Positions 1-64,000 of a stretch of 64,000 bases of DNA are shown piece by piece; positions within the stretch are counted from its first letter, which is position 1, and each line of letters starts with the position of its first letter. The stretch covers positions 96,001 through 160,000 of the forward strand of contig JBAXAI010000002.1 of NCBI GenBank assembly GCA_037142615.1, in the 5' to 3' direction. This DNA is from Spirochaetales bacterium. GTDB taxonomy: Bacteria; Spirochaetota; Spirochaetia; JABEVK01. Both the position numbers and the translations under genes were made by a program. The notes beneath the pieces are model-generated. The model saw nothing but the letters and a program-made list of their open reading frames with translations. It was not told where the DNA came from and made no database searches.

Positions 1-1
1 A

Positions 2-1057
2 ATAAGAAACAGAATATTCAGCCTTAACGTCGATTCGGCTACCGAATTGCAAAGAGTACTCAAGGTCTCTCAGGCCCTAGGAATGCCGGCTAGAGTCAAG
101 CTCCGCATGGTACCTGAAATCAGGACTGGTTCTCACGGAGGCCTTCAGACAGGTACCCACGAGTCGAAGTTCGGCATCTCAGAGAATGAACTTCTGGACT
201 GTTACCGAGAAGTACTGGCGAATAGTGTCAATTTTACTCTGGTAGGTCTGCATATGCACATTGGATCGCAGACACCGGATGCCCGCAAGTACAAAACCGC
301 TCTCGAAGTTCTCTTGACAAGGGCCGCTGATCTTCACGCTCAGACGGGTTTTTTGGTTCCCTACATCAACATCGGTGGTGGAATACCGGTCCCCTATCTC
401 AAGCCGGACAACGAAGCCCACGGCCTGACGGCAGAACTCTTCGGAATCTTGAGCGCCTCGACTCCCCCCAGCGAAATAGCGAACTTTACAGTCGGTCAGC
501 TCGGTCAGAATGGGTTCTGGGAGTCGCTTGGTGGTGAGACTCAGGTGCTTCGCAACTCGCTTCAGCAGATGGGTGTCCTTGTTGAACCTGGCCGCTACAT
601 CGCCGCCGACACGGCTGTGCTCCTTGCAGAAGTTCAAAACTCAAAAGTTCGTCCGGGTTCGAACGATGCCTGGCTCATGATCGATGCCGGCTTCAACACT
701 CTGCTGGAAGCCTTCGATTACAATTGGTATTTCCATGCCATTCACGCAAGCAACGAGGGCAAAAGTTTGCGGCCATTCAAGCTCGCCGGCCCCCTGTGCG
801 ACAGCGGAGATGAGTTTCTCGACAGCGAGAGACTTGACCGCCTACCGAACTACCGAATGCTGTCCGAAGGCGCAAAAGTCGGTGATCTTCTCGCGTTCCT
901 CGACACCGGTGCCTACACGCTTGAGCAGATGTCCCAGTACAATGGACAACGTCGTGCGGCGGCGGTGATGATTCGACTGAGCGGTGAAGTTCAAGTCATC
1001 CGGAAACGAGATTCGTACGAAGACCTCTTGAGTCACGACCTCCCCCTGGAAACCTAG
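2..1057 (+). CDS. lysA: PLP-dependent group IV (diaminopimelate/ornithine-type) decarboxylase, 5'-truncated by the window edge
   Basis: Frame is open from position 2 (..SLNVDSATEL..). Motifs ESKFG, HMHIGSQ, NIGGG, VEPGRY, GPLCDSGD and TGAY..YNG are present. Substrate uncertain (CD rather than CE). Confidence 0.65.
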   Translation: MRNRIFSLNVDSATELQRVLKVSQALGMPARVKLRMVPEIRTGSHGGLQTGTHESKFGISENELLDCYREVLANSVNFTLVGLHMHIGSQTPDARKYKTALEVLLTRAADLHAQTGFLVPYINIGGGIPVPYLKPDNEAHGLTAELFGILSASTPPSEIANFTVGQLGQNGFWESLGGETQVLRNSLQQMGVLVEPGRYIAADTAVLLAEVQNSKVRPGSNDAWLMIDAGFNTLLEAFDYNWYFHAIHASNEGKSLRPFKLAGPLCDSGDEFLDSERLDRLPNYRMLSEGAKVGDLLAFLDTGAYTLEQMSQYNGQRRAAAVMIRLSGEVQVIRKRDSYEDLLSHDLPLET

Positions 1058-1217
1058 CTTTCTGAGCTCAGTAATCAAGGATTCGTGGCGCGCTAAGCCT
1101 GTCTTTTCGGTCCCGATGGGAAGTGAGGTTCAAAGTCACTCTTGAGCAATGGCTTGGGTTGCACTAGCTTTGATTCAGACGGCTTCTACCCCGCGGGTCA
1201 GGAGGTTTCCACTCACT

Positions 1218-2684
1218 ATGAAGTCTGAAGAAAATCTGGAAGACCGGATCGCCACCCTTGAGCGGGAACTCAACCGGATCCACAAGCTCTATGAAAAGGC
1301 AGTGCTGTACCAAAGTGCGGACCCAGAAATCTCGCTTTCCCAAGCGCGGAAGTCTGCCGAAGCGGTATGTAAGAACATCTACATCCGCGAGGGCCTGGAA
1401 GAGGACGGCAAGCCGGTCGCCAAGATGATGCTCAACGACCTGATCAGCATCTTGACTCGCTCCGGAATTTTGCCGGCCCACATCTCTGTGTCGCTCGGGA
1501 CGATTCAGGCTTTCGGGAACTTCGGAACCCATGACCAAGGCGACGAAAGCGAGTTCATTACCGTTGAGTACATCAAGCCGTGTCTGCAGGCGCTTAATAC
1601 CGTTGTCCACTGGTACTTCATGCGGTATTCGCAGGAGGGCCTGCTTTATGGGCGAGACCGGTCACCGGCAGCGCAGGAAGTTCTCGTGGGTAACGAGCGT
1701 CTCTACTTCGATTCCTTTGAAATGGCCTTTGCCGATGGCGTTGTCGACGGTCAGGAACGCGTGCTGCTCGACCGCCGGAGAGAGGATCTCGGAATCTCCT
1801 TGGAGCGCGTTCGCACGATCGAGAACATCGTCAAGTCACGCCACCAAGCGACCCCTGGCGAGCAGCCCCATCCCCTCGATCCAGACGACGAAGACTCGAT
1901 CGGCGAGGGTGACAACGCTCTCGAACTTGACGGCTGGCTCTCGATTGTCAGCAAGCGTACAGTCCCACTCCCGGCCGGCATCTTCCAAATGGGCTCGGAA
2001 AACGGAGCGGAAAATGAAAAGCCGACTCACGAAGTTGCCCTTTCCGGGTTTTCCATGGCCAAGTGCCCCGTGACGCAGCGGGACTTCGAGAAGATCTGCG
2101 GCATCAACCCCAGCAACTTCGCCGGAGATCCCAACCGCCCGGTAGAGAGTGTGTCGTGGTTCGATGCCATTAAGTTCTGCAACCGCTTGAGCAAAGCCGA
2201 CAAACTTGTGCCAGTCTACTCGATTGCCGAGGAAGGAATTGTCGCGAACTTCCGCAACAACGGCTATCGTTTGCCGACCGAAGCCGAGTGGGAGTACGCT
2301 TGCCGTGCCGGCAGCCCGGCCGACTTCTATTGGGGTGACAACGAAAAGGAAGCTGGCCTGCACGCCTGGTGCGATTCCAACAGTGACGACACCACCCACA
2401 CCGTGGGAACCAAGCGCAAGAACGCTTTTGGCCTTTTCGACATGGTCGGGAATGTGTGGGAGTGGACGAACGACTTCTTCAATCAGGAGTATTACGGCAC
2501 AAGCGATCGAACCGACCCGCTGGGTCCAGAGTTCGGCGAGTACAGAGTTCTCCGTGGAGGCTGTTGGTTCAACGGCCAGAACCGGCTTAGGTCTTCGTGC
2601 CGCCTCAAGCGGTTACCCAACCTTGTCGACGATGTCACCGGTTTTCGGTTTGTCGCCCGTCATCCTGGGCTGTGGTCCGAATGA
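1218..2684 (+). CDS. DUF4145-like N-terminal domain + short helical (TerB-like) motif + C-terminal FGE-sulfatase (formylglycine-generating enzyme family) domain
   Basis: ATG 1218 follows GGAGG at 1201. N-terminal SLSQARKSAEAVCK..IQAFGNFGTH. C-terminal FQMGS, PVESVSWFDA, YRLPTEAEWEYACRAG, NAFGLFDMVGNVWEW and RVLRGG motifs. Confidence 0.8.
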   Translation: MKSEENLEDRIATLERELNRIHKLYEKAVLYQSADPEISLSQARKSAEAVCKNIYIREGLEEDGKPVAKMMLNDLISILTRSGILPAHISVSLGTIQAFGNFGTHDQGDESEFITVEYIKPCLQALNTVVHWYFMRYSQEGLLYGRDRSPAAQEVLVGNERLYFDSFEMAFADGVVDGQERVLLDRRREDLGISLERVRTIENIVKSRHQATPGEQPHPLDPDDEDSIGEGDNALELDGWLSIVSKRTVPLPAGIFQMGSENGAENEKPTHEVALSGFSMAKCPVTQRDFEKICGINPSNFAGDPNRPVESVSWFDAIKFCNRLSKADKLVPVYSIAEEGIVANFRNNGYRLPTEAEWEYACRAGSPADFYWGDNEKEAGLHAWCDSNSDDTTHTVGTKRKNAFGLFDMVGNVWEWTNDFFNQEYYGTSDRTDPLGPEFGEYRVLRGGCWFNGQNRLRSSCRLKRLPNLVDDVTGFRFVARHPGLWSE

Positions 2685-3235
2685 ACCTTGAAGTAGTTTC
2701 TGCAACCCCGGCTGACCTCAAGTCCATTATGAAGCTGGAGCACGAAGGGTTTGTAGCTGGAATCCGGGAGAATGCTGAGGTCTTTCTTCGCCGCGTTGAG
2801 GTCTTTCCGAACGGCTTCTTGCTGCTCAAACGCGATGATGCGGTGGTCGGGTACCTTTCAAGCGAGATTTGGCCCTATCGCGATCCTTTCGAGCCGGACT
2901 GGTTCTTGCTCGGTCACGATATTTCGACGCGCCACAAGGCGGACGGCGACGAACTCTACGTCTCTTCCATGACCATTTTGCCCGAGTTCAGGGGGCAGGG
3001 CATGGGTTCGGACTTGTTCCGCACCGCTCTGAGACAGCTCGAAGAGCGGTACAACGGCCTGCATTCCTGCATTCTCCTCGTGAACGAACGCTGGGACCAT
3101 GCCCGCCGAATCTACGACTCGCTGGAGTTTCGCCGCATCGGGACGTTGAAGCAATTCTTCCAGCCTCAGGGTTTGCCTGCGTCTGACGGATGGATTTGCC
3201 GAAGGCCGCTTCCCCTCACAAACGTCAGCACCTGA
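2681..3235 (+). CDS. GNAT family N-acetyltransferase
   Basis: ATGA overlap with the upstream stop. Acetyl-CoA motif ILPEFRGQGMGSDL and C-terminal ARRIYDSLEF. Confidence 0.85.
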   Translation: MNLEVVSATPADLKSIMKLEHEGFVAGIRENAEVFLRRVEVFPNGFLLLKRDDAVVGYLSSEIWPYRDPFEPDWFLLGHDISTRHKADGDELYVSSMTILPEFRGQGMGSDLFRTALRQLEERYNGLHSCILLVNERWDHARRIYDSLEFRRIGTLKQFFQPQGLPASDGWICRRPLPLTNVST

Positions 3236-4431
3236 TCGGTCAACAGAGGGCTGAACAGCACTTTGCCGAACAAGTCCGGTGGGCAACGGGAGCGCAGAAC
3301 GTCGGGCACCACGAGCACGGCACCCTCGCTGACCGGAGGTCGTGACATTCGCTCGACAACCTCGGCCATGGCAGCCTTCTGACGAACGCCGCGGGCCCCA
3401 GCAAGATAGCCTTCGACCAAGGCCTCGCGCGTTGCGGGTTCCACGTCGTCCTTCCCAAAAAGGGCCAGGGCCAACGCAGACTCACCGCTTTGACACAGGT
3501 ACTCGCAGAACAACCGGTCGTCCGAAGCCAGGCTTGTCAGCGTTGCTGTCGATTCGGACAACTCGGACTCGCCATCGCCTTTGCCCGAAAGCCACACCAA
3601 ACGTTCGGCGAGCGTCTCAAGGCGCACGGGGGCAACTGGGTTGCCAGCTGACTCCTTCAGAAAGCGCTGCACTTCGGGCCACGGCATCGCCGACAAGAGT
3701 TGACGCAGCAGCGAAAACGACCCCCGGGACAACAACTGCGCAAGGTCCCCGGACGCCTGGGTTGCTGGACTCCCGACAATTTCGGTAACCAAAGGCTCCC
3801 ACACCGGATTCTCGAGACTCTGAAGGCCCTTGAGGGCGGCGTATTGGTCAGAAAAAAGCAGGCTGGCCAAAACTTCGGCCGTCGGTGCCAAATACCCCGT
3901 CTCGAGACCTTCACCGCATGCGACCCTAAAGTGCCTGACGACGGCGCTCTCGAAATAGTCGGTGCACAGGCGGTCTACCAGTGGCTCCAGTTGCTCGAGA
4001 ATCTGGCGGTTCTGGGGCGAAGCCCAGTCGGTGTAGTACAGGACCACGGCGTTCTGGGCCAAAAGTCCAGGGCGCAGCGCCTCCAGAAAAGCTTCCGCGA
4101 AGGCCGACTCCCACAGAAACTCGATCTGAGTTTTCACCAACTCCGGCACCTCGGGGAGTTGCTGCTGGATATCGATGGACGCCAACAAGTCCTTCCATTG
4201 GTCGGACCCCTTGATTCGCGACCGGAGGAGTCTGAGGTCCAAACCGTCGGTCAAGTGAAACGTCGGAACCGTCTGCTTTCGGGAACGCAACAAGGCCAAG
4301 ATTTCCTCGCTGGCGTCCAAGTGGCAGAACTGAATCGCTTTGGTGCGAAAAAGGGCCGGAAAACGGTCGGACAGGTCAGCGATGCGACGCGCCGCCTCGA
4401 TTCCCAGCGAAAGCACGAACACGTGGCTCAT
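3166..4431 (-). CDS. Hypothetical protein with a degenerate tubulin/FtsZ-like N-terminus (last gene of the vWA-tubulin operon)
   Basis: Start at 4431 overlaps the upstream stop (ATGA). The N-terminus MSHVFVLSLGIEAARRI..IQFCHLDASEE parallels PTIFIGLGGSGSKTI..FIFSALDTDVEE of the 12139-15663 protein. Confidence 0.6.
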   Translation of the reverse strand: MSHVFVLSLGIEAARRIADLSDRFPALFRTKAIQFCHLDASEEILALLRSRKQTVPTFHLTDGLDLRLLRSRIKGSDQWKDLLASIDIQQQLPEVPELVKTQIEFLWESAFAEAFLEALRPGLLAQNAVVLYYTDWASPQNRQILEQLEPLVDRLCTDYFESAVVRHFRVACGEGLETGYLAPTAEVLASLLFSDQYAALKGLQSLENPVWEPLVTEIVGSPATQASGDLAQLLSRGSFSLLRQLLSAMPWPEVQRFLKESAGNPVAPVRLETLAERLVWLSGKGDGESELSESTATLTSLASDDRLFCEYLCQSGESALALALFGKDDVEPATREALVEGYLAGARGVRQKAAMAEVVERMSRPPVSEGAVLVVPDVLRSRCPPDLFGKVLFSPLLTDQVLTFVRGSGLRQIHPSDAGKP

Positions 4432-5930
4432 GCCCGGGGTTCCTTGGTCCGCTGGATAACCAACTTGAAGTCTTCCATCTTCCAGATTTCCAACTGAGGA
4501 CGAATCCACGCCTGGATGTTCTTCGGTTCGAGGCTGTCGAGGACCCTGGACTGCTCGCCTTCGCCGGTTCCGGAAACGTAGGTGATCAGCCGCCCCAGCA
4601 CAGGATATTGCCGTCGGATCTCGTGAAGGTAGGCCCGTGAGTCGTCTTTGAAATACCGGGTCAAGACTCGCGAAGCCTGACTCAGCACCAGGGCCCGACC
4701 GGCAAGGGCTAACAGAAACTCGGGCTCAAGCGATGGTTCGTCGTAGTTGAAGGCTGGAAGGTCGGCCAGGATCGAGTACTTGTTTGGTCGCTTCCAGGCG
4801 GCCAAACAAACGGTTCCGATGAGAACCGTCGCGGCTTCGTACAGAAACCGGGCAGGGGTGTCGAGCTTGAAGCTCAAGTGCAGTTGATGGCTTTTGTCGA
4901 CTTGGCGGTAGCTGACGTACGAAGCGTACAGGTCAACAAACAGCCGGTTGCCGGTGTTGTCGACAGGTCTTTCCGACTCTCCCTCGCTCTTCTGGATCAT
5001 CTTGCGGAAGAAACTCAGCAGCGCGGCCCACAGCGCACGCAGCAGTCGCCAGCGATGCTTCGGTGGTTCTTGAGGTGATACAGCGATCTCAAAGTGACTA
5101 TCCTCGGTTAGTGTTCGCCAAAGCTCGTTTTCTTGGATGAAGCCCGACTTACCGGCCATCACGTCCAGCAGTTTCTTAAGCTCATCGCCAGATTTCTGAG
5201 GCGCGACTTTGGCCGGCGGTGCCTCGGGCGCTGGCTTGGGCGCGGGAGTTTCTGCCGTGGGTGCGCTTCCGTCGGCTGGCGAGGTCGCTGGCGCCGGGGG
5301 AATAACCGTTTCGGCGGCCTGAAAGCGTCGCTTGAGTCCTTTGGGAAGAATGGCATCCCACTCGTCAACGAGCGACTGCCTCAACGAGTCGAGCGAAAAG
5401 GAGCTCTTGGTCAGTTGGTCCCGAAACTTGTCAAAGCTGTTCTGATAGCAGTCGGCACAGATGCTGCGGCCGACCACATTCCTTGCCAGTTCGTTGGCGC
5501 GGAACTGGTTCATCAAACTCGCGCCGTGAAGCGCCTGCACATCGTTTCTTCCCGCGACAACAGGCACCCCGCAGTACCCGCAAGTCCCCGCTTCGAACGA
5601 GAGTTCACGGATCTCGTGGAGGTGGTAAGAGCGGCGCACAGCCTCGATAACAGGGTCCCTGCGGCCTGTCAGGGCAGAACTTCCGGCAACCTTGGTGGCC
5701 CGCAGAAAAGAATCCTTAAATGCCTGCGCGGGAAGAACATCGTAGACGGTCTTGCGCCCTTCCTCCGCGCTCATGTCCTCAAAACAGAGCAGACAAGGGT
5801 TTCCTTCCCGGGAAAGGCACGAAAAGCAAATGTTCCCCTGACCATGCATGTAGCGTGAAGCGCTGCCTACCTGTTTTCCGCACTGGATGCACCGCCCGCC
5901 GGCCAGGTTCTTGTTCGTCTTGACCTTCAT
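4428..5930 (-). CDS. Multi-CxxC zinc-finger protein with a Pro/Ala-rich linker and an uncharacterised C-terminal domain
   Basis: Start at 5930 overlaps the upstream stop (ATGA). Five CxxC pairs (CIQC, CFSC, CLLC, CGYC, CADC) and a PAPATSPADG..PAPKPAPEAPP linker. Confidence 0.7.
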   Translation of the reverse strand: MKVKTNKNLAGGRCIQCGKQVGSASRYMHGQGNICFSCLSREGNPCLLCFEDMSAEEGRKTVYDVLPAQAFKDSFLRATKVAGSSALTGRRDPVIEAVRRSYHLHEIRELSFEAGTCGYCGVPVVAGRNDVQALHGASLMNQFRANELARNVVGRSICADCYQNSFDKFRDQLTKSSFSLDSLRQSLVDEWDAILPKGLKRRFQAAETVIPPAPATSPADGSAPTAETPAPKPAPEAPPAKVAPQKSGDELKKLLDVMAGKSGFIQENELWRTLTEDSHFEIAVSPQEPPKHRWRLLRALWAALLSFFRKMIQKSEGESERPVDNTGNRLFVDLYASYVSYRQVDKSHQLHLSFKLDTPARFLYEAATVLIGTVCLAAWKRPNKYSILADLPAFNYDEPSLEPEFLLALAGRALVLSQASRVLTRYFKDDSRAYLHEIRRQYPVLGRLITYVSGTGEGEQSRVLDSLEPKNIQAWIRPQLEIWKMEDFKLVIQRTKEPRA

Positions 5931-8668
5931 TCTTCGCCCACCTCGCTTTCCAGCGGGACCGCGTCGACAAAAGCCTTCAAAACGCTCGCCAGACCCGCCA
6001 GATTGCCAGCATCGAGAGCCGCCGGGTCCTCTGTCCTCCAGTGAGGCAGAATGGGGAGCCAAGCGCCTTCCTGCGGTGGCGTGCTGAGCTCGGCCGCCAA
6101 CGAAGTGAAGAAGCGCCGCACCGGCGAAACGGGGTCGTCGTGGTTCAGTTGGGCCTTGAAGAACTCCATCACGGCAAGGGCCAGTTCCGGTCGCGCATCG
6201 CAGGCAGGGACGAGCCGGAGGGCCGTCAAGCTGGCGCCTTCCAGCACGACCGAGGCGACCACCTCATGGTCGTACTGCCGCCACGCAAACTGGCAAAACA
6301 GGTGAAACGCGTGCTCGACCACGAAGTTGAGGTTGCTTCCGGCCGCGACATCAAGGGGCGCCTTGAACTTGAACCTCCGCTCGGCCATTTCGGGGGCCGA
6401 ACTCACGAGCGGCACTTGGTAGCCCGGCAGCGGCTGTCGCCCCACGTGGTCACCACTGAGACAACTGATCACCGGAGCGAGCGTGATGGCTTCGGCGCCG
6501 TTCGCTTCGGGGACCCAGGCCCGGGCAACCCTCAGATGTGGCGGGAATCCCCCGGTAGGAAGCTCGGCTTCCGGTGCTCGGGTGGCGGCCTGCTTCAGCA
6601 TGTCGACAAGCTCCAGGTTCTTGAGAAGAACGTCCAGAACCGCCCGTGAAACGATGGTGTCATCGACAACAAACCAGAGGATTCTCTCGTTGTCGGCGTC
6701 GGCCCCCGCAGCCAGGTCGAGCCGATGGAGCAGGGTCGGAATATCGCCCATTCCGACGGAACTTTGGCGTCGGGAGAAGCCGCTCCGGCGTTTTGAGTCG
6801 CCGCCATCGATCAACCAGTCGTGGGTGAGCTCGCGGCTTTGGATGTAGTCCAACGAGTAGAGGCGACTGAGCGATGGAAAGAAGGACGAGGCCGACCAGT
6901 AGCGCCCTCCGTCCCAAAACACCGGCCCTGCGCCAAAGTTCTGCACCGTCGCCATCACAAACGGCGGCGCCTCGCTTCGGGCAACTTCTTCGATCGCGTC
7001 GGGCCGATAGCCCGTGCTTTCGGGGGTTTCGGCTGGAGCCGACGGGCTCATCAGCACGATCGAAGTGTGGAGGGGTTGCGGCGGTTGGAGCGAGAAGCAG
7101 TCTCGGGGCCCAAGACCCGCGGTGACTTGCTTTGCCAGCGACAGCGACGACTCCAGCGACCCGAAGCGCACCTGCGATACCCTCAAGGCACCCTCAGCCC
7201 CCCGCAAAATTGCCAAATGGTCGAGCTTGTCTAGCACCTGCCGCGCCGTTGCGAGCCCTTGCGAGGTCATCGAGTCGAGGTCACCTACGTAGGCGATCGA
7301 CAGGTCTCTGGCCAGGTCACCAAAGGAGTAGTAATTCTCGCTGCCGTCTTCTTCCGGAAGCACTAGCTTCTTTGAGACATCAAAGTACAGGATATCGGGA
7401 ATCTCGAACTTGGCTTGGAACTTGCCGTACTCCGACAGGTCCCGCAGAACCACGGTTCGTTTCAGCCATTCCAGATTGTCAAAGACCGAGGCAAAGCGCT
7501 CGCGAAGGTCCGCCGCCGCCGCCTTGTCGTGCAGAAGGAACAGGGCCTTCTTGCCGTCCAAGACGCCCGACAGGGCGCTGAAAAGGCAGGTGGTCCGCAT
7601 CCCGCTGCCGATGGCACCGCGGATCACCAGGTTCCGTCGCTTCTCGATCGCTTCGATGATCGAGATTTGTTCCTGGCGGAACTCGCGTATCCCCATCACG
7701 CTCAGCAGATCCTTCTTGCGGGTAGCGCCCACGATCCAAGGGTTGCCCGCCTCCTGATAGAGCTTTTGCGACGTGGCAGAGAACTGCCGACGAAGGTTCC
7801 AGGGCTGGGACACTTCCTTCAGGTTGAGTTTGTAAGGGATTTGACCACTGGCAAACCTCTCCTTGAGGTAGCGCGAAATCAGGGCCATGTCGGGGACAAC
7901 CTCAGTCGTCAGATCCTTGTTTTCGATCAGTTCCTCTTTGGGAGTTTTGGGAAAAGCTCTGGAAAGGAACCAAAAGGTCGTCCCTAACGGGATCCAGAAG
8001 AAGTCAACGACCCGAAAGTCGGGAAAGACGGTCGTTTGGCCCTGGAGGAGCGTCGTGAGCCAGTCAATGTCTCCACCCAGGAGTTTGAAGAGGGGTCCCC
8101 AGCCATTGGCAAGCACCCACGCGCCTTCGGCCGCCATCGACAGCATTCCGACAATGCAAAGGGTTCGCATCCACTTCCCGTACAGGGGATACACGAACTT
8201 ATGCTTGTGCCGTTTGATGCCAAAAAAGTACTTGATCACCGCCAGATAGCCTTCGTTGGTCCGGAAGTTCAAGGCTTCCTGGATCGGTCGAAGCACCAGA
8301 AACGCAATCGAGGTGACGAAACTCCAAAAGGCGGCAAAAAGCAAGGCAACAGCCGAGATGGGCAGGAGATTCATCAGGAACTTCTCGAGACTAATTCGGT
8401 TGCCCGGCGAAACGAAGTCGGCAAGCTGACCGTTGCCTGCCTGGCCTTTTTCGATGAGGGACCCGAGACCCAGGAACTGGCCTGCTGAATCGACCACGGA
8501 ACTGGTCACCGACGCGAAGAGCGCGCGGAAGAACGAGTGCTGGCCGGTGAGCAGACCAAACAGGGCCTCGGACAGCACCGCAAGAACGGCCAGAACGAAC
8601 ACGGTCAGGCCGAGGATACCGTAAAAGGAATAGTCCGTGTAACTGGCGAACGGTTTCGATTCTTTCAT
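5927..8668 (-). CDS. Polytopic membrane protein fused to a degenerate (probably inactive) SF2/DEAD-box-like helicase domain
   Basis: Start at 8668 (TGATG overlap). Four to five hydrophobic helices in the first ~240 aa. Then FRQEQISIIEAI (Q motif), GAIGSGMRTT (motif I without Lys), KALFLLHDKAAAAD (Ia), PDILYFDV (Ib) and AYVGDLDS (altered motif II). Confidence 0.65.
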   Translation of the reverse strand: MKESKPFASYTDYSFYGILGLTVFVLAVLAVLSEALFGLLTGQHSFFRALFASVTSSVVDSAGQFLGLGSLIEKGQAGNGQLADFVSPGNRISLEKFLMNLLPISAVALLFAAFWSFVTSIAFLVLRPIQEALNFRTNEGYLAVIKYFFGIKRHKHKFVYPLYGKWMRTLCIVGMLSMAAEGAWVLANGWGPLFKLLGGDIDWLTTLLQGQTTVFPDFRVVDFFWIPLGTTFWFLSRAFPKTPKEELIENKDLTTEVVPDMALISRYLKERFASGQIPYKLNLKEVSQPWNLRRQFSATSQKLYQEAGNPWIVGATRKKDLLSVMGIREFRQEQISIIEAIEKRRNLVIRGAIGSGMRTTCLFSALSGVLDGKKALFLLHDKAAAADLRERFASVFDNLEWLKRTVVLRDLSEYGKFQAKFEIPDILYFDVSKKLVLPEEDGSENYYSFGDLARDLSIAYVGDLDSMTSQGLATARQVLDKLDHLAILRGAEGALRVSQVRFGSLESSLSLAKQVTAGLGPRDCFSLQPPQPLHTSIVLMSPSAPAETPESTGYRPDAIEEVARSEAPPFVMATVQNFGAGPVFWDGGRYWSASSFFPSLSRLYSLDYIQSRELTHDWLIDGGDSKRRSGFSRRQSSVGMGDIPTLLHRLDLAAGADADNERILWFVVDDTIVSRAVLDVLLKNLELVDMLKQAATRAPEAELPTGGFPPHLRVARAWVPEANGAEAITLAPVISCLSGDHVGRQPLPGYQVPLVSSAPEMAERRFKFKAPLDVAAGSNLNFVVEHAFHLFCQFAWRQYDHEVVASVVLEGASLTALRLVPACDARPELALAVMEFFKAQLNHDDPVSPVRRFFTSLAAELSTPPQEGAWLPILPHWRTEDPAALDAGNLAGLASVLKAFVDAVPLESEVGEE

Positions 8669-11600
8669 CAGTCGCGTTCCCACTGACCCAAAGCCTCTTT
8701 CATCGTCGGGTAGTCGAGGTGAAGGCACAGGTTGATAAAGTTCATTCCCAGAAAATCCTCATCTTCGCGAAGCAGACTGGTTCGAAGCGAGCTCTTCATG
8801 CCCCGGTCTGCCAAGGTCTTGACCATGATCCCGAAGAAGGTCTGGTTGGTTTCCACCAACGTGTACTGCGGAAGCTTGCGAACCTGAAACATCACTTCCC
8901 GCCGTGAGGCATGGGTTTCGACGAAGGCTCCCACCCGCTCTCGGATCGAAGGCAACTCGACGACGGCCGATAGGAGCTCACGCGTCTGGTCATCGCTCAG
9001 CAGATCGTAGGACTCCCCTGACCTGAGCTTTTCGAGCAACTGCTCGGTCGTCTTTCCCTTGTTGAAGATTTCGCTGGTCCGTATGAACACCCCCTGGAAG
9101 GTCCTCACCTGAAGGTCCTTGGGAATGATGCTGTTGGCCAAGAGCAGGGCCTCACGGCTCCTTCCTTCTTTGCCGGCTTGTTCTTCCTTGATCAGTGCCT
9201 TGCGGAGGAACGAGGTCTCGCCCGAAAGTTTGAGTCTGGTGTCTTCGAGGCACTTTGTCACCTCGGTCTTGAAACCCGAGATGCGGCCATCCATCCCTTT
9301 GAGCCAAGATTCCCACTCGGCAACCTGTTGCTTCAACCGATTGGCGGAAGCCACGTTTCCAATCGCCAACCTCAGTTCGAGAGCTTCGTACTGGGCGCGG
9401 TAGCGTTCGGTCAGGAACTCCGAGATTTTGGACTTCAGCTTCACGTAGCGGGTTCGAACTCCCGAGCGCAAAAGCAGAAAGATTCCCCAGACGATGGCGG
9501 CCATGCCGATCCCCGCTGCCAGCAGGTTGAGGACTGGGGAAGGGACTCCTGTGGTCTGCGCCATTTTCGTGAGCCAGCTCGAAATAAACTGAGCGGCGTG
9601 GAGCCCATCGCCAAGTTCCGGCGACACCAGCAGAAAGGTCGACAGGGCCGCACCGATGACCGTGAAGATCATGAAGCGGGATTTGGGAAGCCTCTCGATC
9701 GCTTCCACGAAACCTTCTGCCTGAGTTACCGTCTCGCGCTGCAGCCTGCTCGAAAGCGGTGTGCGTTCGGCTTCGGTGCCCGGGGCCAAGGCGTCTGCCC
9801 GAAGTTTGGGCGTGAAGTGCGAACCCAGGATTTGACCCAATTCCTGCAACATGTACGGTACCAGACGCCAGTTGGCGAACGGCTGTGAGTGGACTTCTTT
9901 GCTGGTCAGGTCCGGCTGAAGCTGCTCTTGGATCGCCCTCTCGAGGATTTGAGACAAGCGCTTCTGCTTGTCCTGATTGCGAAGGATAAGGCTGGGGTTG
10001 AGCCGGGAATCGTGGACCTCTTTCATCGCCTCGACGCCTTCATCGACCACCCGCAGAGTATGGCGGGTCGTCTCAAAATTGAACTCCTTCAGACTCCTGA
10101 AGAAGCGCACAGGTCGGAGCGGACCGGCCATTTCCCGGAAACTCAACACCGTCTTGTCCGGGAACCTCGACTTGACAGGTCTGCCATCGCGGGCCGTCAA
10201 GGGGACTTCGGGCGCTTTGCAGTCCTCGAGCAGAAGGATCGGCTCGACGCCCAGTGAGTCGTTGGAAAGTCGATCGGCAAGGTTCACGTGAAGCACATGG
10301 CCAAAGGCGCTGTAAATGTGGTCGATCAGCAGGGTGGAGGGCACTTCGGCACTGGAGCCGGAGTTGTCCTTCAGGAGTTCCCTGTCGAGCTCGGCGAGCT
10401 GGAACTTGTCCAAGGCTTCCCGTGCGATCAGGTTGGCTCGGCCCACGCCGCTGGGCTCCACCGCGATCTTGTCTTTGACCAGTTCGCCGGGTGGGTCGGC
10501 AAGGTACTCGAGTGCCTTGGAGGCCTGGTCGAGTTCCACGTAACGCTTCAGGTCAAGCAGTTGGGCTTCCAGCGAAAAGATCCCCGCGCACGCGTAAGAG
10601 GCGGTCGTCCGGTCAAGGTCGTCGAGCAGCCGGCCCAGGTACTCGGCGAAACTCGTACCTTTGGAAGGCTTGGCCGGGTCAACACACAGCCGCTCGATTG
10701 CCCGGTTGTCGGTGGCAAAATGGACGTTGTCGCGTTGAAAGACCAAGCGAAAGAGGCTGCGCAGGTTCGCGTCATCGCGGCCGTCGCCAGACTCGAGGGT
10801 TACGGCCAAGAGTCGCATCAGCGATCGGGCCGCGTGCATCACATCTTCGGGTTCAAGCGTGCTGCCACGGTTACTTTCTTTGTCGACCAGGAAAACTCTG
10901 GTCAGACGCGACTCGAAGGCGATCACCTTGCGATGGGCCTGTGCGTCGTCCTGTTTTCGCCGTTTGTCGCCATCGTTTCGTCTGCTGTAGGCGTCGAAGC
11001 GCTCCCAAAGATACTTCAGGCCCCAGCGGCGGCGAAGGCAATGTTTGAGGTAGGTCGGAATACTGAACAGCGTGGAGCGGTCTTCCCCGACAATGCTGAC
11101 CACGACGACACTGAAGTCCCACTTTTCCAGATAGTCCACCACCCACAGCAGCCTCTGATTGAGCTCCGACGTGTTTTCGAGCAGGATGACGGCATTCAGT
11201 TCCGTTTGGTCGATGGCCCGGTCCAGATCCTGCTCTGACCTGGCACCGGTGATCCAGCCTCGGGCTTCTTCGAGCACAAGCTTGTCGCACCGACGCGCGT
11301 AGACCTCGGAAAACGGCGACTCGGACGCGGCAGTAAGCTCAGGACTCTCTTTCAGCGCGTCACAAATCTGCAACGCCGTCGACTTATCAAACCGGAAGCC
11401 GACGTCGGCTACCTTGGCCCTGTCCTCCAGCTTCAGTACTGCCTGCAATATGGCGTCGTTGCCCTCATAAGCGGCAAGATCCCGCAGCGTTTGCGGTGAC
11501 ACATCATCGAAGGCCTTCTGGGTCAAGGCACCGACCCAAGACGACTCGGGAAGCAGCGCCCAAAGAGCCTCAAACGTGGCAAGGCTCCCTTGTTTGCAGG

Positions 11601-12120
11601 ACCAGTGCAGAGCGCAAAACCCATCGTGATCGGGCCTCAGGACCAGCTCGGCGAGAGCGCTGAGCGCGGGCTCGGCCAAGGCCTTGAGGTTGGCCTTGAG
11701 CCACGTTGGCAACCACGGACTGCCGCAGGCTGCTGCCCAATGCAGGAGGCTCCAGCCTTCACTGTCGTCGAGCTCGAAACGAGGCCCCGACCCGAGGTAG
11801 TCCGAGAGGGCTTGCCAGTCCAGGCCCGCTTTGTTCTTTCTCGGGAAGGTCCTGTCGAGCAGTTCGTTGGCGCCAGCTTGGTCAGTACACCTCAAAAGCA
11901 GTGCTTGCGCCGAAGGCGGCACTTGCTGGCCGGGGTGCCCTTCACGGGGTTCCTGCGGTTGCTCGTCCAGTTGACAACGTCGCTGGACCTGATACGGGAC
12001 ACGCGAGGGGTCCGGGTCAAAAAGGTGAGGCGAGCCTTCCAGGGTGTCAGCTGCCTTCGCCCCAAGACTGACGACAAGAGTTTTGTACCGGACCACAAGA
12101 TTTGTCTGGCGCTCTGTCAC
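8668..12120 (-). CDS. Ankyrin-repeat-containing degenerate tubulin-like protein with coiled coil and two C-proximal TM helices
   Basis: GTG start with AGGAG upstream. Ankyrin motifs DSEGWSLLHWAAACGS, DHDGFCALHWSCKQGS and QTLRDLAAYEGNDAIL. Segments resemble the neighbouring tubulin-like protein. TMs FMIFTVIGAALSTFLLV and LLAAGIGMAAIVWGIFLLL. Confidence 0.7.
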   Translation of the reverse strand: MTERQTNLVVRYKTLVVSLGAKAADTLEGSPHLFDPDPSRVPYQVQRRCQLDEQPQEPREGHPGQQVPPSAQALLLRCTDQAGANELLDRTFPRKNKAGLDWQALSDYLGSGPRFELDDSEGWSLLHWAAACGSPWLPTWLKANLKALAEPALSALAELVLRPDHDGFCALHWSCKQGSLATFEALWALLPESSWVGALTQKAFDDVSPQTLRDLAAYEGNDAILQAVLKLEDRAKVADVGFRFDKSTALQICDALKESPELTAASESPFSEVYARRCDKLVLEEARGWITGARSEQDLDRAIDQTELNAVILLENTSELNQRLLWVVDYLEKWDFSVVVVSIVGEDRSTLFSIPTYLKHCLRRRWGLKYLWERFDAYSRRNDGDKRRKQDDAQAHRKVIAFESRLTRVFLVDKESNRGSTLEPEDVMHAARSLMRLLAVTLESGDGRDDANLRSLFRLVFQRDNVHFATDNRAIERLCVDPAKPSKGTSFAEYLGRLLDDLDRTTASYACAGIFSLEAQLLDLKRYVELDQASKALEYLADPPGELVKDKIAVEPSGVGRANLIAREALDKFQLAELDRELLKDNSGSSAEVPSTLLIDHIYSAFGHVLHVNLADRLSNDSLGVEPILLLEDCKAPEVPLTARDGRPVKSRFPDKTVLSFREMAGPLRPVRFFRSLKEFNFETTRHTLRVVDEGVEAMKEVHDSRLNPSLILRNQDKQKRLSQILERAIQEQLQPDLTSKEVHSQPFANWRLVPYMLQELGQILGSHFTPKLRADALAPGTEAERTPLSSRLQRETVTQAEGFVEAIERLPKSRFMIFTVIGAALSTFLLVSPELGDGLHAAQFISSWLTKMAQTTGVPSPVLNLLAAGIGMAAIVWGIFLLLRSGVRTRYVKLKSKISEFLTERYRAQYEALELRLAIGNVASANRLKQQVAEWESWLKGMDGRISGFKTEVTKCLEDTRLKLSGETSFLRKALIKEEQAGKEGRSREALLLANSIIPKDLQVRTFQGVFIRTSEIFNKGKTTEQLLEKLRSGESYDLLSDDQTRELLSAVVELPSIRERVGAFVETHASRREVMFQVRKLPQYTLVETNQTFFGIMVKTLADRGMKSSLRTSLLREDEDFLGMNFINLCLHLDYPTMKEALGQWERD

Positions 12121-12138
12121 GCGGTTCTAGCTCCTAGT

Positions 12139-15100
12139 TCAACTGACGACCGGCCAAAAGAACTCCTCGAAGGGAGCGCAAGCGGCACGCAGGCCCTCTG
12201 CCCAGGCCGCCTCGTCGTCGCAGCGTTTGGCAAAGGCAAGCGTGCTGTTATACAACTGCTCCACAAACACACTCGTCTTGTTCTTCCGTGTCGAAGCCTT
12301 GTTCAGGTAGGTGGCCAGAACGCTCAGGTAACCGGTTAGTTCCTTCTGCCACGCCACCTCGCGCAATTGAACGTTTTCGACCAAGCGGAGCTCCAGCCGT
12401 TTTTGGCATACGGCCCCGTCAGCCAAGCCGAAGTTCACGCGGAAGAGCTTGAACACCGAGAGCAAGTTGACTGGATCCTTGTCTTCCAGCTTGAGCGGCG
12501 TCGATGCGAACCGTTTGGAGTAGGTGCTCAGGTCGTCTTCCAGGCTGTCGGGTTTCCAATCGCCCGACATCCAGGCAGAGGATTTGTGGGTACCCTTTTC
12601 TTCGGTCACGTGCAACAGCGGCGAGGTCGAGTCGTCCTTGGAATCCCGTTCGCGTCCCAAGGCCAGCCAAACGAGGAAAAAGGCCTTGATCTGCTGGTTG
12701 AAGTACGCGTCCAGGTCTTCGAGCTCGCGGCTCCAATCCTGATGGATGTGCGTGGTGATGGCCGAATCGCGCAGCTCCTGGTAGTAGGCGGCCTTCATTG
12801 AACCATTGCCGGTAAACAGGTTTTCGACCTTGCCCAGGTCGAACGCCAGGTACGACTGGTAGAACAGCACCCGGTTGTCGAACGACTCTTCGAGTTTGTC
12901 GGTTTCGGTTTCGGGGAAGATTCCCGGTGCCGACTTCAGGTACTCCTGCAACACTTTGCCGAGTTCCTGCTGCACCTTGGACGTGCAGGCGTAGCTCTGG
13001 ATCTTGTTGACCCGGTTGTCGCCCTTGCTGATCCGAATAAACGGCGCTGACAAACCGAACGCGGCCTTGGCCTTGTCCTTTTTGTATTCCTCAATGTCGC
13101 GTTCGGTGCTTTCCGGATGAAGCATCTTGGCCTCTTCTTCCAAGGCGGCCCCGATCGACAGGTCCAGCGAGTGGTGCTTTTCGATTTTTTGGAACACGGC
13201 CTCGACCATGCCCTCGCGCACTTCACCGACGACCTTTTTGGAGGCTCGGTTTGACTCGTCTTTCATGCGTTTGAGCACATCGCCGGAATCCAAGGCCTGC
13301 TTTTCGAAATCCTCCAGCTTTTCGGTCAGGGAGTTCCAGTTCTTCATGACCCCATCGGTCAGCGAATTGTAGAACTCGGCCAACACCTGGTTCGAGTCCA
13401 TCTTGAAGATCTGCTGCATGAACTTCTGGATGGCCTCCTCGCTCGCCAAGACCGTGATCTTGGAGTTGTCGGGGTAGATTTTGTCTTCGAACTTGCCCGA
13501 GTGTTTGACGGCTTCGAGACCCGCCGCGACCTGACGTTTGAGGTCGCTCATCTTGTCGAACAGGCCATGGATGCAGTTGAGCAAACCCTGAGGCTTTTCC
13601 GGATCGATGCGGTCCAGAAACTGGCCGACGAAGGTCTCGAGAATCGCGAAGAAATGGAGTCCCTGCGACCAGCCGTTGTTCTTGACAACGAGACTGCCGT
13701 CGGCTTGTCTGGTGGTCTCGAACCGGGTGTAGCTCGAAAGCCTGTAGTTCGAAAAGGCGGCATCGCCGGGCAACAAGAGGAACTGCTGGAACAGTTCTTT
13801 CATCTGGTTGAGGTTGGTTTTTTTGGAAAGTGCCAGCACCGGCTGCTCGATGAGCGAGTTAAGGCTTTCAAAGCGTTTCTGAACCTTCCCGAGTTCCTCT
13901 TCGAAGGAGTTCAGTCCCCTGGAGGAGTCTTCCTTTTTCCCTGCGCCGGAACCTCCGGTGACGGAGTTCGCCAACAAGACCCTGTAAATGCTCAGGGTTT
14001 TGTAAAGCGTCGAAAGCAGGTACCGGATTTCAAACAGATTGCGTTTGCTGCCGTCGCCGCCGGGAGCCTTGAGCAGGTTTCCCAAACGGTAGGCTTGCCC
14101 CTGAACCCCCGAGTCCTGAAACACGTCTTCGACGATGCCACGAAGGTTCTCTTTCTGGAAGCGCTCGGCACGTTTGCGAAGTCGCTTCATGTCGGAAAGC
14201 ACTGCGTAGACGCCGCTTTTGGTTCCCATCTGGGCTTCGATCGCCTGCGACCTCAGGGTTCCGTCCTTTTCAATAAACTGAGATTGGGAAAGGACTTGTT
14301 CCACATACTCCTTTTGAATCCGCTTCACGACCTCCGTCCAGTAGCTGTCGTAAGTGGTCGGATTGTTCGGGGTGTCGGGGCTACCGTCGATGGCGATTCG
14401 GATTCCCACAAAAGGCACGGGGAATTGATTGGCCAAGGCCTGGACCTGAGTGAGGAAGGCTTCTTCGCGGCGAGGTTTCGATACCGGTTTGCCTTCCGCT
14501 TTTTCGCGTTCATACTGGGCGTTCGCGACCAGATAACCGGCGTCGGCCTTGAGCCAGTAGCCTTCTTCGCCAAAGGTTTTGTTGAGGTACTCGTACGACA
14601 GGCGCCAGGCGATGTCCTTGCGCGGGAAGATCAGGGCTGAGAACCCGAAGGAACTGTAGCGCCGGCTTTTCTCGCCACCTTTCACGGCTTTCAGCAAGCT
14701 GTTGATGAAATTGTCTTCCGCGCTGCCGGCCTTGTCGGCGATCGGCGAAAAAACCTGCATGTAGAGGCAGTGCGCAATTTCGCGGTAGTAGTGCTCGTAG
14801 CCCGGCCCGGGAGTTTCAAACGGGATGCCGGAGTCCCGGGTCTTGTCGAACAGCACACACCAGTCAAAGGGACGTTCCGACAGGTAGCGCTCGGCGTTCT
14901 CGACGATGTTCGCCTGAAAGTCGGGTTGCGCGAGGTAGTTGAACGGCGGAATGTAGTCGACATACTCGCGCGACGAATCGGCGTAACCGATCGCTGCTTC
15001 GAGTTCCTTGAGGCTGGCGTAACCGTTGGCCCGCAGCCGGTTGTAAAGCGAAGGCTCTTGCCCGCCCTGACAGAACACTTCGGGCATCATCAGTACGGCC

Positions 15101-15663
15101 CGCATATCGACCTTTCGGCCCTTAAGGAGTTCGCGCACCTGATAGCCGATCATGTTGAACAGCGCGCTGCCGGTGCCACCGGCGGTCGAGGCGATGACGT
15201 AGATGCGCAACATGTTGTCGGAGGTGTCCACGTTGGCGGTGATGCCCTGAACCTTGGTCAGAATCGCGTTGATTTTTTCCTTGAGGTTGTTGTTTTCCAT
15301 CTGGTAGTGGTAGCCCAACCGCGACGTGATGCGGATCTGGCCCGCACCTTTGTCGAGGGGTTTGGTGTTGAGCATCCCCGTGTCGGCCGGCCACCACGAG
15401 AAGAAGTCGGTGTCGTTGGCGTTGCGCTTGTCTTCGATGTAGCGCGCGACGTTGACGTTTTCGGAGGTTTTGATCTGGTTCTCGTCGGGGATTCCGCTGG
15501 CGCGCAATTCCTCGACGTCGGTGTCGAGGGCCGAAAAGATGAACTGGTGGTCGACCAGCGGGGTGTACTCCGGCGTGGCCAGGCAGAGTTCGCGGAGGAA
15601 CCGGATTGTCTTGCTTCCGCTGCCCCCGAGTCCGATGAAAATGGTGGGAAAGTACTTCTTCAT
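12139..15663 (-). CDS. Tubulin/FtsZ-like GTPase (Tubulin_2/FtsZl-type) with a long alpha-helical C-terminus, 1174 aa
   Basis: IFIGLGGSGSK, ALDTD, GAGQIR, ASTAGGTGSA (tubulin signature) and ANGYASLKEL motifs. RBS AGGAG 7 nt before the ATG. Confidence 0.9.
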   Translation of the reverse strand: MKKYFPTIFIGLGGSGSKTIRFLRELCLATPEYTPLVDHQFIFSALDTDVEELRASGIPDENQIKTSENVNVARYIEDKRNANDTDFFSWWPADTGMLNTKPLDKGAGQIRITSRLGYHYQMENNNLKEKINAILTKVQGITANVDTSDNMLRIYVIASTAGGTGSALFNMIGYQVRELLKGRKVDMRAVLMMPEVFCQGGQEPSLYNRLRANGYASLKELEAAIGYADSSREYVDYIPPFNYLAQPDFQANIVENAERYLSERPFDWCVLFDKTRDSGIPFETPGPGYEHYYREIAHCLYMQVFSPIADKAGSAEDNFINSLLKAVKGGEKSRRYSSFGFSALIFPRKDIAWRLSYEYLNKTFGEEGYWLKADAGYLVANAQYEREKAEGKPVSKPRREEAFLTQVQALANQFPVPFVGIRIAIDGSPDTPNNPTTYDSYWTEVVKRIQKEYVEQVLSQSQFIEKDGTLRSQAIEAQMGTKSGVYAVLSDMKRLRKRAERFQKENLRGIVEDVFQDSGVQGQAYRLGNLLKAPGGDGSKRNLFEIRYLLSTLYKTLSIYRVLLANSVTGGSGAGKKEDSSRGLNSFEEELGKVQKRFESLNSLIEQPVLALSKKTNLNQMKELFQQFLLLPGDAAFSNYRLSSYTRFETTRQADGSLVVKNNGWSQGLHFFAILETFVGQFLDRIDPEKPQGLLNCIHGLFDKMSDLKRQVAAGLEAVKHSGKFEDKIYPDNSKITVLASEEAIQKFMQQIFKMDSNQVLAEFYNSLTDGVMKNWNSLTEKLEDFEKQALDSGDVLKRMKDESNRASKKVVGEVREGMVEAVFQKIEKHHSLDLSIGAALEEEAKMLHPESTERDIEEYKKDKAKAAFGLSAPFIRISKGDNRVNKIQSYACTSKVQQELGKVLQEYLKSAPGIFPETETDKLEESFDNRVLFYQSYLAFDLGKVENLFTGNGSMKAAYYQELRDSAITTHIHQDWSRELEDLDAYFNQQIKAFFLVWLALGRERDSKDDSTSPLLHVTEEKGTHKSSAWMSGDWKPDSLEDDLSTYSKRFASTPLKLEDKDPVNLLSVFKLFRVNFGLADGAVCQKRLELRLVENVQLREVAWQKELTGYLSVLATYLNKASTRKNKTSVFVEQLYNSTLAFAKRCDDEAAWAEGLRAACAPFEEFFWPVVS

Positions 15664-15672
15664 GGTCTTCTC

Positions 15673-18072
15673 CTAATACGGCGCCCTGGCCGAGTCTTGT
15701 GTGGAATCGTAGTCGTAGTTGTCTTGGAAGGCCTTGGCACCCGGGCTCCCCCGGTACGCCAAGCCGTACTCGAAGGATTGTTGCATGTCGGAGAACTGGT
15801 CGGTCCGGTAGCTGCTGCGGGGCGGCAAGGCCAGGGAGCGAACCATAGGTTTCGCGTTTCCTTCCGAGTTGTCCGGATGGTAGGTCCTCTGAATCGATCC
15901 GCGGTTCTCGATGTTCAAGCGGAACCTCCCCCGGTCGAACACGCTGAAGGCCGGGCTGAACCAACGGTTGGCCATGGCCACGCCGGAATCGATGGCCTGC
16001 GGGCGCAACAGCCTCAAGGAGGGGGGAAAGTGTTTGCCGGCAACGAGCTTGAAGAGAACCATGAGCGCCAGGAAGGCGCAGACTCCCTCGAAAACGACAA
16101 AAAGCAGCAGATTCAACAGGTCGGCGAACGATGGCCCCACCTCGACCTTGAGAGGCAGGTCGAACACCTTGTCGCCGTGCAGCAGGATCGGGACCGACAA
16201 ATCCCCACCGCTGGAGGCCTTTTGACCGACGCCCAGTCGTGAGGCTTGCAGTTGCAGTTGGTCGGTATCGGCGGTACCACCAACACTCAGATACTTGCCT
16301 GTGTGGCCGATGCCGCTCAGTTCTTCCAGTTTCGGGGTGAAGCGCAACCTCCCCGTGTCGAGCGTGCTGTCGGCCGTGGGCTTGAACACGACGTTTCTGG
16401 CGGTGCCGGTACCCATGCGAAGCGGTGGCGGCGTGCCGACCAGTTCGGCCTTGTTGGTCTCAGAAAAACTGAAGGTGTAGATTTCGCTGCGGATCTGGGT
16501 GACCTTGTTCTGGAACCGTACGAAGAACTGGTAGCTCCCCGGCGAGTCAAAGACCCCGCTGCCATGGTAGACCAAGGCGCCTTCCTCGGTCGGGGTGAGC
16601 GGATAGGTCACTTCGGGTCGCCCTGCCAGGCCCACCACCAGGTCGAAGGCGGCTTCCTTGGTGTAGAAGTCGGGGTTGGCGTACGTGCTCCCATCGGAGA
16701 TGTTGACCAGCCGTACCTTGTCGACGGTGATGTTTCGCTTTTTGAAGTCGAAGTTGAAGCGCGCGTTGATGGCAAGGTCGAGCACTTGCATGAACGACAC
16801 CTGATCGGGATTGCGGTTGACGCGTAGCGACCACTTGCCGGTGCCATAGCGATCGGGACGGCCGACCTTGAACGCCCGGTAGCGCTGGTCGCCGCCCTGG
16901 TAGTTGCCTGGCTGCGCGAACTCGGCAGCCGTGAACTCCTGGCCGTCGGGCTTGACCAGGGTCAGGGTCAGGTTCTGGATGTCGTGGTCGTAAACAATGA
17001 AGTTGACCTCTTTGGCGACGGGCAAGAAGGGGTCGAAGACGAACGAACCGCTGGCGTCGTTGGCGTCCTGCGACTGGGGCACTTCGCGGGTGTCCCAAAT
17101 CTTGGCCAGAATCTGCTTGAACACCGCCGGCAACTCATCGGCCTTGGAAACCTGATACGGTTCTTCCCAGGTGATGCGCCGCATTTGCTCCAGGTCGGCC
17201 TTGTCGCCGAGCCCGATCGAAAAGGCCGAGATCTCCTTTTGATGCAGAACGTCGCGCAAGGTTTCGGGAATGGGCTTGTTCTTGGGGTCAGCTTCCATGT
17301 CTGAAAGCAGGATCAGGTATTTTCCGTAACTGCCATCGACCCCGTCGAGCAACTGGGCCGATGCGAGAACGCCCGCCGTGATGTCGGTACCACCGTTGTA
17401 CGGCGCCTCGAGGGCCTTCTTGACGAGCTCCTTGGTCTTGGCCTGGTTGGACTCAATCTTGGTCAGGGGGAGTACCTTCAGGACCTTGCCGTTGAAAAAA
17501 ACCGCACCGACCTGCTGGCCTTCGGACACCAGGTCGGTGAGCAAGTGCGAGGCCAGGATGGCCAACCTATCCGGGTCGTTGCCAATCGTCCAGGCCAGGT
17601 CGGTGTTGTTCGCTTTGCCATTGTCGGGGTTGGGACCCATCGAGCCAGAAACGTCGATGCACACGACGATGGCCTGCTTTTGCTTTTTCAGCGTCCCGTC
17701 GGATTCCACCTGATCGGGTGCGCTCTTGGAGGCTGCGGTTTGGAAAGGGTGGGTTGCCAAGGTTGACGTATTGGTGAGCTTGACGGGTACCTCAAGGGGA
17801 GCCGGGTCGACATCGTAGGATTTGATAAAATGATCGTACGAGCCGGGGCCGAACCAAAAGAGCAACCAGAGGAAGAGGGCAAGGGCAAGCAACCCCACCA
17901 GGCGGTAGCGCGACAACGCCAGATACTTGCCAAGAATAAGGTGGTCAAACAGCACCAGCACCAGCAACCCGGCGAGGGCGATCGGGACTCCGACCTGCCC
18001 TTCCAGTTGGGTGGACAACTTATTGAATGATTCTGTCAGGAAAGCGGTATCCAAGTCTCCTCCAGCCCCCAC
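15673..18072 (-). CDS. Membrane-anchored von Willebrand factor A (vWA) domain protein
   Basis: MIDAS DVSGS, GGTDI and ILLSD. Two N-terminal TMs and one C-proximal TM flank the vWA and beta-rich domains. The start may instead be TTG at 18054 (GGAGG just upstream). Confidence 0.85.
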   Translation of the reverse strand: MGAGGDLDTAFLTESFNKLSTQLEGQVGVPIALAGLLVLVLFDHLILGKYLALSRYRLVGLLALALFLWLLFWFGPGSYDHFIKSYDVDPAPLEVPVKLTNTSTLATHPFQTAASKSAPDQVESDGTLKKQKQAIVVCIDVSGSMGPNPDNGKANNTDLAWTIGNDPDRLAILASHLLTDLVSEGQQVGAVFFNGKVLKVLPLTKIESNQAKTKELVKKALEAPYNGGTDITAGVLASAQLLDGVDGSYGKYLILLSDMEADPKNKPIPETLRDVLHQKEISAFSIGLGDKADLEQMRRITWEEPYQVSKADELPAVFKQILAKIWDTREVPQSQDANDASGSFVFDPFLPVAKEVNFIVYDHDIQNLTLTLVKPDGQEFTAAEFAQPGNYQGGDQRYRAFKVGRPDRYGTGKWSLRVNRNPDQVSFMQVLDLAINARFNFDFKKRNITVDKVRLVNISDGSTYANPDFYTKEAAFDLVVGLAGRPEVTYPLTPTEEGALVYHGSGVFDSPGSYQFFVRFQNKVTQIRSEIYTFSFSETNKAELVGTPPPLRMGTGTARNVVFKPTADSTLDTGRLRFTPKLEELSGIGHTGKYLSVGGTADTDQLQLQASRLGVGQKASSGGDLSVPILLHGDKVFDLPLKVEVGPSFADLLNLLLFVVFEGVCAFLALMVLFKLVAGKHFPPSLRLLRPQAIDSGVAMANRWFSPAFSVFDRGRFRLNIENRGSIQRTYHPDNSEGNAKPMVRSLALPPRSSYRTDQFSDMQQSFEYGLAYRGSPGAKAFQDNYDYDSTQDSARAPY

Positions 18073-18195
18073 ACAAGGCTAGGTCATGCGCAGCGACAAT
18101 GCAAATGGATTGTTATTTTCCCTACGTTCTTCAACAAATGCCCTCAACTCATGCGCACCATGGAAATGGAAACAGCCATGAACTATAGTGGACCC

Positions 18196-19815
18196 ATGAG
18201 AACCCGTTCGGTTGGTCTGTTGCTGCTGGGAGTCCTTTTTGCCCTTCCTTTTGCGACCTGGGGGCAGGCCCGCTATGCCCTGGTAATCGGCAATGGTGCC
18301 TACAAGAACGTGCCTGCCTTGCCCAATCCTGTGAATGACGCCAACGACATGGCCGCTGTGCTCCGAAGCCTCAAGTTCAGCGTCACCGTGCTTACCAATG
18401 CTGACGAAATGGCGATGGAAAATGCCGTGGCCGATCTGGGTTCCAGCCTGAGTCTCACGCGGGGTGCCATCGGGCTTTTTTACTACGCCGGTCATGGTAT
18501 TCAGGTGGATGGGGAAAATTACCTGATTCCCGTTGACGCGAGACTGCCCAGCAAGGCCTTTCTTCAGACCCAAGCCTTGGCGTTGCGTGTGGTCTCGGAC
18601 GCCATGAACGGGGACCGTCAAGACAAGGGTGACACGACAGGGCTGAGCTTGATTGTGCTGGATTCCTGCCGCGATAATCCTTTTCCTTGGACCCGCGGCG
18701 CTACCCGCGGGCTCGCTGCGCCGTCGGGTACTCAGCCCCAAGGTTCACTGATCGCCTACGCGACCACTGCAGGGGCGGCTTCGCAGGACGGGGTCGGGCG
18801 CAACGGGCTGTTCACGGGCTATCTGCTCAAGAACTTGGCGTTGCCGGGGGTGAGTCTGCAGGAGGCGTTCAACCGCACTGGGTCGGACGTCCAGAAGGCG
18901 AGCCGCAACGGTCAGGTGCCCGCCATCTATTCTCAGCTGTTCGACCCCGTGTACTTGGCTGGCCCACCCGCTCCGGTACCGCCCCAGGCCCCGCCGGTTG
19001 CCCCCCGCTGGACCGAAACCCAGGTTGCCACCGGGTCGCTCTCGCTGACCTTCAGTTCTGCAGGAACCGTGGAGTTCGACGGCAAGACCAAGGAAGTCGC
19101 GGCGGGGACCACGCTTTCGATCGAGGGTCTGGCGCCAAAAGACTACCCGCTCAAGGTGACGTGGCCCGACAAACAGGTCGACGCGCGTGCTGTGTCGGTC
19201 GGTCCCGGGCAAAACCTGGCGTTGACTTTGGCTCCACCGGCTGTTCAAGCGCCACCGGTCACTCCCAAAACCGCTACGGAGTCTCAGGCGGTGGTGACAC
19301 CCCCGGTACCCGTGGCTCCGGCGATCGTGGCCCCGCCCGTGGTGCCCTCGCCCAAGGTCTACCGTGTCGGCGACAAGGGCCCGGCCGGTGGGGTGGTGTT
19401 CTACGACAAGGGTAACTCCGCCGGTGGGTGGCGCTATTTGGAAGCCGCCGCAGCCGATGTGCCTGGCCCGGTCGCGTGGGGACCCGCCAAGAGTGTCGCC
19501 ACCACGACCACCGTGGGGTCCGGCAAGGCCAACACCGCGCTCTTGGTTTCGGCGCTGGGTGCCACCAGTGCGGCCGGTCTTTGCAAGAGCCTGTCCCTGG
19601 GCGGCTTCAAGGATTGGTTCCTGCCCAGCCTCGACGAGCTCGACCTTCTGTACCGGCAACTTCGCAAAGTCGGCAAGGGATTGCCCGCCGACCGGTACTG
19701 GTCATCGTCGCAAAACCAAGAGGATGACGCTTGGGCCGAGCAGTTCGCCGACGGCAATCAGTACAACTTGCCCCGCAGCGAAAAGTACCGGGTTCGCGCG
19801 ATCCGCATGTTCTGA
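18196..19815 (+). CDS. Exported caspase-like (peptidase C14) protein with Pro-rich linkers and a C-terminal DUF1566/Lcl-like domain
   Basis: Signal-peptide-like MRTRSVGLLLLGVLFALPFATWG. ALVIGNGAY..NPVNDA, catalytic YAGHG and LDSCR. C-terminal GDKGPAGGVVFYDKG..DWFLPSLDEL..YWSSS..VRAIRMF. Confidence 0.85.
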   Translation: MRTRSVGLLLLGVLFALPFATWGQARYALVIGNGAYKNVPALPNPVNDANDMAAVLRSLKFSVTVLTNADEMAMENAVADLGSSLSLTRGAIGLFYYAGHGIQVDGENYLIPVDARLPSKAFLQTQALALRVVSDAMNGDRQDKGDTTGLSLIVLDSCRDNPFPWTRGATRGLAAPSGTQPQGSLIAYATTAGAASQDGVGRNGLFTGYLLKNLALPGVSLQEAFNRTGSDVQKASRNGQVPAIYSQLFDPVYLAGPPAPVPPQAPPVAPRWTETQVATGSLSLTFSSAGTVEFDGKTKEVAAGTTLSIEGLAPKDYPLKVTWPDKQVDARAVSVGPGQNLALTLAPPAVQAPPVTPKTATESQAVVTPPVPVAPAIVAPPVVPSPKVYRVGDKGPAGGVVFYDKGNSAGGWRYLEAAAADVPGPVAWGPAKSVATTTTVGSGKANTALLVSALGATSAAGLCKSLSLGGFKDWFLPSLDELDLLYRQLRKVGKGLPADRYWSSSQNQEDDAWAEQFADGNQYNLPRSEKYRVRAIRMF

Positions 19816-19841
19816 CGCACCCGACACCTCAGGAGTCCCCC

Positions 19842-21401
19842 ATGGCTAAGTACCGCTTGTACCTTTCGGAGCACGATGTTCAAGAGGCTATTTCTCAACT
19901 TGGAATCGTTTGCCAGACCCACGGATGCCAAATCGAAGGCCCCGAGCAGAATCTGGATCTGACGAAGGCGAGAAGTGAACGACCCTACGAGTTTGGCGCG
20001 AACTTGCGTGGTCCGGCGGACGAGCTGATGACCGTGCGCTTGGCCCCTCTGGGCCGCCAAAAACGGCAACTTTCGGGCCATTCGTTTGCGCTGACGCTGG
20101 TGACTACCGGCGACTTGCCGCTGGCCGGGCAGTTGATGGAAGCCCTGCGTGTCGCCCTGGCCTCGACCATCCCCGGCCGTTTCTGGTCGATGGAGCACTT
20201 TCTGGGCACAATCAAGTCGCCCCTGGTGACCCAGATCGCGACGCTGACCGAGAATCTGATTCTGAACGGCCTGCAGGCCTCGGCCCAGGTCCTGGAAGGG
20301 TTCGCGCCGCGTGAAAAGCTGAGCTTCGAACGCCCCACCGTCGGCGACCGTTTGTCGTACTTGCGCGTCGAACTGAAAGAAGACACCTTCACCTACCTGC
20401 CCATGAACGAGTTCCAGGTGTACCAAAAGGGCGAGGTGCTGGCCGCCGTCGGCCTGACCAAAGAGGGCAACACGCTCGGTACCCCGCGCACCTTCCTGAC
20501 CGCGTGGTTCAGCGCCGAGCACAGCGAAACTCTCAACGGCCTTTTTGGGCGGAACTTCGACAAGGCCCTGTTCGACGGGGTGGCGGTCAAGGGTGGCAAG
20601 TTCACCGGCGACCAGAAAATCCTGCGGCTCAAGGACAAGCCCGCCTTCGCCGACCTGAAGCTCGAGCCGTCGGTCCGCGAAAAGATCGAACGCGAGATTC
20701 TCGGGTTCTTCCGTCTGGAGCCGGTGTACCGCAAGGCGGGGCTGCCCTTCAAGCGAGGAATCGCCCTCTACGGGCCCCCGGGGACCGGAAAAACCATGCT
20801 GGCCAAGGTGCTTGCGAGCACGTTGGAACAGACCGTGGTGTGGGTGAGGGCCGGGGACCTGGAAGGAACCGCCGACATCAACCGGGTGTTTCAGTTGGCG
20901 CGCATCGGGGCTCCCAGTGTTCTTATCCTGGAGGACATCGACCTGTACCTGCAGGACCGGGACAACCTCAAGAGCAACAGCGTGACCATCGCCAACATGC
21001 TGGCGCAGCTCGACGGCCTGGAAGAGAACGACGGCATTCTGGTTTTGGTGACCACCAACAAGATCGAAACGGTGGAGAGGGCCATCGTCGACCGCCCGGG
21101 CCGAATCGACTCCAAGATCTTCATGGGCGAGCTGGGCCGGGGAGTCGTCATCGAGATCCTGACGGCCAAACTGAAAGACTTTCCGCTGGACTTCGCGAAC
21201 TGGAACAATGTGCTCCCTGAGCATGTTCTGATGACCGGCGCGCAGGCCGTCGAGCTCTCGACAACGATTTTGCGCAATTCGCTGTTCGCCACCCCGGCCG
21301 CCGCCGAGTGCCGGATCACCGCCGAGGCCGTGAAACGCGCGCTCAAGGACCTGGAACGGGCCCGAAACGCGCAGGGTGTGAAGGGCTTTGGGCCCGATTG
21401 A
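19842..21401 (+). CDS. AAA+ ATPase (classical AAA clade) with an uncharacterised N-terminal domain
   Basis: AGGAG RBS at 19831. KRGIALYGPPGTGKT (Walker A), ILEDID (Walker B), TTN (sensor 1) and DRPGRID (Arg finger). Confidence 0.85.
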   Translation: MAKYRLYLSEHDVQEAISQLGIVCQTHGCQIEGPEQNLDLTKARSERPYEFGANLRGPADELMTVRLAPLGRQKRQLSGHSFALTLVTTGDLPLAGQLMEALRVALASTIPGRFWSMEHFLGTIKSPLVTQIATLTENLILNGLQASAQVLEGFAPREKLSFERPTVGDRLSYLRVELKEDTFTYLPMNEFQVYQKGEVLAAVGLTKEGNTLGTPRTFLTAWFSAEHSETLNGLFGRNFDKALFDGVAVKGGKFTGDQKILRLKDKPAFADLKLEPSVREKIEREILGFFRLEPVYRKAGLPFKRGIALYGPPGTGKTMLAKVLASTLEQTVVWVRAGDLEGTADINRVFQLARIGAPSVLILEDIDLYLQDRDNLKSNSVTIANMLAQLDGLEENDGILVLVTTNKIETVERAIVDRPGRIDSKIFMGELGRGVVIEILTAKLKDFPLDFANWNNVLPEHVLMTGAQAVELSTTILRNSLFATPAAAECRITAEAVKRALKDLERARNAQGVKGFGPD

Positions 21402-21433
21402 GACAGTGACGGCGACTGAGCCCAGGAGGCACC

Positions 21434-24400
21434 ATGTTCAAGCTGACCAGCCACGAGAATCCGCGGGTCATCCGAGTGTTCATCAGTTCAACCTTTGTCG
21501 ACATGCAGGACGAGCGAGAGCAACTGATCAAACACACCTTTCCGCAGCTGCGCAAATTGGCCCGCGAGCGCGGGGTCGAACTCACGGAGATCGACCTGCG
21601 TTGGGGCATTACGCAGCAAGCCGCGGAGCGTGGCGAGACAATTGCCCGCTGTCTGGGAGAAATTGAACGCAGCCGACCGTATTTCATCGGGTTGCTGGGG
21701 CACCGCTACGGCTGGATCCCCTCCCAGCCCCTGCCCGGAGAAGCCGAGGTCGACCGGGTCGAGCGGCTCGAGAAGCTCAAACGCCGCCTTCGCCGCGAGG
21801 AAACGCTTTACACGGCCGTCGATCTGCTCGACGAAAGCCTGAGTGCTACCGAAGTCGAGATCCAGCACGGCGTACTGCGCTCCGTCGACACTCGGAACCG
21901 CTCGCGTTTTTACTACCGTGTGACCTCACCGGCGGAGTTCAGCGAGCCAAAAGGCAGCGAGGCCGAAGTCAAGTTGTCGGCGCTCAAAGCTCTGCTGGGC
22001 GAACGCCTGAAGACGCACCCACCGCTCGAGTACAGCTCGCTCGAGCAGTTGCATTTGGCGGTTCTGGCTGACTTTCAAGGTTTTTTGGACGATGAGTACC
22101 CGGCGAGCAAGAAGCCCAATTCTCTGCACTCGGCAATCAACGCCCACAGGGAGTTTGCGCAATCGCGTCTGGGTATCTGGGAAGGCGACGGGGGCCTTCT
22201 GGACGAACTCGACGAGCACTTCGAGTCGGGGGCCGGGCAGGTGCTGGTGACGGCCCCTGCGGGCCTCGGCAAGAGTGCCCTCCTGGCCCATTGGATCGCT
22301 CATCGGCAGGACCTGGACGACCAGGTTTTCTACGCGTTTTGCGGCGGTGGTCCGGGAACGGCGCGGTGGTCCGACCTGCTCAGGTTTCTGTTCCGGCAAG
22401 TCGCCGATTTTTTCGGCTCGACCGGAGAAGAGGCCCAAGAGCCCAACAAGGACAGCGACCTTGCATTGAAGTTCTGCGCTCTGCTGACGAGCGCTGCCGC
22501 TCAACACCAGGGCCGGTTCTTGATCGTCGTCGATGGCTTGGATCAGGTGGCCGACAAGGGCGAACTGCGCTGGTGGCCCTTTGCCTTCCCCTCAGAAGTC
22601 CTTGTGGTGGCCGGTGTGCGGTCCGGGAGCACTGCCGACCTCCTGGCCGCGCGGGGAATGCCCGTGGTGACCCTGGAACCGCTCAAAGTGCTCGACCGCA
22701 AGAAGGTGATCCGCAGCGTCCTCAAACGAAGCGCCAAGGACCTCGGTGACGCGCTGCTGGCCGAAATCGCCGAAGACAAGGAGTCGGGCAACCCGTTGGT
22801 GCTCAGGACCTTGCTCCAGGAACTGAAGGCGCATGGTGATCACGCCGACCTGCCGGCGTTTGTGCGGAGCTACATCAGCACTGACTCGGAGCAAGCCTTC
22901 TTTGACAAAGTGGTCGAACGAATCGACCGCGACTACCCGAACGCGCAAGTCGTGCTACCTCTGTTCGGAGTTGCGGTAGAAGGACTGTCCGAGTCCGAGA
23001 TTCGGGAGGCTTCCGGGCTCGGTGACCAGCACTTTCTGTGGGCTGAATTGCACGACGTGTTGGCACCGCAGTTCGTGGAGCGCGACGGCCTGCTGAGCTT
23101 TGGTCACGACTATCTACGTCAGGCTGTGGCCCGTCGCTACCTGCTGCCTGGTGACGAGGCGAGGTACCAGCGACAATTGGCGGAGTACTTTTTGGCCGAC
23201 GGGCGAAAACTGGACGGCCATGCGCTCAGGGAGTGGCCAGAGTTGCTCGCGCGTTGTGGAGCGCGTGAACGGCTCAAGGCGGAATTGCCCCAGCCTGAGG
23301 TGACCGAAGCGCTCGCCCAGGACGCGCCCGCAGATCTGCGGCGCTGGTGGCTGGCCACAGGGTGTACTGCCGACGAAGTCGAGGATCTGATCACGCAGCC
23401 TTTGGGCGAGGCTTGGCTACCGGAGAGGACCACGGCCATTCCGGGCTTTATCGGGGATTGGCTGGGAAGGTACCGGTGGGTTTGCGGGTTCGAGGAACGA
23501 CGTTTGGATTCCAGGCTCTCAACGCTCGGAAAAGATCATCCCGATACGATCAGCGCCAAAAGCAACCTCGCTGCCTCGTACTCCGCCCTGGGCAGGCATC
23601 AGGAGGCGCTGGTCCTGAAGGAGCAGGTTCTGGCCGAGAGGCGGCGGATTCTGGGACCAGACCACACCGCCACAATCAGCGCTCAGAGCAATCTGGCGGT
23701 TACGTACGCCGCCCTGGGAAGGCAGGAAGAAGCGCTACGGATGCGGGAACAGGTGTTGGCCGACCGCCTGCGCCTGCTGGGCACCGACAACCGCCTCACG
23801 ATCAACGCCCGACTCCGACTCGCTGTCTCGTATTCCGCGCTCGGGAGGCAAAATGATGCCCTCAGGGAGATCGAGCAAGTCTCGGCTGACCGCCTTCGGC
23901 TTTTGGGGCCGGACCATCCCGACACGATCAGTGCTCAGAGTAACTTGGCCGTCTCGTATTCCGCCTTGGCAAGGTCCCAGGAGGCCCTGGAACTGAAGGA
24001 GCAGGTGCTGGCCGGCCGCCAGCGACTTTTGGGACCAGACCACCCCGATACGATCGTGGCAAAAGGGAATCTCGCCACCTCTTACTCCGACCTCGGAAGA
24101 CACCAGGAGGCGCTGGAACTGGAAGAACAGGTGCTGGCCGACCGCCTGAGGATCTTCGGCCCGGATCACCCCGATACGATCGTGGCCAAGGGGAACCTTA
24201 AGATCTCATACTCCCAACTGGGCAGGAATCAGGAGGCGCTGGAACTACAGGAGCAGGTGCGGGCCGACCGCCTCCGGACCCTGGGACCTGATCACCCCGA
24301 CACGGTTCGCGCTGGGCATGGTCTGGCCCTCACTTATTTGAATCTCGAACGTCCTGCGGACGCCTTGCCCTACGCGCAGCAGGTGGTAACTGCACTTTCC

Positions 24401-24601
24401 AGAGTTCAAGGTGAAAGGAGTTCCGAAATCATGGACGAAGTGGACACTCTGGCCCGTTGCTTGGAGGCCTTGGGGCGCAACAGCGAGGCCCTTGTGCTGC
24501 GCCAGAGAATTTTCGAGGTTTTCTCGGAAGTCTTCGGGGACGCGGACGAGCAAACGCAGGAAGCCCGGCAGAAGCTTGATCGGCTCGAGTCCCTCAGCTA
24601 G
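21434..24601 (+). CDS. DUF4062-STAND (NACHT-like) NTPase with C-terminal TPR repeats
   Basis: RVFISSTFVDMQDER..DLRWGI..FIGLLGHRYGW (DUF4062). Walker A APAGLGKS and Walker B LIVVDGLD. 42-aa LGPDHPDTI-type TPR repeats. AGGAGG RBS. Confidence 0.9.
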   Translation: MFKLTSHENPRVIRVFISSTFVDMQDEREQLIKHTFPQLRKLARERGVELTEIDLRWGITQQAAERGETIARCLGEIERSRPYFIGLLGHRYGWIPSQPLPGEAEVDRVERLEKLKRRLRREETLYTAVDLLDESLSATEVEIQHGVLRSVDTRNRSRFYYRVTSPAEFSEPKGSEAEVKLSALKALLGERLKTHPPLEYSSLEQLHLAVLADFQGFLDDEYPASKKPNSLHSAINAHREFAQSRLGIWEGDGGLLDELDEHFESGAGQVLVTAPAGLGKSALLAHWIAHRQDLDDQVFYAFCGGGPGTARWSDLLRFLFRQVADFFGSTGEEAQEPNKDSDLALKFCALLTSAAAQHQGRFLIVVDGLDQVADKGELRWWPFAFPSEVLVVAGVRSGSTADLLAARGMPVVTLEPLKVLDRKKVIRSVLKRSAKDLGDALLAEIAEDKESGNPLVLRTLLQELKAHGDHADLPAFVRSYISTDSEQAFFDKVVERIDRDYPNAQVVLPLFGVAVEGLSESEIREASGLGDQHFLWAELHDVLAPQFVERDGLLSFGHDYLRQAVARRYLLPGDEARYQRQLAEYFLADGRKLDGHALREWPELLARCGARERLKAELPQPEVTEALAQDAPADLRRWWLATGCTADEVEDLITQPLGEAWLPERTTAIPGFIGDWLGRYRWVCGFEERRLDSRLSTLGKDHPDTISAKSNLAASYSALGRHQEALVLKEQVLAERRRILGPDHTATISAQSNLAVTYAALGRQEEALRMREQVLADRLRLLGTDNRLTINARLRLAVSYSALGRQNDALREIEQVSADRLRLLGPDHPDTISAQSNLAVSYSALARSQEALELKEQVLAGRQRLLGPDHPDTIVAKGNLATSYSDLGRHQEALELEEQVLADRLRIFGPDHPDTIVAKGNLKISYSQLGRNQEALELQEQVRADRLRTLGPDHPDTVRAGHGLALTYLNLERPADALPYAQQVVTALSRVQGERSSEIMDEVDTLARCLEALGRNSEALVLRQRIFEVFSEVFGDADEQTQEARQKLDRLESLS
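23525..24406 (+). repeat. Seven 126-bp coding tandem repeats (42-aa TPR units), followed by two degenerate units
   Basis: Unit starts at 23525, 23651, 23777, 23903, 24029, 24155 and 24281 (LG.DHPDTI.A..NLA.SY..LGR..EAL.L.EQV). Confidence 0.9.
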
Positions 24602-24610
24602 GAGCACCGG

Positions 24611-27600
24611 ATGGCCCGCAAACTCTTTCGCGTGTTCCTGAGTTCCACGTTTGGCGATTTTCAGGAAGAGAGAGAGCTCCTGAGGCGTGAAGTTTGGCCC
24701 CGCCTGGAACAACTTTGTGCCGAGCGTGGCGCCGCGTTTCACGTCGTCGACCTCCGGTGGGGCATTGGCCCGCAGGTCGCCGCAGCTCAGGAGACCCTGC
24801 AGGTTTGCCTCGACGAAATCGCAAGGTGTCAAAACCTCTCACCCCGGCCCAAGCCAAACTTTCTGCTTCTCATCGGCGATCGTTATGGCTGGAGGCCACC
24901 GGCTCCCCTCATCCCTTCGGAAGACTGGCATAGGATCCAAGCGTGGGCGAGCTCTGAAGACCAACAACAACTGGCACGCTGGTACCGGGAGGACACGAAC
25001 GCCCAGCCATCGCTGTGGTGTCTCCGGGCTCGCACCGGGGAGTTTCTACGGCTCGAGCGATGGGCCACCGAAGAACAGGGGTTGACCTCGGTCCTGCATC
25101 GCGCGGCGGCGGAACTTGGCCTGTCGCCGGACCGTTTCTTGTATTCGGCAACCCACCAGGAGGTTTTCCGTGGCTTGCTCACCGTGCAGCCGGTTCCCGA
25201 GTACATCGAGGCCGTGCTCCGAGGCATCTCCGGGCTTCCGGCAACGGCTCCGGAAGGGCAGAACCGGCGCTTTTCTGACTACCTTGCCGGCGGTGGACTT
25301 GATCCCGAGTCCCAGGAGCTCCTGGGTCAGTTGCGAGGGCAAATCCGCGAGGTGCTGCCAGCCGCCCAGGTACACGAGTTCCAGGCCGAGTGGGCCGGGG
25401 CAGTAAAACAGCCGATCACCCTGGGCCATTTGCAGCCCTTGGCAACAGTGGTGGAGGCTCGGCTCGAGGCCCGCGTACGGAAGGAACTGGAGTCGCTCGA
25501 GGAACTGACACCTTTTCAGGAGGACCGCCTGCTTCAGCAGGAGTTTGCGCGCGAAACCGGTGGACACCTTGTCGGGCGCGAAGCAGAACTGGCTCAATTG
25601 CGCGAATACCTCGAAGGGGCGCCGCACGGCCAACCTCTGATCGTGAGGGCCAACGGCGGCGCAGGCAAGTCGGCGCTCTTAGCTTCGCTGGCTCTGGAGT
25701 CTGGCGCCGTTTCGCGCTTTGTTGGGGCCTCCCCGCGCTCCTGGCACCCGTCCACCTTTCTGGAGGACCTGCTGGAAGAGCTTTCGGTGTTGCCCGGAAG
25801 CCCCGCATCCCCGCCTGCAGGAGCCTCGCTCGAGGTCTTGGGTGCGAGGGTTGCCTCGCTGCTTGCTTTGGCGACGCCTGAGTTCCCCGTGAAGCTGGTC
25901 ATCGACGCCCTGGACCAGTTTTCCAGCACCGTTGCCGTCGATTTCAGCGTGCTTTTTCCGTCGCCGTTGCCACCCCATGTGCGGCTCGTTGTGTCGGTTC
26001 TCGAGGGGGCCGCAGCAGACCGGCTTTCGAAGTACTATCCGCAGGCCGACACCCTGCAGTTGGGACCCCTGAACTTAGCGGCTCGTCGGTCGATGCTCAA
26101 GGGATTTCTCGGTAGTCGGCGCCTGACCGAAGCCCAGATCGCGAAGCTGCTCGGCGTGACGGACGAGCAGGGAAGTCCGCTGTGGTTGGCGCTCGCGGCG
26201 CCTTTGGCGAAGCGGCTGGCGTCGTGGGACCCGCCCTTGGAACTCCCGCAGCAAATCCTGCCGCTGGTTCGGCACGTTATCCGCGATCTTGCCCACCGAC
26301 ACGGTGAGGTGCTGGTTCGTAGTTCACTTTCTTACCTGGTGCTCGCTCGTTTCGGCCTGTCCGAAACAGAGTTGCAAGCTCTGCTCTGGGCCGATCCGGA
26401 CGTGCAGCTTGAGTTTCAGGCCAATCGGAACCAGGACCAACCCGATGTCGATTCGCTCCCACCCATCTTCTGGTCGAGGCTCTATGGCGAACTCGACCCG
26501 TGGATCAACGAGTACTGGATGGACGGCCAGTTGCTGCACCGGTATTTTCACCGGGTGTTTGGTGAGGTTGCCGACGAACTCGCCTGGGCAAACCGGGAGG
26601 TTCTTCACGGTCGTCTGGCGGACTGGTTTGGGAGGCAACCTTTGGCCTACGAGGGAACTCCGAACGGACGCCGTCTCATGGAGCAACCTTGGCACCTTGC
26701 GCGGGCAGGGCGACAGGAAGAAGCCAGGCGTCTGGCCACCGACTTCTCCTTCGCGATGGCCAAGTGCGAGCTGGGCCGGTCAGACGACTGGGTAGAAGAC
26801 TTTCAACGCTGCGACGGCGCCGAAGCGTCGCCAGAGTTCCAGCTTTGGCAGAGTTTTGCCCGCAGCAAAGCGCACCTGTTGCGGCGTGGAACCAAGGACT
26901 GGCCAAGTCACAAAACCCTTCTGCAGCTCGCGTCGGAATCCGCCGACGACAGTCCAGTAACGGCGGCTGCCGAAGCCTGGCTCCTGCTGGGTCAGGCCGA
27001 CTGGCTTTGGTTCCGTCGGCGACAGCGCGTGGCTCACGCGGGTATCAGCAATTTGCTCGAAGTGCTCGAGGGACACTCTGCCGAGGTCGGGGGAGCCCTC
27101 GCGGGGCCCGGCAGTCTGCTCACCTGGTCGAAAGACGGAACGTTAGGCCTTTGGTCTGGTAGCGTCCGCAAGGCGCTGCGGGGGCACAGCAAGGCGGTCA
27201 ACGGTGCGCTCTGGTTAGCCGACGGGCGGATTCTGTCGTGGTCCGACGATCACGAGTTGAGGCTTTGGACCTCCGACGGAGACCCTTGCGGCGTGCTGCA
27301 GGGACACTCCAGGAGCGTGACCGGCGCCTTTCAGCAGCCCGGGGGGAGTATCGTGTCGTGGTCGGCCGACAACACGCTCAGGCGCTGGAGTCCTTCGGGC
27401 GAACTTTTGGACCTTCTCGACGGACACAAACCTTCGGTCGAAGGTACCCGCGCCGTTGCCTCACCCGACGGGCGCTTTGTGTCTTGGTGCCAGTACTACC
27501 GGGGGTGGGAGGGCGACAACTCACCGAGGTTGTGGAGCGCCGAAGGTCAGTTGCTGGCGGTCCTCGAAGGGCATTCCGACATGGTTGAGGGCGCCCTTTG

Positions 27601-29431
27601 GCGTTCGGGCGGGGGGCTTGTCACTTGGTCACGCGACGGTACCCTGAGGCTTTGGAGCGGCGAAGGGAGTCAGGGTTTGGTGCTGGACGCGCACGATGAC
27701 GAGGTGCTGTCTGTGTCGGAACTGTCGTCCGGGGGCTTGCTATCGGTCCATCGGGGGCACGGGGCTCACTTGTGGACCAGCGAAGGTCGGCACCTAGCGC
27801 TGCTCAAAGGTCACGAAAGTACCCCCACGGGTGCAACGGAACTGGCAAGTGGCAGGCTCCTGACCTGGGGGTGGGACGCGACCCTTCGCTTGTGGAGCTC
27901 CGAGGGGCTTCCATTGGCCGTGCTACGTGGCCACAGCGGCAAAGTCAATGGCGCGCTGGAACAGCCTGAGGGCACCTTGCTCTCGTGGTCGGTGGACGGT
28001 AGTTTGCGGGTCTGGACTCCCGAGGGCGAGCCCCTCGCTGAGTTGGTGGGGCACTCCGGGGCGGTGACCGGTAGCCTGTTGACCCAAGCGGGCCCGCTCA
28101 GTTGGTCCAAAGACGGCACCTTGCGAAGTTGGCGAAGACACGTTGTCCCCGAGGAGTTCCTCGCCAGGCACGCAGGTCCTTTCGCCCAACTTGAGCGTAC
28201 TGTGGCCAGAGGGTGGCTTTCGCGTTCCGGGGATGAGCCGAGTTTGAGGTTATGGGCCCCGGACGGCCGTTTCCAGGTGTTACTTTCAGGCCACACCCGG
28301 CGGGTTCTGGGGTTCCGTCAGCTAAGCAACGGAAACGTCCTCAGTTGGTCCGCTGACTCGAACTTGCGACTTTGGTCCTCCGAAGGCGAAGAGCTCGCCG
28401 TGCTCGCCGGCCATGGCAGTTGGGTCCAGGAAGCCCAAGAACTCGATGCGGGGCGCATCCTTTCGCGAGGCGACGACGGCAAGCTCATTTTCTGGTCGCC
28501 CGAGGGGGAAAAGCTGCGTTCGATCGAGGCGCATTCCAGATCGGTCGATGGCTTCCAAGTCTTCCCAACTACCTTGCTTTCGTGGGGGCACGAGGGGGAT
28601 CTGGCCCTTTGGACCCCCACTGGCGAACTTGTGGCGCGTCTTCGGGGTCACACCAGTTGGGTGATCGGGACCACACGACTCGAAGGGGAGCGGATCCTTT
28701 CCTGGTCCGCCGATGGGACGCTCCGCCTTTGGTCTGCCCGGGGCGAGGCCCTTGCGGTGCTGCAGGGTCACGAAAGTTGGGTGACCGGAGCCGTGCTGTC
28801 GCCGGACGGCGAGATCCTGTCGTGGTCGCAAGACAAGACTGCCCGCGTGTGGAACTCGCAGGGAGCTGCCCTTGTTGTTCTTGAGGGACACACGGCTTCG
28901 CTCAGCGGTGCTTTTTGGCGCAAGGACGGGTCGATTGCCACGTGGAGCAACGACAAGACCGTCCGGCTCTGGAACCGCCAAGGTGACTGCACGGCAAGGC
29001 TCAAGCACGGGCAATCCATTCGAGGTGTGATCGAACGAAACGATGGATCCTTGCTCTCGTATTCTGCGGGAATCTGCCGCTACTGGAAGCCCGACGGGAC
29101 TGCGGTTGCATCCGGACCGTTCAGTGAGGCCAAGCGGTACTTCCGTGAGCTACTGCCTACGAGTGTCCGCAACGGTTTCTTCGCCCTCAGCGGAGAAGGC
29201 AAGTCTGTCGTGTTGCTGGACCGCAAAGACCGGGTCGCAACCCGCTGGCATGGCGAGGCCGAGTGCGCGACCGAAGCGTTCCTGGCGTTGGACTACGGCA
29301 AAACTGCCCGGCTGGACCTAGGTCAGCTCTCAGACAACGCAGAGGCCGTGTTCACCCAAGAGGATGGTCAACTGATCACGCTGGACCTCTACCGAGGGGC
29401 CAACCCCGTTCGTCTTGAAGCGCTGGACTGA
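24611..29431 (+). CDS. DUF4062-STAND (NACHT-like) NTPase with ~17 WD40 repeats
   Basis: RVFLSSTFGDFQEER..DLRWGI..LLIGDRYGW (DUF4062). Walker A ANGGAGKS and Walker B LVIDALD. Repeated GH...V.G....G.LLSWS.DGTLRLW units. AGGAG RBS. Confidence 0.9.
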   Translation: MARKLFRVFLSSTFGDFQEERELLRREVWPRLEQLCAERGAAFHVVDLRWGIGPQVAAAQETLQVCLDEIARCQNLSPRPKPNFLLLIGDRYGWRPPAPLIPSEDWHRIQAWASSEDQQQLARWYREDTNAQPSLWCLRARTGEFLRLERWATEEQGLTSVLHRAAAELGLSPDRFLYSATHQEVFRGLLTVQPVPEYIEAVLRGISGLPATAPEGQNRRFSDYLAGGGLDPESQELLGQLRGQIREVLPAAQVHEFQAEWAGAVKQPITLGHLQPLATVVEARLEARVRKELESLEELTPFQEDRLLQQEFARETGGHLVGREAELAQLREYLEGAPHGQPLIVRANGGAGKSALLASLALESGAVSRFVGASPRSWHPSTFLEDLLEELSVLPGSPASPPAGASLEVLGARVASLLALATPEFPVKLVIDALDQFSSTVAVDFSVLFPSPLPPHVRLVVSVLEGAAADRLSKYYPQADTLQLGPLNLAARRSMLKGFLGSRRLTEAQIAKLLGVTDEQGSPLWLALAAPLAKRLASWDPPLELPQQILPLVRHVIRDLAHRHGEVLVRSSLSYLVLARFGLSETELQALLWADPDVQLEFQANRNQDQPDVDSLPPIFWSRLYGELDPWINEYWMDGQLLHRYFHRVFGEVADELAWANREVLHGRLADWFGRQPLAYEGTPNGRRLMEQPWHLARAGRQEEARRLATDFSFAMAKCELGRSDDWVEDFQRCDGAEASPEFQLWQSFARSKAHLLRRGTKDWPSHKTLLQLASESADDSPVTAAAEAWLLLGQADWLWFRRRQRVAHAGISNLLEVLEGHSAEVGGALAGPGSLLTWSKDGTLGLWSGSVRKALRGHSKAVNGALWLADGRILSWSDDHELRLWTSDGDPCGVLQGHSRSVTGAFQQPGGSIVSWSADNTLRRWSPSGELLDLLDGHKPSVEGTRAVASPDGRFVSWCQYYRGWEGDNSPRLWSAEGQLLAVLEGHSDMVEGALWRSGGGLVTWSRDGTLRLWSGEGSQGLVLDAHDDEVLSVSELSSGGLLSVHRGHGAHLWTSEGRHLALLKGHESTPTGATELASGRLLTWGWDATLRLWSSEGLPLAVLRGHSGKVNGALEQPEGTLLSWSVDGSLRVWTPEGEPLAELVGHSGAVTGSLLTQAGPLSWSKDGTLRSWRRHVVPEEFLARHAGPFAQLERTVARGWLSRSGDEPSLRLWAPDGRFQVLLSGHTRRVLGFRQLSNGNVLSWSADSNLRLWSSEGEELAVLAGHGSWVQEAQELDAGRILSRGDDGKLIFWSPEGEKLRSIEAHSRSVDGFQVFPTTLLSWGHEGDLALWTPTGELVARLRGHTSWVIGTTRLEGERILSWSADGTLRLWSARGEALAVLQGHESWVTGAVLSPDGEILSWSQDKTARVWNSQGAALVVLEGHTASLSGAFWRKDGSIATWSNDKTVRLWNRQGDCTARLKHGQSIRGVIERNDGSLLSYSAGICRYWKPDGTAVASGPFSEAKRYFRELLPTSVRNGFFALSGEGKSVVLLDRKDRVATRWHGEAECATEAFLALDYGKTARLDLGQLSDNAEAVFTQEDGQLITLDLYRGANPVRLEALD
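27056..29092 (+). repeat. WD40 repeat array (~17 units of ~40 aa)
   Basis: Counted by eye from LEVLEGHSAEV to RLKHGQSIRGV..RYWKP. Units are divergent at the DNA level. Confidence 0.85.
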
Positions 29432-29438
29432 AACCATC

Positions 29439-29468
29439 TTGCCACGGCAGCCCCTTTCAGGGTAGTTT
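29439..29468 (+). promoter_or_regulatory. Putative sigma70 promoter of tRNA-Ala
   Basis: TTGCCA (29439-44), 18 nt, TAGTTT (29463-68), 9 nt upstream of the tRNA. Confidence 0.5.
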
Positions 29469-29477
29469 GCTCGGGTC

Positions 29478-29550
29478 GGGGATTTAGCTCAGTTGGTAGA
29501 GCGATTGGTTCGCAATCAATAGGTCAGGGGTTCGATTCCCCTAATCTCCA
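29478..29550 (+). tRNA. tRNA-Ala (anticodon CGC), CCA not encoded
   Basis: Acceptor stem GGGGATT/AATCTCC with the G3:U70 Ala identity pair. D-arm GCTCAGTTGGTAGAGC, anticodon loop TTCGCAA, T-loop TTCGATT. Confidence 0.97.
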
Positions 29551-29552
29551 TT

Positions 29553-29586
29553 AAGGAAATGCTCCTGGCGGGTGTTTCCTTTTTTT
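29553..29586 (+). terminator. Rho-independent terminator after tRNA-Ala
   Basis: AAGGAAATGCTC-loop-GGGTGTTTCCTT hairpin followed by a T run. Lies between convergent genes. Confidence 0.7.
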
Positions 29587-29589
29587 GTG

Positions 29590-30552
29590 CTACGACAAGC
29601 TTGCCTTGTTCCACAGCTCACCAAGGAACTCCTGCCACGGAAGAATCTCGATGCCATCCTTTGTGAGCCGGGCTGTTGCTTCCCGGCAGACGACCACGTA
29701 GCGTGCCAGCAGCCCTTCTTCCTTGAGAGCCCTCAGTCCCCGCAGGTCACGGTCGTCGACCCGAACCGTTGCCTTTACTTCGAGGGCTGTGTGGTTGGCC
29801 AGGATGAAATCCACCTCGAAACCGCTGGTCGAGCGCCAGTAGTTGAGCGCGGAGCGCGGTGAGCGGTAGTCCCTCCAGGCGGCAAGTTCCATGTACACGA
29901 AGTGCTCAAAGAACGGCCCGAAGTCCGCCGACCCCCCGGTCACTACCGGGAAGCCACGCAAGGCACGGACCACTCCGAGGTCGAAGAGGTAGAACTTGGC
30001 GCGTTCGATGGCATTGCGTTTCACGGTCTTGGTCCACGCCTGAACCTGCTCGCCAAGGAGCGTCTCCTCGAGAATGTTGAACCACGACAGAACGGTCTGA
30101 CGAGCCAAGCCGGCGTCGGAAGCGACGGCGGCGAAGACAACCTCTTGCGCATTGCAGACCGTGGCCGCCGTCAGGAACCTCGAGAAGTCCGGTATGTTCC
30201 TTGCCAACCCTTCGGCGGCGATCTCCTCTGTCAGGTAGCGTCCAACGTAGGAGTCCAGCGCATCCTCGGGGTCTTCGGCTAGGTAGTGCGACGGAATCAG
30301 ACCCCTCCGGAAAGCCCGCAACAGGTCAAACTCTGGGCCGAGTTCGTGCCAGGTCAGGGGGCGCATCACCCGGTCCCGACCGCGACCGCCGAGCGGGCCT
30401 TGATCGAGAAGGTTGTAGGTTCGGTCGACGATTTCACCGAGTTGCTGGTGAACGTAGGAGGACTTTCCGGTCTGTCGGGGACCGAAGAGAAAGACCGTGT
30501 TCTTCTCCAAGAGGGGGGCGAGGTCGAGGGCGCGGGAGACATAGCCGTCCAT
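29590..30552 (-). pseudogene. AAA_14 + DUF4143 ATPase with an apparent in-frame internal deletion removing Walker B
   Basis: Walker A GPRQTGKS and C-terminal KFYLFDLG..YWRSTSGFEVDF..LEVK are present. NLLD runs directly into QGPLGGR, so the DE(I/V)Q and TGSS segments are missing. Confidence 0.55.
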
Positions 30553-30622
30553 GAGGAATGCCTCCTGTTATGGCATCTATCATGACAAACGCCATCTTAC
30601 CTAGCGGCTATCGCCAAAATCT

Positions 30623-31345
30623 CTACAAAAACTTAGTCGCCATCAGCGCCTTGCCGGTGGCCAACCACAGGCCCGAGTCGGCCAGCAGCAGGGCCCCCAT
30701 CCCCGAAAGCATCACAATCGTGATCAACACATTCAGGCGCTGGGTGTGCAGGTGCAATTGCGGCAGCACCGACTCCCTGAGCACCACAAACAGCCCGAAG
30801 GGCACCAAGAGCGGCACCGCGTACATCAGGTTGTAGAGCGCGACAAACGCGGCCCCGAGCGGCCAGGCCAGCCCCGCTGCGGCGATCTTTTCGATGGCGG
30901 CCACGTAGGGCAGGGCGGCAGGAAAACTCGTGGCCGAAAGGACGGCCCCGAACGCCAACGCCCCGCCAAAGTTCAACCGCTTGGCCAAAAGGATCAGGGC
31001 ATTGTTCAGCGGGGGCCGCTTCGAACGGCTGCGGTACAGCCAGTAAATCGGCCCCGCCACCAGGAGGACCAGGCCGAGCAGTCCCTGAGTCTGGTAGTAG
31101 GTGGTGTCGGTCAGCCGGTCGAGGTTGGGCACAAACAACCTGACCAGGTCGTTCAGGTTGCCCACAAAAGCCAGTCCCAGAAGTCCGCACACGAAGTACG
31201 CCCCGCACACGCCCAACAGGTAGCCCACCGACGTCCGGATGGGCTTTTCGGTGCTGAACAGCAGGATGAGGAAGATGATCTGAACGGTGGTGGCCACGCT
31301 GTCGAACAGCGCCGAGCCCGAAACAAACAGGGTCAGGTCAAGCAT
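30623..31345 (-). CDS. GAP/Sap family (DUF2910-like) membrane protein
   Basis: About six TMs. ALFDS, SFPAALPYVAAI and LALYNLMYAVPL-type motifs. Confidence 0.65.
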   Translation of the reverse strand: MLDLTLFVSGSALFDSVATTVQIIFLILLFSTEKPIRTSVGYLLGVCGAYFVCGLLGLAFVGNLNDLVRLFVPNLDRLTDTTYYQTQGLLGLVLLVAGPIYWLYRSRSKRPPLNNALILLAKRLNFGGALAFGAVLSATSFPAALPYVAAIEKIAAAGLAWPLGAAFVALYNLMYAVPLLVPFGLFVVLRESVLPQLHLHTQRLNVLITIVMLSGMGALLLADSGLWLATGKALMATKFL

Positions 31346-31350
31346 GCCGC

Positions 31351-31379
31351 ATTGTAGCGGATTTCGACCTCAAGGCCAA
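31351..31379 (-). promoter_or_regulatory. Putative leaderless promoter
   Basis: TTGGCC, 17 nt, TACAAT, 5 nt, ATG (31345). No SD. Confidence 0.55.
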
Positions 31380-32128
31380 ACGAAGCGCAGACCCACCAGC
31401 GCCAGCAAGCCCCCCAACAACCTCAAGATGGCCTGAGAACTCCACACGGCACCCAGCCGGGTCCCCCAGGGTGACCCAAAGAGCACGCCGGCAATCAGCC
31501 CCGACACGAGCTGCGGATCCACAGGCAGCGGGTGCGCAAGCGCGTTGGTCGCCAGCGCCCACGCGGCGCCCATCCCGACGATCAGCTGACTGGTCGCGGT
31601 GGCCTCGGCCAGCGGAAAGCGCAGCACAAAGGCCAGCAGCGGCACGAACAAGAAGCCTCCGCCAACGCCAAAAAACCCCGACAGCAGTCCGATGCCCAGG
31701 CTGATGGCCGCACCGCCGAGCCACACCGGTTGGCTGGCCTTGCCCGCCGGCGCCGTTCCCGGGCGAAGCGCCAGAAAGACCGCCCCAGCCAACAGAAACA
31801 TACCGAACGCGCTCAGGAAGGCCTCCCTCGGCACGAGCCCCTGCCACTGCGTGCCTACCCACACCAGCGGCAACGACACCAGCCCGTAGACCACTCCGGT
31901 CCGGAAGCGGACCCTCTCCTGCCTGGCCGACAAAATGGTGCCCGAAAGGGCGTTGAAGAACACGACCAGCAAAGTGACCAGCGACAGGCTGCCCGCAGGC
32001 TCGCCCGGGAGCAAGAACAGCAACACCGGCATCAATAGGAAGCCGCCGCCGATTCCCGTCAGGCTGCCGAGGAAACCCAGACCGAAGCCCAGCGGGAGCC
32101 CCAGCAGCAACAGTCCAAATCCGCTCAC
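31370..32128 (-). CDS. TauE/SafE (TSUP) family transporter
   Basis: Duplicated GxGGG motifs ([24 protein letters not shown]), ATATS motif and ~8 TMs. Confidence 0.88.
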
Positions 32129-32192
32129 GACTCCCCACTTTCCGGTTGAAGTTCAGGTGGATTCACTGGTACATTGCCCCACCGGAGGCAAC

Positions 32193-32777
32193 ATGACCGC
32201 AAACGATACGACCGCCAACCCCGCGCCCCTCGGCCTGCTGGGTTTTGGCATGACCACCATCCTGCTCAACATTCATAACGCAGGGTTCACGCCCTTGACC
32301 AGTGCCATTATGGGCATGGGGATTTTCGTCGGAGGGCTGGCGCAGGTCATCGCCGGGGTGATGGAGTTCAAAAAGAACAACACCTTCGGCGCCACGGCGT
32401 TCACCGCCTACGGCTTTTTCTGGCTGTCGCTGGTCGCAATCTGGACGCTCCCCAAGATGGGGCTCGCCACCGCCAGCGACGAAGTGACCATGGGGTGCTA
32501 TCTGGCCATCTGGGGGCTGTTCACGCTGGGCATGTGGTTCGGCACCTGGAAGCTCAACCGCATGCTGCAAGTGGTGTTTGGCACCCTGGTCGCGTTGTTC
32601 TTTCTGCTCGCGGCGCGCGACTTCTTGAACGCCAGCGGCCCGGAAGCCGGCAAGACCGTCGGCCTCGTCGCCGGGTGGGTGGGACTGGCCTGCGGGTTCT
32701 CGGCAGTCTACGGCTCGCTGGCGCAAGTGCTCAACGAAGTCTACGGCCGCACGGTGTTGCCGTTGGGCCCCCGCTAA
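32193..32777 (+). CDS. satP: Acetate/succinate uptake transporter, GPR1/FUN34/YaaH family
   Basis: Signature [15 protein letters not shown] and [24 protein letters not shown]. Confidence 0.92.
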
Positions 32778-32794
32778 AGGTATTCTAGGGCGTC

Positions 32795-35023
32795 ATGGAC
32801 GCCCATACCGAAAAACAAAAACTCGCCTCGGGCCGCAACATGTCGGTCGCCGAAGGGTTCATCCAAACCATCGGCATCAACATGGGCGGCGTCTACCTGC
32901 CCAACTTCATCCTGACCGCGTTTCTGCTCGAAGTGATGCACGCCTCGCACGCTCTCATCGGGCTGGCGACCAGCGTGCAGTTTTTCGTCGGCCTGCTGCA
33001 GCCGCTGGCCAACATCTTTGTGCACAAGGTGCGCTCGCGAAGGCTCGTCGCCGCCATCGCTGGCACGGTCAGCCGCCTCTTGTTCGTCAGCGCCATCTTC
33101 TACGGCATGGCCAACTCAGGCCCGGGTGCCGAGACCGTGTTCATGGTCATTCTGGTGCTGGGGGCCCTCCTCATGGCGGCTGCCAGTTCCACCTGGAGCA
33201 CCTGGATCGCCGACCTGGTGCCCGAGAGCATCCGCGGCCGGTACTTCGCCTTGCGCAACTCGATCGCCTCGGTGGCCGGCATCATCGCCGTGCTCGTGGG
33301 CGGCTGGTTGCTCAAGACCTTCCCCGGCACCGAGGGCTACGTCGTGGTGTACAGCATCGCCATTGTCACGGCCGTCATCGGCGGAATCCTCGTCCTTTTG
33401 CAGTATGAACCCGCGCAGGCCGAGCAGCCTCAGGGCTCCATGTGGTCGAGCTACAAGGAGATCCTGAAGGACCGCAACTTCATGGCCTTCGTTCGCATGG
33501 TGCTGTTCTTCAACCTGGCGCTGGTCATTGCCGGTCCGTTCTTTACCGTGCACTTCCTCGAGGTGCTGCGTCTGCCTATTGATCAGCTGGCCTACCTGAC
33601 CGCCGGCGCGGCCGTGGCCGGTATTCTGGGCAACTTCTTCTTTGGCAAAATGAGCGATATTCTGGGCAACCGCTTCATCATCCGTTTCAGCTTGCTGATG
33701 CTCATGGTGCCCACCGCGCTGATGCTGTTCATTCCTGCCCGCAACCCGCTGCCGATGGTGGCGGCCGTCATTTTACTGCAGGCGTTTTTCGGGGCCGGTT
33801 GGGGCCTGGCGACGTTCAACACCTCGTTGTCGATCTCGCCACGGGGCAAGCGGGCGCTCTACATCGGCGTGTACAATTCGCTGAACTCGGTATCGGCCGT
33901 GGCGGCGCCTATTTTGGGCGGTTTTCTCATCGACCTGTACAAGAACAACCACATTCCCGTGCTGGGGTTTGTGTTCCCGCCGACGTACGTGGTGTTCGCC
34001 ATCAGCTTTGTGCTGTTGCTGGTGGGCCTGATCACCTTCCCGTTCTATTCCGAGGGCAGCCGCCACGAGGACTACTCGCTGCGCGACGTGGTCTTCCGCA
34101 TGAACTTTCCCGAAATCCTGTACCGGCTGTTCGTGAGCACGTTTATGCCGCGCATCAGCTCACGCCACCGCCTCACCGAAGACATCGCCGACCTTCGTAG
34201 CCCCGCCGCTGTCAAACCGCTCGAGCGCCTCTTGGACGACATGGACCCCGAGGTGCGCATGAGCGCGCTCGAAGGCCTGGGCAAAACCGGGTCCGACGAC
34301 GCGGTCGAGGCCTTGCTCCACTACCACCCCCGGGCCGGCGTGCTCGAAAAGGTGGAACTGCTCAAGGCCTTCAAGGCCTTTTCGGCCGACCCCCGCGTCA
34401 AGGCCATCTTGCTCGAAGAAACCCGCTCACCGCTGTTGACCCGCCGCTTGCGCGCGCTGCGGTCGCTTGGTCCTGCGGCGTCCGAGCCTGAGGTCGCCTC
34501 GCTGGCTTTGGCCCAGCTGCAAGGGATTGGTGCGGGCAACCTCGAACTTGACGAGGAAGAGTACCTGGCCTGGGTCGAACTGTGCGTGTTGGCCAAGGAA
34601 TGGGACGTGCTGGGGCACACGTTGCCTCGGTATCCGCTGCTGAGTTTCCCGGCTGGCCGGCGGGGTCTGTTGTTCCACTGGAGCACGCTGTTCGACTTCC
34701 GCGACGACTTTTACCGCTACCTCAGCTACGAAACCCCCGACGACCGCGAAGCCATCCGCGACGAGTTGCGCGCCTCGAGCATGGAAGCCCTGGCCCGCAG
34801 CAAGACCGTCAGCGAGATCCGCCACAGCCTCAAAACGCAGGCCAAAGTGCAGGGAACCCACGCGCTGGAGTACTTCCGCACGATGGAAAAGGCCCTGTTC
34901 CACGCCCTCAAACCCTGGAACGCCAGTGTGCAGGCGCTCGTGAAGGCCCTGCTCCACCAGCCGGCCCTCACCGAGGAAGAGGAAGTGTTCCTGCTGATGA
35001 CCATCAAGAAATTGCTGGAGTAG
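32795..35023 (+). CDS. MFS transporter fused to a C-terminal HEAT-repeat region
   Basis: About 12 TMs with WIADLVPESIRGRYFA and FGKMSDILGNR. Followed by a soluble ~300 aa including LERLLDDMDPEVRMSALEGLGK. Confidence 0.8.
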   Translation: MDAHTEKQKLASGRNMSVAEGFIQTIGINMGGVYLPNFILTAFLLEVMHASHALIGLATSVQFFVGLLQPLANIFVHKVRSRRLVAAIAGTVSRLLFVSAIFYGMANSGPGAETVFMVILVLGALLMAAASSTWSTWIADLVPESIRGRYFALRNSIASVAGIIAVLVGGWLLKTFPGTEGYVVVYSIAIVTAVIGGILVLLQYEPAQAEQPQGSMWSSYKEILKDRNFMAFVRMVLFFNLALVIAGPFFTVHFLEVLRLPIDQLAYLTAGAAVAGILGNFFFGKMSDILGNRFIIRFSLLMLMVPTALMLFIPARNPLPMVAAVILLQAFFGAGWGLATFNTSLSISPRGKRALYIGVYNSLNSVSAVAAPILGGFLIDLYKNNHIPVLGFVFPPTYVVFAISFVLLLVGLITFPFYSEGSRHEDYSLRDVVFRMNFPEILYRLFVSTFMPRISSRHRLTEDIADLRSPAAVKPLERLLDDMDPEVRMSALEGLGKTGSDDAVEALLHYHPRAGVLEKVELLKAFKAFSADPRVKAILLEETRSPLLTRRLRALRSLGPAASEPEVASLALAQLQGIGAGNLELDEEEYLAWVELCVLAKEWDVLGHTLPRYPLLSFPAGRRGLLFHWSTLFDFRDDFYRYLSYETPDDREAIRDELRASSMEALARSKTVSEIRHSLKTQAKVQGTHALEYFRTMEKALFHALKPWNASVQALVKALLHQPALTEEEEVFLLMTIKKLLE

Positions 35024-35068
35024 TGGCGCAATCCCTGTCTACTAGGTAGTCATCACCTGTATACTTAA

Positions 35069-35103
35069 TTGACATTGACATTTCCCCAAACTCACCACAC
35101 AGT
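35069..35103 (+). promoter_or_regulatory. Putative sigma70 promoter of the SPFH operon
   Basis: Tandem TTGACATTGACA (35069-80), with CACAGT 17 nt after the second copy. Confidence 0.4.
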
Positions 35104-35138
35104 TGACGTTAGTCGCGCCGGCGACAGGGGGATTTCGC

Positions 35139-36329
35139 ATGGCCATGATCGACATGCTCAAGTGGGATACGTCGAACGATCAGTTCGCCTGGAAGCATCC
35201 CGAGCAGAATCTGAGCACCTTTACCCAGTTGATAGTTCACGAGACCCAAGAGGCTGTCCTTTTTTCCAAGGGAAAGCTTATGGGTAAGTTTGGACCGGGA
35301 AAGCACACCCTCGACACCGAGAATCTTCCGATCCTCCGAAGCCTTTTTGGTCTTCCTTTCGGCGGAAAGAACCCGTTTACCGCCGAAGTCTGGTACGTCA
35401 ACAAGGTTGCCCCGCTGAATATCCCTTGGACCACCGACGCGATGCGCTACATGGACCCCGGTTATGGCGTGATGGTACCCGTTCGTGCCGAAGGACAGTA
35501 CGGGCTGCAGATCACCGACGCCGAGAAGTTCCTGCTGAAGCTCGTCGGAACCGTGCCCAGCTTCGATTCGCGGGCCCTGACGGCCCAGTTTCGCGGAGAG
35601 TTGATCAGCAAGACCAAGAGCACCATCATGGCCAAGATGACCCAGGAGAAGATCAGTGTTCTGGAGATCTCGGGTTACCTGTCGGGCATCTCGGACTACC
35701 TGAAGCAGATCATGACGGAGTTCTGGAGTGAAGTCGGCTTCCGTCTCAACTCGTTCTATGTGACCAGCATCGATGTCGACAACTCGACTGCCGAAGGCCA
35801 AAAGATCATCGAAGCCATGACCTCGAAGTCAGCCCGGCAGATCGAGGGCTACACCTACCAGCAGGAACGCTCGTTCGACACGATGCAGGTCAGTCCGTTG
35901 GCCGGAATCGGGCTGGGCCTCGGAGTCGGTGCAGGCATGGCCGGCTCGATGGCCACGCCGGGGTCCGCACCCGGCACCGTCGGCGCTTCAGGTCTCAGCG
36001 GGGTGGGGATGGGCACTACCGCCGGCGCTTCCCAGGTCTTCTGCGCCAAGTGCGGCACCAAGACCGGCGGGGCGAAGTTCTGTCCGTCTTGCGGCAAAGG
36101 ATACAACCCCTGTCCCGGCTGCGGCGGCGACAACTTGGCCGACGCCGTCAAGTGCGTCATGTGCAGCCGACCCCTCGGAAAGGCCTGCACCAAGTGCAAG
36201 GCACCCCTGGCTCTCGATGCTAAGTTTTGCCCCAACTGCGGCAACACCCTGAAAAAGACCTGCGGCAAGTGCGGCACAGTCAGCGAAGAAGGCGTGAAGT
36301 TCTGTCCCAACTGCGGGAGCGGGCTGTGA
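35139..36329 (+). CDS. SPFH (Band_7_1/YdjI-like) domain protein with C-terminal zinc ribbons
   Basis: TQLIVHETQEAV..GPGKHTLDTENLPIL..PFTAEVWYVN. GxG-rich linker and eight CxxC pairs. Confidence 0.85.
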   Translation: MAMIDMLKWDTSNDQFAWKHPEQNLSTFTQLIVHETQEAVLFSKGKLMGKFGPGKHTLDTENLPILRSLFGLPFGGKNPFTAEVWYVNKVAPLNIPWTTDAMRYMDPGYGVMVPVRAEGQYGLQITDAEKFLLKLVGTVPSFDSRALTAQFRGELISKTKSTIMAKMTQEKISVLEISGYLSGISDYLKQIMTEFWSEVGFRLNSFYVTSIDVDNSTAEGQKIIEAMTSKSARQIEGYTYQQERSFDTMQVSPLAGIGLGLGVGAGMAGSMATPGSAPGTVGASGLSGVGMGTTAGASQVFCAKCGTKTGGAKFCPSCGKGYNPCPGCGGDNLADAVKCVMCSRPLGKACTKCKAPLALDAKFCPNCGNTLKKTCGKCGTVSEEGVKFCPNCGSGL

Positions 36330-37039
36330 ACCTGCCCGAACCTCGCCTGGCACGGCCCCCGCAAGGCCGTGTGACCACCTGGGTTACCTGGTCGGGCGCG
36401 GCTTTGGCCGTAGCTGGCTGCTACGTTGCCTGGGAATACCTGCTTCCTGCGGTGTGGCAGACCACCTCGGTTGCTTTTTCCCTCGGAGCGCTCTCGGTGG
36501 GCTTTCTGGCCTCGTGCTTCTCGTTTGGCGTGCTTCTCGACGAGGGCCGTGCCGATCCGAAATCGGTCCCAGTGTTGGCCGTGCGCCTGTCACTGGCTCT
36601 GGCTTTCACCGGCTGGATCACCTTTTTCGTCCTCGGTCGCTCCGTACTGGCGCCGTGGTCCGAAAATGTTTGGGTTTTGGTGGGAGCCTTGATTCTGGTG
36701 GGTCTCTACCTCGCAACCCTGCTGATGGGCGGCAAGGTCGATCAGGTGGCTGCCGCCGAAGCCGAAAAACTCGAGAACCTGACCCGCATCCGGGCCAAAG
36801 CCTCGCGCCTTCTCGCAGACCTTCAACTCGAGGGTTCGGCGTCAGCGCGTGAAAAGGCCGCGCGGGTCGTCGACGAACTCCGCTACCTGAGCCCCGCCGA
36901 AGGCACTGCCGCGTGGGAGACCGAAATGGAAATTCTGCAGGCGCTGACCGACCTTCCCGGCAGCCCTGCGTCCGAACAAGAAAAGCACTTCGACCGCCTG
37001 CTGAGCCTGATCAGCAACCGTCGCAAGTTTCTGAACTGA
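36326..37039 (+). CDS. Four-TM membrane protein with a helical C-terminal domain
   Basis: GTGA overlap with the upstream stop. Four hydrophobic helices, then DELRYLSP..RRK. Confidence 0.7.
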   Translation: MNLPEPRLARPPQGRVTTWVTWSGAALAVAGCYVAWEYLLPAVWQTTSVAFSLGALSVGFLASCFSFGVLLDEGRADPKSVPVLAVRLSLALAFTGWITFFVLGRSVLAPWSENVWVLVGALILVGLYLATLLMGGKVDQVAAAEAEKLENLTRIRAKASRLLADLQLEGSASAREKAARVVDELRYLSPAEGTAAWETEMEILQALTDLPGSPASEQEKHFDRLLSLISNRRKFLN

Positions 37040-37064
37040 ACCGATCTGACCACCACAGGGGGAC

Positions 37065-39194
37065 ATGATGAAGGGAAAGGTATTTCCGGGCTCGACGAGC
37101 CTGCACGAGGACAAGGCGCGGTTGCTCTTCGATTACTTCAAGGGGGCGGCACAACGTATTGTCACCCAAGAGCTTGAGTTCGAAGCAAGGATCGACGAAC
37201 AGCGGCGCGAGGTCGTCCGCCTTAAGGAAAAGGGCCGGAAAGATTTGCTGCTCAAGGGCTTGGTCGGCGGACTCGTCGGCTTGCTGATTCTTGGCTACGG
37301 TCTCTACGACCTGATCGCAAATGGTGGGGCGTTTGTGATTTCGCTGGTCGGGTTTGTCGTTGGCCTGGTGGCTGGCTTGTTGGTCTTCCTCGACAAGCGC
37401 AAGGAAACCGCCGGCATAACGCTCGCCGAAACCAAGATTGCGACTTTCGAAGAGGAACACCGGAACATTCGGCGCGACTTCAAAGTCCACCGGGTGGGCA
37501 CCGTCTACGTGCCAGTGGCCACGCGGGTACCCTTCCGGGGGCGCAGTTTCCTCCTCGATCATACCCGTCAGGTTCCGACGCAGAACTTCACCCTCGCCGA
37601 GATTCGCGACGTCGAGGAACTGAAGCAAGCCGTTTCGTCCATGGATTCCCTGCTCGAGGCCATTCCCGCTGTCGATGGCGGGACCGACAGTGAGACCATC
37701 GATACCAACGGCCTGTCGCGCTCGATTCCGAAGATCACCATGAACGAATGGTCGGCTTCGCTCGACAGGCAACTTCGCAAGATCAACTACCTATTTCAGG
37801 ACCTCATCCAGACGTCGATCGACATTCCCATCATCGCGCCCGACAGCGAATATGCCCGCTTCCTCGAAGAGTATGCAGCCGACGCCCGGGTGCCATCGCT
37901 CGAACTCAAGGTTTTTCCGACCGAGAACCTCGAATCGGCCCTTCAGGGCTTTCAAAAGCTGGCTGACCTTTCAGACTCCAAGACCACAGGTAACGAACGG
38001 GGCGTCGAGGACTTCTGCCGCAGCATCATGAAGAAGTCTTCGAACACTCTGCAACTGCTTTCGCAAACGCGGGCCAAGTCGCTGCAGACGCTCAACCTCA
38101 TCACCGAGGGCTTCTTTTCCTCGGTGGCCAAGGCGTCGTTCAACTACTACAACCCGGTGGCCGAGGCCGAGAGCATCGACCGCATCCGCCAGGAAACCTT
38201 CAACTTGGAAGACAGCGCCGAGAACTATGAAAACCTCGAGCTGAAAAAGAGCTCGAAGATGAGCTACGACCCCATTTCGGACAACTGGGTGGCTGAAGAC
38301 GGTTCCCGCTCGTCGTTCCCTTTTGGCATGAGCCAGGTGTTCGAAGAGGTGTTCGTCCCGATGATCACCAACCTGATGCAGGAAAACCGGCTTGAGCGCC
38401 TCAAGATCTACAACGCGATCAAGGATCAAAAGACCGACTACCTCAACCAATGGCATCGCGACACCGACACGTTCTACGCCAGCAATCGCGCCGAAATCAA
38501 CGAGATCTTCAACCGCATCCGCACGATCAGTTCTGACTTCATGAGCGATCTGAACACGTTCAAGGCCTACGCCGAGACGCTGAAGAATATGCGCCGCGGC
38601 CAGAGTTCGGCCGACGTTTCCGACGAGCTGAAAATGGGCGTAGAGGAACTTGCCGCCTTTGAGGCCCAGGCTCAGGTCAGCCAAGCTTTCCTTGCCCAGT
38701 TTGGCGAGACCCTCGATAACATCAAGGACGAGATCAACACGCTCGCCCACGAGTTCGAACACATCGAGTTTTTCGAGGCGTCGCTGCGTGACGGCGAAGC
38801 TCGTGACTACGCGCTGGCCATGGGCCGAACCGACTACGACGAACGCCAAAAGAAGCTGCTCGCGCTGGGGCCGCAGATCGCGTCGGGAGGCAACCTGCCC
38901 CCGGTGCCACAGGTTTCCGACCAAGTGGAGCGCGATTTGCTCATCAATCTCGACGCTGTGTTTGAAAATACGCTCCAGCAGATCCTCGAGAGTGAACGCA
39001 CTTTAACCGAGAAGGCCGCTGCCAAGGTTGCCGACGAGCCTGCACCCGCGCCCCAGCCCGAACCAACGCCTGAACCCGAAGCAACGGCTCCCCCAAGCGC
39101 CGAACCCGGGCCCGAAGAGGAAGACGAGGACGACGAGGACGACGAGGAAGACGAGGAAGACGAGGAAGACGACAGCGGAAAAGGAAAACGCTGA
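37065..39194 (+). CDS. Two-TM coiled-coil protein with a Pro-rich and acidic C-terminal tail
   Basis: 709-aa ORF with two TMs near the N-terminus and helical heptads. Operonic position. Confidence 0.75.
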   Translation: MMKGKVFPGSTSLHEDKARLLFDYFKGAAQRIVTQELEFEARIDEQRREVVRLKEKGRKDLLLKGLVGGLVGLLILGYGLYDLIANGGAFVISLVGFVVGLVAGLLVFLDKRKETAGITLAETKIATFEEEHRNIRRDFKVHRVGTVYVPVATRVPFRGRSFLLDHTRQVPTQNFTLAEIRDVEELKQAVSSMDSLLEAIPAVDGGTDSETIDTNGLSRSIPKITMNEWSASLDRQLRKINYLFQDLIQTSIDIPIIAPDSEYARFLEEYAADARVPSLELKVFPTENLESALQGFQKLADLSDSKTTGNERGVEDFCRSIMKKSSNTLQLLSQTRAKSLQTLNLITEGFFSSVAKASFNYYNPVAEAESIDRIRQETFNLEDSAENYENLELKKSSKMSYDPISDNWVAEDGSRSSFPFGMSQVFEEVFVPMITNLMQENRLERLKIYNAIKDQKTDYLNQWHRDTDTFYASNRAEINEIFNRIRTISSDFMSDLNTFKAYAETLKNMRRGQSSADVSDELKMGVEELAAFEAQAQVSQAFLAQFGETLDNIKDEINTLAHEFEHIEFFEASLRDGEARDYALAMGRTDYDERQKKLLALGPQIASGGNLPPVPQVSDQVERDLLINLDAVFENTLQQILESERTLTEKAAAKVADEPAPAPQPEPTPEPEATAPPSAEPGPEEEDEDDEDDEEDEEDEEDDSGKGKR
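39114..39173 (+). repeat. Low-complexity 9-bp-period repeat (GACGAGGA[C/A]) encoding a poly-Asp/Glu tract
   Basis: Encodes EEEDEDDEDDEEDEEDEEDD. Confidence 0.8.
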
Positions 39195-40132
39195 TGGCAC
39201 GCTACGACTTTCTCGTTGACACCACCCCGATGGGCCACTCGTTGTCGACCTTGGCCGAAGGCGTGCGCACCACCAGCGTGACCGTGCTTTCGTCGGCCGA
39301 GGCCATCGCCTTGGCTGAAGCCGAGGCAGCGAAGAAGATCAGCTACCACGTGAGCGAAGGCTTCTTCAACCTCGTGGTCAGTCAGCTCAACCAGAAGATG
39401 GCACGGCTTCGCAGTTCGCTTCAGGCCAAGGATGCTCAACTGCTCGCCGAACGCAAAACGGCCGATCTCCTGCGGTTGCAGTTTCTCCGCGACTTCCAGA
39501 TGATCAAGAGGCGCTATCACAAGCTTTTCAACACCCTGAACAAGTCGCTCAAGCTACGGGTGTATGAACTCGACAAACCTCTGACGTCGGTGCTCGTCGG
39601 AGGCTTTCAGGCCAACATCAAGCAGCGCAATCAGAACCTGGCGATTCCCGCACTTCTGACCACCGAAGGTCAGTCGGCCGGGCAGGGTATGGAAATCGGC
39701 CGCACCAAACAACAGGCTCTACGGCTGATCGAGGCCATTCGGGCCTACCTTATGAAGACTTTCGAGGTTCAGGCCCACATCAACGCCATGCTCACCGACG
39801 ACCTGGCCGACGATCGGATCGACATCCTTTTGCCTTCGTTGATGTTCGAGTTTGATTCGCAGGCAGTGGGCATCCGCGGTACCCAGTTCCAGTTCGCCGG
39901 TGCCCCTGGCGAGTCGCAGGGACTCTACCATGACGTCGTTCAGGCCGTGAGCGGCGTTGAAATTGCCGAAGAAGCCTGGGAGCCGGTCGAGGTGACGGAA
40001 CGCGACCGCGTCGTCGCGGAGTTCCAGAAACTGCTCGATGCCTCGTCGCTCTCCGTTCGTGAAAAGGCCGAGGCTAGCCGCCTGATGGCCTCTCAGGAGT
40101 CGTGGTTCGAGGTGCGTGGAGAGCAAGCATGA
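39194..40132 (+). CDS. Alpha-helical hypothetical protein (paralog of 40129-41166)
   Basis: TGATG overlap with the upstream stop. Shares VDT.P, KIS, QF..D...IK.RY..LF and RV..(L/I)D.P with the next gene. Confidence 0.75.
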   Translation: MARYDFLVDTTPMGHSLSTLAEGVRTTSVTVLSSAEAIALAEAEAAKKISYHVSEGFFNLVVSQLNQKMARLRSSLQAKDAQLLAERKTADLLRLQFLRDFQMIKRRYHKLFNTLNKSLKLRVYELDKPLTSVLVGGFQANIKQRNQNLAIPALLTTEGQSAGQGMEIGRTKQQALRLIEAIRAYLMKTFEVQAHINAMLTDDLADDRIDILLPSLMFEFDSQAVGIRGTQFQFAGAPGESQGLYHDVVQAVSGVEIAEEAWEPVEVTERDRVVAEFQKLLDASSLSVREKAEASRLMASQESWFEVRGEQA

Positions 40133-41166
40133 GCTATACACGACACTTTCAGGCTTCGATCACCGTCAGTGGCTCGAAGACCGTCAGCTACCCCAAGAGT
40201 GAGTCCGGCGGGTCGATGACTGTCAACTACTCCGAAACCGAACCCCTCGATTTCTACATCGAGGTCGACACCAACCCCGTGGACCATGGAGTATCTGAAA
40301 TGCACGGCCAAATCGCTGGCCTCAACGCGGCAGTCGTCGCCGGTGCCCAACAGCAGATCCGCGAGAAGCGCGCGGGAGCCGACAAGATTTCTACCACCGT
40401 GATCACTGAGTTCAGCAACTACATCACCGGTGACATCAAGCAGGAAATGGCCTCGCTCAAGAGCGCCATCGCCTCGCGCCAAGCACTGCTGCATGCCGAG
40501 GGCCAAGCGGCGGGTGCACGACACCAGCAGTTTATCGGCGACTACCGACGCATCAAAGAGCGGTACGCCACGCTGTTCCACAACCTCGACAAGGAGCTTG
40601 AACGGCGAGTCCGCGCCATTGACGAGCCGGTGTTCCGGCTGGTTCAAGATTCGTTCCTGCAGGGCATCAAAAATCGCTCGGGCACGGCCCTCCGGTCCTC
40701 GCTTCTGGGAGTATCCGAAAGCGGCGCCGCCCGCCAGGCGCTCGAAAACACCGGCGTCAAGCGTCGGAATCTGCAATTGCTGCAGTTGGCCGGCGAGTTC
40801 CTGCTCGGACAAAAGGAACTGGAGCACCGTATCGCGGCCATCTTGACTCCTGACGAGTGCGAAGACGCGACGGTTTTGTCGGTGCCGGTGGTCCTGCTCG
40901 AGACCGAGGACAGCACCGGCCGAAAGTCCCACGAGCGCCACGCCGCCGATTCTCCCCCGCTCGAAACCGGTCAGGCCGCCTGGGATTTAGCCGACTGGGG
41001 CACGATGTCCGAGACGGCCCGCGAGTCGCTCGACAAGGCCTTCTTGGAACTGGTGGGCGAAGACTCCGCCCATCTCAGCGAGCGCGAACTGGGACTCATT
41101 CAGCAATTGTGGTCGGATTGCCGGCCACTCACCAACGACGAGAGAGGAACCACATGGACAAACTGA
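40129..41166 (+). CDS. Alpha-helical hypothetical protein with a beta-rich N-terminal extension (paralog of 39194-40132)
   Basis: ATGA overlap. Shares the motifs listed for the previous gene. Confidence 0.75.
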   Translation: MSYTRHFQASITVSGSKTVSYPKSESGGSMTVNYSETEPLDFYIEVDTNPVDHGVSEMHGQIAGLNAAVVAGAQQQIREKRAGADKISTTVITEFSNYITGDIKQEMASLKSAIASRQALLHAEGQAAGARHQQFIGDYRRIKERYATLFHNLDKELERRVRAIDEPVFRLVQDSFLQGIKNRSGTALRSSLLGVSESGAARQALENTGVKRRNLQLLQLAGEFLLGQKELEHRIAAILTPDECEDATVLSVPVVLLETEDSTGRKSHERHAADSPPLETGQAAWDLADWGTMSETARESLDKAFLELVGEDSAHLSERELGLIQQLWSDCRPLTNDERGTTWTN

Positions 41167-42113
41167 AGACGGTCAGCTTCAACGACCAAAAAATCGTTCT
41201 CAAGAACAATCTTGTCGAGTCAGACATTCTCCCCGGGGCAATGAAAGACCTCGGCCGCGACATCACCGTGGACGGCGAAACTGTTGTCCAAGGCGCCATC
41301 TTCGCGCGCAATCTTCAAGTGAACCACGGACCGCTCAAGGTCGAGGGGGCCGTTTTCGTCAACAAGGAATTGCACGTCAATACCGACTGCACTGGGACCT
41401 TGACGTTTCGCAAGGCCGTGGGTTCCAGCGAGGCTATCAGTTGTCTTTTGGCCAAATCGAGGGCCTATTTCCTGAGCGATGTCAGCGGAAAGAAAATCAC
41501 ACTTCGCAATTGTTTTGTCTCGGGAAGCGTCCTCGCCGACGAGATTGATCTCGAGAATTGTGTTGTCGCAGGCGGGGCTTTTGCCACCAAAAAGCTCTCG
41601 CTCAAAAACTGCGTGCTGGGAACGTTCAACGCCACCTCGGTTCTGGTGACCGGCGTGAACTACCTGCTTATGCCCAGCGCGTTCAGCGTCGAGGCCTTGG
41701 TGAACAGCGGCAAGGCTGAGTTCTGGAACCTTACCACACTCGACTTGTCGGCGCTGGTTTTCGGCCAGGCCAACCCCGAAGGGTCGGGAAAGGTGGCCAT
41801 GAACTTCGAGAGCGACAGCCTTCCTATCAGCCTTTTCGATGCACAAGACAACAAGACCATGGTCCGCTCGTTCTCGATCGCGGGGAAAGTGATGATGGCC
41901 GATGTGTTGAAGCTCGAAGACCTCGAGAACCACTTCATCCTTCGGTCGGCAACGTTGGCAGGTCATCTGGAGAAAACCTACCGCACCAGCGTAGGCGAAC
42001 TCGACCCGGTCAAAATCGCTGACAGCCTGTTTACTCTCCTTGAAGGAAAGGCACTGATACCCGAGGTGAAGCGAACTGTCAGTCTCGACGACCTGCGGGC
42101 CCTGTCAGTCTGA
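41154..42113 (+). CDS. Beta-helix (bactofilin/polymer-forming-like) hypothetical protein
   Basis: GAGGA RBS. Repeats such as ITVDGETVVQGAIFA, LKVEGAVFV, ITLRNCFVSGSVLA and IDLENCVVAGGAFA. Confidence 0.65.
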   Translation: MDKLKTVSFNDQKIVLKNNLVESDILPGAMKDLGRDITVDGETVVQGAIFARNLQVNHGPLKVEGAVFVNKELHVNTDCTGTLTFRKAVGSSEAISCLLAKSRAYFLSDVSGKKITLRNCFVSGSVLADEIDLENCVVAGGAFATKKLSLKNCVLGTFNATSVLVTGVNYLLMPSAFSVEALVNSGKAEFWNLTTLDLSALVFGQANPEGSGKVAMNFESDSLPISLFDAQDNKTMVRSFSIAGKVMMADVLKLEDLENHFILRSATLAGHLEKTYRTSVGELDPVKIADSLFTLLEGKALIPEVKRTVSLDDLRALSV

Positions 42114-42576
42114 GAACTGCCAAGCCAGCTTCGAGCCGCTCTCGGGCCTCCGCCTTGCGGTCGCTCGCGAGTTGCTCGAACACATCGATCAACTCGTCGA
42201 GCGCACGCTCGATCTCGGAGCTGGTATTTCCCGCCGCCAACGCCCCTTGCAAGGCTGCGGTCAGGGCCTCGGCGTAGCGGAGCTGAAAGTCGGTCTCGGA
42301 GCCCGGGGACGCCTGAGCCCAAAGCAGGTTCAGTTGCTCGAGCCGCTGGCGAAAGGCACCCGAAGGAAACTCGCTGATCAGTCGCTGGTAGTCGCGAAGG
42401 TCTGGCGCTTCGGCAGGCCTTGTGGCCCCGGGTCGCAACCCCCGGTTCACCAGAAGCCCCAGCGCGGCGCCCGCTGGCAGAGCCAGCCAGGAGCTTAGTC
42501 CCAGAAAAAGGCCTAGCAAGGCCGCGCCCCCCAGGCCGACGACAAACGCGATGATGATCCGGTCCGACGCTTTCAT
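42079..42576 (-). CDS. Membrane-anchored XpaC-like (5-bromo-4-chloroindolyl phosphate hydrolysis family-like) protein
   Basis: Two N-terminal TMs. C-terminal EIERALDELIDVFEQL..LEAGLAVL resembles the XpaC C-terminus. Confidence 0.45.
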   Translation of the reverse strand: MKASDRIIIAFVVGLGGAALLGLFLGLSSWLALPAGAALGLLVNRGLRPGATRPAEAPDLRDYQRLISEFPSGAFRQRLEQLNLLWAQASPGSETDFQLRYAEALTAALQGALAAGNTSSEIERALDELIDVFEQLASDRKAEARERLEAGLAVLRLTGPAGRRD

Positions 42577-42707
42577 CACCCTATTGTAAGTTCAATCGCA
42601 ACTGTGTCCAAGGGCTGGGTGCGCCCCGTCAGTTCGACCCCGTCTACCGGCAGTTCACCACGAACAATCCCTGAATCTGCCCAAAATGGGCATCGTGTCC
42701 GCAGCGT

Positions 42708-43541
42708 CTACTTCTTTTTAGGCGCCTTTGCCGGGACGAGCGCCGCACGCAGCGCCTCCGCGTTGCGGGCATGGAACTCAAGCAGAAGCTGCTGAACGTC
42801 GCTGAACCATTTCTTCTGGACAGTGCACGCGGGGACCCCGAGATAGCGGAAGTGCCAGGGCTCATATTGGTAACCGGTGACCGCCTCCCCTCCGTTGGGG
42901 TAACTCATCGACAGCCCGTACTCCCCGGCGTGTTCGGCCATCCACTTGCCTTCGGGCGTGTCGGCAAACTCGGGCGTGATGCTGCCAAAGTCGACCACGG
43001 TGCCCAACTGATGTTGGCTGTGGCCAGCCCGGGCCGAGTACCGGTCGGCGGTCGCCACGCCGTCCTTTTGCACGTACGAAGTAAACAGGTCACGCTGGTA
43101 GATCCAGCTGCGGTACGCCGACGAGAACACCAGGTTGAGTCCGGCTTTTTTGGCGGCCTTGCTCAGAGTTTGCAGGGCGGGCACGTAGGCCTTGCGGAAC
43201 TTCAGGTCGCTGCGGTTCAGCGGAAGGCTGTAGTTCTTGAGCAGCACCAGGTCTTTTGGCTCGTAGTCGTTGGCAAGCGAGGTCTTTTTATCGACGAGAA
43301 CCAGTTGGTCGGCGGGCGCGGTGAGCAGGGGAAGGTAGTCCTTCAGGAACCCGGCCGGGTCCGCCAGGATGGTGGCGCGAGCGGGCTCGGGTACGGCCTC
43401 GACCAAGGGGGCAAAGGTCGTCACTGTGAAGGTAAACAGCGGTGACACAAGAGGTTGTGCCGTTGCAGCAGCCGGAAGGGCAGCCAGGACCCCGAACAAG
43501 ACGGCGGCCGGCAGAACGGAACCACCAACGCGACGCCTCAC
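42708..43541 (-). CDS. D-alanyl-D-alanine carboxypeptidase, peptidase M15B (VanY-like)
   Basis: Signal peptide. SAYRS, SARAGHSQHQLGTVVD and EPWHFRY motifs. Confidence 0.9.
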   Translation of the reverse strand: MRRRVGGSVLPAAVLFGVLAALPAAATAQPLVSPLFTFTVTTFAPLVEAVPEPARATILADPAGFLKDYLPLLTAPADQLVLVDKKTSLANDYEPKDLVLLKNYSLPLNRSDLKFRKAYVPALQTLSKAAKKAGLNLVFSSAYRSWIYQRDLFTSYVQKDGVATADRYSARAGHSQHQLGTVVDFGSITPEFADTPEGKWMAEHAGEYGLSMSYPNGGEAVTGYQYEPWHFRYLGVPACTVQKKWFSDVQQLLLEFHARNAEALRAALVPAKAPKKK

Positions 43542-45979
43542 TCCCAGTCCGCCTTGGGGGCCTTCAGGGGCCGGGGAGGGCGTGGTGGCAATTTGCGCTC
43601 ACCGGGTTTGAGCCCGAGCAGAATCTCGATCACCGAGTCCATGCGGTCGACCAGGTGGAACTCGAGCCCCTTGCGGATGTAGGCGGGAATCTCTTCCCAG
43701 TCCTTGAGGTTGCTTTGGGGGAAGATGACGGTCTTGATGCCGGTTCGACGCGCCGCGATCACCTTTTCTTTGAGGCCGCCGATGGGCATCACCTTGCCGG
43801 TCAGGCTCAGCTCGCCGGTCATCGCGTGGCTCTTCTTCACTACCTTGCCGATGGCCAAGCTGGTGAGCGCGGCCGCCATGGTCACACCGGCGCTCGGGCC
43901 GTCTTTGGGCGTGGCACCCTCGGGGATGTGCAGGTGCACCAAGTACTTATCAAAGAAGCTCTCGGGAATGCCGTAGTCGGCCGTGTGGCTGTGAACCCAC
44001 GTGTAGGCAATCTGCGCGCTCTCTTTCATGACCTCGCCCATGCGGCCGGTGAGCTTGATGCCGCCTTTGCCTTCGGTTCTCACGGCCTCGATGACCAGCA
44101 CAGCGCCGCCCATGTTGGTCCACGCGAGGCCCAGCACCATGCCCGGAAGCACGGGCGGCAGGTCTTCTTCCTCGGGAAAGTAGGGTTTTCCCAAGAAGGC
44201 GTTCAGGTCGGCGGTATCGACAGGGAAAGGCGGCTCAAGGCCTTCGACCACCACCTTGAGCGCCAGCTTGCGGTGGATCTTGTCGAGCGACTTTTCGTAG
44301 TTGCGCATGCCCGACTCGCGGGCGTAGCGGCGGCCGATCTCGGCCAGCGCTTTCTTGGTGTACTTGACGCTTCCCTTGGGCAAACCAGCGGCAGCGGCGC
44401 TCTTGGGCACGAGGTACTTTTGCGCGATGGCGACCTTTTCCTCTTCGATGTAGCCCGACAGCCTTATGACCTCCATGCGGTCCAACAGGGGCTTGGGGAT
44501 GCTGTCGAGGCTGTTGGCCGTGCAGATGAACAGGATCTGCCCCAAGTCGAAAGGAAGGTCGAGGTAGTGGTCGCGAAAGGCGACATTTTGTTCCGGGTCA
44601 AGGACTTCCAACAGCGCGCTGGAGGGGTCTCCCTGGTAGCTGGTGCCGAGTTTGTCGATCTCGTCGATCATGAACACCGGATTTTTTTTGCCGGCAATCT
44701 TGAGTCCCTGAAGCACCTTGCCCGGCATGGCGCCCACGTAGGTGCGCCGGTGCCCCTTGATTTCGGCCTCGTCGCGCATGCCTCCTACCGAAAAGCGAAA
44801 GAACGGACGTCCAAGGGCCTTGGCAATGCTCTTTCCGATGCTGGTTTTGCCAACGCCGGGAGGGCCCATGAGCAGCACAATGCTTCCCTTGTTGTCGTGC
44901 TTGAGCTTGCGCACCGCCAGAAACTCGAGCACCCGCCCCTTGACGTCTTCGAGCCCATAGTGGTCGGCCTCGAGGATTTTTTTGGCACGGGCCATGTCGA
45001 TCTCGTCGGTCTTCTCGTCGTTCCAGGGTAAGGCGCAGATCGTCTCGAGGTAGTTGCGGGTCACGAAGAACTCGCTGCTGTTGGGGTCCATTTGAGCGAA
45101 CTTTTCGAGCTCGGTTGCCGTGGACTCGCGGGTTTCACCGGTGAGATGGTAGCTGTCGATTTTTTCGCGGAACCGGGCCAGATCCTGGCTCTTGGGATCG
45201 GTGGTGATGCCGAGCTCTTTCTGGATGGCCTTGAGCTCCTCGCGAAGGAAAAACTCGCGCTGGTTCTTTTCAATCTTCTCGTTGATCTGTTTGCTGATGC
45301 GCTTCTGGATGCGCAGCAGTTCCTGCTCCTTCTTGATATGGACGAGCACCTGCTGCATCCGCTCGCGCAGGTCGATGGTTTCGAGCAGTTTCTGCTGGCC
45401 CTCGCGGGGAATGTTCATGATGCTGGCCACAAAGTCGGCGAGCTTGCCGGGTTGGTCGATGTTGACCATGTTGAGCCGCACTTCCTCGCTGAACAGGGGG
45501 TTGTTCTCGCTGAGGGTTTTCATCTCGCTGAAAATACTCCGGGTGAGGGCCTTGATTTCCTGGGCGCTGGCGGTGCCGGTGTCGTCGTCCAGGTATTCGA
45601 CGGCGGCCGTCCGCCAGGGGCTGTCGGACAACATCTTCTTCACCTCAAAGCGTTTGATGGTGCTGACGAAGATGCTGAGCCCACCATCGGGCAGGTGGAT
45701 CTTCTTGAGGATCTTGGCCGCCGTGCCCACCTTGAAAAAGCGGTCGGCCGAGGGCGGGGCGTCGTCTTCCGACTCCTCGATGAGCAGCAACAGTCCGATC
45801 ACCTTGGTGGTGGCCATCGCGTCTTCAATCACGGCGACGTCGTCTTTGTCGGTGATCATCAGCGGGGTGAAAATACCCGGAAAAATGGGACGGCTTTCGA
45901 GCGGAATGAGCGAGATCTTGCTGGGAAGCACCTTATCGGCCGGTACTGGCAGGGGAGGGTCAAGGAGAGGGTCAGACAT
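43538..45979 (-). CDS. lon: ATP-dependent Lon protease
   Basis: LON N-domain, GPPGVGKTS, IKGHRRTYVGAMPG, DEIDK and PKDGPSAG catalytic Ser. Start at MSDPLLD. Confidence 0.96.
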   Translation of the reverse strand: MSDPLLDPPLPVPADKVLPSKISLIPLESRPIFPGIFTPLMITDKDDVAVIEDAMATTKVIGLLLLIEESEDDAPPSADRFFKVGTAAKILKKIHLPDGGLSIFVSTIKRFEVKKMLSDSPWRTAAVEYLDDDTGTASAQEIKALTRSIFSEMKTLSENNPLFSEEVRLNMVNIDQPGKLADFVASIMNIPREGQQKLLETIDLRERMQQVLVHIKKEQELLRIQKRISKQINEKIEKNQREFFLREELKAIQKELGITTDPKSQDLARFREKIDSYHLTGETRESTATELEKFAQMDPNSSEFFVTRNYLETICALPWNDEKTDEIDMARAKKILEADHYGLEDVKGRVLEFLAVRKLKHDNKGSIVLLMGPPGVGKTSIGKSIAKALGRPFFRFSVGGMRDEAEIKGHRRTYVGAMPGKVLQGLKIAGKKNPVFMIDEIDKLGTSYQGDPSSALLEVLDPEQNVAFRDHYLDLPFDLGQILFICTANSLDSIPKPLLDRMEVIRLSGYIEEEKVAIAQKYLVPKSAAAAGLPKGSVKYTKKALAEIGRRYARESGMRNYEKSLDKIHRKLALKVVVEGLEPPFPVDTADLNAFLGKPYFPEEEDLPPVLPGMVLGLAWTNMGGAVLVIEAVRTEGKGGIKLTGRMGEVMKESAQIAYTWVHSHTADYGIPESFFDKYLVHLHIPEGATPKDGPSAGVTMAAALTSLAIGKVVKKSHAMTGELSLTGKVMPIGGLKEKVIAARRTGIKTVIFPQSNLKDWEEIPAYIRKGLEFHLVDRMDSVIEILLGLKPGERKLPPRPPRPLKAPKADWE

Positions 45980-45986
45980 ACGGGTG

Positions 45987-46015
45987 AATTTAGGGATTTT
46001 GGAGCCCCTTGGCAA
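45987..46015 (-). promoter_or_regulatory. Putative leaderless promoter of lon
   Basis: TTGCCA, 17 nt, TAAATT, 7 nt, ATG (45979). Confidence 0.55.
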
Positions 46016-46064
46016 TGGGCTCCGCGTTCTGTGCAGAAGCTCGGGCTTCTGGTATTGTGGCCCC

Positions 46065-47270
46065 ATGCCCGTTCCCCGCTTCCACTGGGTTCTTTTCGCT
46101 GCGTCGTTCCTGCTGCAGTTGGCCTGCGGCATGGAGAACTACGCCCTGATCTTCTACGTCCGCGACCTGTTTGGCGCCGACAAGACCGCCGTGGGCTGGA
46201 TCTCGGGGGGGCTCGACCTGGCGTACCTGTTCGGCCTGTTGGCCTTTTTGCGCTGGAGGGCCCCGCACCCCCGCAAGGTCCTGTGGCTATCGACGTGGTC
46301 GATGGCCCTTACCATCGCCGTGTACCTGGTGGTCCCCAACTGGACGGTCACGTTTGTGTTCCACGCGCTGTTCGGCCTGGCCATGGCGCTGTTTTGGCCC
46401 CGCGTGATGGGCTGGCTGAGCTGGGGGGTGGAAGGGTCTTCGCTGACGCGAACCATGGGTCTGTTCAACATCAGTTGGTCGCTGGGAGCCATTTTGTCAC
46501 CGTGGCTGGGCGGGCTACTGGTCGAGCTGGGCCCGCGCTGGCCCTTTGTCGTGGCGGTGGTCTTGCTGCTGCTCACGGGCTTGCTCATGCCGATCGGCAG
46601 TCGGCTTTTTCCTGCCATGCGGGCTCCCGCCCAAGCGCCTGCCTCGGCCCATGCCGGTGGTGCTCCGGTTGGTGCTCCCCTGGACCCTTCGTCGCGTCCT
46701 TCGCCGCTGCGTTACGCAGCCCGGCTCGGCATTGGCGCCACGTACTTTCTCAGTGGTTCACTTCTGTTCATTTTTCCCGCCTGGGCGCAGGACACCCTGG
46801 GTTTTTCGGAGTCCACCTCGGGCGGGCTCTTGCTGGTACGGATGGCGGTGGCCTCGCTGGGCTTCAGCCTGTGGGGACGCTTGAGCTTTTGGCATCACAA
46901 GTTCTGGCCCTTGGCTACCGGCATGGGGCTGCTGATCGTCCTTACACTTCTGTTTCCGCTGGGAACGTCGTTGTGGGAGTTTACCTTGCTGTTCGCCGCT
47001 TCGGGTTTCCTGTTCAGCTTCTTGTACAGCACCACGCTGTTCCATGGCGTGTCGGGCAGCGTTCACCGCGAACGGTCCACAACCCTGCACGAAGCGATGA
47101 TCAACATCGGCCTGTTTCTCGGCACGGTCGCCGGCGGTTGGGTGAGCCAGACCTGGACCATGGGCACGGCGTTTGTGCTGTGCGCGGCCGTGCTGGCCGG
47201 CCTGTTGGGGTTGCAGGGACTGATGTACAAGGCTACGCTGAACCATGCTCGAAATCACGGCCCAACATAG
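46065..47270 (+). CDS. MFS transporter
   Basis: About 12 TMs in ~400 aa, starting MPVPRFHW. Contains MGLFNISWSLG..PWLGG. Confidence 0.85.
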   Translation: MPVPRFHWVLFAASFLLQLACGMENYALIFYVRDLFGADKTAVGWISGGLDLAYLFGLLAFLRWRAPHPRKVLWLSTWSMALTIAVYLVVPNWTVTFVFHALFGLAMALFWPRVMGWLSWGVEGSSLTRTMGLFNISWSLGAILSPWLGGLLVELGPRWPFVVAVVLLLLTGLLMPIGSRLFPAMRAPAQAPASAHAGGAPVGAPLDPSSRPSPLRYAARLGIGATYFLSGSLLFIFPAWAQDTLGFSESTSGGLLLVRMAVASLGFSLWGRLSFWHHKFWPLATGMGLLIVLTLLFPLGTSLWEFTLLFAASGFLFSFLYSTTLFHGVSGSVHRERSTTLHEAMINIGLFLGTVAGGWVSQTWTMGTAFVLCAAVLAGLLGLQGLMYKATLNHARNHGPT

Positions 47271-47538
47271 CAGTTCCCGAGGTTCCTTCGTCGCCACGCT
47301 GGAGGGCCAGGTCATCGGCCGTGTCGACTACGTGCGCTTGGGGACGGAAGCCGAGCCGGGCACTTTCGACCTGATCCACACGGGTGTCGAGCCGGCTCAC
47401 GAGGGCAAGGGGTATGGCCGTCAGTTGGTGCACGCCGCCGCCGAGTGGGCCGAGGCCCAGGGCCACACGCTGGTCGCCAGTTGCCCGTACGCGGCCAAGA
47501 TCCTGGAACGCAGATCGCGCGCGCCGCGCCCCGAATGA
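47245..47538 (+). CDS. Small GNAT acetyltransferase (YjdJ/Acetyltransf_CG-like)
   Basis: IHTGVEPAHEGKGYGRQLV..SCPYA. Confidence 0.88.
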   Translation: MLEITAQHSSSRGSFVATLEGQVIGRVDYVRLGTEAEPGTFDLIHTGVEPAHEGKGYGRQLVHAAAEWAEAQGHTLVASCPYAAKILERRSRAPRPE

Positions 47539-48296
47539 GCCGCGACTACACCTTCGAAGCCCTGGTGCTTCGCCGTTTTCCTGTCGGCGAAGCGCACCGC
47601 TCGGTGACGTTTCTCACCCGCGAACGGGGTCTGCTGTCGGCCATCGCCCACGGCGCCGCCAAAAGTACCGGCCGCCTCAAGCTGCTCACCACGCCCCTGC
47701 GCCACGTGCGCCTCAAGGCGTATCACGATCCTGTGGCCGACAGTTGGAAGGTGGTCGATCTCGAGGGTTTGAACCTGCTCGGCGGGCTGGGCGAGGTGCT
47801 CGAGCGAAGCGCCACCGCGAGCTTTTGGACAGAACTTCTGTTGGCCAGCTGGGAATCGGGAGGGGTGTTCGACTTGTTCGCCGAAGCCTTGAGCCTGCTC
47901 GACACCGCCCCGGCCCACACCATCACGTGGCTCGATGCCCAGGTGCTGTGGCGAGCCCTCGACACGGCGGGGCTCATGCCCGACTTTTCTCGTTGTTCGC
48001 AGTGCGGCGAACCTCTGGCCGGCCAAAGGGTGCGGCTGTCGGGCGAGTCTGGTGACCCGCTGTGTCCGGCCTGCGGGGGTGCTCGCGGCCGCACCGAGGC
48101 AGGGCTTTCGCCGCAGGCCCTCGACACCCTGCTCGCGACGCTTGTTTTTCCTCTCGGGGAGGCACTCGCGGCGCCTGCTTCAACCGACGACGCAGACCAC
48201 CTCGAGCGCGAGGGCGTCCGGGCTTGGGAGCGGGCGCTCGGGCGCTCGTTCCGCTCTTTGCGGTTGACCAGAGTTCCACCGCCGCCCCATACTTGA
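47535..48296 (+). CDS. recO: DNA repair protein RecO
   Basis: ALVLRRFPVGEAHRSVTFLTRERGLLSAIAHGA and a CxxC..CxxC zinc finger. Confidence 0.9.
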   Translation: MSRDYTFEALVLRRFPVGEAHRSVTFLTRERGLLSAIAHGAAKSTGRLKLLTTPLRHVRLKAYHDPVADSWKVVDLEGLNLLGGLGEVLERSATASFWTELLLASWESGGVFDLFAEALSLLDTAPAHTITWLDAQVLWRALDTAGLMPDFSRCSQCGEPLAGQRVRLSGESGDPLCPACGGARGRTEAGLSPQALDTLLATLVFPLGEALAAPASTDDADHLEREGVRAWERALGRSFRSLRLTRVPPPPHT

Positions 48297-48316
48297 CCGA
48301 TTGTAGGAGGTGGCTT

Positions 48317-49642
48317 ATGCGCGCTGTCGAATTGATCATGGACAAAAGATCGGGGGTCGAACTGAACGAGGCCCAGATCCGTTTCCTCGTTCAGGGCTAC
48401 ACCAAGGGCGAGATTCCCGACTACCAGATGTCGGCCTGGCTCATGGCCGTTTTTTTTCGAGGCATGACCTTCCGCGAGACCGGCTACCTCACCAGGGCAA
48501 TGATCGACAGCGGCGAAGTCCTTCCGCTCGAGGGAATTGCCGGTCCCTTGGTCGACAAGCATTCCACCGGCGGCGTCGGCGACAAGATCAGCCTGATGCT
48601 GGCCCCCTTGGCGGCCGCCTGCGGTCTGCGCGTGCCCATGATGTCGGGCCGGGCCTTGGGGCACACCGGCGGCACGCTCGACAAACTCGACGCCATCCCC
48701 GGCTTTTCGACCCGCCTGAACAACGAGCAGATCCGCCGCGCCCTGCTTGAGGTCGGGTATTTCATGACCGGGCAGAGCGAGGCTGTGGTGCCCGCCGACC
48801 GGTTGATGTACGGCCTGCGCGACGTGACGGCCACCGTTGAGTCGGTTCCGCTGATTACCGCCAGCATTTTGAGCAAAAAGTTCGCCGAAGGGGCCCAGGC
48901 GCTGCTGTTCGACGTGAAGTCGGGTCGGGGCGCGTTCATGAAGACCACCGAAGAGGCGCAGAACCTCGCCGAGAGCCTGGTGAAGACGGCGCAGAGCTTG
49001 GGCCGCAAGGCTGTGGCCCTGCTGACCAACATGGAACAACCGCTGGGTCGCATGACCGGCAACTTCCTCGAAGTCGAAGAGGCCGTGCTGTTCTTGCGGG
49101 GCGAGGGGTACGGCGGCAAACCGGCCGACGACCTGATGTCGCTCACCCTGCGGCAGGTGGCCTGGATGCTGGTCGCCGGAGGGCTCGTCAAGTCGGTGGA
49201 AGAAGGCGAGAGGCTGGCCAAGGCCCGCCTCGACGATGGTTCGGCCCTCAAACTGTGGGAAAAGAACGTGGCCTTCCAAGGTGGCGATGTCGCGGCCCTC
49301 AACGCGCAGTTGGGCAAACGCCGCGCCAAGTTTCACGCCGAGCTCCGGGCCGACCAAAACGGCTACCACGGCGGCTGGGACGCGCTGACCTGCGGGCTGG
49401 CCGCGACCGCACTCGGCGCCGGCCGCAGCACCAAGGCCGACCTTGTGTTGCCCGATGTGGGGCTCGAGTTCCACAAAAAGCAGGGCGATTCGGTGAAGAA
49501 CGGCGAAATTCTGCTCACAGTCTGGGCCGATAGTGAAGCAAAACGCGACGAAACGCTGTCTCGGTTGTCACAGGCCTGGTCCATCGTCCCCCAGCCCCCC
49601 GTGGCTGCCCCGCTTTTGATGGGAGAGGTCACCGCCCTGTGA
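48317..49642 (+). CDS. pdp: Pyrimidine-nucleoside/thymidine phosphorylase
   Basis: DKHSTGGVGDK, SGRALGHTGGTLDKL and SILSKK motifs. AGGAGG RBS. Confidence 0.95.
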   Translation: MRAVELIMDKRSGVELNEAQIRFLVQGYTKGEIPDYQMSAWLMAVFFRGMTFRETGYLTRAMIDSGEVLPLEGIAGPLVDKHSTGGVGDKISLMLAPLAAACGLRVPMMSGRALGHTGGTLDKLDAIPGFSTRLNNEQIRRALLEVGYFMTGQSEAVVPADRLMYGLRDVTATVESVPLITASILSKKFAEGAQALLFDVKSGRGAFMKTTEEAQNLAESLVKTAQSLGRKAVALLTNMEQPLGRMTGNFLEVEEAVLFLRGEGYGGKPADDLMSLTLRQVAWMLVAGGLVKSVEEGERLAKARLDDGSALKLWEKNVAFQGGDVAALNAQLGKRRAKFHAELRADQNGYHGGWDALTCGLAATALGAGRSTKADLVLPDVGLEFHKKQGDSVKNGEILLTVWADSEAKRDETLSRLSQAWSIVPQPPVAAPLLMGEVTAL

Positions 49643-51795
49643 AGAAAGGTTCCTCGATGAACAAGGCTGCGTCTATGACCTGGGTCCGCAAGGATGTTCC
49701 CGCCGAAGAAGTGCGCCAGTTGGCCCTTCGTTACGATCTCAATCTGCTCGAAGCCTCCATTTTGGCGCGTCGGGGCGTCACGCAGCCCGAAGACCTGTTG
49801 TTCTACCTCGAGGACGACCTTCGCTTTGTGCCCAACCCCTTCCTGTTTCAGAACATGGAAGACGTCGTCGACCGTCTGAACGGCGCGCTCGACGATGAAG
49901 AATCCGTGCTGGTGTTTGGCGACCGCGACGCCGACGGCATCACGAGCACGGTTCTGCTGGTCGAGGCCTTCACCGAGCTCGGGCTCAAGGTCAGCTGGAA
50001 GGTGCCTCAGGGCGACGAGGCCTACGGACTCACGCTCGCGGCTGTCGAGGAGTTTGCCGAGGCCGGCGGCGGGCTGATTGTCACCGTCGACTGTGGCATT
50101 TCCAACTTCAAGGAAGTGGCGCGTGCCAACGATTTGGGCGTCGATGTGCTGATTCTGGACCACCACGTGGCCCCCGGCGAGCTGCCCGACGCGCTGGCCA
50201 TCGTCAACCCCAAGGTGCCCGGCGAAACCTACCCGTTTGCCACCATGGCCGCCTGCGCAGTGGCCAGCAAGGTCATCTGGGCGCTGCGGTTCGCGCAAAC
50301 GCCGCTGTACAACCAGCGCATGTGCGTGCTGCATTGCCACCAGGAAGAAGAAGGCCTGCACGTCGAGGCCGTTCGCCTGGTCAACCTGACCGAGCGCCGA
50401 CGGCTCCGGCTCGTGTTCAACGACAAGAGCGGCACCAGCGACCTTCAGGCGCTGGTCGATTTTCTGCAAGACCAGGAAATTTTCGTGTACGACGAAAGGG
50501 CCCAGACCAAGCTGCTGCGCCAGCTTTTCGGCCCAGGTGTCGAGATCGGCCTGTTCGACCTGGCCCCCGAGATCCGCAAGGCCTTCCCCAGCCTCGCGGG
50601 CCTCGACTTCCGCACCGTCAAGGCCAAGAGCCGCCTGCCGCGCTACCTTACCGGCGCTGGCGACCTCGATATCCTGGTGAGCCTGTTCACCAGCAGCGTG
50701 TACAAGGCCTACCCCAGTCTGGGGGCCGACTTCACGCCGCTGCTCGATCTGGTGGCGCTCGGCACGCTGGCCGACCTGATGCCGCTGGCTGGCGAAAACC
50801 GGATTTTGGTCAAGTTGGGCATGCAGGCGCTGCACACCACGCGCCGCGAAGGGTTGCGGGTGCTCCTGCTCAAGCTCAAACTGCTGGGCAAGCCGCTGAC
50901 GACCACCGATGTCAGTTGGCAGTTCATTCCGACCCTCAACGCGGCCGGTCGGCTGGGAGCCCCCGAAAAGGCCGTCGAACTGCTGCTGACCACCGATGCC
51001 GCCCGCCGCCGGGTGTTGGCCGACGAGCTCGATTCCCTCAACCAGCAGCGAAAGCAGATGAGCCAGGACGCCTGGGAGCTCGTGTTGCCCCTGGCGCGCA
51101 CCTCGCTCGAAGCCCTCGGCGGTTCGCTGGTGCTGGTCATGTCGCCCGAGATTCCCCGGGGCATCACCGGCCTCGTGGCCTCGCGTCTGGTGAGCGGTTT
51201 TGGCGTCACGTCGGTGGTGATCAGCCGGCAGGACGACCGGTACATCGGTTCGCTGCGCGCCAAAAGCGGGTTCGAGACACGCCGGTTCCTCGACAGTTTT
51301 TCGGACATTTTCACCGACTACGGCGGCCACGACCAGGCGGCCGGCTTCAACCTGCCCCTCGAAAAGTTCCCGGCCTTCGAAAAGCGGGTCAAGGAAATCT
51401 TGCCCGGCTTTTCCGTGAGCGGCGTGAGCGAACAAACCCTCGACATCGACGCGGAATTGCCGCTGGCCTTCTTCACTCCCGACCTCATCCAGACCGTCGA
51501 CAAGCTCGAGCCCTATGGCGAGGGGCATCGACCCCTGGTGTTTGTGGCCCGCGGCCTGGGCATCATCGCGCTCGACCTGGTGGGTAAGCTGGGGGCGCAG
51601 CACGTCAAGATGACCCTCGACGCCGGCGCCACCAAGTGGCCGGCCATCTTCTTCCACGCGCTCGACCGGCTGGAAGCGGGCGAGTTTCACTTGGGCGACA
51701 AGGTCGACGCGGCCTTTCACCTGAACCGCAACCTGTTTCAGGGCCAGGAGAAGCTTCAGCTCACCTTGCTCGACCTGCAGCGGAGCAAGGCTTGA
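49639..51795 (+). CDS. recJ: ssDNA-specific exonuclease RecJ with an internal insertion
   Basis: GDRDADG, TVDCG, LDHH, LNAAGRLG and GGHDQAAG motifs. Start could alternatively be 49657 or 49675. Confidence 0.93.
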   Translation: MKKGSSMNKAASMTWVRKDVPAEEVRQLALRYDLNLLEASILARRGVTQPEDLLFYLEDDLRFVPNPFLFQNMEDVVDRLNGALDDEESVLVFGDRDADGITSTVLLVEAFTELGLKVSWKVPQGDEAYGLTLAAVEEFAEAGGGLIVTVDCGISNFKEVARANDLGVDVLILDHHVAPGELPDALAIVNPKVPGETYPFATMAACAVASKVIWALRFAQTPLYNQRMCVLHCHQEEEGLHVEAVRLVNLTERRRLRLVFNDKSGTSDLQALVDFLQDQEIFVYDERAQTKLLRQLFGPGVEIGLFDLAPEIRKAFPSLAGLDFRTVKAKSRLPRYLTGAGDLDILVSLFTSSVYKAYPSLGADFTPLLDLVALGTLADLMPLAGENRILVKLGMQALHTTRREGLRVLLLKLKLLGKPLTTTDVSWQFIPTLNAAGRLGAPEKAVELLLTTDAARRRVLADELDSLNQQRKQMSQDAWELVLPLARTSLEALGGSLVLVMSPEIPRGITGLVASRLVSGFGVTSVVISRQDDRYIGSLRAKSGFETRRFLDSFSDIFTDYGGHDQAAGFNLPLEKFPAFEKRVKEILPGFSVSGVSEQTLDIDAELPLAFFTPDLIQTVDKLEPYGEGHRPLVFVARGLGIIALDLVGKLGAQHVKMTLDAGATKWPAIFFHALDRLEAGEFHLGDKVDAAFHLNRNLFQGQEKLQLTLLDLQRSKA

Positions 51796-52769
51796 CCTTA
51801 GGGCCAGTCCCGGGCCCGCGCCCCCTTGGGTTGCTGGTCGTCTTGCTGCTGCTGAGTTCGCCGCTGTCGGCCGTGATCCGCACCTTTGTACCGGTCAGCC
51901 TCAAGCCGGGTGCTCTCAACGAGGTGTACGGCTGGGACTCCGCCTTGCCCTCGTTCCAGGTCGAGCTTTCGCGCTCCGGCAAGGTGCTCGCCTCGGCAAA
52001 GTCCTTCGCCTGGCCTCACGACGTACTTTCGCCAGCAGGTCTGCCCCTCCGGGTGGCAGCCGCGTTCGTGGCCTTCGACGTGCTCACCAAGCCCGGAACG
52101 GCGCTCGTGCGCATTCTGGACGCCAAAGGCCGTGAGACCTCGCGGCAAAGCGTCGAAATCGCGGCCCGGAGGTTGCCCGAAGAAAAGATTCCGCTCACCA
52201 AGTCGATGTCGGAACTCCGCTCGGTCCCCGATCCGCGCAAAGACCGCGAGGCGCAGCAGATCTGGGGCGTGTACCTGACCATCGTCCCCGGCAACCTGTG
52301 GACAAGTGGCCGTTTTTTGCTGCCGGTTCGCGAAATCCCGTTTTCGGCGGCTTTTGGCGACGTGCGCACCTATGAGTACACCGACGGCACCTCGGCCTCG
52401 GACTACCACCGGGGCACCGATTTCGCGGCCCCGGTGGGCACACCCGTGCAGGCCCCGGCCGGTGGAAAGGTCGCGCTGTCGGCCGATCGGATGCTCACCG
52501 GCGGCACCCTCGTGGTGGAACACGCCCCCGGACTCTACTCGGTGTACTTTCACCTCAGCCAGCGGCTGGTCAAGACCGGCGACCAGGTGACCCCGGGCCA
52601 ACGCATCGCCCTCAGCGGCAAGACCGGGCTGGTGACGGGTCCCCACCTGCACTGGGAGGTGCGTTACAACGGGATTCCCGTCGATGCGCTCGATCTGGTG
52701 AACGACGGTCTGCTTGACACGGATCGCATCGCCGGGCTAATTTCTTCCATCGAACGAAAAAGGGGGTGA
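51792..52769 (+). CDS. M23 family metallopeptidase
   Basis: Signal-like hydrophobic N-terminus. HRGTD, YFHL and TGPHLHWEV motifs. Start (TTG) uncertain. Confidence 0.88.
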
Positions 52770-52984
52770 TTACTATCGCCGTCATCCAGTTGGACGACAA
52801 CGAAGCCTTGGAAAAAGCCATCAAGCGCTTCAAACGCATCGTCGAAAAAGAAGGCATTATCCGCGAATGGAAGAAACGTGAGTTCTTCGAAAAGCCTTCT
52901 ACCATCAACAACCGTAAAAAGAAGGCCCTTCAGCGCAAGCAGTTGAAGAAGCTTCGCAAGGTGCAAACCAGCACCAGGGGTTAA
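52766..52984 (+). CDS. rpsU: 30S ribosomal protein S21
   Basis: [20 protein letters not shown]. Confidence 0.95.
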
Positions 52985-52990
52985 GAAACG

Positions 52991-53019
52991 GGTCGTCCAC
53001 CAGGACGGCCTTTTTTTTT
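52991..53019 (+). terminator. Rho-independent terminator after rpsU
   Basis: GGTCGTCC-ACCA-GGACGGCC followed by T9. Confidence 0.85.
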
Positions 53020-53073
53020 CCCGTTTCCGCCGCCTTTCGGTCGATACTATGTAGAAAATGTGAGGAGTGCCGG

Positions 53074-53478
53074 ATGTATCGAACCCACCGCTTGTCGCTG
53101 ACTCTCGTCCTGTATACGGCCTGTTGCCTGCTCGTGGCTTTTCCACTGGCGGCTCAAGAGGTGAAGCCGGCCCCCCTGAGCGATTACGAGACCCTGGCGC
53201 TGGCGCTCAAGAACGGCACGGTCAAGAACCTGCTGGTTGTCGATATCCGCTCGCGGGAACTGTACAAGCAGGGCCACATTCCCAAAGCCATCAACCTCCC
53301 TCTCGACGAACTGTGGGACAAAGTCCCCGGCAAGGCCGGCATTCAGCCGGTTCTGGTGGTCTACGGCAAACCGGCCAGCTCAGACGTCCGCAAGGCGGTC
53401 GATATCCTGCTCAGCAACGGGTTCACCAACGTGATTGCGTTCGGCTCTATCTCTCTCTGGAAAGGACCTCTCGAGTGA
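53074..53478 (+). CDS. Exported rhodanese-like domain protein (catalytic Cys apparently absent)
   Basis: Signal peptide, VVDIRSRELYKQGHIPKAINLP, and VVYG where VxYC is usual. Confidence 0.8.
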   Translation: MYRTHRLSLTLVLYTACCLLVAFPLAAQEVKPAPLSDYETLALALKNGTVKNLLVVDIRSRELYKQGHIPKAINLPLDELWDKVPGKAGIQPVLVVYGKPASSDVRKAVDILLSNGFTNVIAFGSISLWKGPLE

Positions 53479-56411
53479 AGTTTCCCTCTAGCTACGAACT
53501 CCTCCAAACCGACGACCTGCCGGAATTCCGCTGCCAGGGCACGTTGTACCGCCACAAGAAGACCGGGGCCCGGGTGTATCATTTGGCGGCCGCCGACCGC
53601 GAAAACCTGGTGGCGTTTGTGTTCCCCACACCCCCCGGCGACAGCACGGGCGTGGCCCATATTCTGGAGCATTCGGTGCTGTGCGGGAGCAAACGTTACC
53701 CCACCAAGGATCCCTTCCTTTATCTGTACAAAAGCAGTCTCAACACCTTTCTCAACGCCATGACCTACCCCGACAAGACGGTGTACCCCGTGGCCAGCAC
53801 CGTGTCCAAGGACTTCACCAACCTGCTGCAGGTGTACGCCGACGCGGTGTACTTTCCGCTGCTGAAGCCCGAAGTGTTCGCCCAGGAGGGCCACAGGCTC
53901 GAGTGGAACGACGAGGGAGGCCTCGTTCGCAGCGGTGTGGTCTTCAACGAGATGAAGGGCAACTACTCGAGTTCCGACAACGTGATTGGAGACCTCGTGC
54001 AACAGGCCGTTTTTGACCAGGGCCCGTATTCTCACGACTCGGGTGGCAACCCCAAACACATCCCCGAGCTTACCTACGAGCAGTTTCTGGCCTTTCACCG
54101 CACCAACTACCACCCGTCGCGCGGGCTTGTGTTCCTCTACGGTGACCAGCCTGCGGCGCCTTCGCTGCGCCTGCTCGACAAGCATTGGTTCCGGGCCTTT
54201 TCGGCAGCCCCGGCAGCCCCACCGATTTTGCCCCAGCCCCGCTGGACCGAGGCGAAATCGGTGCGCGGTACCTACCCGGCTGCGAAGGAAGAAGAGGCCG
54301 ATCCCGGGACTCTGGCGCTGACTTGGCTGTGCGCCGACGCCACCGAACCCGAACGCATCCTCGAGCTCGATATTCTGTCGGAAGTGCTGATGGGCGATGC
54401 GGGCCTGTTGCAGAAGGCGCTCGTTGAGTCGGGGCTCGGCCAGGATCTGTCGCCGGTGAGTGGCTTGCAGACTGAACTGCGAGACATCGGGCTGACGGTG
54501 GCCCTGCGAGGCGCGCCGGAGTCGAACGCAGGGGCCTTCGAGGCGCTGGTGTGGCGCGAGCTGAAAGCTCTGGCCGCCGGGATCCCCAAGGACCTCATCG
54601 AGAGCGTAATTTCGAGCTACGAGTTTGGCATGCGCGAAATCAAGGGCAGCGGGATGGGCTTGCGCTTTTTGTCGCGCCTGGCCCGGGGCTGGCTGCACGG
54701 CCAGGACATCGGCGACAGCCTTCGGTTCCAGTTCCGCATGGATGCGCTCAAAGCTCGGCTGGCTGCCGGGGAGCCGGTGCTCGAGAACCTGATCCGCACC
54801 GCCCTGCTCGACAATCCGCACCGGGCCCTGGTGGTCTGCGTTCCCGACGCCGAGCTGCAAACCCGCGACGAGGAACAGGCCCAGGAAGAGCTCGGGCGGT
54901 TGCGCATCGCGCTGTCGGCCACTGACATCGAGGCCCTCAAACGGCGACAACAGGAACTGAAGGACTTTCAGGAACTGCCCGATGCCCCCTCGGCCATCCG
55001 CAAGCTTCCCGAGCTCAAATTGTCGGACATTCCGTCGCAGGTCGACCGGGTGGCCCTCGACTGGCGCAGTCTGGGCACCGGAAGCGCTGGCCTTCCGCAG
55101 GTGGGCCTTCACCGGGCGTTCACCAACGGCGTGCTGTACCTCGATCTGTCCTTTGATCTCGGCGGCCTTTCGGAGTCCGAAACCTTGCTCCTGCCGTTGT
55201 TCCAGCGGTCACTGGAGGGTCTGGGCCTCCGGGATCTGTCGTACGACCTGCTGGCCCGCGAGCTGGCTTCGGTCACCGGCGGGCTGTACTTCCGCAGCAA
55301 CACCGACACCGCGTTGGGCACTCGCCAACTGGTGTCACGCTTCTACGTGCGGTTGCGCATGCTCGAAGCTCGCCGCGACCAGGCGCTGGCCTTGCTGCGG
55401 CGGGTGCTGACCGAAACCGCTTGGAGTCACGGGGCACGGTTCCGCGAGCTGGTCGAAGAAATGCGCAACGATTATCAGGGGGCTCTGGTGCCCCGAGGCC
55501 ACGCCTACGCCGCCACGCGGAGCGCTCAGGGTTTCAGCCCCGCCGGCCGGGTGTCGGAGCTCACCAACGGCCTGACCCAGATGGAACACCTGGTGGCACT
55601 CGGCAACGCCAGCGACGACGAGCTCAAGCTCGTGCTCGGCCGTTTGGCCGCCCTGGCCCGCCGCGTGTTCCGCAGTCCCGCGCTCGAAGCGGTGGTCACC
55701 GGCGACGGCGGTGCGCTCGAACCGCTGGTCGTGGAAACCCAGGGGTTGCTCGCCTTCCTCGATGCGCAGCCGCTCGTGGCGTCACCGGGCGCGACTTCTG
55801 ATGCCTTGCTGACCGCCGCTGGGTCGGGGAGCTCGCCCATCATCAAGGTCATCCCCGCCACCGTGGGTTTTGTGGCCCACACCGTGACCGGGAGCCTGAG
55901 CAGCGACCCGTGGCACGCGGCCGACCTGGTGTTGTCGCACCACCTGCGCACAGGGTTCCTGTGGGAAGAGATCCGCATGAAGGGCGGCGCGTACGGGGCC
56001 TTTGCCAGCCCCAACGGCCTGGAAGGCGTGATGACCTTTGCCACCTACCGCGATCCGGGTCTGCTCAACAGCCTTGCGGCTTTCCGCGCGGGCCTGGAGT
56101 CGCTCACCACGCCACTGCCCGGCGCCGAGCTGAAGAACACCATCATTGGCACCGTCAGCAACGACCTGACCCCGCGCTCGCCCGCCGAAGAGGCATTCCT
56201 CGCGTTGCAGCGCCGTCAGTTGGGCATTACCGACGCCATGCGCCAAACCAAGCGTGAGGCGCTGCTCGGCCTCAAGGCCACAGACGTCACCAGGGCCTCG
56301 GCGCGCCTGCTCGAAGGGTTTGACCGTGGAACGACCTACATCCTGACGGGACGCAAGATCGCCGACGAGGCCGTGGCCAAGGAGCCCGGGCGCTTCACGC
56401 TCGAAGAATAG
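53475..56411 (+). CDS. Insulinase family metallopeptidase (M16C, presequence protease-like)
   Basis: GTGA overlap. HILEH zinc motif, [14 protein letters not shown] and IRMKGGAYG. Confidence 0.92.
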
Positions 56412-56428
56412 CCTTCACGCCGCACCGC

Positions 56429-56461
56429 TTGACAGTCTATCAATGTGATATCATATTGATA
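56429..56461 (+). promoter_or_regulatory. sigma70 promoter overlapped by a 24-bp palindromic operator
   Basis: TTGACA (56429-34), 17 nt, CATATT. TATCAATGTGATATCATATTGATA (56438-61) is an inverted repeat with one mismatched pair. Confidence 0.7.
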
Positions 56462-56476
56462 CCAGAGAGGTGTAAC

Positions 56477-57367
56477 ATGAACTCCATACTTGAGAAGAAG
56501 GCCTGGGCCATCAACGGCCTGCTGGTGCTGATCGTCACGCTTTTGGCGGCGGCAGGCTTTGCCACGGCCCTGGTCAACGTGATCCAGCTGGACGGGGTCG
56601 AAGGGGCCAACCTGGCTCCGTGGATGGTCTTGCTGTTTGGCAGCATTTTGGGTTTCGCTGCCACGGTCCCCGGCTACTTTGTCAATGCACCCAACGAAGC
56701 CAAGGTACTGACCGTGTTCGGCGCCTACACCGGGACCGTCACGCTCGGCGGTTTCTGGTGGGCCAACCCCTTTGCCTTGAAGAAGCGGATCTCGCTCAGG
56801 CTGCGCAACTTCTCGAGCGAGCAGATCAAGGTCAACGACCTGCACGGCAACCCCATCGAAATTGCTGCCGTGGTCGTCTGGCAGGTCACCGACACCGCCA
56901 AGGCCAGCTACGACGTCGAAAACTACGAGCAGTTCGTCACGGTACAGAGCGAAACGGCACTGCGGGCGTTGGCTTCGGAATATCCCTACGACGGGCAGGA
57001 TGAAGAACGGTCCTCACTGCGGGCCAACCCGACCGAGGTGGCGGGCGTCTTGCAGACGCAGTTGCAGGCCAGGCTCGATGTCGCCGGCGTGACGGTGCTC
57101 GAAGCGAGGCTCACCCACCTGGCCTACGCCCAGGAAATCGCGCACGCCATGCTGCGCCGCCAACAGGCCCGAGCCGTGATCGGGGCCAAACAACTCATCG
57201 TTGACGGGGCCGTCGGCATGGTGGAAGGGGCTCTGAAAGCCCTGAGCGAGCGCAACATCGTTACCCTCGACGACGAGCGCAAAGCCGTCATGGTGAACAA
57301 CTTGCTGGTCGCGCTCGTGTCCGACAAAGACACCCAGCCGGTGCTCAACACCGGGTCTCTTTACTGA
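56477..57367 (+). CDS. SPFH domain-containing membrane protein
   Basis: Two TMs. [43 protein letters not shown] and PVLNTGSLY. Confidence 0.9.
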
Positions 57368-57558
57368 TGGCAGAAAAGAAGAAGTTCCTGCTGCGGCTCG
57401 ATCCGGCCCTCTACGCCGCACTCGAAACCTGGTCGGCCAACGAACTGCGGAGCGTCAACGCCCAGATTGAGTTCCTGCTGGTCGAGGCCGCGAAAAAGAC
57501 CGGCCGCCTGCGCAAGTCCGCTTCAGGCGAAGGGCTAGAGGATGGTGGCGCCGAGTAG
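57367..57558 (+). CDS. Arc/ribbon-helix-helix DNA-binding protein
   Basis: KKFLLRLDPALYAALETWSANELRSVNAQIEFLL. TGATG coupling to the SPFH gene. Confidence 0.85.
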   Translation: MAEKKKFLLRLDPALYAALETWSANELRSVNAQIEFLLVEAAKKTGRLRKSASGEGLEDGGAE

Positions 57559-58443
57559 GCTGCAGAGCATCTCGACGGCCACCAGAGCCGTCTGGTTGCG
57601 CACGTCGAGGATGGGGTTCACTTCGACCACCTCGGCGCTCGTGACCCGGCCGTCGGCGGCCAGCAGTTCCATCAGCAGGTGGAGCTCCCGGTAGGTGAGG
57701 CCTCCCTTGACGGGGGTACCCACCCCGGGGGCTACCTCGGGGTCCAGGCTATCGACGTCGAAGCTCACGTGCAGGGCGTCGACCCGCGGACTCAAATGGG
57801 CGAGCGCCTCGCGGGCCACGGCGGCCACCCCCAACTGATCCACGTCGGCCATGGTGAAGGTTTTGACCCCGGCCTCGCGCAGGTTTCGTTTTTCGCCGAC
57901 ATCCACGTCGCGTAACCCGATGATCACGATGTTCGCGGGGTCGATCTTGCGCCAGTTGCCGGCCAGCGCTGTGAGCTCGGGTTCGCCCAGCCCGGCCGAC
58001 GCGGCCAGGCTCATGCCGTGGATGTTTCCCGACGGCGTGGTGACCTTGGTGTTGAAGTCCCCGTGGGCGTCGATCCAGATCACCCCTGCGGTCTTGCCCG
58101 CCTCTCGGCAATAGTTGCCATACCCCGCCAAAGTGCCGACGGCGATCGAGTGGTCTCCGCCCATCACCAGAGGGAATCGACCGGCCGCGAGCGACTCCTG
58201 AACCAGTCCCGCCAGTTGTTCGCAGCCGGCGGCGATAGGAAGCAGGAACTTCATCCGCGGGTCGCCTTCCTCGGTGTGTTCCTGGATGGGCACTCTCACG
58301 GCCCGTTTTTCTTCCTCGACCTCGTGGCCGAGTTTCTGGATCGCCTTCTTGAGGCCGGCCTGCCGGAGGGCCGAAGGACCCATGTCCACTCCCCGGCGGT
58401 TTGCCCCAAAATCCATGGGAACTTCGATCAAGCGGATACGCAT
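57535..58443 (-). CDS. rocF: Arginase
   Basis: GGDHS, WIDAHGDFNT, PSGNIHGM and SFDVDSLDP motifs. Confidence 0.95.
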   Translation of the reverse strand: MRIRLIEVPMDFGANRRGVDMGPSALRQAGLKKAIQKLGHEVEEEKRAVRVPIQEHTEEGDPRMKFLLPIAAGCEQLAGLVQESLAAGRFPLVMGGDHSIAVGTLAGYGNYCREAGKTAGVIWIDAHGDFNTKVTTPSGNIHGMSLAASAGLGEPELTALAGNWRKIDPANIVIIGLRDVDVGEKRNLREAGVKTFTMADVDQLGVAAVAREALAHLSPRVDALHVSFDVDSLDPEVAPGVGTPVKGGLTYRELHLLMELLAADGRVTSAEVVEVNPILDVRNQTALVAVEMLCSLLGATIL

Positions 58444-58522
58444 GTCGCCCAGCGTAGTCAATTCGTCCCGGTGGGGCAAGTCAGGCAAGGAAAATCCCAC
58501 CGACTTGTAGTACAGTGGAGGC

Positions 58523-61429
58523 ATGAAAGGTAGGTTTCTCGTTCTCCTGCTGGTATTCACGGGGGCGTGCGCAGTTGAGTCTGTTGGTTGGGAAACCCTT
58601 GGGGTGCATCAGGGGCTGGCCAGTTCGTCGGTCACCGCCGTGACCCAGGACGACGACGGCTTTCTATGGTTTGCCACCCAGAACGGTCTCAACCGGTGGG
58701 ACGGCTACCACATGAACGTGTGGCAGAACGATCCTTTTGTCGAAAACACGCTGGCCAACAACCTGGTCCAGACGATGACCGCTGACGGTGGCGTCTTGTG
58801 GCTGGGCACCTACGGCGGGCTGGACCGTTTTGACCGGCAGACCGGCGCGTTCCGCCACTTCCGGCATTCCGACGCGGATCCGACCAGCTTGCCCGACGAC
58901 GTGGTTCTCTCGATCCTGCGGGATTCCCGGCAAAGGCTCTGGGTGGCCACCCTTGGTGGCTTGGCCTTGCTCGACGAAAAGGAGGGTACCTTCCGGCGCT
59001 TTCCCAGCGTCTCCTCGGTCCCGACAACCCTTTCGGCGGCCACAGTTCGGTCGCTGGCTGAGGACCGCCGTGGACGCCTGTGGGTAGGAACAGCCGGTGG
59101 ACTGGATCGCCTTTCCGACGACGGGAAGTCGGTCGAGCGGTTTGGCCAGCTTTTCCCGGGCCATTCGATACCCCTGGGAGCCGTGATGGGCCTGCTGGCC
59201 GATACCGACAGCGATACGCTGTGGCTGGGTGTGTGGGGCCAGGGCTTGGTTCGCCTGGATCTCCAGACCGGTGAGTCGTCGCTGGTTTCCCTTTCTGATA
59301 ACCGGGTTTTTCACCTCAGCCGTGGCCTGGGCGATGAGATTCTCGTTGCCACTTGGGGCGGAGGGCTGGTGTCGTTTGAGCCCGCCACGGCGGCGCAAAC
59401 CGTGTTCCGCCACCAGGCCAGCGAGCCCGAAAGTCTGGCTCATGACGTCGTCTATGGGGCTTTTTTCGATCGGGGTGGCCTGCTTTGGGTGCCCACCAAC
59501 GGGGGCGGGGTCAGCTTCCGCAACCCACAGCGGCCCATTCTCCCCACCTTCGCCACCGATTCCAAGGTGACCGTGCTTTTTCAGGATTCTGCGAAGCGCC
59601 TCTGGGTTGGCCTTTACAACCGGGGAGTCGTGCCGTTCGACCCCCAGAAGGGTCTGGGTACCCCCGTGAGCACCGACATTGTGAATGCTGTCGCCGAAGA
59701 CCGCCAAGGGCTGCAATGGTGGGCTACCAACAACGGGTTGGTCCGCTTTGACCCCCGCAGCCGGTCGCTCAAGCGCTACTCCACGGCCGACGGTCTGCCC
59801 GAAGAGATCCTCACCAGCCTCCGCCTCGACGCGGACGGCAGCTTCTGGATCGGCACCTTCCGCAATGGTCTGCTCCACCGGCCTGCCTTTGGCGCCGACG
59901 GGCCAGTCGAGACTCTGGTCCCCGGCAGTCTGGTCAACTACAGTCTGGTCGACCGCAGCGGTCACCTTTGGGTCGGCACCAACGACGGTGTGGTGAGGGT
60001 CAAGGCCGGCGTCGCCCGGAGTTGGGTCCATGACTCGACCAACCGAGCTTCGTTGGCCGGAAACTCCGTTCGCGTGCAGCTGCAAGACTCCTCGGGACGC
60101 CTCTGGTTTGGCACCAACGGTGGCCTGTCACTTTTCGACGACAAAACCGAGACCTTCACGACCTTCGGCCGGGCCGAAGGCCTGGAAAACCTGACCATTG
60201 TGGGAATCCAGCAGGACAACGCGGGTGACCTTTGGGTATCAACGGTCGATGGGCTCTACCGTCTGCGCTTGGCGGACCGGCAGTTTTCCCGGTTCGACGC
60301 CTCCGAAGGTCCTCTCGGCTCCGAGTTCTACCGAGGTGCCGAAAGTCTGCCCGGCGGAACCCTGGCCTTTGGAGGAGTAGGCTTCCTCACCGTCTTTTCA
60401 CCCGCGCTCCTGGGTCCACCACTTCCGTCCACGCCCGTCACCGTCACCGGAATCACCATCGTCAACCACGAACGTCCGGTCACCGAAACGGTGAACCTCG
60501 CTTGGAACGAAAACGATCTGTCCTTCTCCTTCTCGCTGATGGAGTTTTCCAGGCCCAACCACCATCGCTATCAGTACCGGCTCGAGGGCCATGACAAGAC
60601 TTGGATCGACGCCGGCAACCGCCACGAGGCGATCTACTCCGACTTGCCCGCCGGGAAGTATCTGTTTCGGGTCAAGGCCAATAGTGGAGGCACCGACTGG
60701 ATCGAGACGGCAAAACCCGTCCGACTCCGGGTCGAAGTGGCTCCCTGGAATACTTGGTACGCTTGGCTGGGCTATGTCGCAATTCTGCTGTCGGCGCTGG
60801 TTTTGTCGGGCAAAATCTACTCCGACCGGCGCTGGAAGCACAAAGCGTTCGAGCTGGAAAATCTCAAGAGCCAACTGCTTGACGTGAACCGTCAGCTCGA
60901 CCAGTTGTCGCGCCTCGACGGGCTGACCAACATTCCCAACCGGAGGGCCCTCGACGCCTGGCTCGACAACGAGTGGGCTCTCGCCCAGCGGCAAAAGCAG
61001 ACGGTGGCGCTGATCATGCTCGATATCGACTACTTCAAACGCTACAACGACAACAAGGGTCATCTCGCCGGCGATGCCTGCTTGCGAAGCGTCGCGAAGA
61101 TTCTGGCCGACAGCCTCCACCGCACCACCGACTTCTGTGCCCGCTATGGGGGCGAGGAGTTTGTCGTGATTCTGCACGACACCGAACTCGATGGGGGAGT
61201 GATCGTTGCCCAGCGCCTGCTCGACGCGGTCGATGAACTTCGGGTGCCGCACGAAACTTCGGTGGAGTCCTGGGTTACCGTCAGTTTAGGGGTGGCGGCG
61301 ATGCGGCCTTCCTCGGATTCGCTTCCTCAGGACCTGCTCCAAGCCGCCGACAAGGCCCTGTACGAGGCCAAAGCCCAGGGCCGCCACCGAGTTTGCTTGG
61401 CTTGGAGCCCACCGTCTCCTAGCTCTTGA
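58523..61429 (+). CDS. Diguanylate cyclase with a periplasmic beta-propeller (Reg_prop) and Y_Y_Y sensor region
   Basis: Signal peptide, repeated D..G.LW.GT..GL, YQYRLEG..Y.DLPAGKY.F.V, a TM, then GGEEF with an RxxD I-site (RTTD). Confidence 0.92.
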   Translation: MKGRFLVLLLVFTGACAVESVGWETLGVHQGLASSSVTAVTQDDDGFLWFATQNGLNRWDGYHMNVWQNDPFVENTLANNLVQTMTADGGVLWLGTYGGLDRFDRQTGAFRHFRHSDADPTSLPDDVVLSILRDSRQRLWVATLGGLALLDEKEGTFRRFPSVSSVPTTLSAATVRSLAEDRRGRLWVGTAGGLDRLSDDGKSVERFGQLFPGHSIPLGAVMGLLADTDSDTLWLGVWGQGLVRLDLQTGESSLVSLSDNRVFHLSRGLGDEILVATWGGGLVSFEPATAAQTVFRHQASEPESLAHDVVYGAFFDRGGLLWVPTNGGGVSFRNPQRPILPTFATDSKVTVLFQDSAKRLWVGLYNRGVVPFDPQKGLGTPVSTDIVNAVAEDRQGLQWWATNNGLVRFDPRSRSLKRYSTADGLPEEILTSLRLDADGSFWIGTFRNGLLHRPAFGADGPVETLVPGSLVNYSLVDRSGHLWVGTNDGVVRVKAGVARSWVHDSTNRASLAGNSVRVQLQDSSGRLWFGTNGGLSLFDDKTETFTTFGRAEGLENLTIVGIQQDNAGDLWVSTVDGLYRLRLADRQFSRFDASEGPLGSEFYRGAESLPGGTLAFGGVGFLTVFSPALLGPPLPSTPVTVTGITIVNHERPVTETVNLAWNENDLSFSFSLMEFSRPNHHRYQYRLEGHDKTWIDAGNRHEAIYSDLPAGKYLFRVKANSGGTDWIETAKPVRLRVEVAPWNTWYAWLGYVAILLSALVLSGKIYSDRRWKHKAFELENLKSQLLDVNRQLDQLSRLDGLTNIPNRRALDAWLDNEWALAQRQKQTVALIMLDIDYFKRYNDNKGHLAGDACLRSVAKILADSLHRTTDFCARYGGEEFVVILHDTELDGGVIVAQRLLDAVDELRVPHETSVESWVTVSLGVAAMRPSSDSLPQDLLQAADKALYEAKAQGRHRVCLAWSPPSPSS

Positions 61430-62765
61430 TTCCGGGAACCGGGCCGAGGTTCAGCGAGAAGATCCGGCTCTTGCGGGCGTGGTTGTAGGTGGCACGCTTC
61501 TTTTCGGGCAGCGATTCCAGGGGCGCCTCGACGAAGCCTAACTGCTCGAACCAGTCCACGGTGCGCGTGGTGAGCACGAACACCCGTGCCCAACCTGCGC
61601 GTCGGGCCTTGTCGACCAGGAACGACAGAATCTTGCGCCCCATGCTCAGGTGAGCGTAGTTGGGGTTGGTCGCGATGGCCGCCACCTCGCCCTGGTTGCC
61701 CTCGTAGGCGTGCAGGGCCCCGCAAGCGTGCACGACCCCGTCGATCTCGTACACCACGTAGTCGGCCTGTTGGCCCAAAAGCTCTTCTTCGCTGCGGCGG
61801 ATGAGAATTCCTTCCTCCATAAGAGGTTGCATCAGCCGTAGCACATCGCTGATGTCGGTGGCACGCATCGGGCGGATCGACTCGTAGTCGTTGCCGTACA
61901 CCATGGTTCCGATGCCCAGGTTGCTGAAAATCTCGCGCAAAATGGCCCCTTCGAGGCGGCCGTCGACCACATGGGCGCGTTCGGTGCCCTGGCGGCAAGC
62001 CCGCAGCGCCAGCTCGAGGTACTTCAAGTCGGGGTCGCTGCTCCCGGCGTTCAGGTCGAGCACCGTTTGCGCTTCTTCCAAACTCAGGCGCGCCACCCGG
62101 CCGTCGCTGTTCTTCACCAGACCGTCGGGCAGTTTGAACCGCGTGTCCATAAAACCATCGCTATCGTTGACGAAAAACAGCTTCTCGGCCTGCAGCGCCT
62201 CGGCCACCGCCAACGCGATCTCGTCGCTCGACAGGTTGTACGGCTTGCCGGCCGCGTTCCAGCCAATGCACGGAAAAATCGGAATCATGCCCTGGTCGAG
62301 CACCTTTTGCAGCGGCTCGGTGAGGATTTTCTCGACACGGCCCGTGTGTTCGAAGTCGTGACCATCGACCACGCCTAAACCCCTGGCACGGATGAAGTTA
62401 CCGATCACCGCGTTGGCCTGGAAGGCCGTCAGCAGCGTCATCAGCCGGTTGGCCACGTCGAAGGCCGCCATGCGGATGAAGGGGATGGCCTCGGCCGTCG
62501 CGACCCTCTTGCCCTCGTGATAGTCGGTGACGATGTCGTATTCCTTGAGCACCGAGTCAATCCACTGCTTGGCGCCGGGCACCAAGATGATCTCGATGCC
62601 CGTGGCGCGCAGCATCGCGAGGTCTTTCATGAACTGTGGAAAGTGCGGCTCCTGCAAAATCGGCTCGTCGATCTTGAGCACGATGGTTTTGCCGTCGAAC
62701 CGGCTCTGGTAGTAAAAAACCTCACGGATCAGGTCGACTTGCTCGCGGTGCTTGATTTCATCCAT
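61419..62765 (-). CDS. argA: Amino-acid N-acetyltransferase (N-acetylglutamate synthase)
   Basis: Amino-acid-kinase-like N-domain (EIFSNLGIGTMV) plus a GNAT C-domain (VFVLTTRTVDWF..GF, YNHARKSRI). Confidence 0.93.
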   Translation of the reverse strand: MDEIKHREQVDLIREVFYYQSRFDGKTIVLKIDEPILQEPHFPQFMKDLAMLRATGIEIILVPGAKQWIDSVLKEYDIVTDYHEGKRVATAEAIPFIRMAAFDVANRLMTLLTAFQANAVIGNFIRARGLGVVDGHDFEHTGRVEKILTEPLQKVLDQGMIPIFPCIGWNAAGKPYNLSSDEIALAVAEALQAEKLFFVNDSDGFMDTRFKLPDGLVKNSDGRVARLSLEEAQTVLDLNAGSSDPDLKYLELALRACRQGTERAHVVDGRLEGAILREIFSNLGIGTMVYGNDYESIRPMRATDISDVLRLMQPLMEEGILIRRSEEELLGQQADYVVYEIDGVVHACGALHAYEGNQGEVAAIATNPNYAHLSMGRKILSFLVDKARRAGWARVFVLTTRTVDWFEQLGFVEAPLESLPEKKRATYNHARKSRIFSLNLGPVPGIKS

Positions 62766-62931
62766 GCCGCATTGTAGCGCGACCGACCAGCTTGGCAAAG
62801 GTGCCAAGCTGTTCGGTCGGCCTCCTCCGGGGTTCCGGGGACAGTTTTGGCTTGGCCAAAACTGTGGGCGTAAGGCGGCCCTCAGGCCGACGTCGCCATC
62901 GCCTCGCGCAACTTCAATGCCAGATCAACAA

Positions 62932-62960
62932 ATGACACCCTATTCGAAACGTTGTATAAT
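62932..62960 (+). promoter_or_regulatory. Putative sigma70 promoter
   Basis: ATGACA, 17 nt, TATAAT, upstream of ATG 62990. Confidence 0.6.
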
Positions 62961-62989
62961 CCTCAGCAATTCGCGATTGGGGGAGTTCT

Positions 62990-64000
62990 ATGGGCAGAGT
63001 TCGAGCGAGCGGTGTGTTCTTGGCGGCCCTTTGGGGAATCGTTCTTGCGGGAGTGGGGTCAGACCTCGCCGCGCAGACGGCTCCAACCATTGAAAGCATC
63101 CGTGGGGTGGCCCTTGTGGTGGGCAATGCCAACTACGCCAATGTGCCGGTGCTGACCAACCCCGTGAACGACGCCACCGACATGGCGACAGCCCTCAAAG
63201 ACCTCGGCTGGGACGTCATCCTGGTCAAAGACGCCAAACTGACAGGCATGAAGCAGGCCGTCCGCGACTTCAGCGCCAAGCTGGCTGGCAAAAAGGCTGG
63301 GCTCTTCTACTACGCCGGACACGGAATTCAAGTCGATGGAACGAATTACCTGGTCCCTACCGACGCCGACATTGGCACCAAGGCTGAAATTCCCGACGTC
63401 ACGTACTCGGCCGACACGGTGCTGCGCACCATGGACGACAGCCGTGTCCCCGTCAAAATCGTCATCCTCGATGCTTGTCGGGACAATCCGTTTGCGAAAT
63501 CCCGCTCCGCCACGGGCGGCACCCGAGGTCTGGCACCAATTCCCAGTACCGGCGGAACCGTCGTGGTCTACGCTACAAGCCCGGGGGACGTGAGCCAGGA
63601 CGGCACCGGCCGCAACGGTGTGTTCACCTCGGCGCTGCTCAAAAACCTCAAAACCCCCGGCGTCGAGTTCGGCGAGATTTTCGACCTGACGGCGCAGGCG
63701 GTCAGCTTGGCCACCGGCGGCGCGCAAAAGCCTCGCCTCGACAAGGGCTACTACGGCAAACTCTACCTGATATCGCCCGACGAGGCGCAAAAACAGGCCG
63801 AGACCCGGTTGGCAGCACTCAAGGCCGAGCAAGACAAGCTCACCGCCGACATGGCCGCCCGCGACACCGCCATCGCCGGGGCCAAAACCCAGGCCGAAAA
63901 AGACAAACTGCAGCTGGCCCAGCAAAAGGCACAGGCCCTCGCGGCGGCCCAGAAGCAGGAACAGGCCGACCTGGAACGCGCCGAAGCCTTGGCCGAGAAT
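62990..64000 (+). CDS. Exported caspase-like (peptidase C14) protein with a coiled coil, 3'-truncated by the window edge (absent from the ORF track)
   Basis: Manually translated: MGRVRASGVFLAALWG.., ALVVGNANY..NPVNDATDMA, FYYAGHGIQVDG and ILDACRDNPF. GGGAG RBS. Confidence 0.88.
   Translation, partial: MGRVRASGVFLAALWGIVLAGVGSDLAAQTAPTIESIRGVALVVGNANYANVPVLTNPVNDATDMATALKDLGWDVILVKDAKLTGMKQAVRDFSAKLAGKKAGLFYYAGHGIQVDGTNYLVPTDADIGTKAEIPDVTYSADTVLRTMDDSRVPVKIVILDACRDNPFAKSRSATGGTRGLAPIPSTGGTVVVYATSPGDVSQDGTGRNGVFTSALLKNLKTPGVEFGEIFDLTAQAVSLATGGAQKPRLDKGYYGKLYLISPDEAQKQAETRLAALKAEQDKLTADMAARDTAIAGAKTQAEKDKLQLAQQKAQALAAAQKQEQADLERAEALAEN

Follow-up and report, generated by a model that had tools for sequence, protein, structure and literature searches.

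A candidate lineage-specific six-gene variant of the vWA-FtsZl1 membrane module in a spirochaete genome

Gene layout and coding signal

The window, a stretch of 64,000 nucleotides, comes from an uncultured freshwater spirochaete. In its ORF map six tightly packed open reading frames, g1 to g6, occupy positions 3166-18072, all on the minus strand (Table 1). Script-read junctions show a gap of 9 nt with TAGGAG between g1 and g2 and one of 18 nt with AGGAG between g2 and g3, followed by a 1-nt overlap at g3/g4 (TGATG) and 4-nt overlaps at g4/g5 and g5/g6 (ATGA each). This is the layout that the first-pass annotation had described: six co-oriented genes, with these overlaps, gaps and AGGAG sites. 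The stop/start overlaps from g3 through g6 point to coupled translation of one set, and all six genes are predicted to form a single translationally coupled operon.

Table 1. Coordinates of genes and predicted features at the locus
Feature	Residues (aa)	Window position (nt)	Strand	Length or basis
g1, predicted membrane vWA protein		15673..18072	-	799 aa
g1, two N-terminal hydrophobic segments	22-79	17836-18009	-	hydropathy
g1, vWA domain	135-319	17116-17670	-	Pfam VWA
g1, C-terminal hydrophobic segment	643-682	16027-16146	-	hydropathy
g2, FtsZl1 / Tubulin_2 GTPase		12139..15663	-	1174 aa
g2, GTPase domain	8-362	14578-15642	-	Pfam Tubulin_2
g3, ankyrin + hydrophobic hairpin protein		8668..12120	-	1150 aa
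g3, ankyrin repeats	~111-186	11563-11790	-	Pfam cut-offs passed in homologues
g3, conserved core	~320-640		-	
g3, hydrophobic hairpin	814-888	9457-9681	-	hydropathy
g4, predicted membrane region + degenerate SF2-helicase-like segment		5927..8668	-	913 aa, start ATG at 8668
g4, N-terminal polytopic membrane region	11-187	8108-8638	-	hydropathy
g4, degenerate SF2-helicase-like segment	322-399	7472-7705	-	hhalign
g5, soluble five-CxxC protein		4428..5930	-	500 aa
g5, CxxC region	14-161	5448-5891	-	sequence
g6, soluble protein, no known family		3166..4431	-	421 aa
Divergent intergenic region, g1 / exported caspase gene		18073..18150	.	78 bp; ORF map and sequence

All six genes show coding-type periodicity, with GC3 of 0.69-0.80 vs GC2 of 0.37-0.45, and in this they resemble the Lon gene of the window. 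Contigs from RNA libraries (two runs of one study) overlie parts of all six genes, which is not proof of transcription; two of these contigs span the g2/g3 junction. The promoter of the operon presumably lies in the divergent region upstream of g1. A promoter scan of this region returned nothing on the minus strand, and the totals did not exceed those of shuffles.

The core pair and its four partners

The product of g1 matches Pfam VWA (5.5e-8, 33.7 bits, cut-off 23.8) and VWA_2 (1.1e-6), and a complete MIDAS can be read from its sequence: D140, S142, S144, T229 and D258. Its middle part is beta-rich, and a tail of ~120 aa follows the C-terminal hydrophobic segment. The VWA match and the hydrophobic segments support the earlier description of a transmembrane vWA gene. 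By the positive-inside rule the vWA domain is most likely on the periplasmic side. Further, residues 134-558 align with family 5 of the genes found upstream in other Tubulin_2 loci (hhalign probability 94.7%, E 5.8e-8), and g1 is homologous to the gene that precedes Tubulin_2 there.

The second protein is the sole Tubulin_2 match in its genome. It scores 1.2e-49 in Pfam (residues 8-362) and 379 bits against a 120-sequence Tubulin_2 profile built here, retains both GTP loops, GLGGSGS (11-17) and AGGTGS (161-166), and carries a C-terminal extension of ~800 aa beyond the GTPase domain. The annotation of g2 as an intact tubulin-like GTPase is therefore sound. Hydropathy reveals no hydrophobic segment, and g2, its GTP-binding loops intact, is predicted to be an FtsZl1 protein of the cytoplasm. 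Full-length homologues (P0004, P0005, P0006) share 62%, 58% and 45% identity with it. Tubulin_2 has no structure in the PDB, where the best profile match, 3zid (E 0.0017), covers the T4 loop only, and searches of one literature library found no experimental work on FtsZl1 proteins.

In g3 the ankyrin repeats fall below the Pfam cut-off, but they exceed it in the homologues P0002 and P0210; together with hydropathy this upholds the ankyrin and transmembrane parts of the first-pass annotation, and g3 is probably anchored in the membrane by its hairpin. The C-terminal domain is conserved. The kin of g3 are a few metagenomic proteins only: P0002 (39% identity over the whole length), P0124 (a C-terminal fragment, 2e-125) and, more distant, P0127 with its cluster mate P0210 (1380 aa; 22% identity over 916 aa, E 2e-27). 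When a profile of g3 and P0002 was searched against 1.84 billion representatives, three homologues were recovered, and all else matched the ankyrin part. A g2 homologue and a g3 homologue each lie on a single contig; both contigs are 17,010 bp, which suggests, but does not prove, that the two share one contig.

In g4 residues 322-399 align with a profile made from 18 DEAD domains encoded in the same genome (hhalign probability 90.4%, E 1.4e-6, score 52.4). Scores reached no more than 21.1 among 40 shuffled sequences and 16.3 among the five other proteins of the operon. The same segment appears in a genome-wide DEAD scan (E 0.06), Pfam gives sub-threshold matches to ResIII (0.02) and DEAD (0.047), and the ESM Atlas gives a lead to DEAD-domain clusters (0.86). 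As in SF2 helicases of the DEAD/ResIII type, the segment covers the Q-motif, motif I and motif Ia of domain 1. It differs from them in that GSGMR replaces the Walker-A GxGKT, so that the lysine is lost, in that the DExx motif and Helicase_C are undetected, and in its fusion to an N-terminal polytopic membrane domain. For residues 322-399 the membrane-anchored inactive SF2 helicase proposed earlier is supported, and g4 is best described as a putative membrane-anchored protein with a disabled helicase-derived segment. A near-length word-based search found no homologue of g4 other than itself.

Five CxxC pairs, at 14, 35, 46, 117 and 158, are read in g5 just as had been reported. They are followed by a linker rich in Pro and Ala (aa ~205-245) and then by a C-terminal domain of no known family. 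No Pfam family matches g5, and zinc-finger matches to Csf1 are weak (E 0.004-0.005, far below cut-off); the protein is probably of a multi-CxxC zinc-finger type. Finally, g6 has no match in Pfam, PADLOC or NCBIfam, its AF2 model (pLDDT 37) is too low for use, and it appears to be an orphan.

Distribution, related systems and neighbourhood

We compared the locus with 80 Tubulin_2 loci from other species and with 8 from other spirochaetes. In 76 of the 80 the gene immediately before Tubulin_2 is of the vWA type (families 2 and 5, mutually related at hhalign 97.9%), so the vWA and Tubulin_2 pair is the conserved core. Makarova & Koonin 2010 (Biol Direct 5:33, PMC2875224; PF13809 Tubulin_2) had already described the pair, and the first-pass annotation was right to name the link as established. 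Downstream partners vary by lineage, as passages of that paper also state: Bacillus cereus-group loci have none, 15 loci carry families 10 and 9, and 7 carry family 22. Relatives of g3-g6 were found in 0 of the 80 loci and 0 of the 8 spirochaete loci. Of the proposed six-gene combination, the g1-g2 pairing thus recurs widely, while homologues of g4-g6 were not found in the 88 loci.

Among 401 genomes sampled from the phylum, 35 contain Tubulin_2, which was not found in the one other genome of the same family; g3 is present in one of the 401, the window's own. The patchiness of Tubulin_2 and the rarity of g3-g6 suggest an accessory module, and the four partner genes seem to occur almost nowhere else, making the variant a rare one. 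The Tubulin_2 family is represented by 7 of 72,556 plasmid records and by one phage record, which lacks annotation, and is absent from the viral contigs scanned. Zinc ribbons appear to recur with the family: a PF13240 ribbon is fused in 8 of 120 listed homologues, and the last gene of a Psychrobacter locus is zinc-ribbon-NACHT-like.

The closest known systems are the vWA / FtsZl1 operons as portrayed in passages of PMC2875224. There too a membrane vWA gene with MIDAS is followed by an FtsZl1 gene with a long C-terminal extension, and the additional partners differ between lineages and are for the most part associated with membranes. However, their OmpA-family, protein kinase and P-loop GTPase partners are undetected here, and g3-g6 match no partner family of the 80+8 comparison loci. 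Any of them may equal one of the families A1-A2 and B1-B9 that Makarova & Koonin list. A second comparison is with the GAP1-N2-type GTPase-centric conflict systems (Kaur, Burroughs, Iyer, Aravind 2020, eLife 9:e52696, PMC7159879). The relevant parts of that paper describe a tubulin protein with a helical C-terminal extension next to a multi-TM protein with an extracellular vWA, with inactive enzyme domains and superstructure-forming repeats as components, and see in these systems an NTP-dependent assembly that serves in biological conflict. Neither the GAP1 GTPase that defines them nor their FNIII-repeat protein is detected here. In the Myxococcota-type cassette of vWA, FtsZl1, motif-less FtsZl1 copy and P-loop genes (families 5-TUB-10-9), a vWA gene is likewise followed by FtsZl1 and then by large partners without nucleotide motifs, but g3-g6 reach a profile probability of 4% or less against families 10, 9 and 22.

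Genes adjacent to the operon look defence-like. Before a tRNA-Ala gene come the exported caspase gene beside the operon (PADLOC caspase 4.5e-12), a gene for an IetA-like AAA ATPase (3.8e-13) and two for DUF4062-STAND proteins that carry TPR or WD40 repeats; after the tRNA gene comes a PDC-S01-like gene (1e-38). Abstracts of three 2026 preprints describe DUF4062 as an anti-phage NADase domain. Relatives of the caspase, AAA and STAND neighbours occur in 0 of the 80 comparison loci, and the neighbourhood link is therefore a single case. PADLOC models match none of the six proteins, which leaves the anti-phage activity suggested earlier without backing from that source, and no toxic effector (nuclease, protease, NADase or pore former) is recognisable in the operon.

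Possible mechanism and role

We give about an even chance to the reading that this locus represents a rare variant of the vWA-FtsZl1 membrane module, six genes long and specific to its lineage, working as follows. The periplasm-facing vWA domain of g1 would bind a ligand via its metal site, and the membrane segments and cytoplasmic tail would relay the signal to g2, which would assemble GTP-dependently at the inner membrane face. There the co-translated partners g3-g6 would form a platform, with g3 and g4 as membrane tethers; the ankyrin, dead-helicase and zinc-finger parts may be binding modules rather than enzymes. In this scheme we infer how the proteins sit in the membrane, that they form a complex and which way the signal travels. 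Its weakest step is the role: most likely the system perturbs or remodels the membrane as part of a conflict or defence-type response, and is not a housekeeping cytoskeleton. In the sections concerned, Kaur et al. 2020 (PMC7159879) count tubulin and transmembrane-vWA neighbourhoods among the GTPase-centric conflict systems, in which, they remark, inactive enzyme domains occur frequently.

It is possible, if somewhat unlikely, that in normal physiology the pair acts with its membrane partners to give the inner membrane its shape or make it bud (vesicles, envelope upkeep), with no role in phage conflict. Makarova & Koonin 2010 proposed membrane remodelling, arguing in passages of PMC2875224 that almost every partner is membrane-associated, and hydropathy marks hydrophobic segments in three of the six proteins here. 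The Bacillus cereus-group loci, from many species, hold the two-gene pair in much the same surroundings, a pattern that resembles a stable cell-biological function more than it does a mobile defence gene; the missing effector and PADLOC match, and the rarity on plasmids and phages, fit this as well. However, the patchy occurrence in the phylum and in the family, the fast turnover of partner genes and the defence-like neighbours speak against it, and neither a helicase-derived domain nor ankyrin repeats are obvious membrane-shaping parts.

The first-pass annotation had pictured an envelope-spanning complex, possibly with anti-phage or membrane-remodelling activity, in which an active g2 and two degenerate relatives, a tubulin-like paralog (g3) and a tubulin-like remnant (g6), form a heteropolymer at the membrane and g4 is a nucleic-acid-sensing pseudo-helicase. 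We consider this model, read as an anti-phage device, improbable. The helicase ancestry of g4 is real; nucleic-acid binding is a guess, since only the first ~80 residues of the helicase domain are detectable. Like Tubulin_2 proteins, g3, P0210 and g6 begin with a hydrophobic strand and then (S/G)L(G/D), and in hhalign three Tubulin_2 motifs line up along g3 in their proper order. The ESM Atlas clusters nearest to g6, proteins of 450-570 aa with 169 shared features, have Tubulin_2 in 11-48% of members, but at a score of 0.87, below the reliability bar. Two tubulin-type genes in one system also have precedents: two spirochaete loci hold two Tubulin_2 genes, family 10, which comes after Tubulin_2 in 16 other loci, itself faintly resembles Tubulin_2 (hhalign 52%, E 1.4e-4, 192 columns), and parts of PMC7159879 mention firmicute systems with two tubulin genes. 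Against this, BLASTP of g2 with g3 and with g6 gave no match, the 120-sequence Tubulin_2 HMM left both in the noise with all filters off, and the hhalign E-values of 0.02-0.05 lie within the range of shuffled sequences. A Tubulin_2 T1-region model ranked g6 1540 among 6933 genome ORFs and did not include g3 among the 3345 that it scored; the g3 and P0002 profile reached only ankyrin beyond its three homologues, and the glycine-rich T1 and T4 loops are absent from both proteins. Thus g3 and g6 fail every Tubulin_2 profile test, none of BLASTP, HMMER and hhalign going beyond shuffled controls, and the paralog, the remnant and the heteropolymer all lose their footing, with the ESM features as the one remaining lead, for g6.

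Least probable of all is that the functional module is g1-g2, perhaps with g3, and that g4-g6 are an unrelated, fast-evolving orphan cassette co-transcribed by chance: the empty search with g4, the 0 of 88 loci with g4-g6 homologues and the sufficiency of two genes in Bacillus cereus-group loci would fit, but the stop/start overlaps argue for one co-translated set, the codon-position GC pattern of g3-g6 equals that of g1-g2, and other FtsZl1 loci likewise carry tightly packed downstream gene strings.

Operon structure and the vWA-FtsZl1 core

All six genes of the operon, g1 to g6, lie on the minus strand, and the layout described in the first-pass annotation, with stop/start overlaps and with 9- and 18-nt gaps carrying AGGAG, was recovered completely when the sequence was read by script. 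The 9-nt gap separates g1 from g2, with TAGGAG ahead of g2, and the 18-nt gap separates g2 from g3, with AGGAG ahead of g3. Further downstream g3 and g4 overlap by 1 nt (TGATG), and both g4/g5 and g5/g6 by 4 nt (ATGA). The codon-position GC of all six genes (GC3 0.69-0.80, GC2 0.37-0.45; 0.82 and 0.39 for the Lon gene in the window) is the pattern of real genes in the host genome. In a scan for consensus promoters and terminators the number of sites was not above that in shuffles.

Features of the operon and its surroundings, in window coordinates
Feature	Position	Strand	Remarks
g1	15673-18072	-	799 aa; ORF, start fitted to junction
g2	12139-15663	-	1174 aa; ORF, start fitted to junction
g3	8668-12120	-	1150 aa; ORF, start fitted to junction
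g4	5927-8668	-	913 aa; ORF, start fitted to junction
g5	4428-5930	-	500 aa; ORF, start fitted to junction
g6	3166-4431	-	421 aa; ORF, start fitted to junction
DUF4145 + FGE-sulfatase fusion	1149-2684	+	PADLOC PDC-M16A, weak, 2e-5
Caspase + AAA ATPase	18151-21401	+	ORFs overlap by ~85 nt as listed
Two DUF4062 STAND NTPases	21434-29431	+	N-terminal DUF4062 in both
tRNA-Ala(CGC)	29478-29550		directly after the STAND genes
DUF4143 protein	29590-30552	-	PADLOC PDC-S01, 1e-38
SPFH/Band-7 + C-terminal double zinc ribbon	35103-36329	+	Band_7_1 1.3e-34, DZR 5e-17

Metatranscriptome contigs from two libraries of one study match pieces of all six genes at 99-100% identity, and the junction of g2 and g3 is spanned by two (11736-12606 and 11968-12217). 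RNA libraries can contain DNA and a contig over two genes is not the same as a single transcript, so these contigs are a weak hint of expression of the operon; their depth cannot rank the genes, and the parts of the operon without cover (X14, 15/30 bins; X18, 13/30 bins) are uninformative on expression. One base is missing in contig X18 at 11211, inside g3, and single contigs differ by one base at 7801 (X18), 8225 (X3) and 9905 (X6); depth is below 5 at these four positions and the differences may be errors. The locus is otherwise near-identical across runs of several studies.

Within the tubulin/FtsZ superfamily no branch has diverged further than the FtsZl1/Tubulin_2 proteins, which are present in many phyla and always accompanied by a membrane vWA protein. 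The only Tubulin_2 gene of the host genome is g2, which matches the Pfam family at aa 8-362 (1.2e-49; 170 bits, cut-off 27) and retains GLGGSGS and AGGTGS. The GTPase domain is followed by a C-terminal extension of ~800 aa; the family profile gives weak matches to helical-bundle PDB proteins. With a 35-member profile no solved structure was found for the family, the best match being 3zid (E 0.0017), in the T4 loop alone.

In g1, aa 135-319 match Pfam VWA (5.5e-8; 33.7 bits, cut-off 23.8), and the MIDAS set read from the sequence is complete: D140-x-S142-x-S144, T229 and D258. Hydropathy places two hydrophobic segments in the stretch aa 22-79 and a third at 643-682. An acidic N-terminus, together with the many K/R residues of the short loop joining the first two segments, suggests under the positive-inside rule a periplasmic location for the vWA domain and the beta-rich part behind it, with the final ~120 aa in the cytoplasm. 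With both Pfam matches over cut-off and with MIDAS and GTP loops intact, the pair is what the first-pass annotation took it for, a membrane-anchored vWA gene upstream of an intact tubulin-like GTPase.

Such pairs are a known kind. The FtsZl1 family was defined by Makarova & Koonin in 2010 (PMC2875224), and in the part of that paper dealing with the operons most predicted FtsZl1 operons contain a vWA gene, in which the MIDAS is as a rule intact. Diverged P-loop GTPases, kinases and OmpA proteins are given there as frequent but not universal partners, while the remaining ones are mostly lineage-specific membrane proteins. Our operon resembles this description in that g2 adjoins a co-oriented vWA gene across a gap of 9 nt; the long extension of g2 may correspond to the coiled-coil or helical C-terminal extensions described for FtsZl1. 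It differs in that the P-loop GTPase, protein kinase and OmpA-family partners named in that part are not found in g1-g6, where Pfam families of these three kinds remained without a match when the proteins were scanned piecewise and E was relaxed to 10.

Kaur et al. 2020 (PMC7159879), in their treatment of these neighbourhoods, count tubulin plus transmembrane-vWA among the GTPase-centric 'conflict systems'. Unlike the GAP1-N2 system as outlined there, our locus has neither a GAP1-type TRAFAC GTPase nor an FNIII-repeat component; no such Pfam family occurs in g1-g6, and the flanks hold caspase, AAA ATPase and STAND proteins. A 2023 survey (PMC9871819), where it touches on Tubulin_2 proteins, merely puts them aside as divergent. 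Our literature search turned up no experimental work on the family, whether on its function or on its polymerisation. Whether the six proteins match a known defence system, a question raised by the first-pass annotation, is answered in the negative for the system models of PADLOC-DB 2.0: no component was matched, and the only rows were at chance level (Hhe 0.023 for g4, typeIV_Cas8 0.0052 for g5).

To place the pair among its relatives, 185,579 species genomes were pattern-scanned with a 35-sequence Tubulin_2 alignment. This gave 549 relatives, and the best 80 loci were kept, all at no more than 33% identity to g2. The same-strand ORFs of these loci were clustered into families. In 76 of these 80 loci the gene directly upstream of Tubulin_2 belongs to one of two vWA-type ORF families, 2 and 5, that are related to each other (hhalign 97.9%), and g1 itself matches family 5 at aa 134-558 (hhalign probability 94.7%, E 5.8e-8). 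Therefore g1-g2 is a conserved core, and the co-occurrence of FtsZ-like families with vWA proteins that had been cited as established extends to the comparison loci.

The partner genes g3 to g6

The fourth gene had been annotated as a membrane-anchored, inactive SF2 helicase. In Pfam, g4 aa 329-405 stay below threshold, with ResIII at 0.02 (15.3 bits against a cut-off of 22.5) and DEAD at 0.047 (13.9 against 26), and in a six-frame DEAD scan of the host genome the g4 site is row 29 of 45, at E 0.06. ESM Atlas features together with a low-confidence ESM model lead to DEAD-domain clusters (0.86), which is a lead only. The decisive comparison is with a profile built from the 18 top-ranking DEAD domains of the host genome: hhalign matches g4 aa 322-399 to it with a probability of 90.4% (E 1.4e-6, score 52.4), while the maximum of 40 shuffles is 21.1 and the other five operon proteins reach at most 16.3. 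At the Walker-A site g4 has GSGMR, with M357-R358 aligned at K-T of GxGKT. The match and the lost K-T therefore support the annotation: g4 is a membrane-anchored protein with a helicase-derived segment that is almost certainly ATPase-dead.

The homology is confined to this segment. Unlike an SF2 helicase, g4 lacks an over-threshold domain-1 match, GxGKT, DExx and Helicase_C; at the position expected for motif II it reads, by eye, DLDS, and past motif Ia no similarity to SF2 helicases was detected. A phmmer search of PDB sequences with aa 300-740 gave no match, and AF2 without an alignment reached a mean pLDDT of 37.3, too low for the model to be of use.

The description of g5 as a 5xCxxC protein is accurate, as five CxxC pairs lie within residues 1-161. 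These are followed by a Pro/Ala-rich linker and a C-terminal half without assigned family, and the only database match is a chance-level zinc-finger similarity to Csf1. Zinc ribbons are recurrent alongside the Tubulin_2 family: 8 of the 120 g2 relatives listed carry a fused PF13240 ribbon. In Psychrobacter the last gene of an FtsZl1 operon (locus L034, 19108-21213, plus strand) combines an N-terminal zinc ribbon with a NPHP3_N/NACHT-like NTPase, a possible instance of the 'GTPase fused to a cysteine-rich domain' that Makarova & Koonin mention among the partners.

Both g3 and g6 had been read as tubulin-like, the former as an ankyrin-bearing membrane paralog of g2 and the latter as a third remnant. 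For g3 the ankyrin and hairpin layout stood, and is shared with a metagenomic homologue (P0210), but its tubulin likeness found no profile match beyond shuffles; the same lack of support, by BLASTP, Pfam, HMM and hhalign, applies to g6. BLASTP for tubulin-like g3 and g6 returned nothing, neither has a Pfam Tubulin_2 match, and the glycine-rich T1 and T4 loops are absent from both. A Tubulin_2 HMM of 120 sequences, run with filters off, gave g6 -2.8 bits and did not list g3. With hhalign both align to Tubulin_2 at E 0.02-0.05, within the spread of their own shuffles, and a T1-region model ranked g6 1540th of 6933 genome ORFs, with g3 outside the 3345 that were scored. The AF2 model of g6, made without an alignment, has a mean pLDDT of 37.2 and is likewise of no use, and a complex prediction of g2 aa 1-480 with g6 scored 0.00, a value which, obtained without controls, weighs neither for nor against binding.

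Only three weak points favour tubulin likeness: hhalign places three Tubulin_2 motifs in the correct order in g3; an N-terminal 'hydrophobic strand + (S/G)L(G/D)' is common to g3, g6 and two metagenomic g3 homologues (P0002 and P0210); and in the ESM-feature neighbour clusters of g6, 11-48% of members have Tubulin_2 (0.87 with 169 shared features, below the bar of the tool). Judged from sequence, a tubulin fold in g3 and g6 is possible but unproven.

A diverged second subunit may exist elsewhere. Family 10, an ORF family of ~770 aa found right after Tubulin_2 in comparison loci, is a faint relative of it (hhalign 52%, E 1.4e-4, 192 columns), and Myxococcota-type operons therefore seem to include, as a rule, another tubulin-like subunit that is highly diverged. 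The family 10 ORFs lie about 3.3 kb beyond the start of Tubulin_2 in L015, L018, L020, L023-L026, L030, L032, L039, L043, L045, L051, L057 and L063. In other spirochaetes two loci hold two Tubulin_2 genes each, L103 (1-1710 and 4016-6046, minus strand) and L104 (2-2929 and 13111-15939, plus strand), and in a Treponema-like locus (L101) the Tubulin_2 gene precedes four or five tightly packed genes unrelated to g3-g6.

Distribution and partner turnover

Three of the proteins, g2, g3 and g4, were used as queries in large protein databases. Among 5.8 billion clustered proteins g2 has only three full-length relatives, all metagenomic (P0004 at 62%, P0005 at 58% and P0006 at 45%), and the other 116 matches listed cover at most 47% of g2, that is its GTPase domain. 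The same search gave one full-length relative of g3 (P0002, 39%). A g3 profile search of 1.84 billion representatives added P0127 and a C-terminal fragment, P0124; the remaining 83 matches align best over the ankyrin part, and the one examined, P0125, is an ankyrin protein. The 1380-aa P0210, a cluster mate of P0127 from a 7,347-bp contig, aligns to g3 over 916 aa (22% identity, E 2e-27) and shares its layout, with ankyrin repeats, then the core, the hairpin and a C-terminal domain. For g4 there was no match beyond g4 itself. For P0002 as for P0004 the source is a single contig, 17,010 bp long in both cases, so the homologues of g2 and g3 are perhaps neighbours in a second organism, which is a hint and not proof.

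Within the phylum, 35 of the 401 genomes sampled have Tubulin_2, which is thereby present in 23 of 153 genera, while g3 is present in one genome, that of the host itself. In the 80 Tubulin_2 loci phmmer found nothing with g3, g4, g5 or g6 and one weak match with g1; in eight spirochaete Tubulin_2 loci phmmer found no relative of g1 or g3-g6. The co-occurrence on which the first-pass annotation let its reading depend thus holds for the g1-g2 type of pair, but not for g3-g6 (0/80). Searching genome, metagenome and viral contigs with the g2-subfamily alignment gave no related locus, and the g3 alignment found nothing in viral contigs. A second metagenome-contig scan returned only L003, which is identical to window 3159-9544 and is the same DNA rather than an independent instance.

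What follows Tubulin_2 changes between lineages. Families 10 and 9 (~1010 aa) are found downstream in 15 of the 80 loci, mostly Myxococcota, and family 22 (~1280 aa) in seven, while no downstream gene recurs in the Bacillus cereus-group loci. In dozens of species of that group (L006-L083) the vWA-type and Tubulin_2 pair stands without further conserved partners, in recurring contexts. It is shown by these comparisons that the operon belongs to the vWA-FtsZl1 class and that, with g2, g3 and g4 as database queries, its four partners are confined to one very small metagenomic clade. New here are the partner set and the first clear sign of a helicase-derived component in an operon of this already known kind.

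The host genome is 4.27 Mb in 76 contigs and 96.7% complete. FlaA, which sheathes the periplasmic flagella of spirochaetes, is matched three times in it and in none of 14 control genomes. Near-identical DNA to at least part of the stretch occurs in 20 freshwater/lake metagenome rows from 10 studies. Six of these carry at least half of the words of the stretch, and two are possibly the source of the window DNA; the habitat label is taken from rows with at least half of the words, leaving small-share runs aside. In G159, the only other genome of the family of the host, the decarboxylase flanking the operon has a match at just 30-37% identity and the flanking MFS gene was not found; a synteny comparison is not usable.

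Neighbouring genes and possible function

Divergent from g1, at a distance of 78 bp, a caspase gene begins a plus-strand series. The caspase (Peptidase_C14 5e-36, PADLOC caspase 4.5e-12) carries an Lcl_C domain besides its hydrophobic N-terminal leader and is exported, and the AAA ATPase after it has IetA as its best PADLOC match (3.8e-13); the two might be an IetAS-like pair in which a caspase takes the place of the subtilase. That they are part of the system of the operon was considered and dropped, with relatives in none of the 80 Tubulin_2 loci. Next are two STAND NTPases, one of 1055 aa (DUF4062, NPHP3_N/NACHT and TPR repeats) and one of 1606 aa (DUF4062, AAA_16 and WD40 repeats), neither with a PADLOC 2.0 match. 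DUF4062 is an anti-phage NADase domain according to the relevant parts of three 2026 preprints, and the stretch from the STAND genes over tRNA-Ala to the DUF4143 gene looks like a defence island. With its caspase, IetA-like, DUF4062-STAND and PDC-S01-like genes, the operon therefore borders a defence-type cluster. Relatives of these neighbours were found in 0/80 comparison loci, so the link is a single instance.

In the mechanism that we propose, a ligand would be bound by the periplasmic MIDAS site of g1, and the signal would reach cytoplasmic g2 via the membrane segments and tail of g1, with GTP-driven assembly of g2 at the membrane. Coupled translation would give a fixed proportion of g3-g6, which would provide a membrane platform and, in the ankyrin repeats, the helicase remnant and the zinc fingers, binding surfaces.

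Four observations incline us towards a conflict or defence role for the operon: its distribution is patchy, its partners turn over fast, it contains an inactivated enzyme domain, and its neighbours are of defence type. Against this, the operon has no recognisable effector and no defence-model match. A strong alternative is membrane remodelling, the function put forward for FtsZl1 operons in the passages of Makarova & Koonin on their role; the stable two-gene pair of the Bacillus cereus group looks more like ordinary cell biology. The ankyrin, helicase-remnant and zinc-finger partners point away from pure membrane shaping and towards sensing or conflict. The conflict reading could be carried further: g1 would trigger co-assembly of active g2 with nucleotide-blind, highly diverged tubulin-fold g3 and g6, in the manner of the exchangeable and non-exchangeable sites of alpha/beta-tubulin, and g4 and g5 would read foreign nucleic acid at the inner membrane, making up a new membrane-tethered immune or stress device. 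In this full form we consider it improbable.

To the core question on FtsZl1 this variant adds little, being a compact case with unusual partners; should g3-g6 prove to be binding partners of g2, they would offer a way to work out the signal that drives the family.

On the other side of the operon lies the DUF4145 and FGE-sulfatase fusion. FGE-sulfatase-type (FGS) domains are described as effectors of cyanobacterial vWA-MoxR systems in the corresponding part of Kaur et al. 2020 (PMC7159879). Further along the window, the SPFH/Band-7 gene is followed by two ORFs without Pfam family, at 37065-39194 and 39194-40132.
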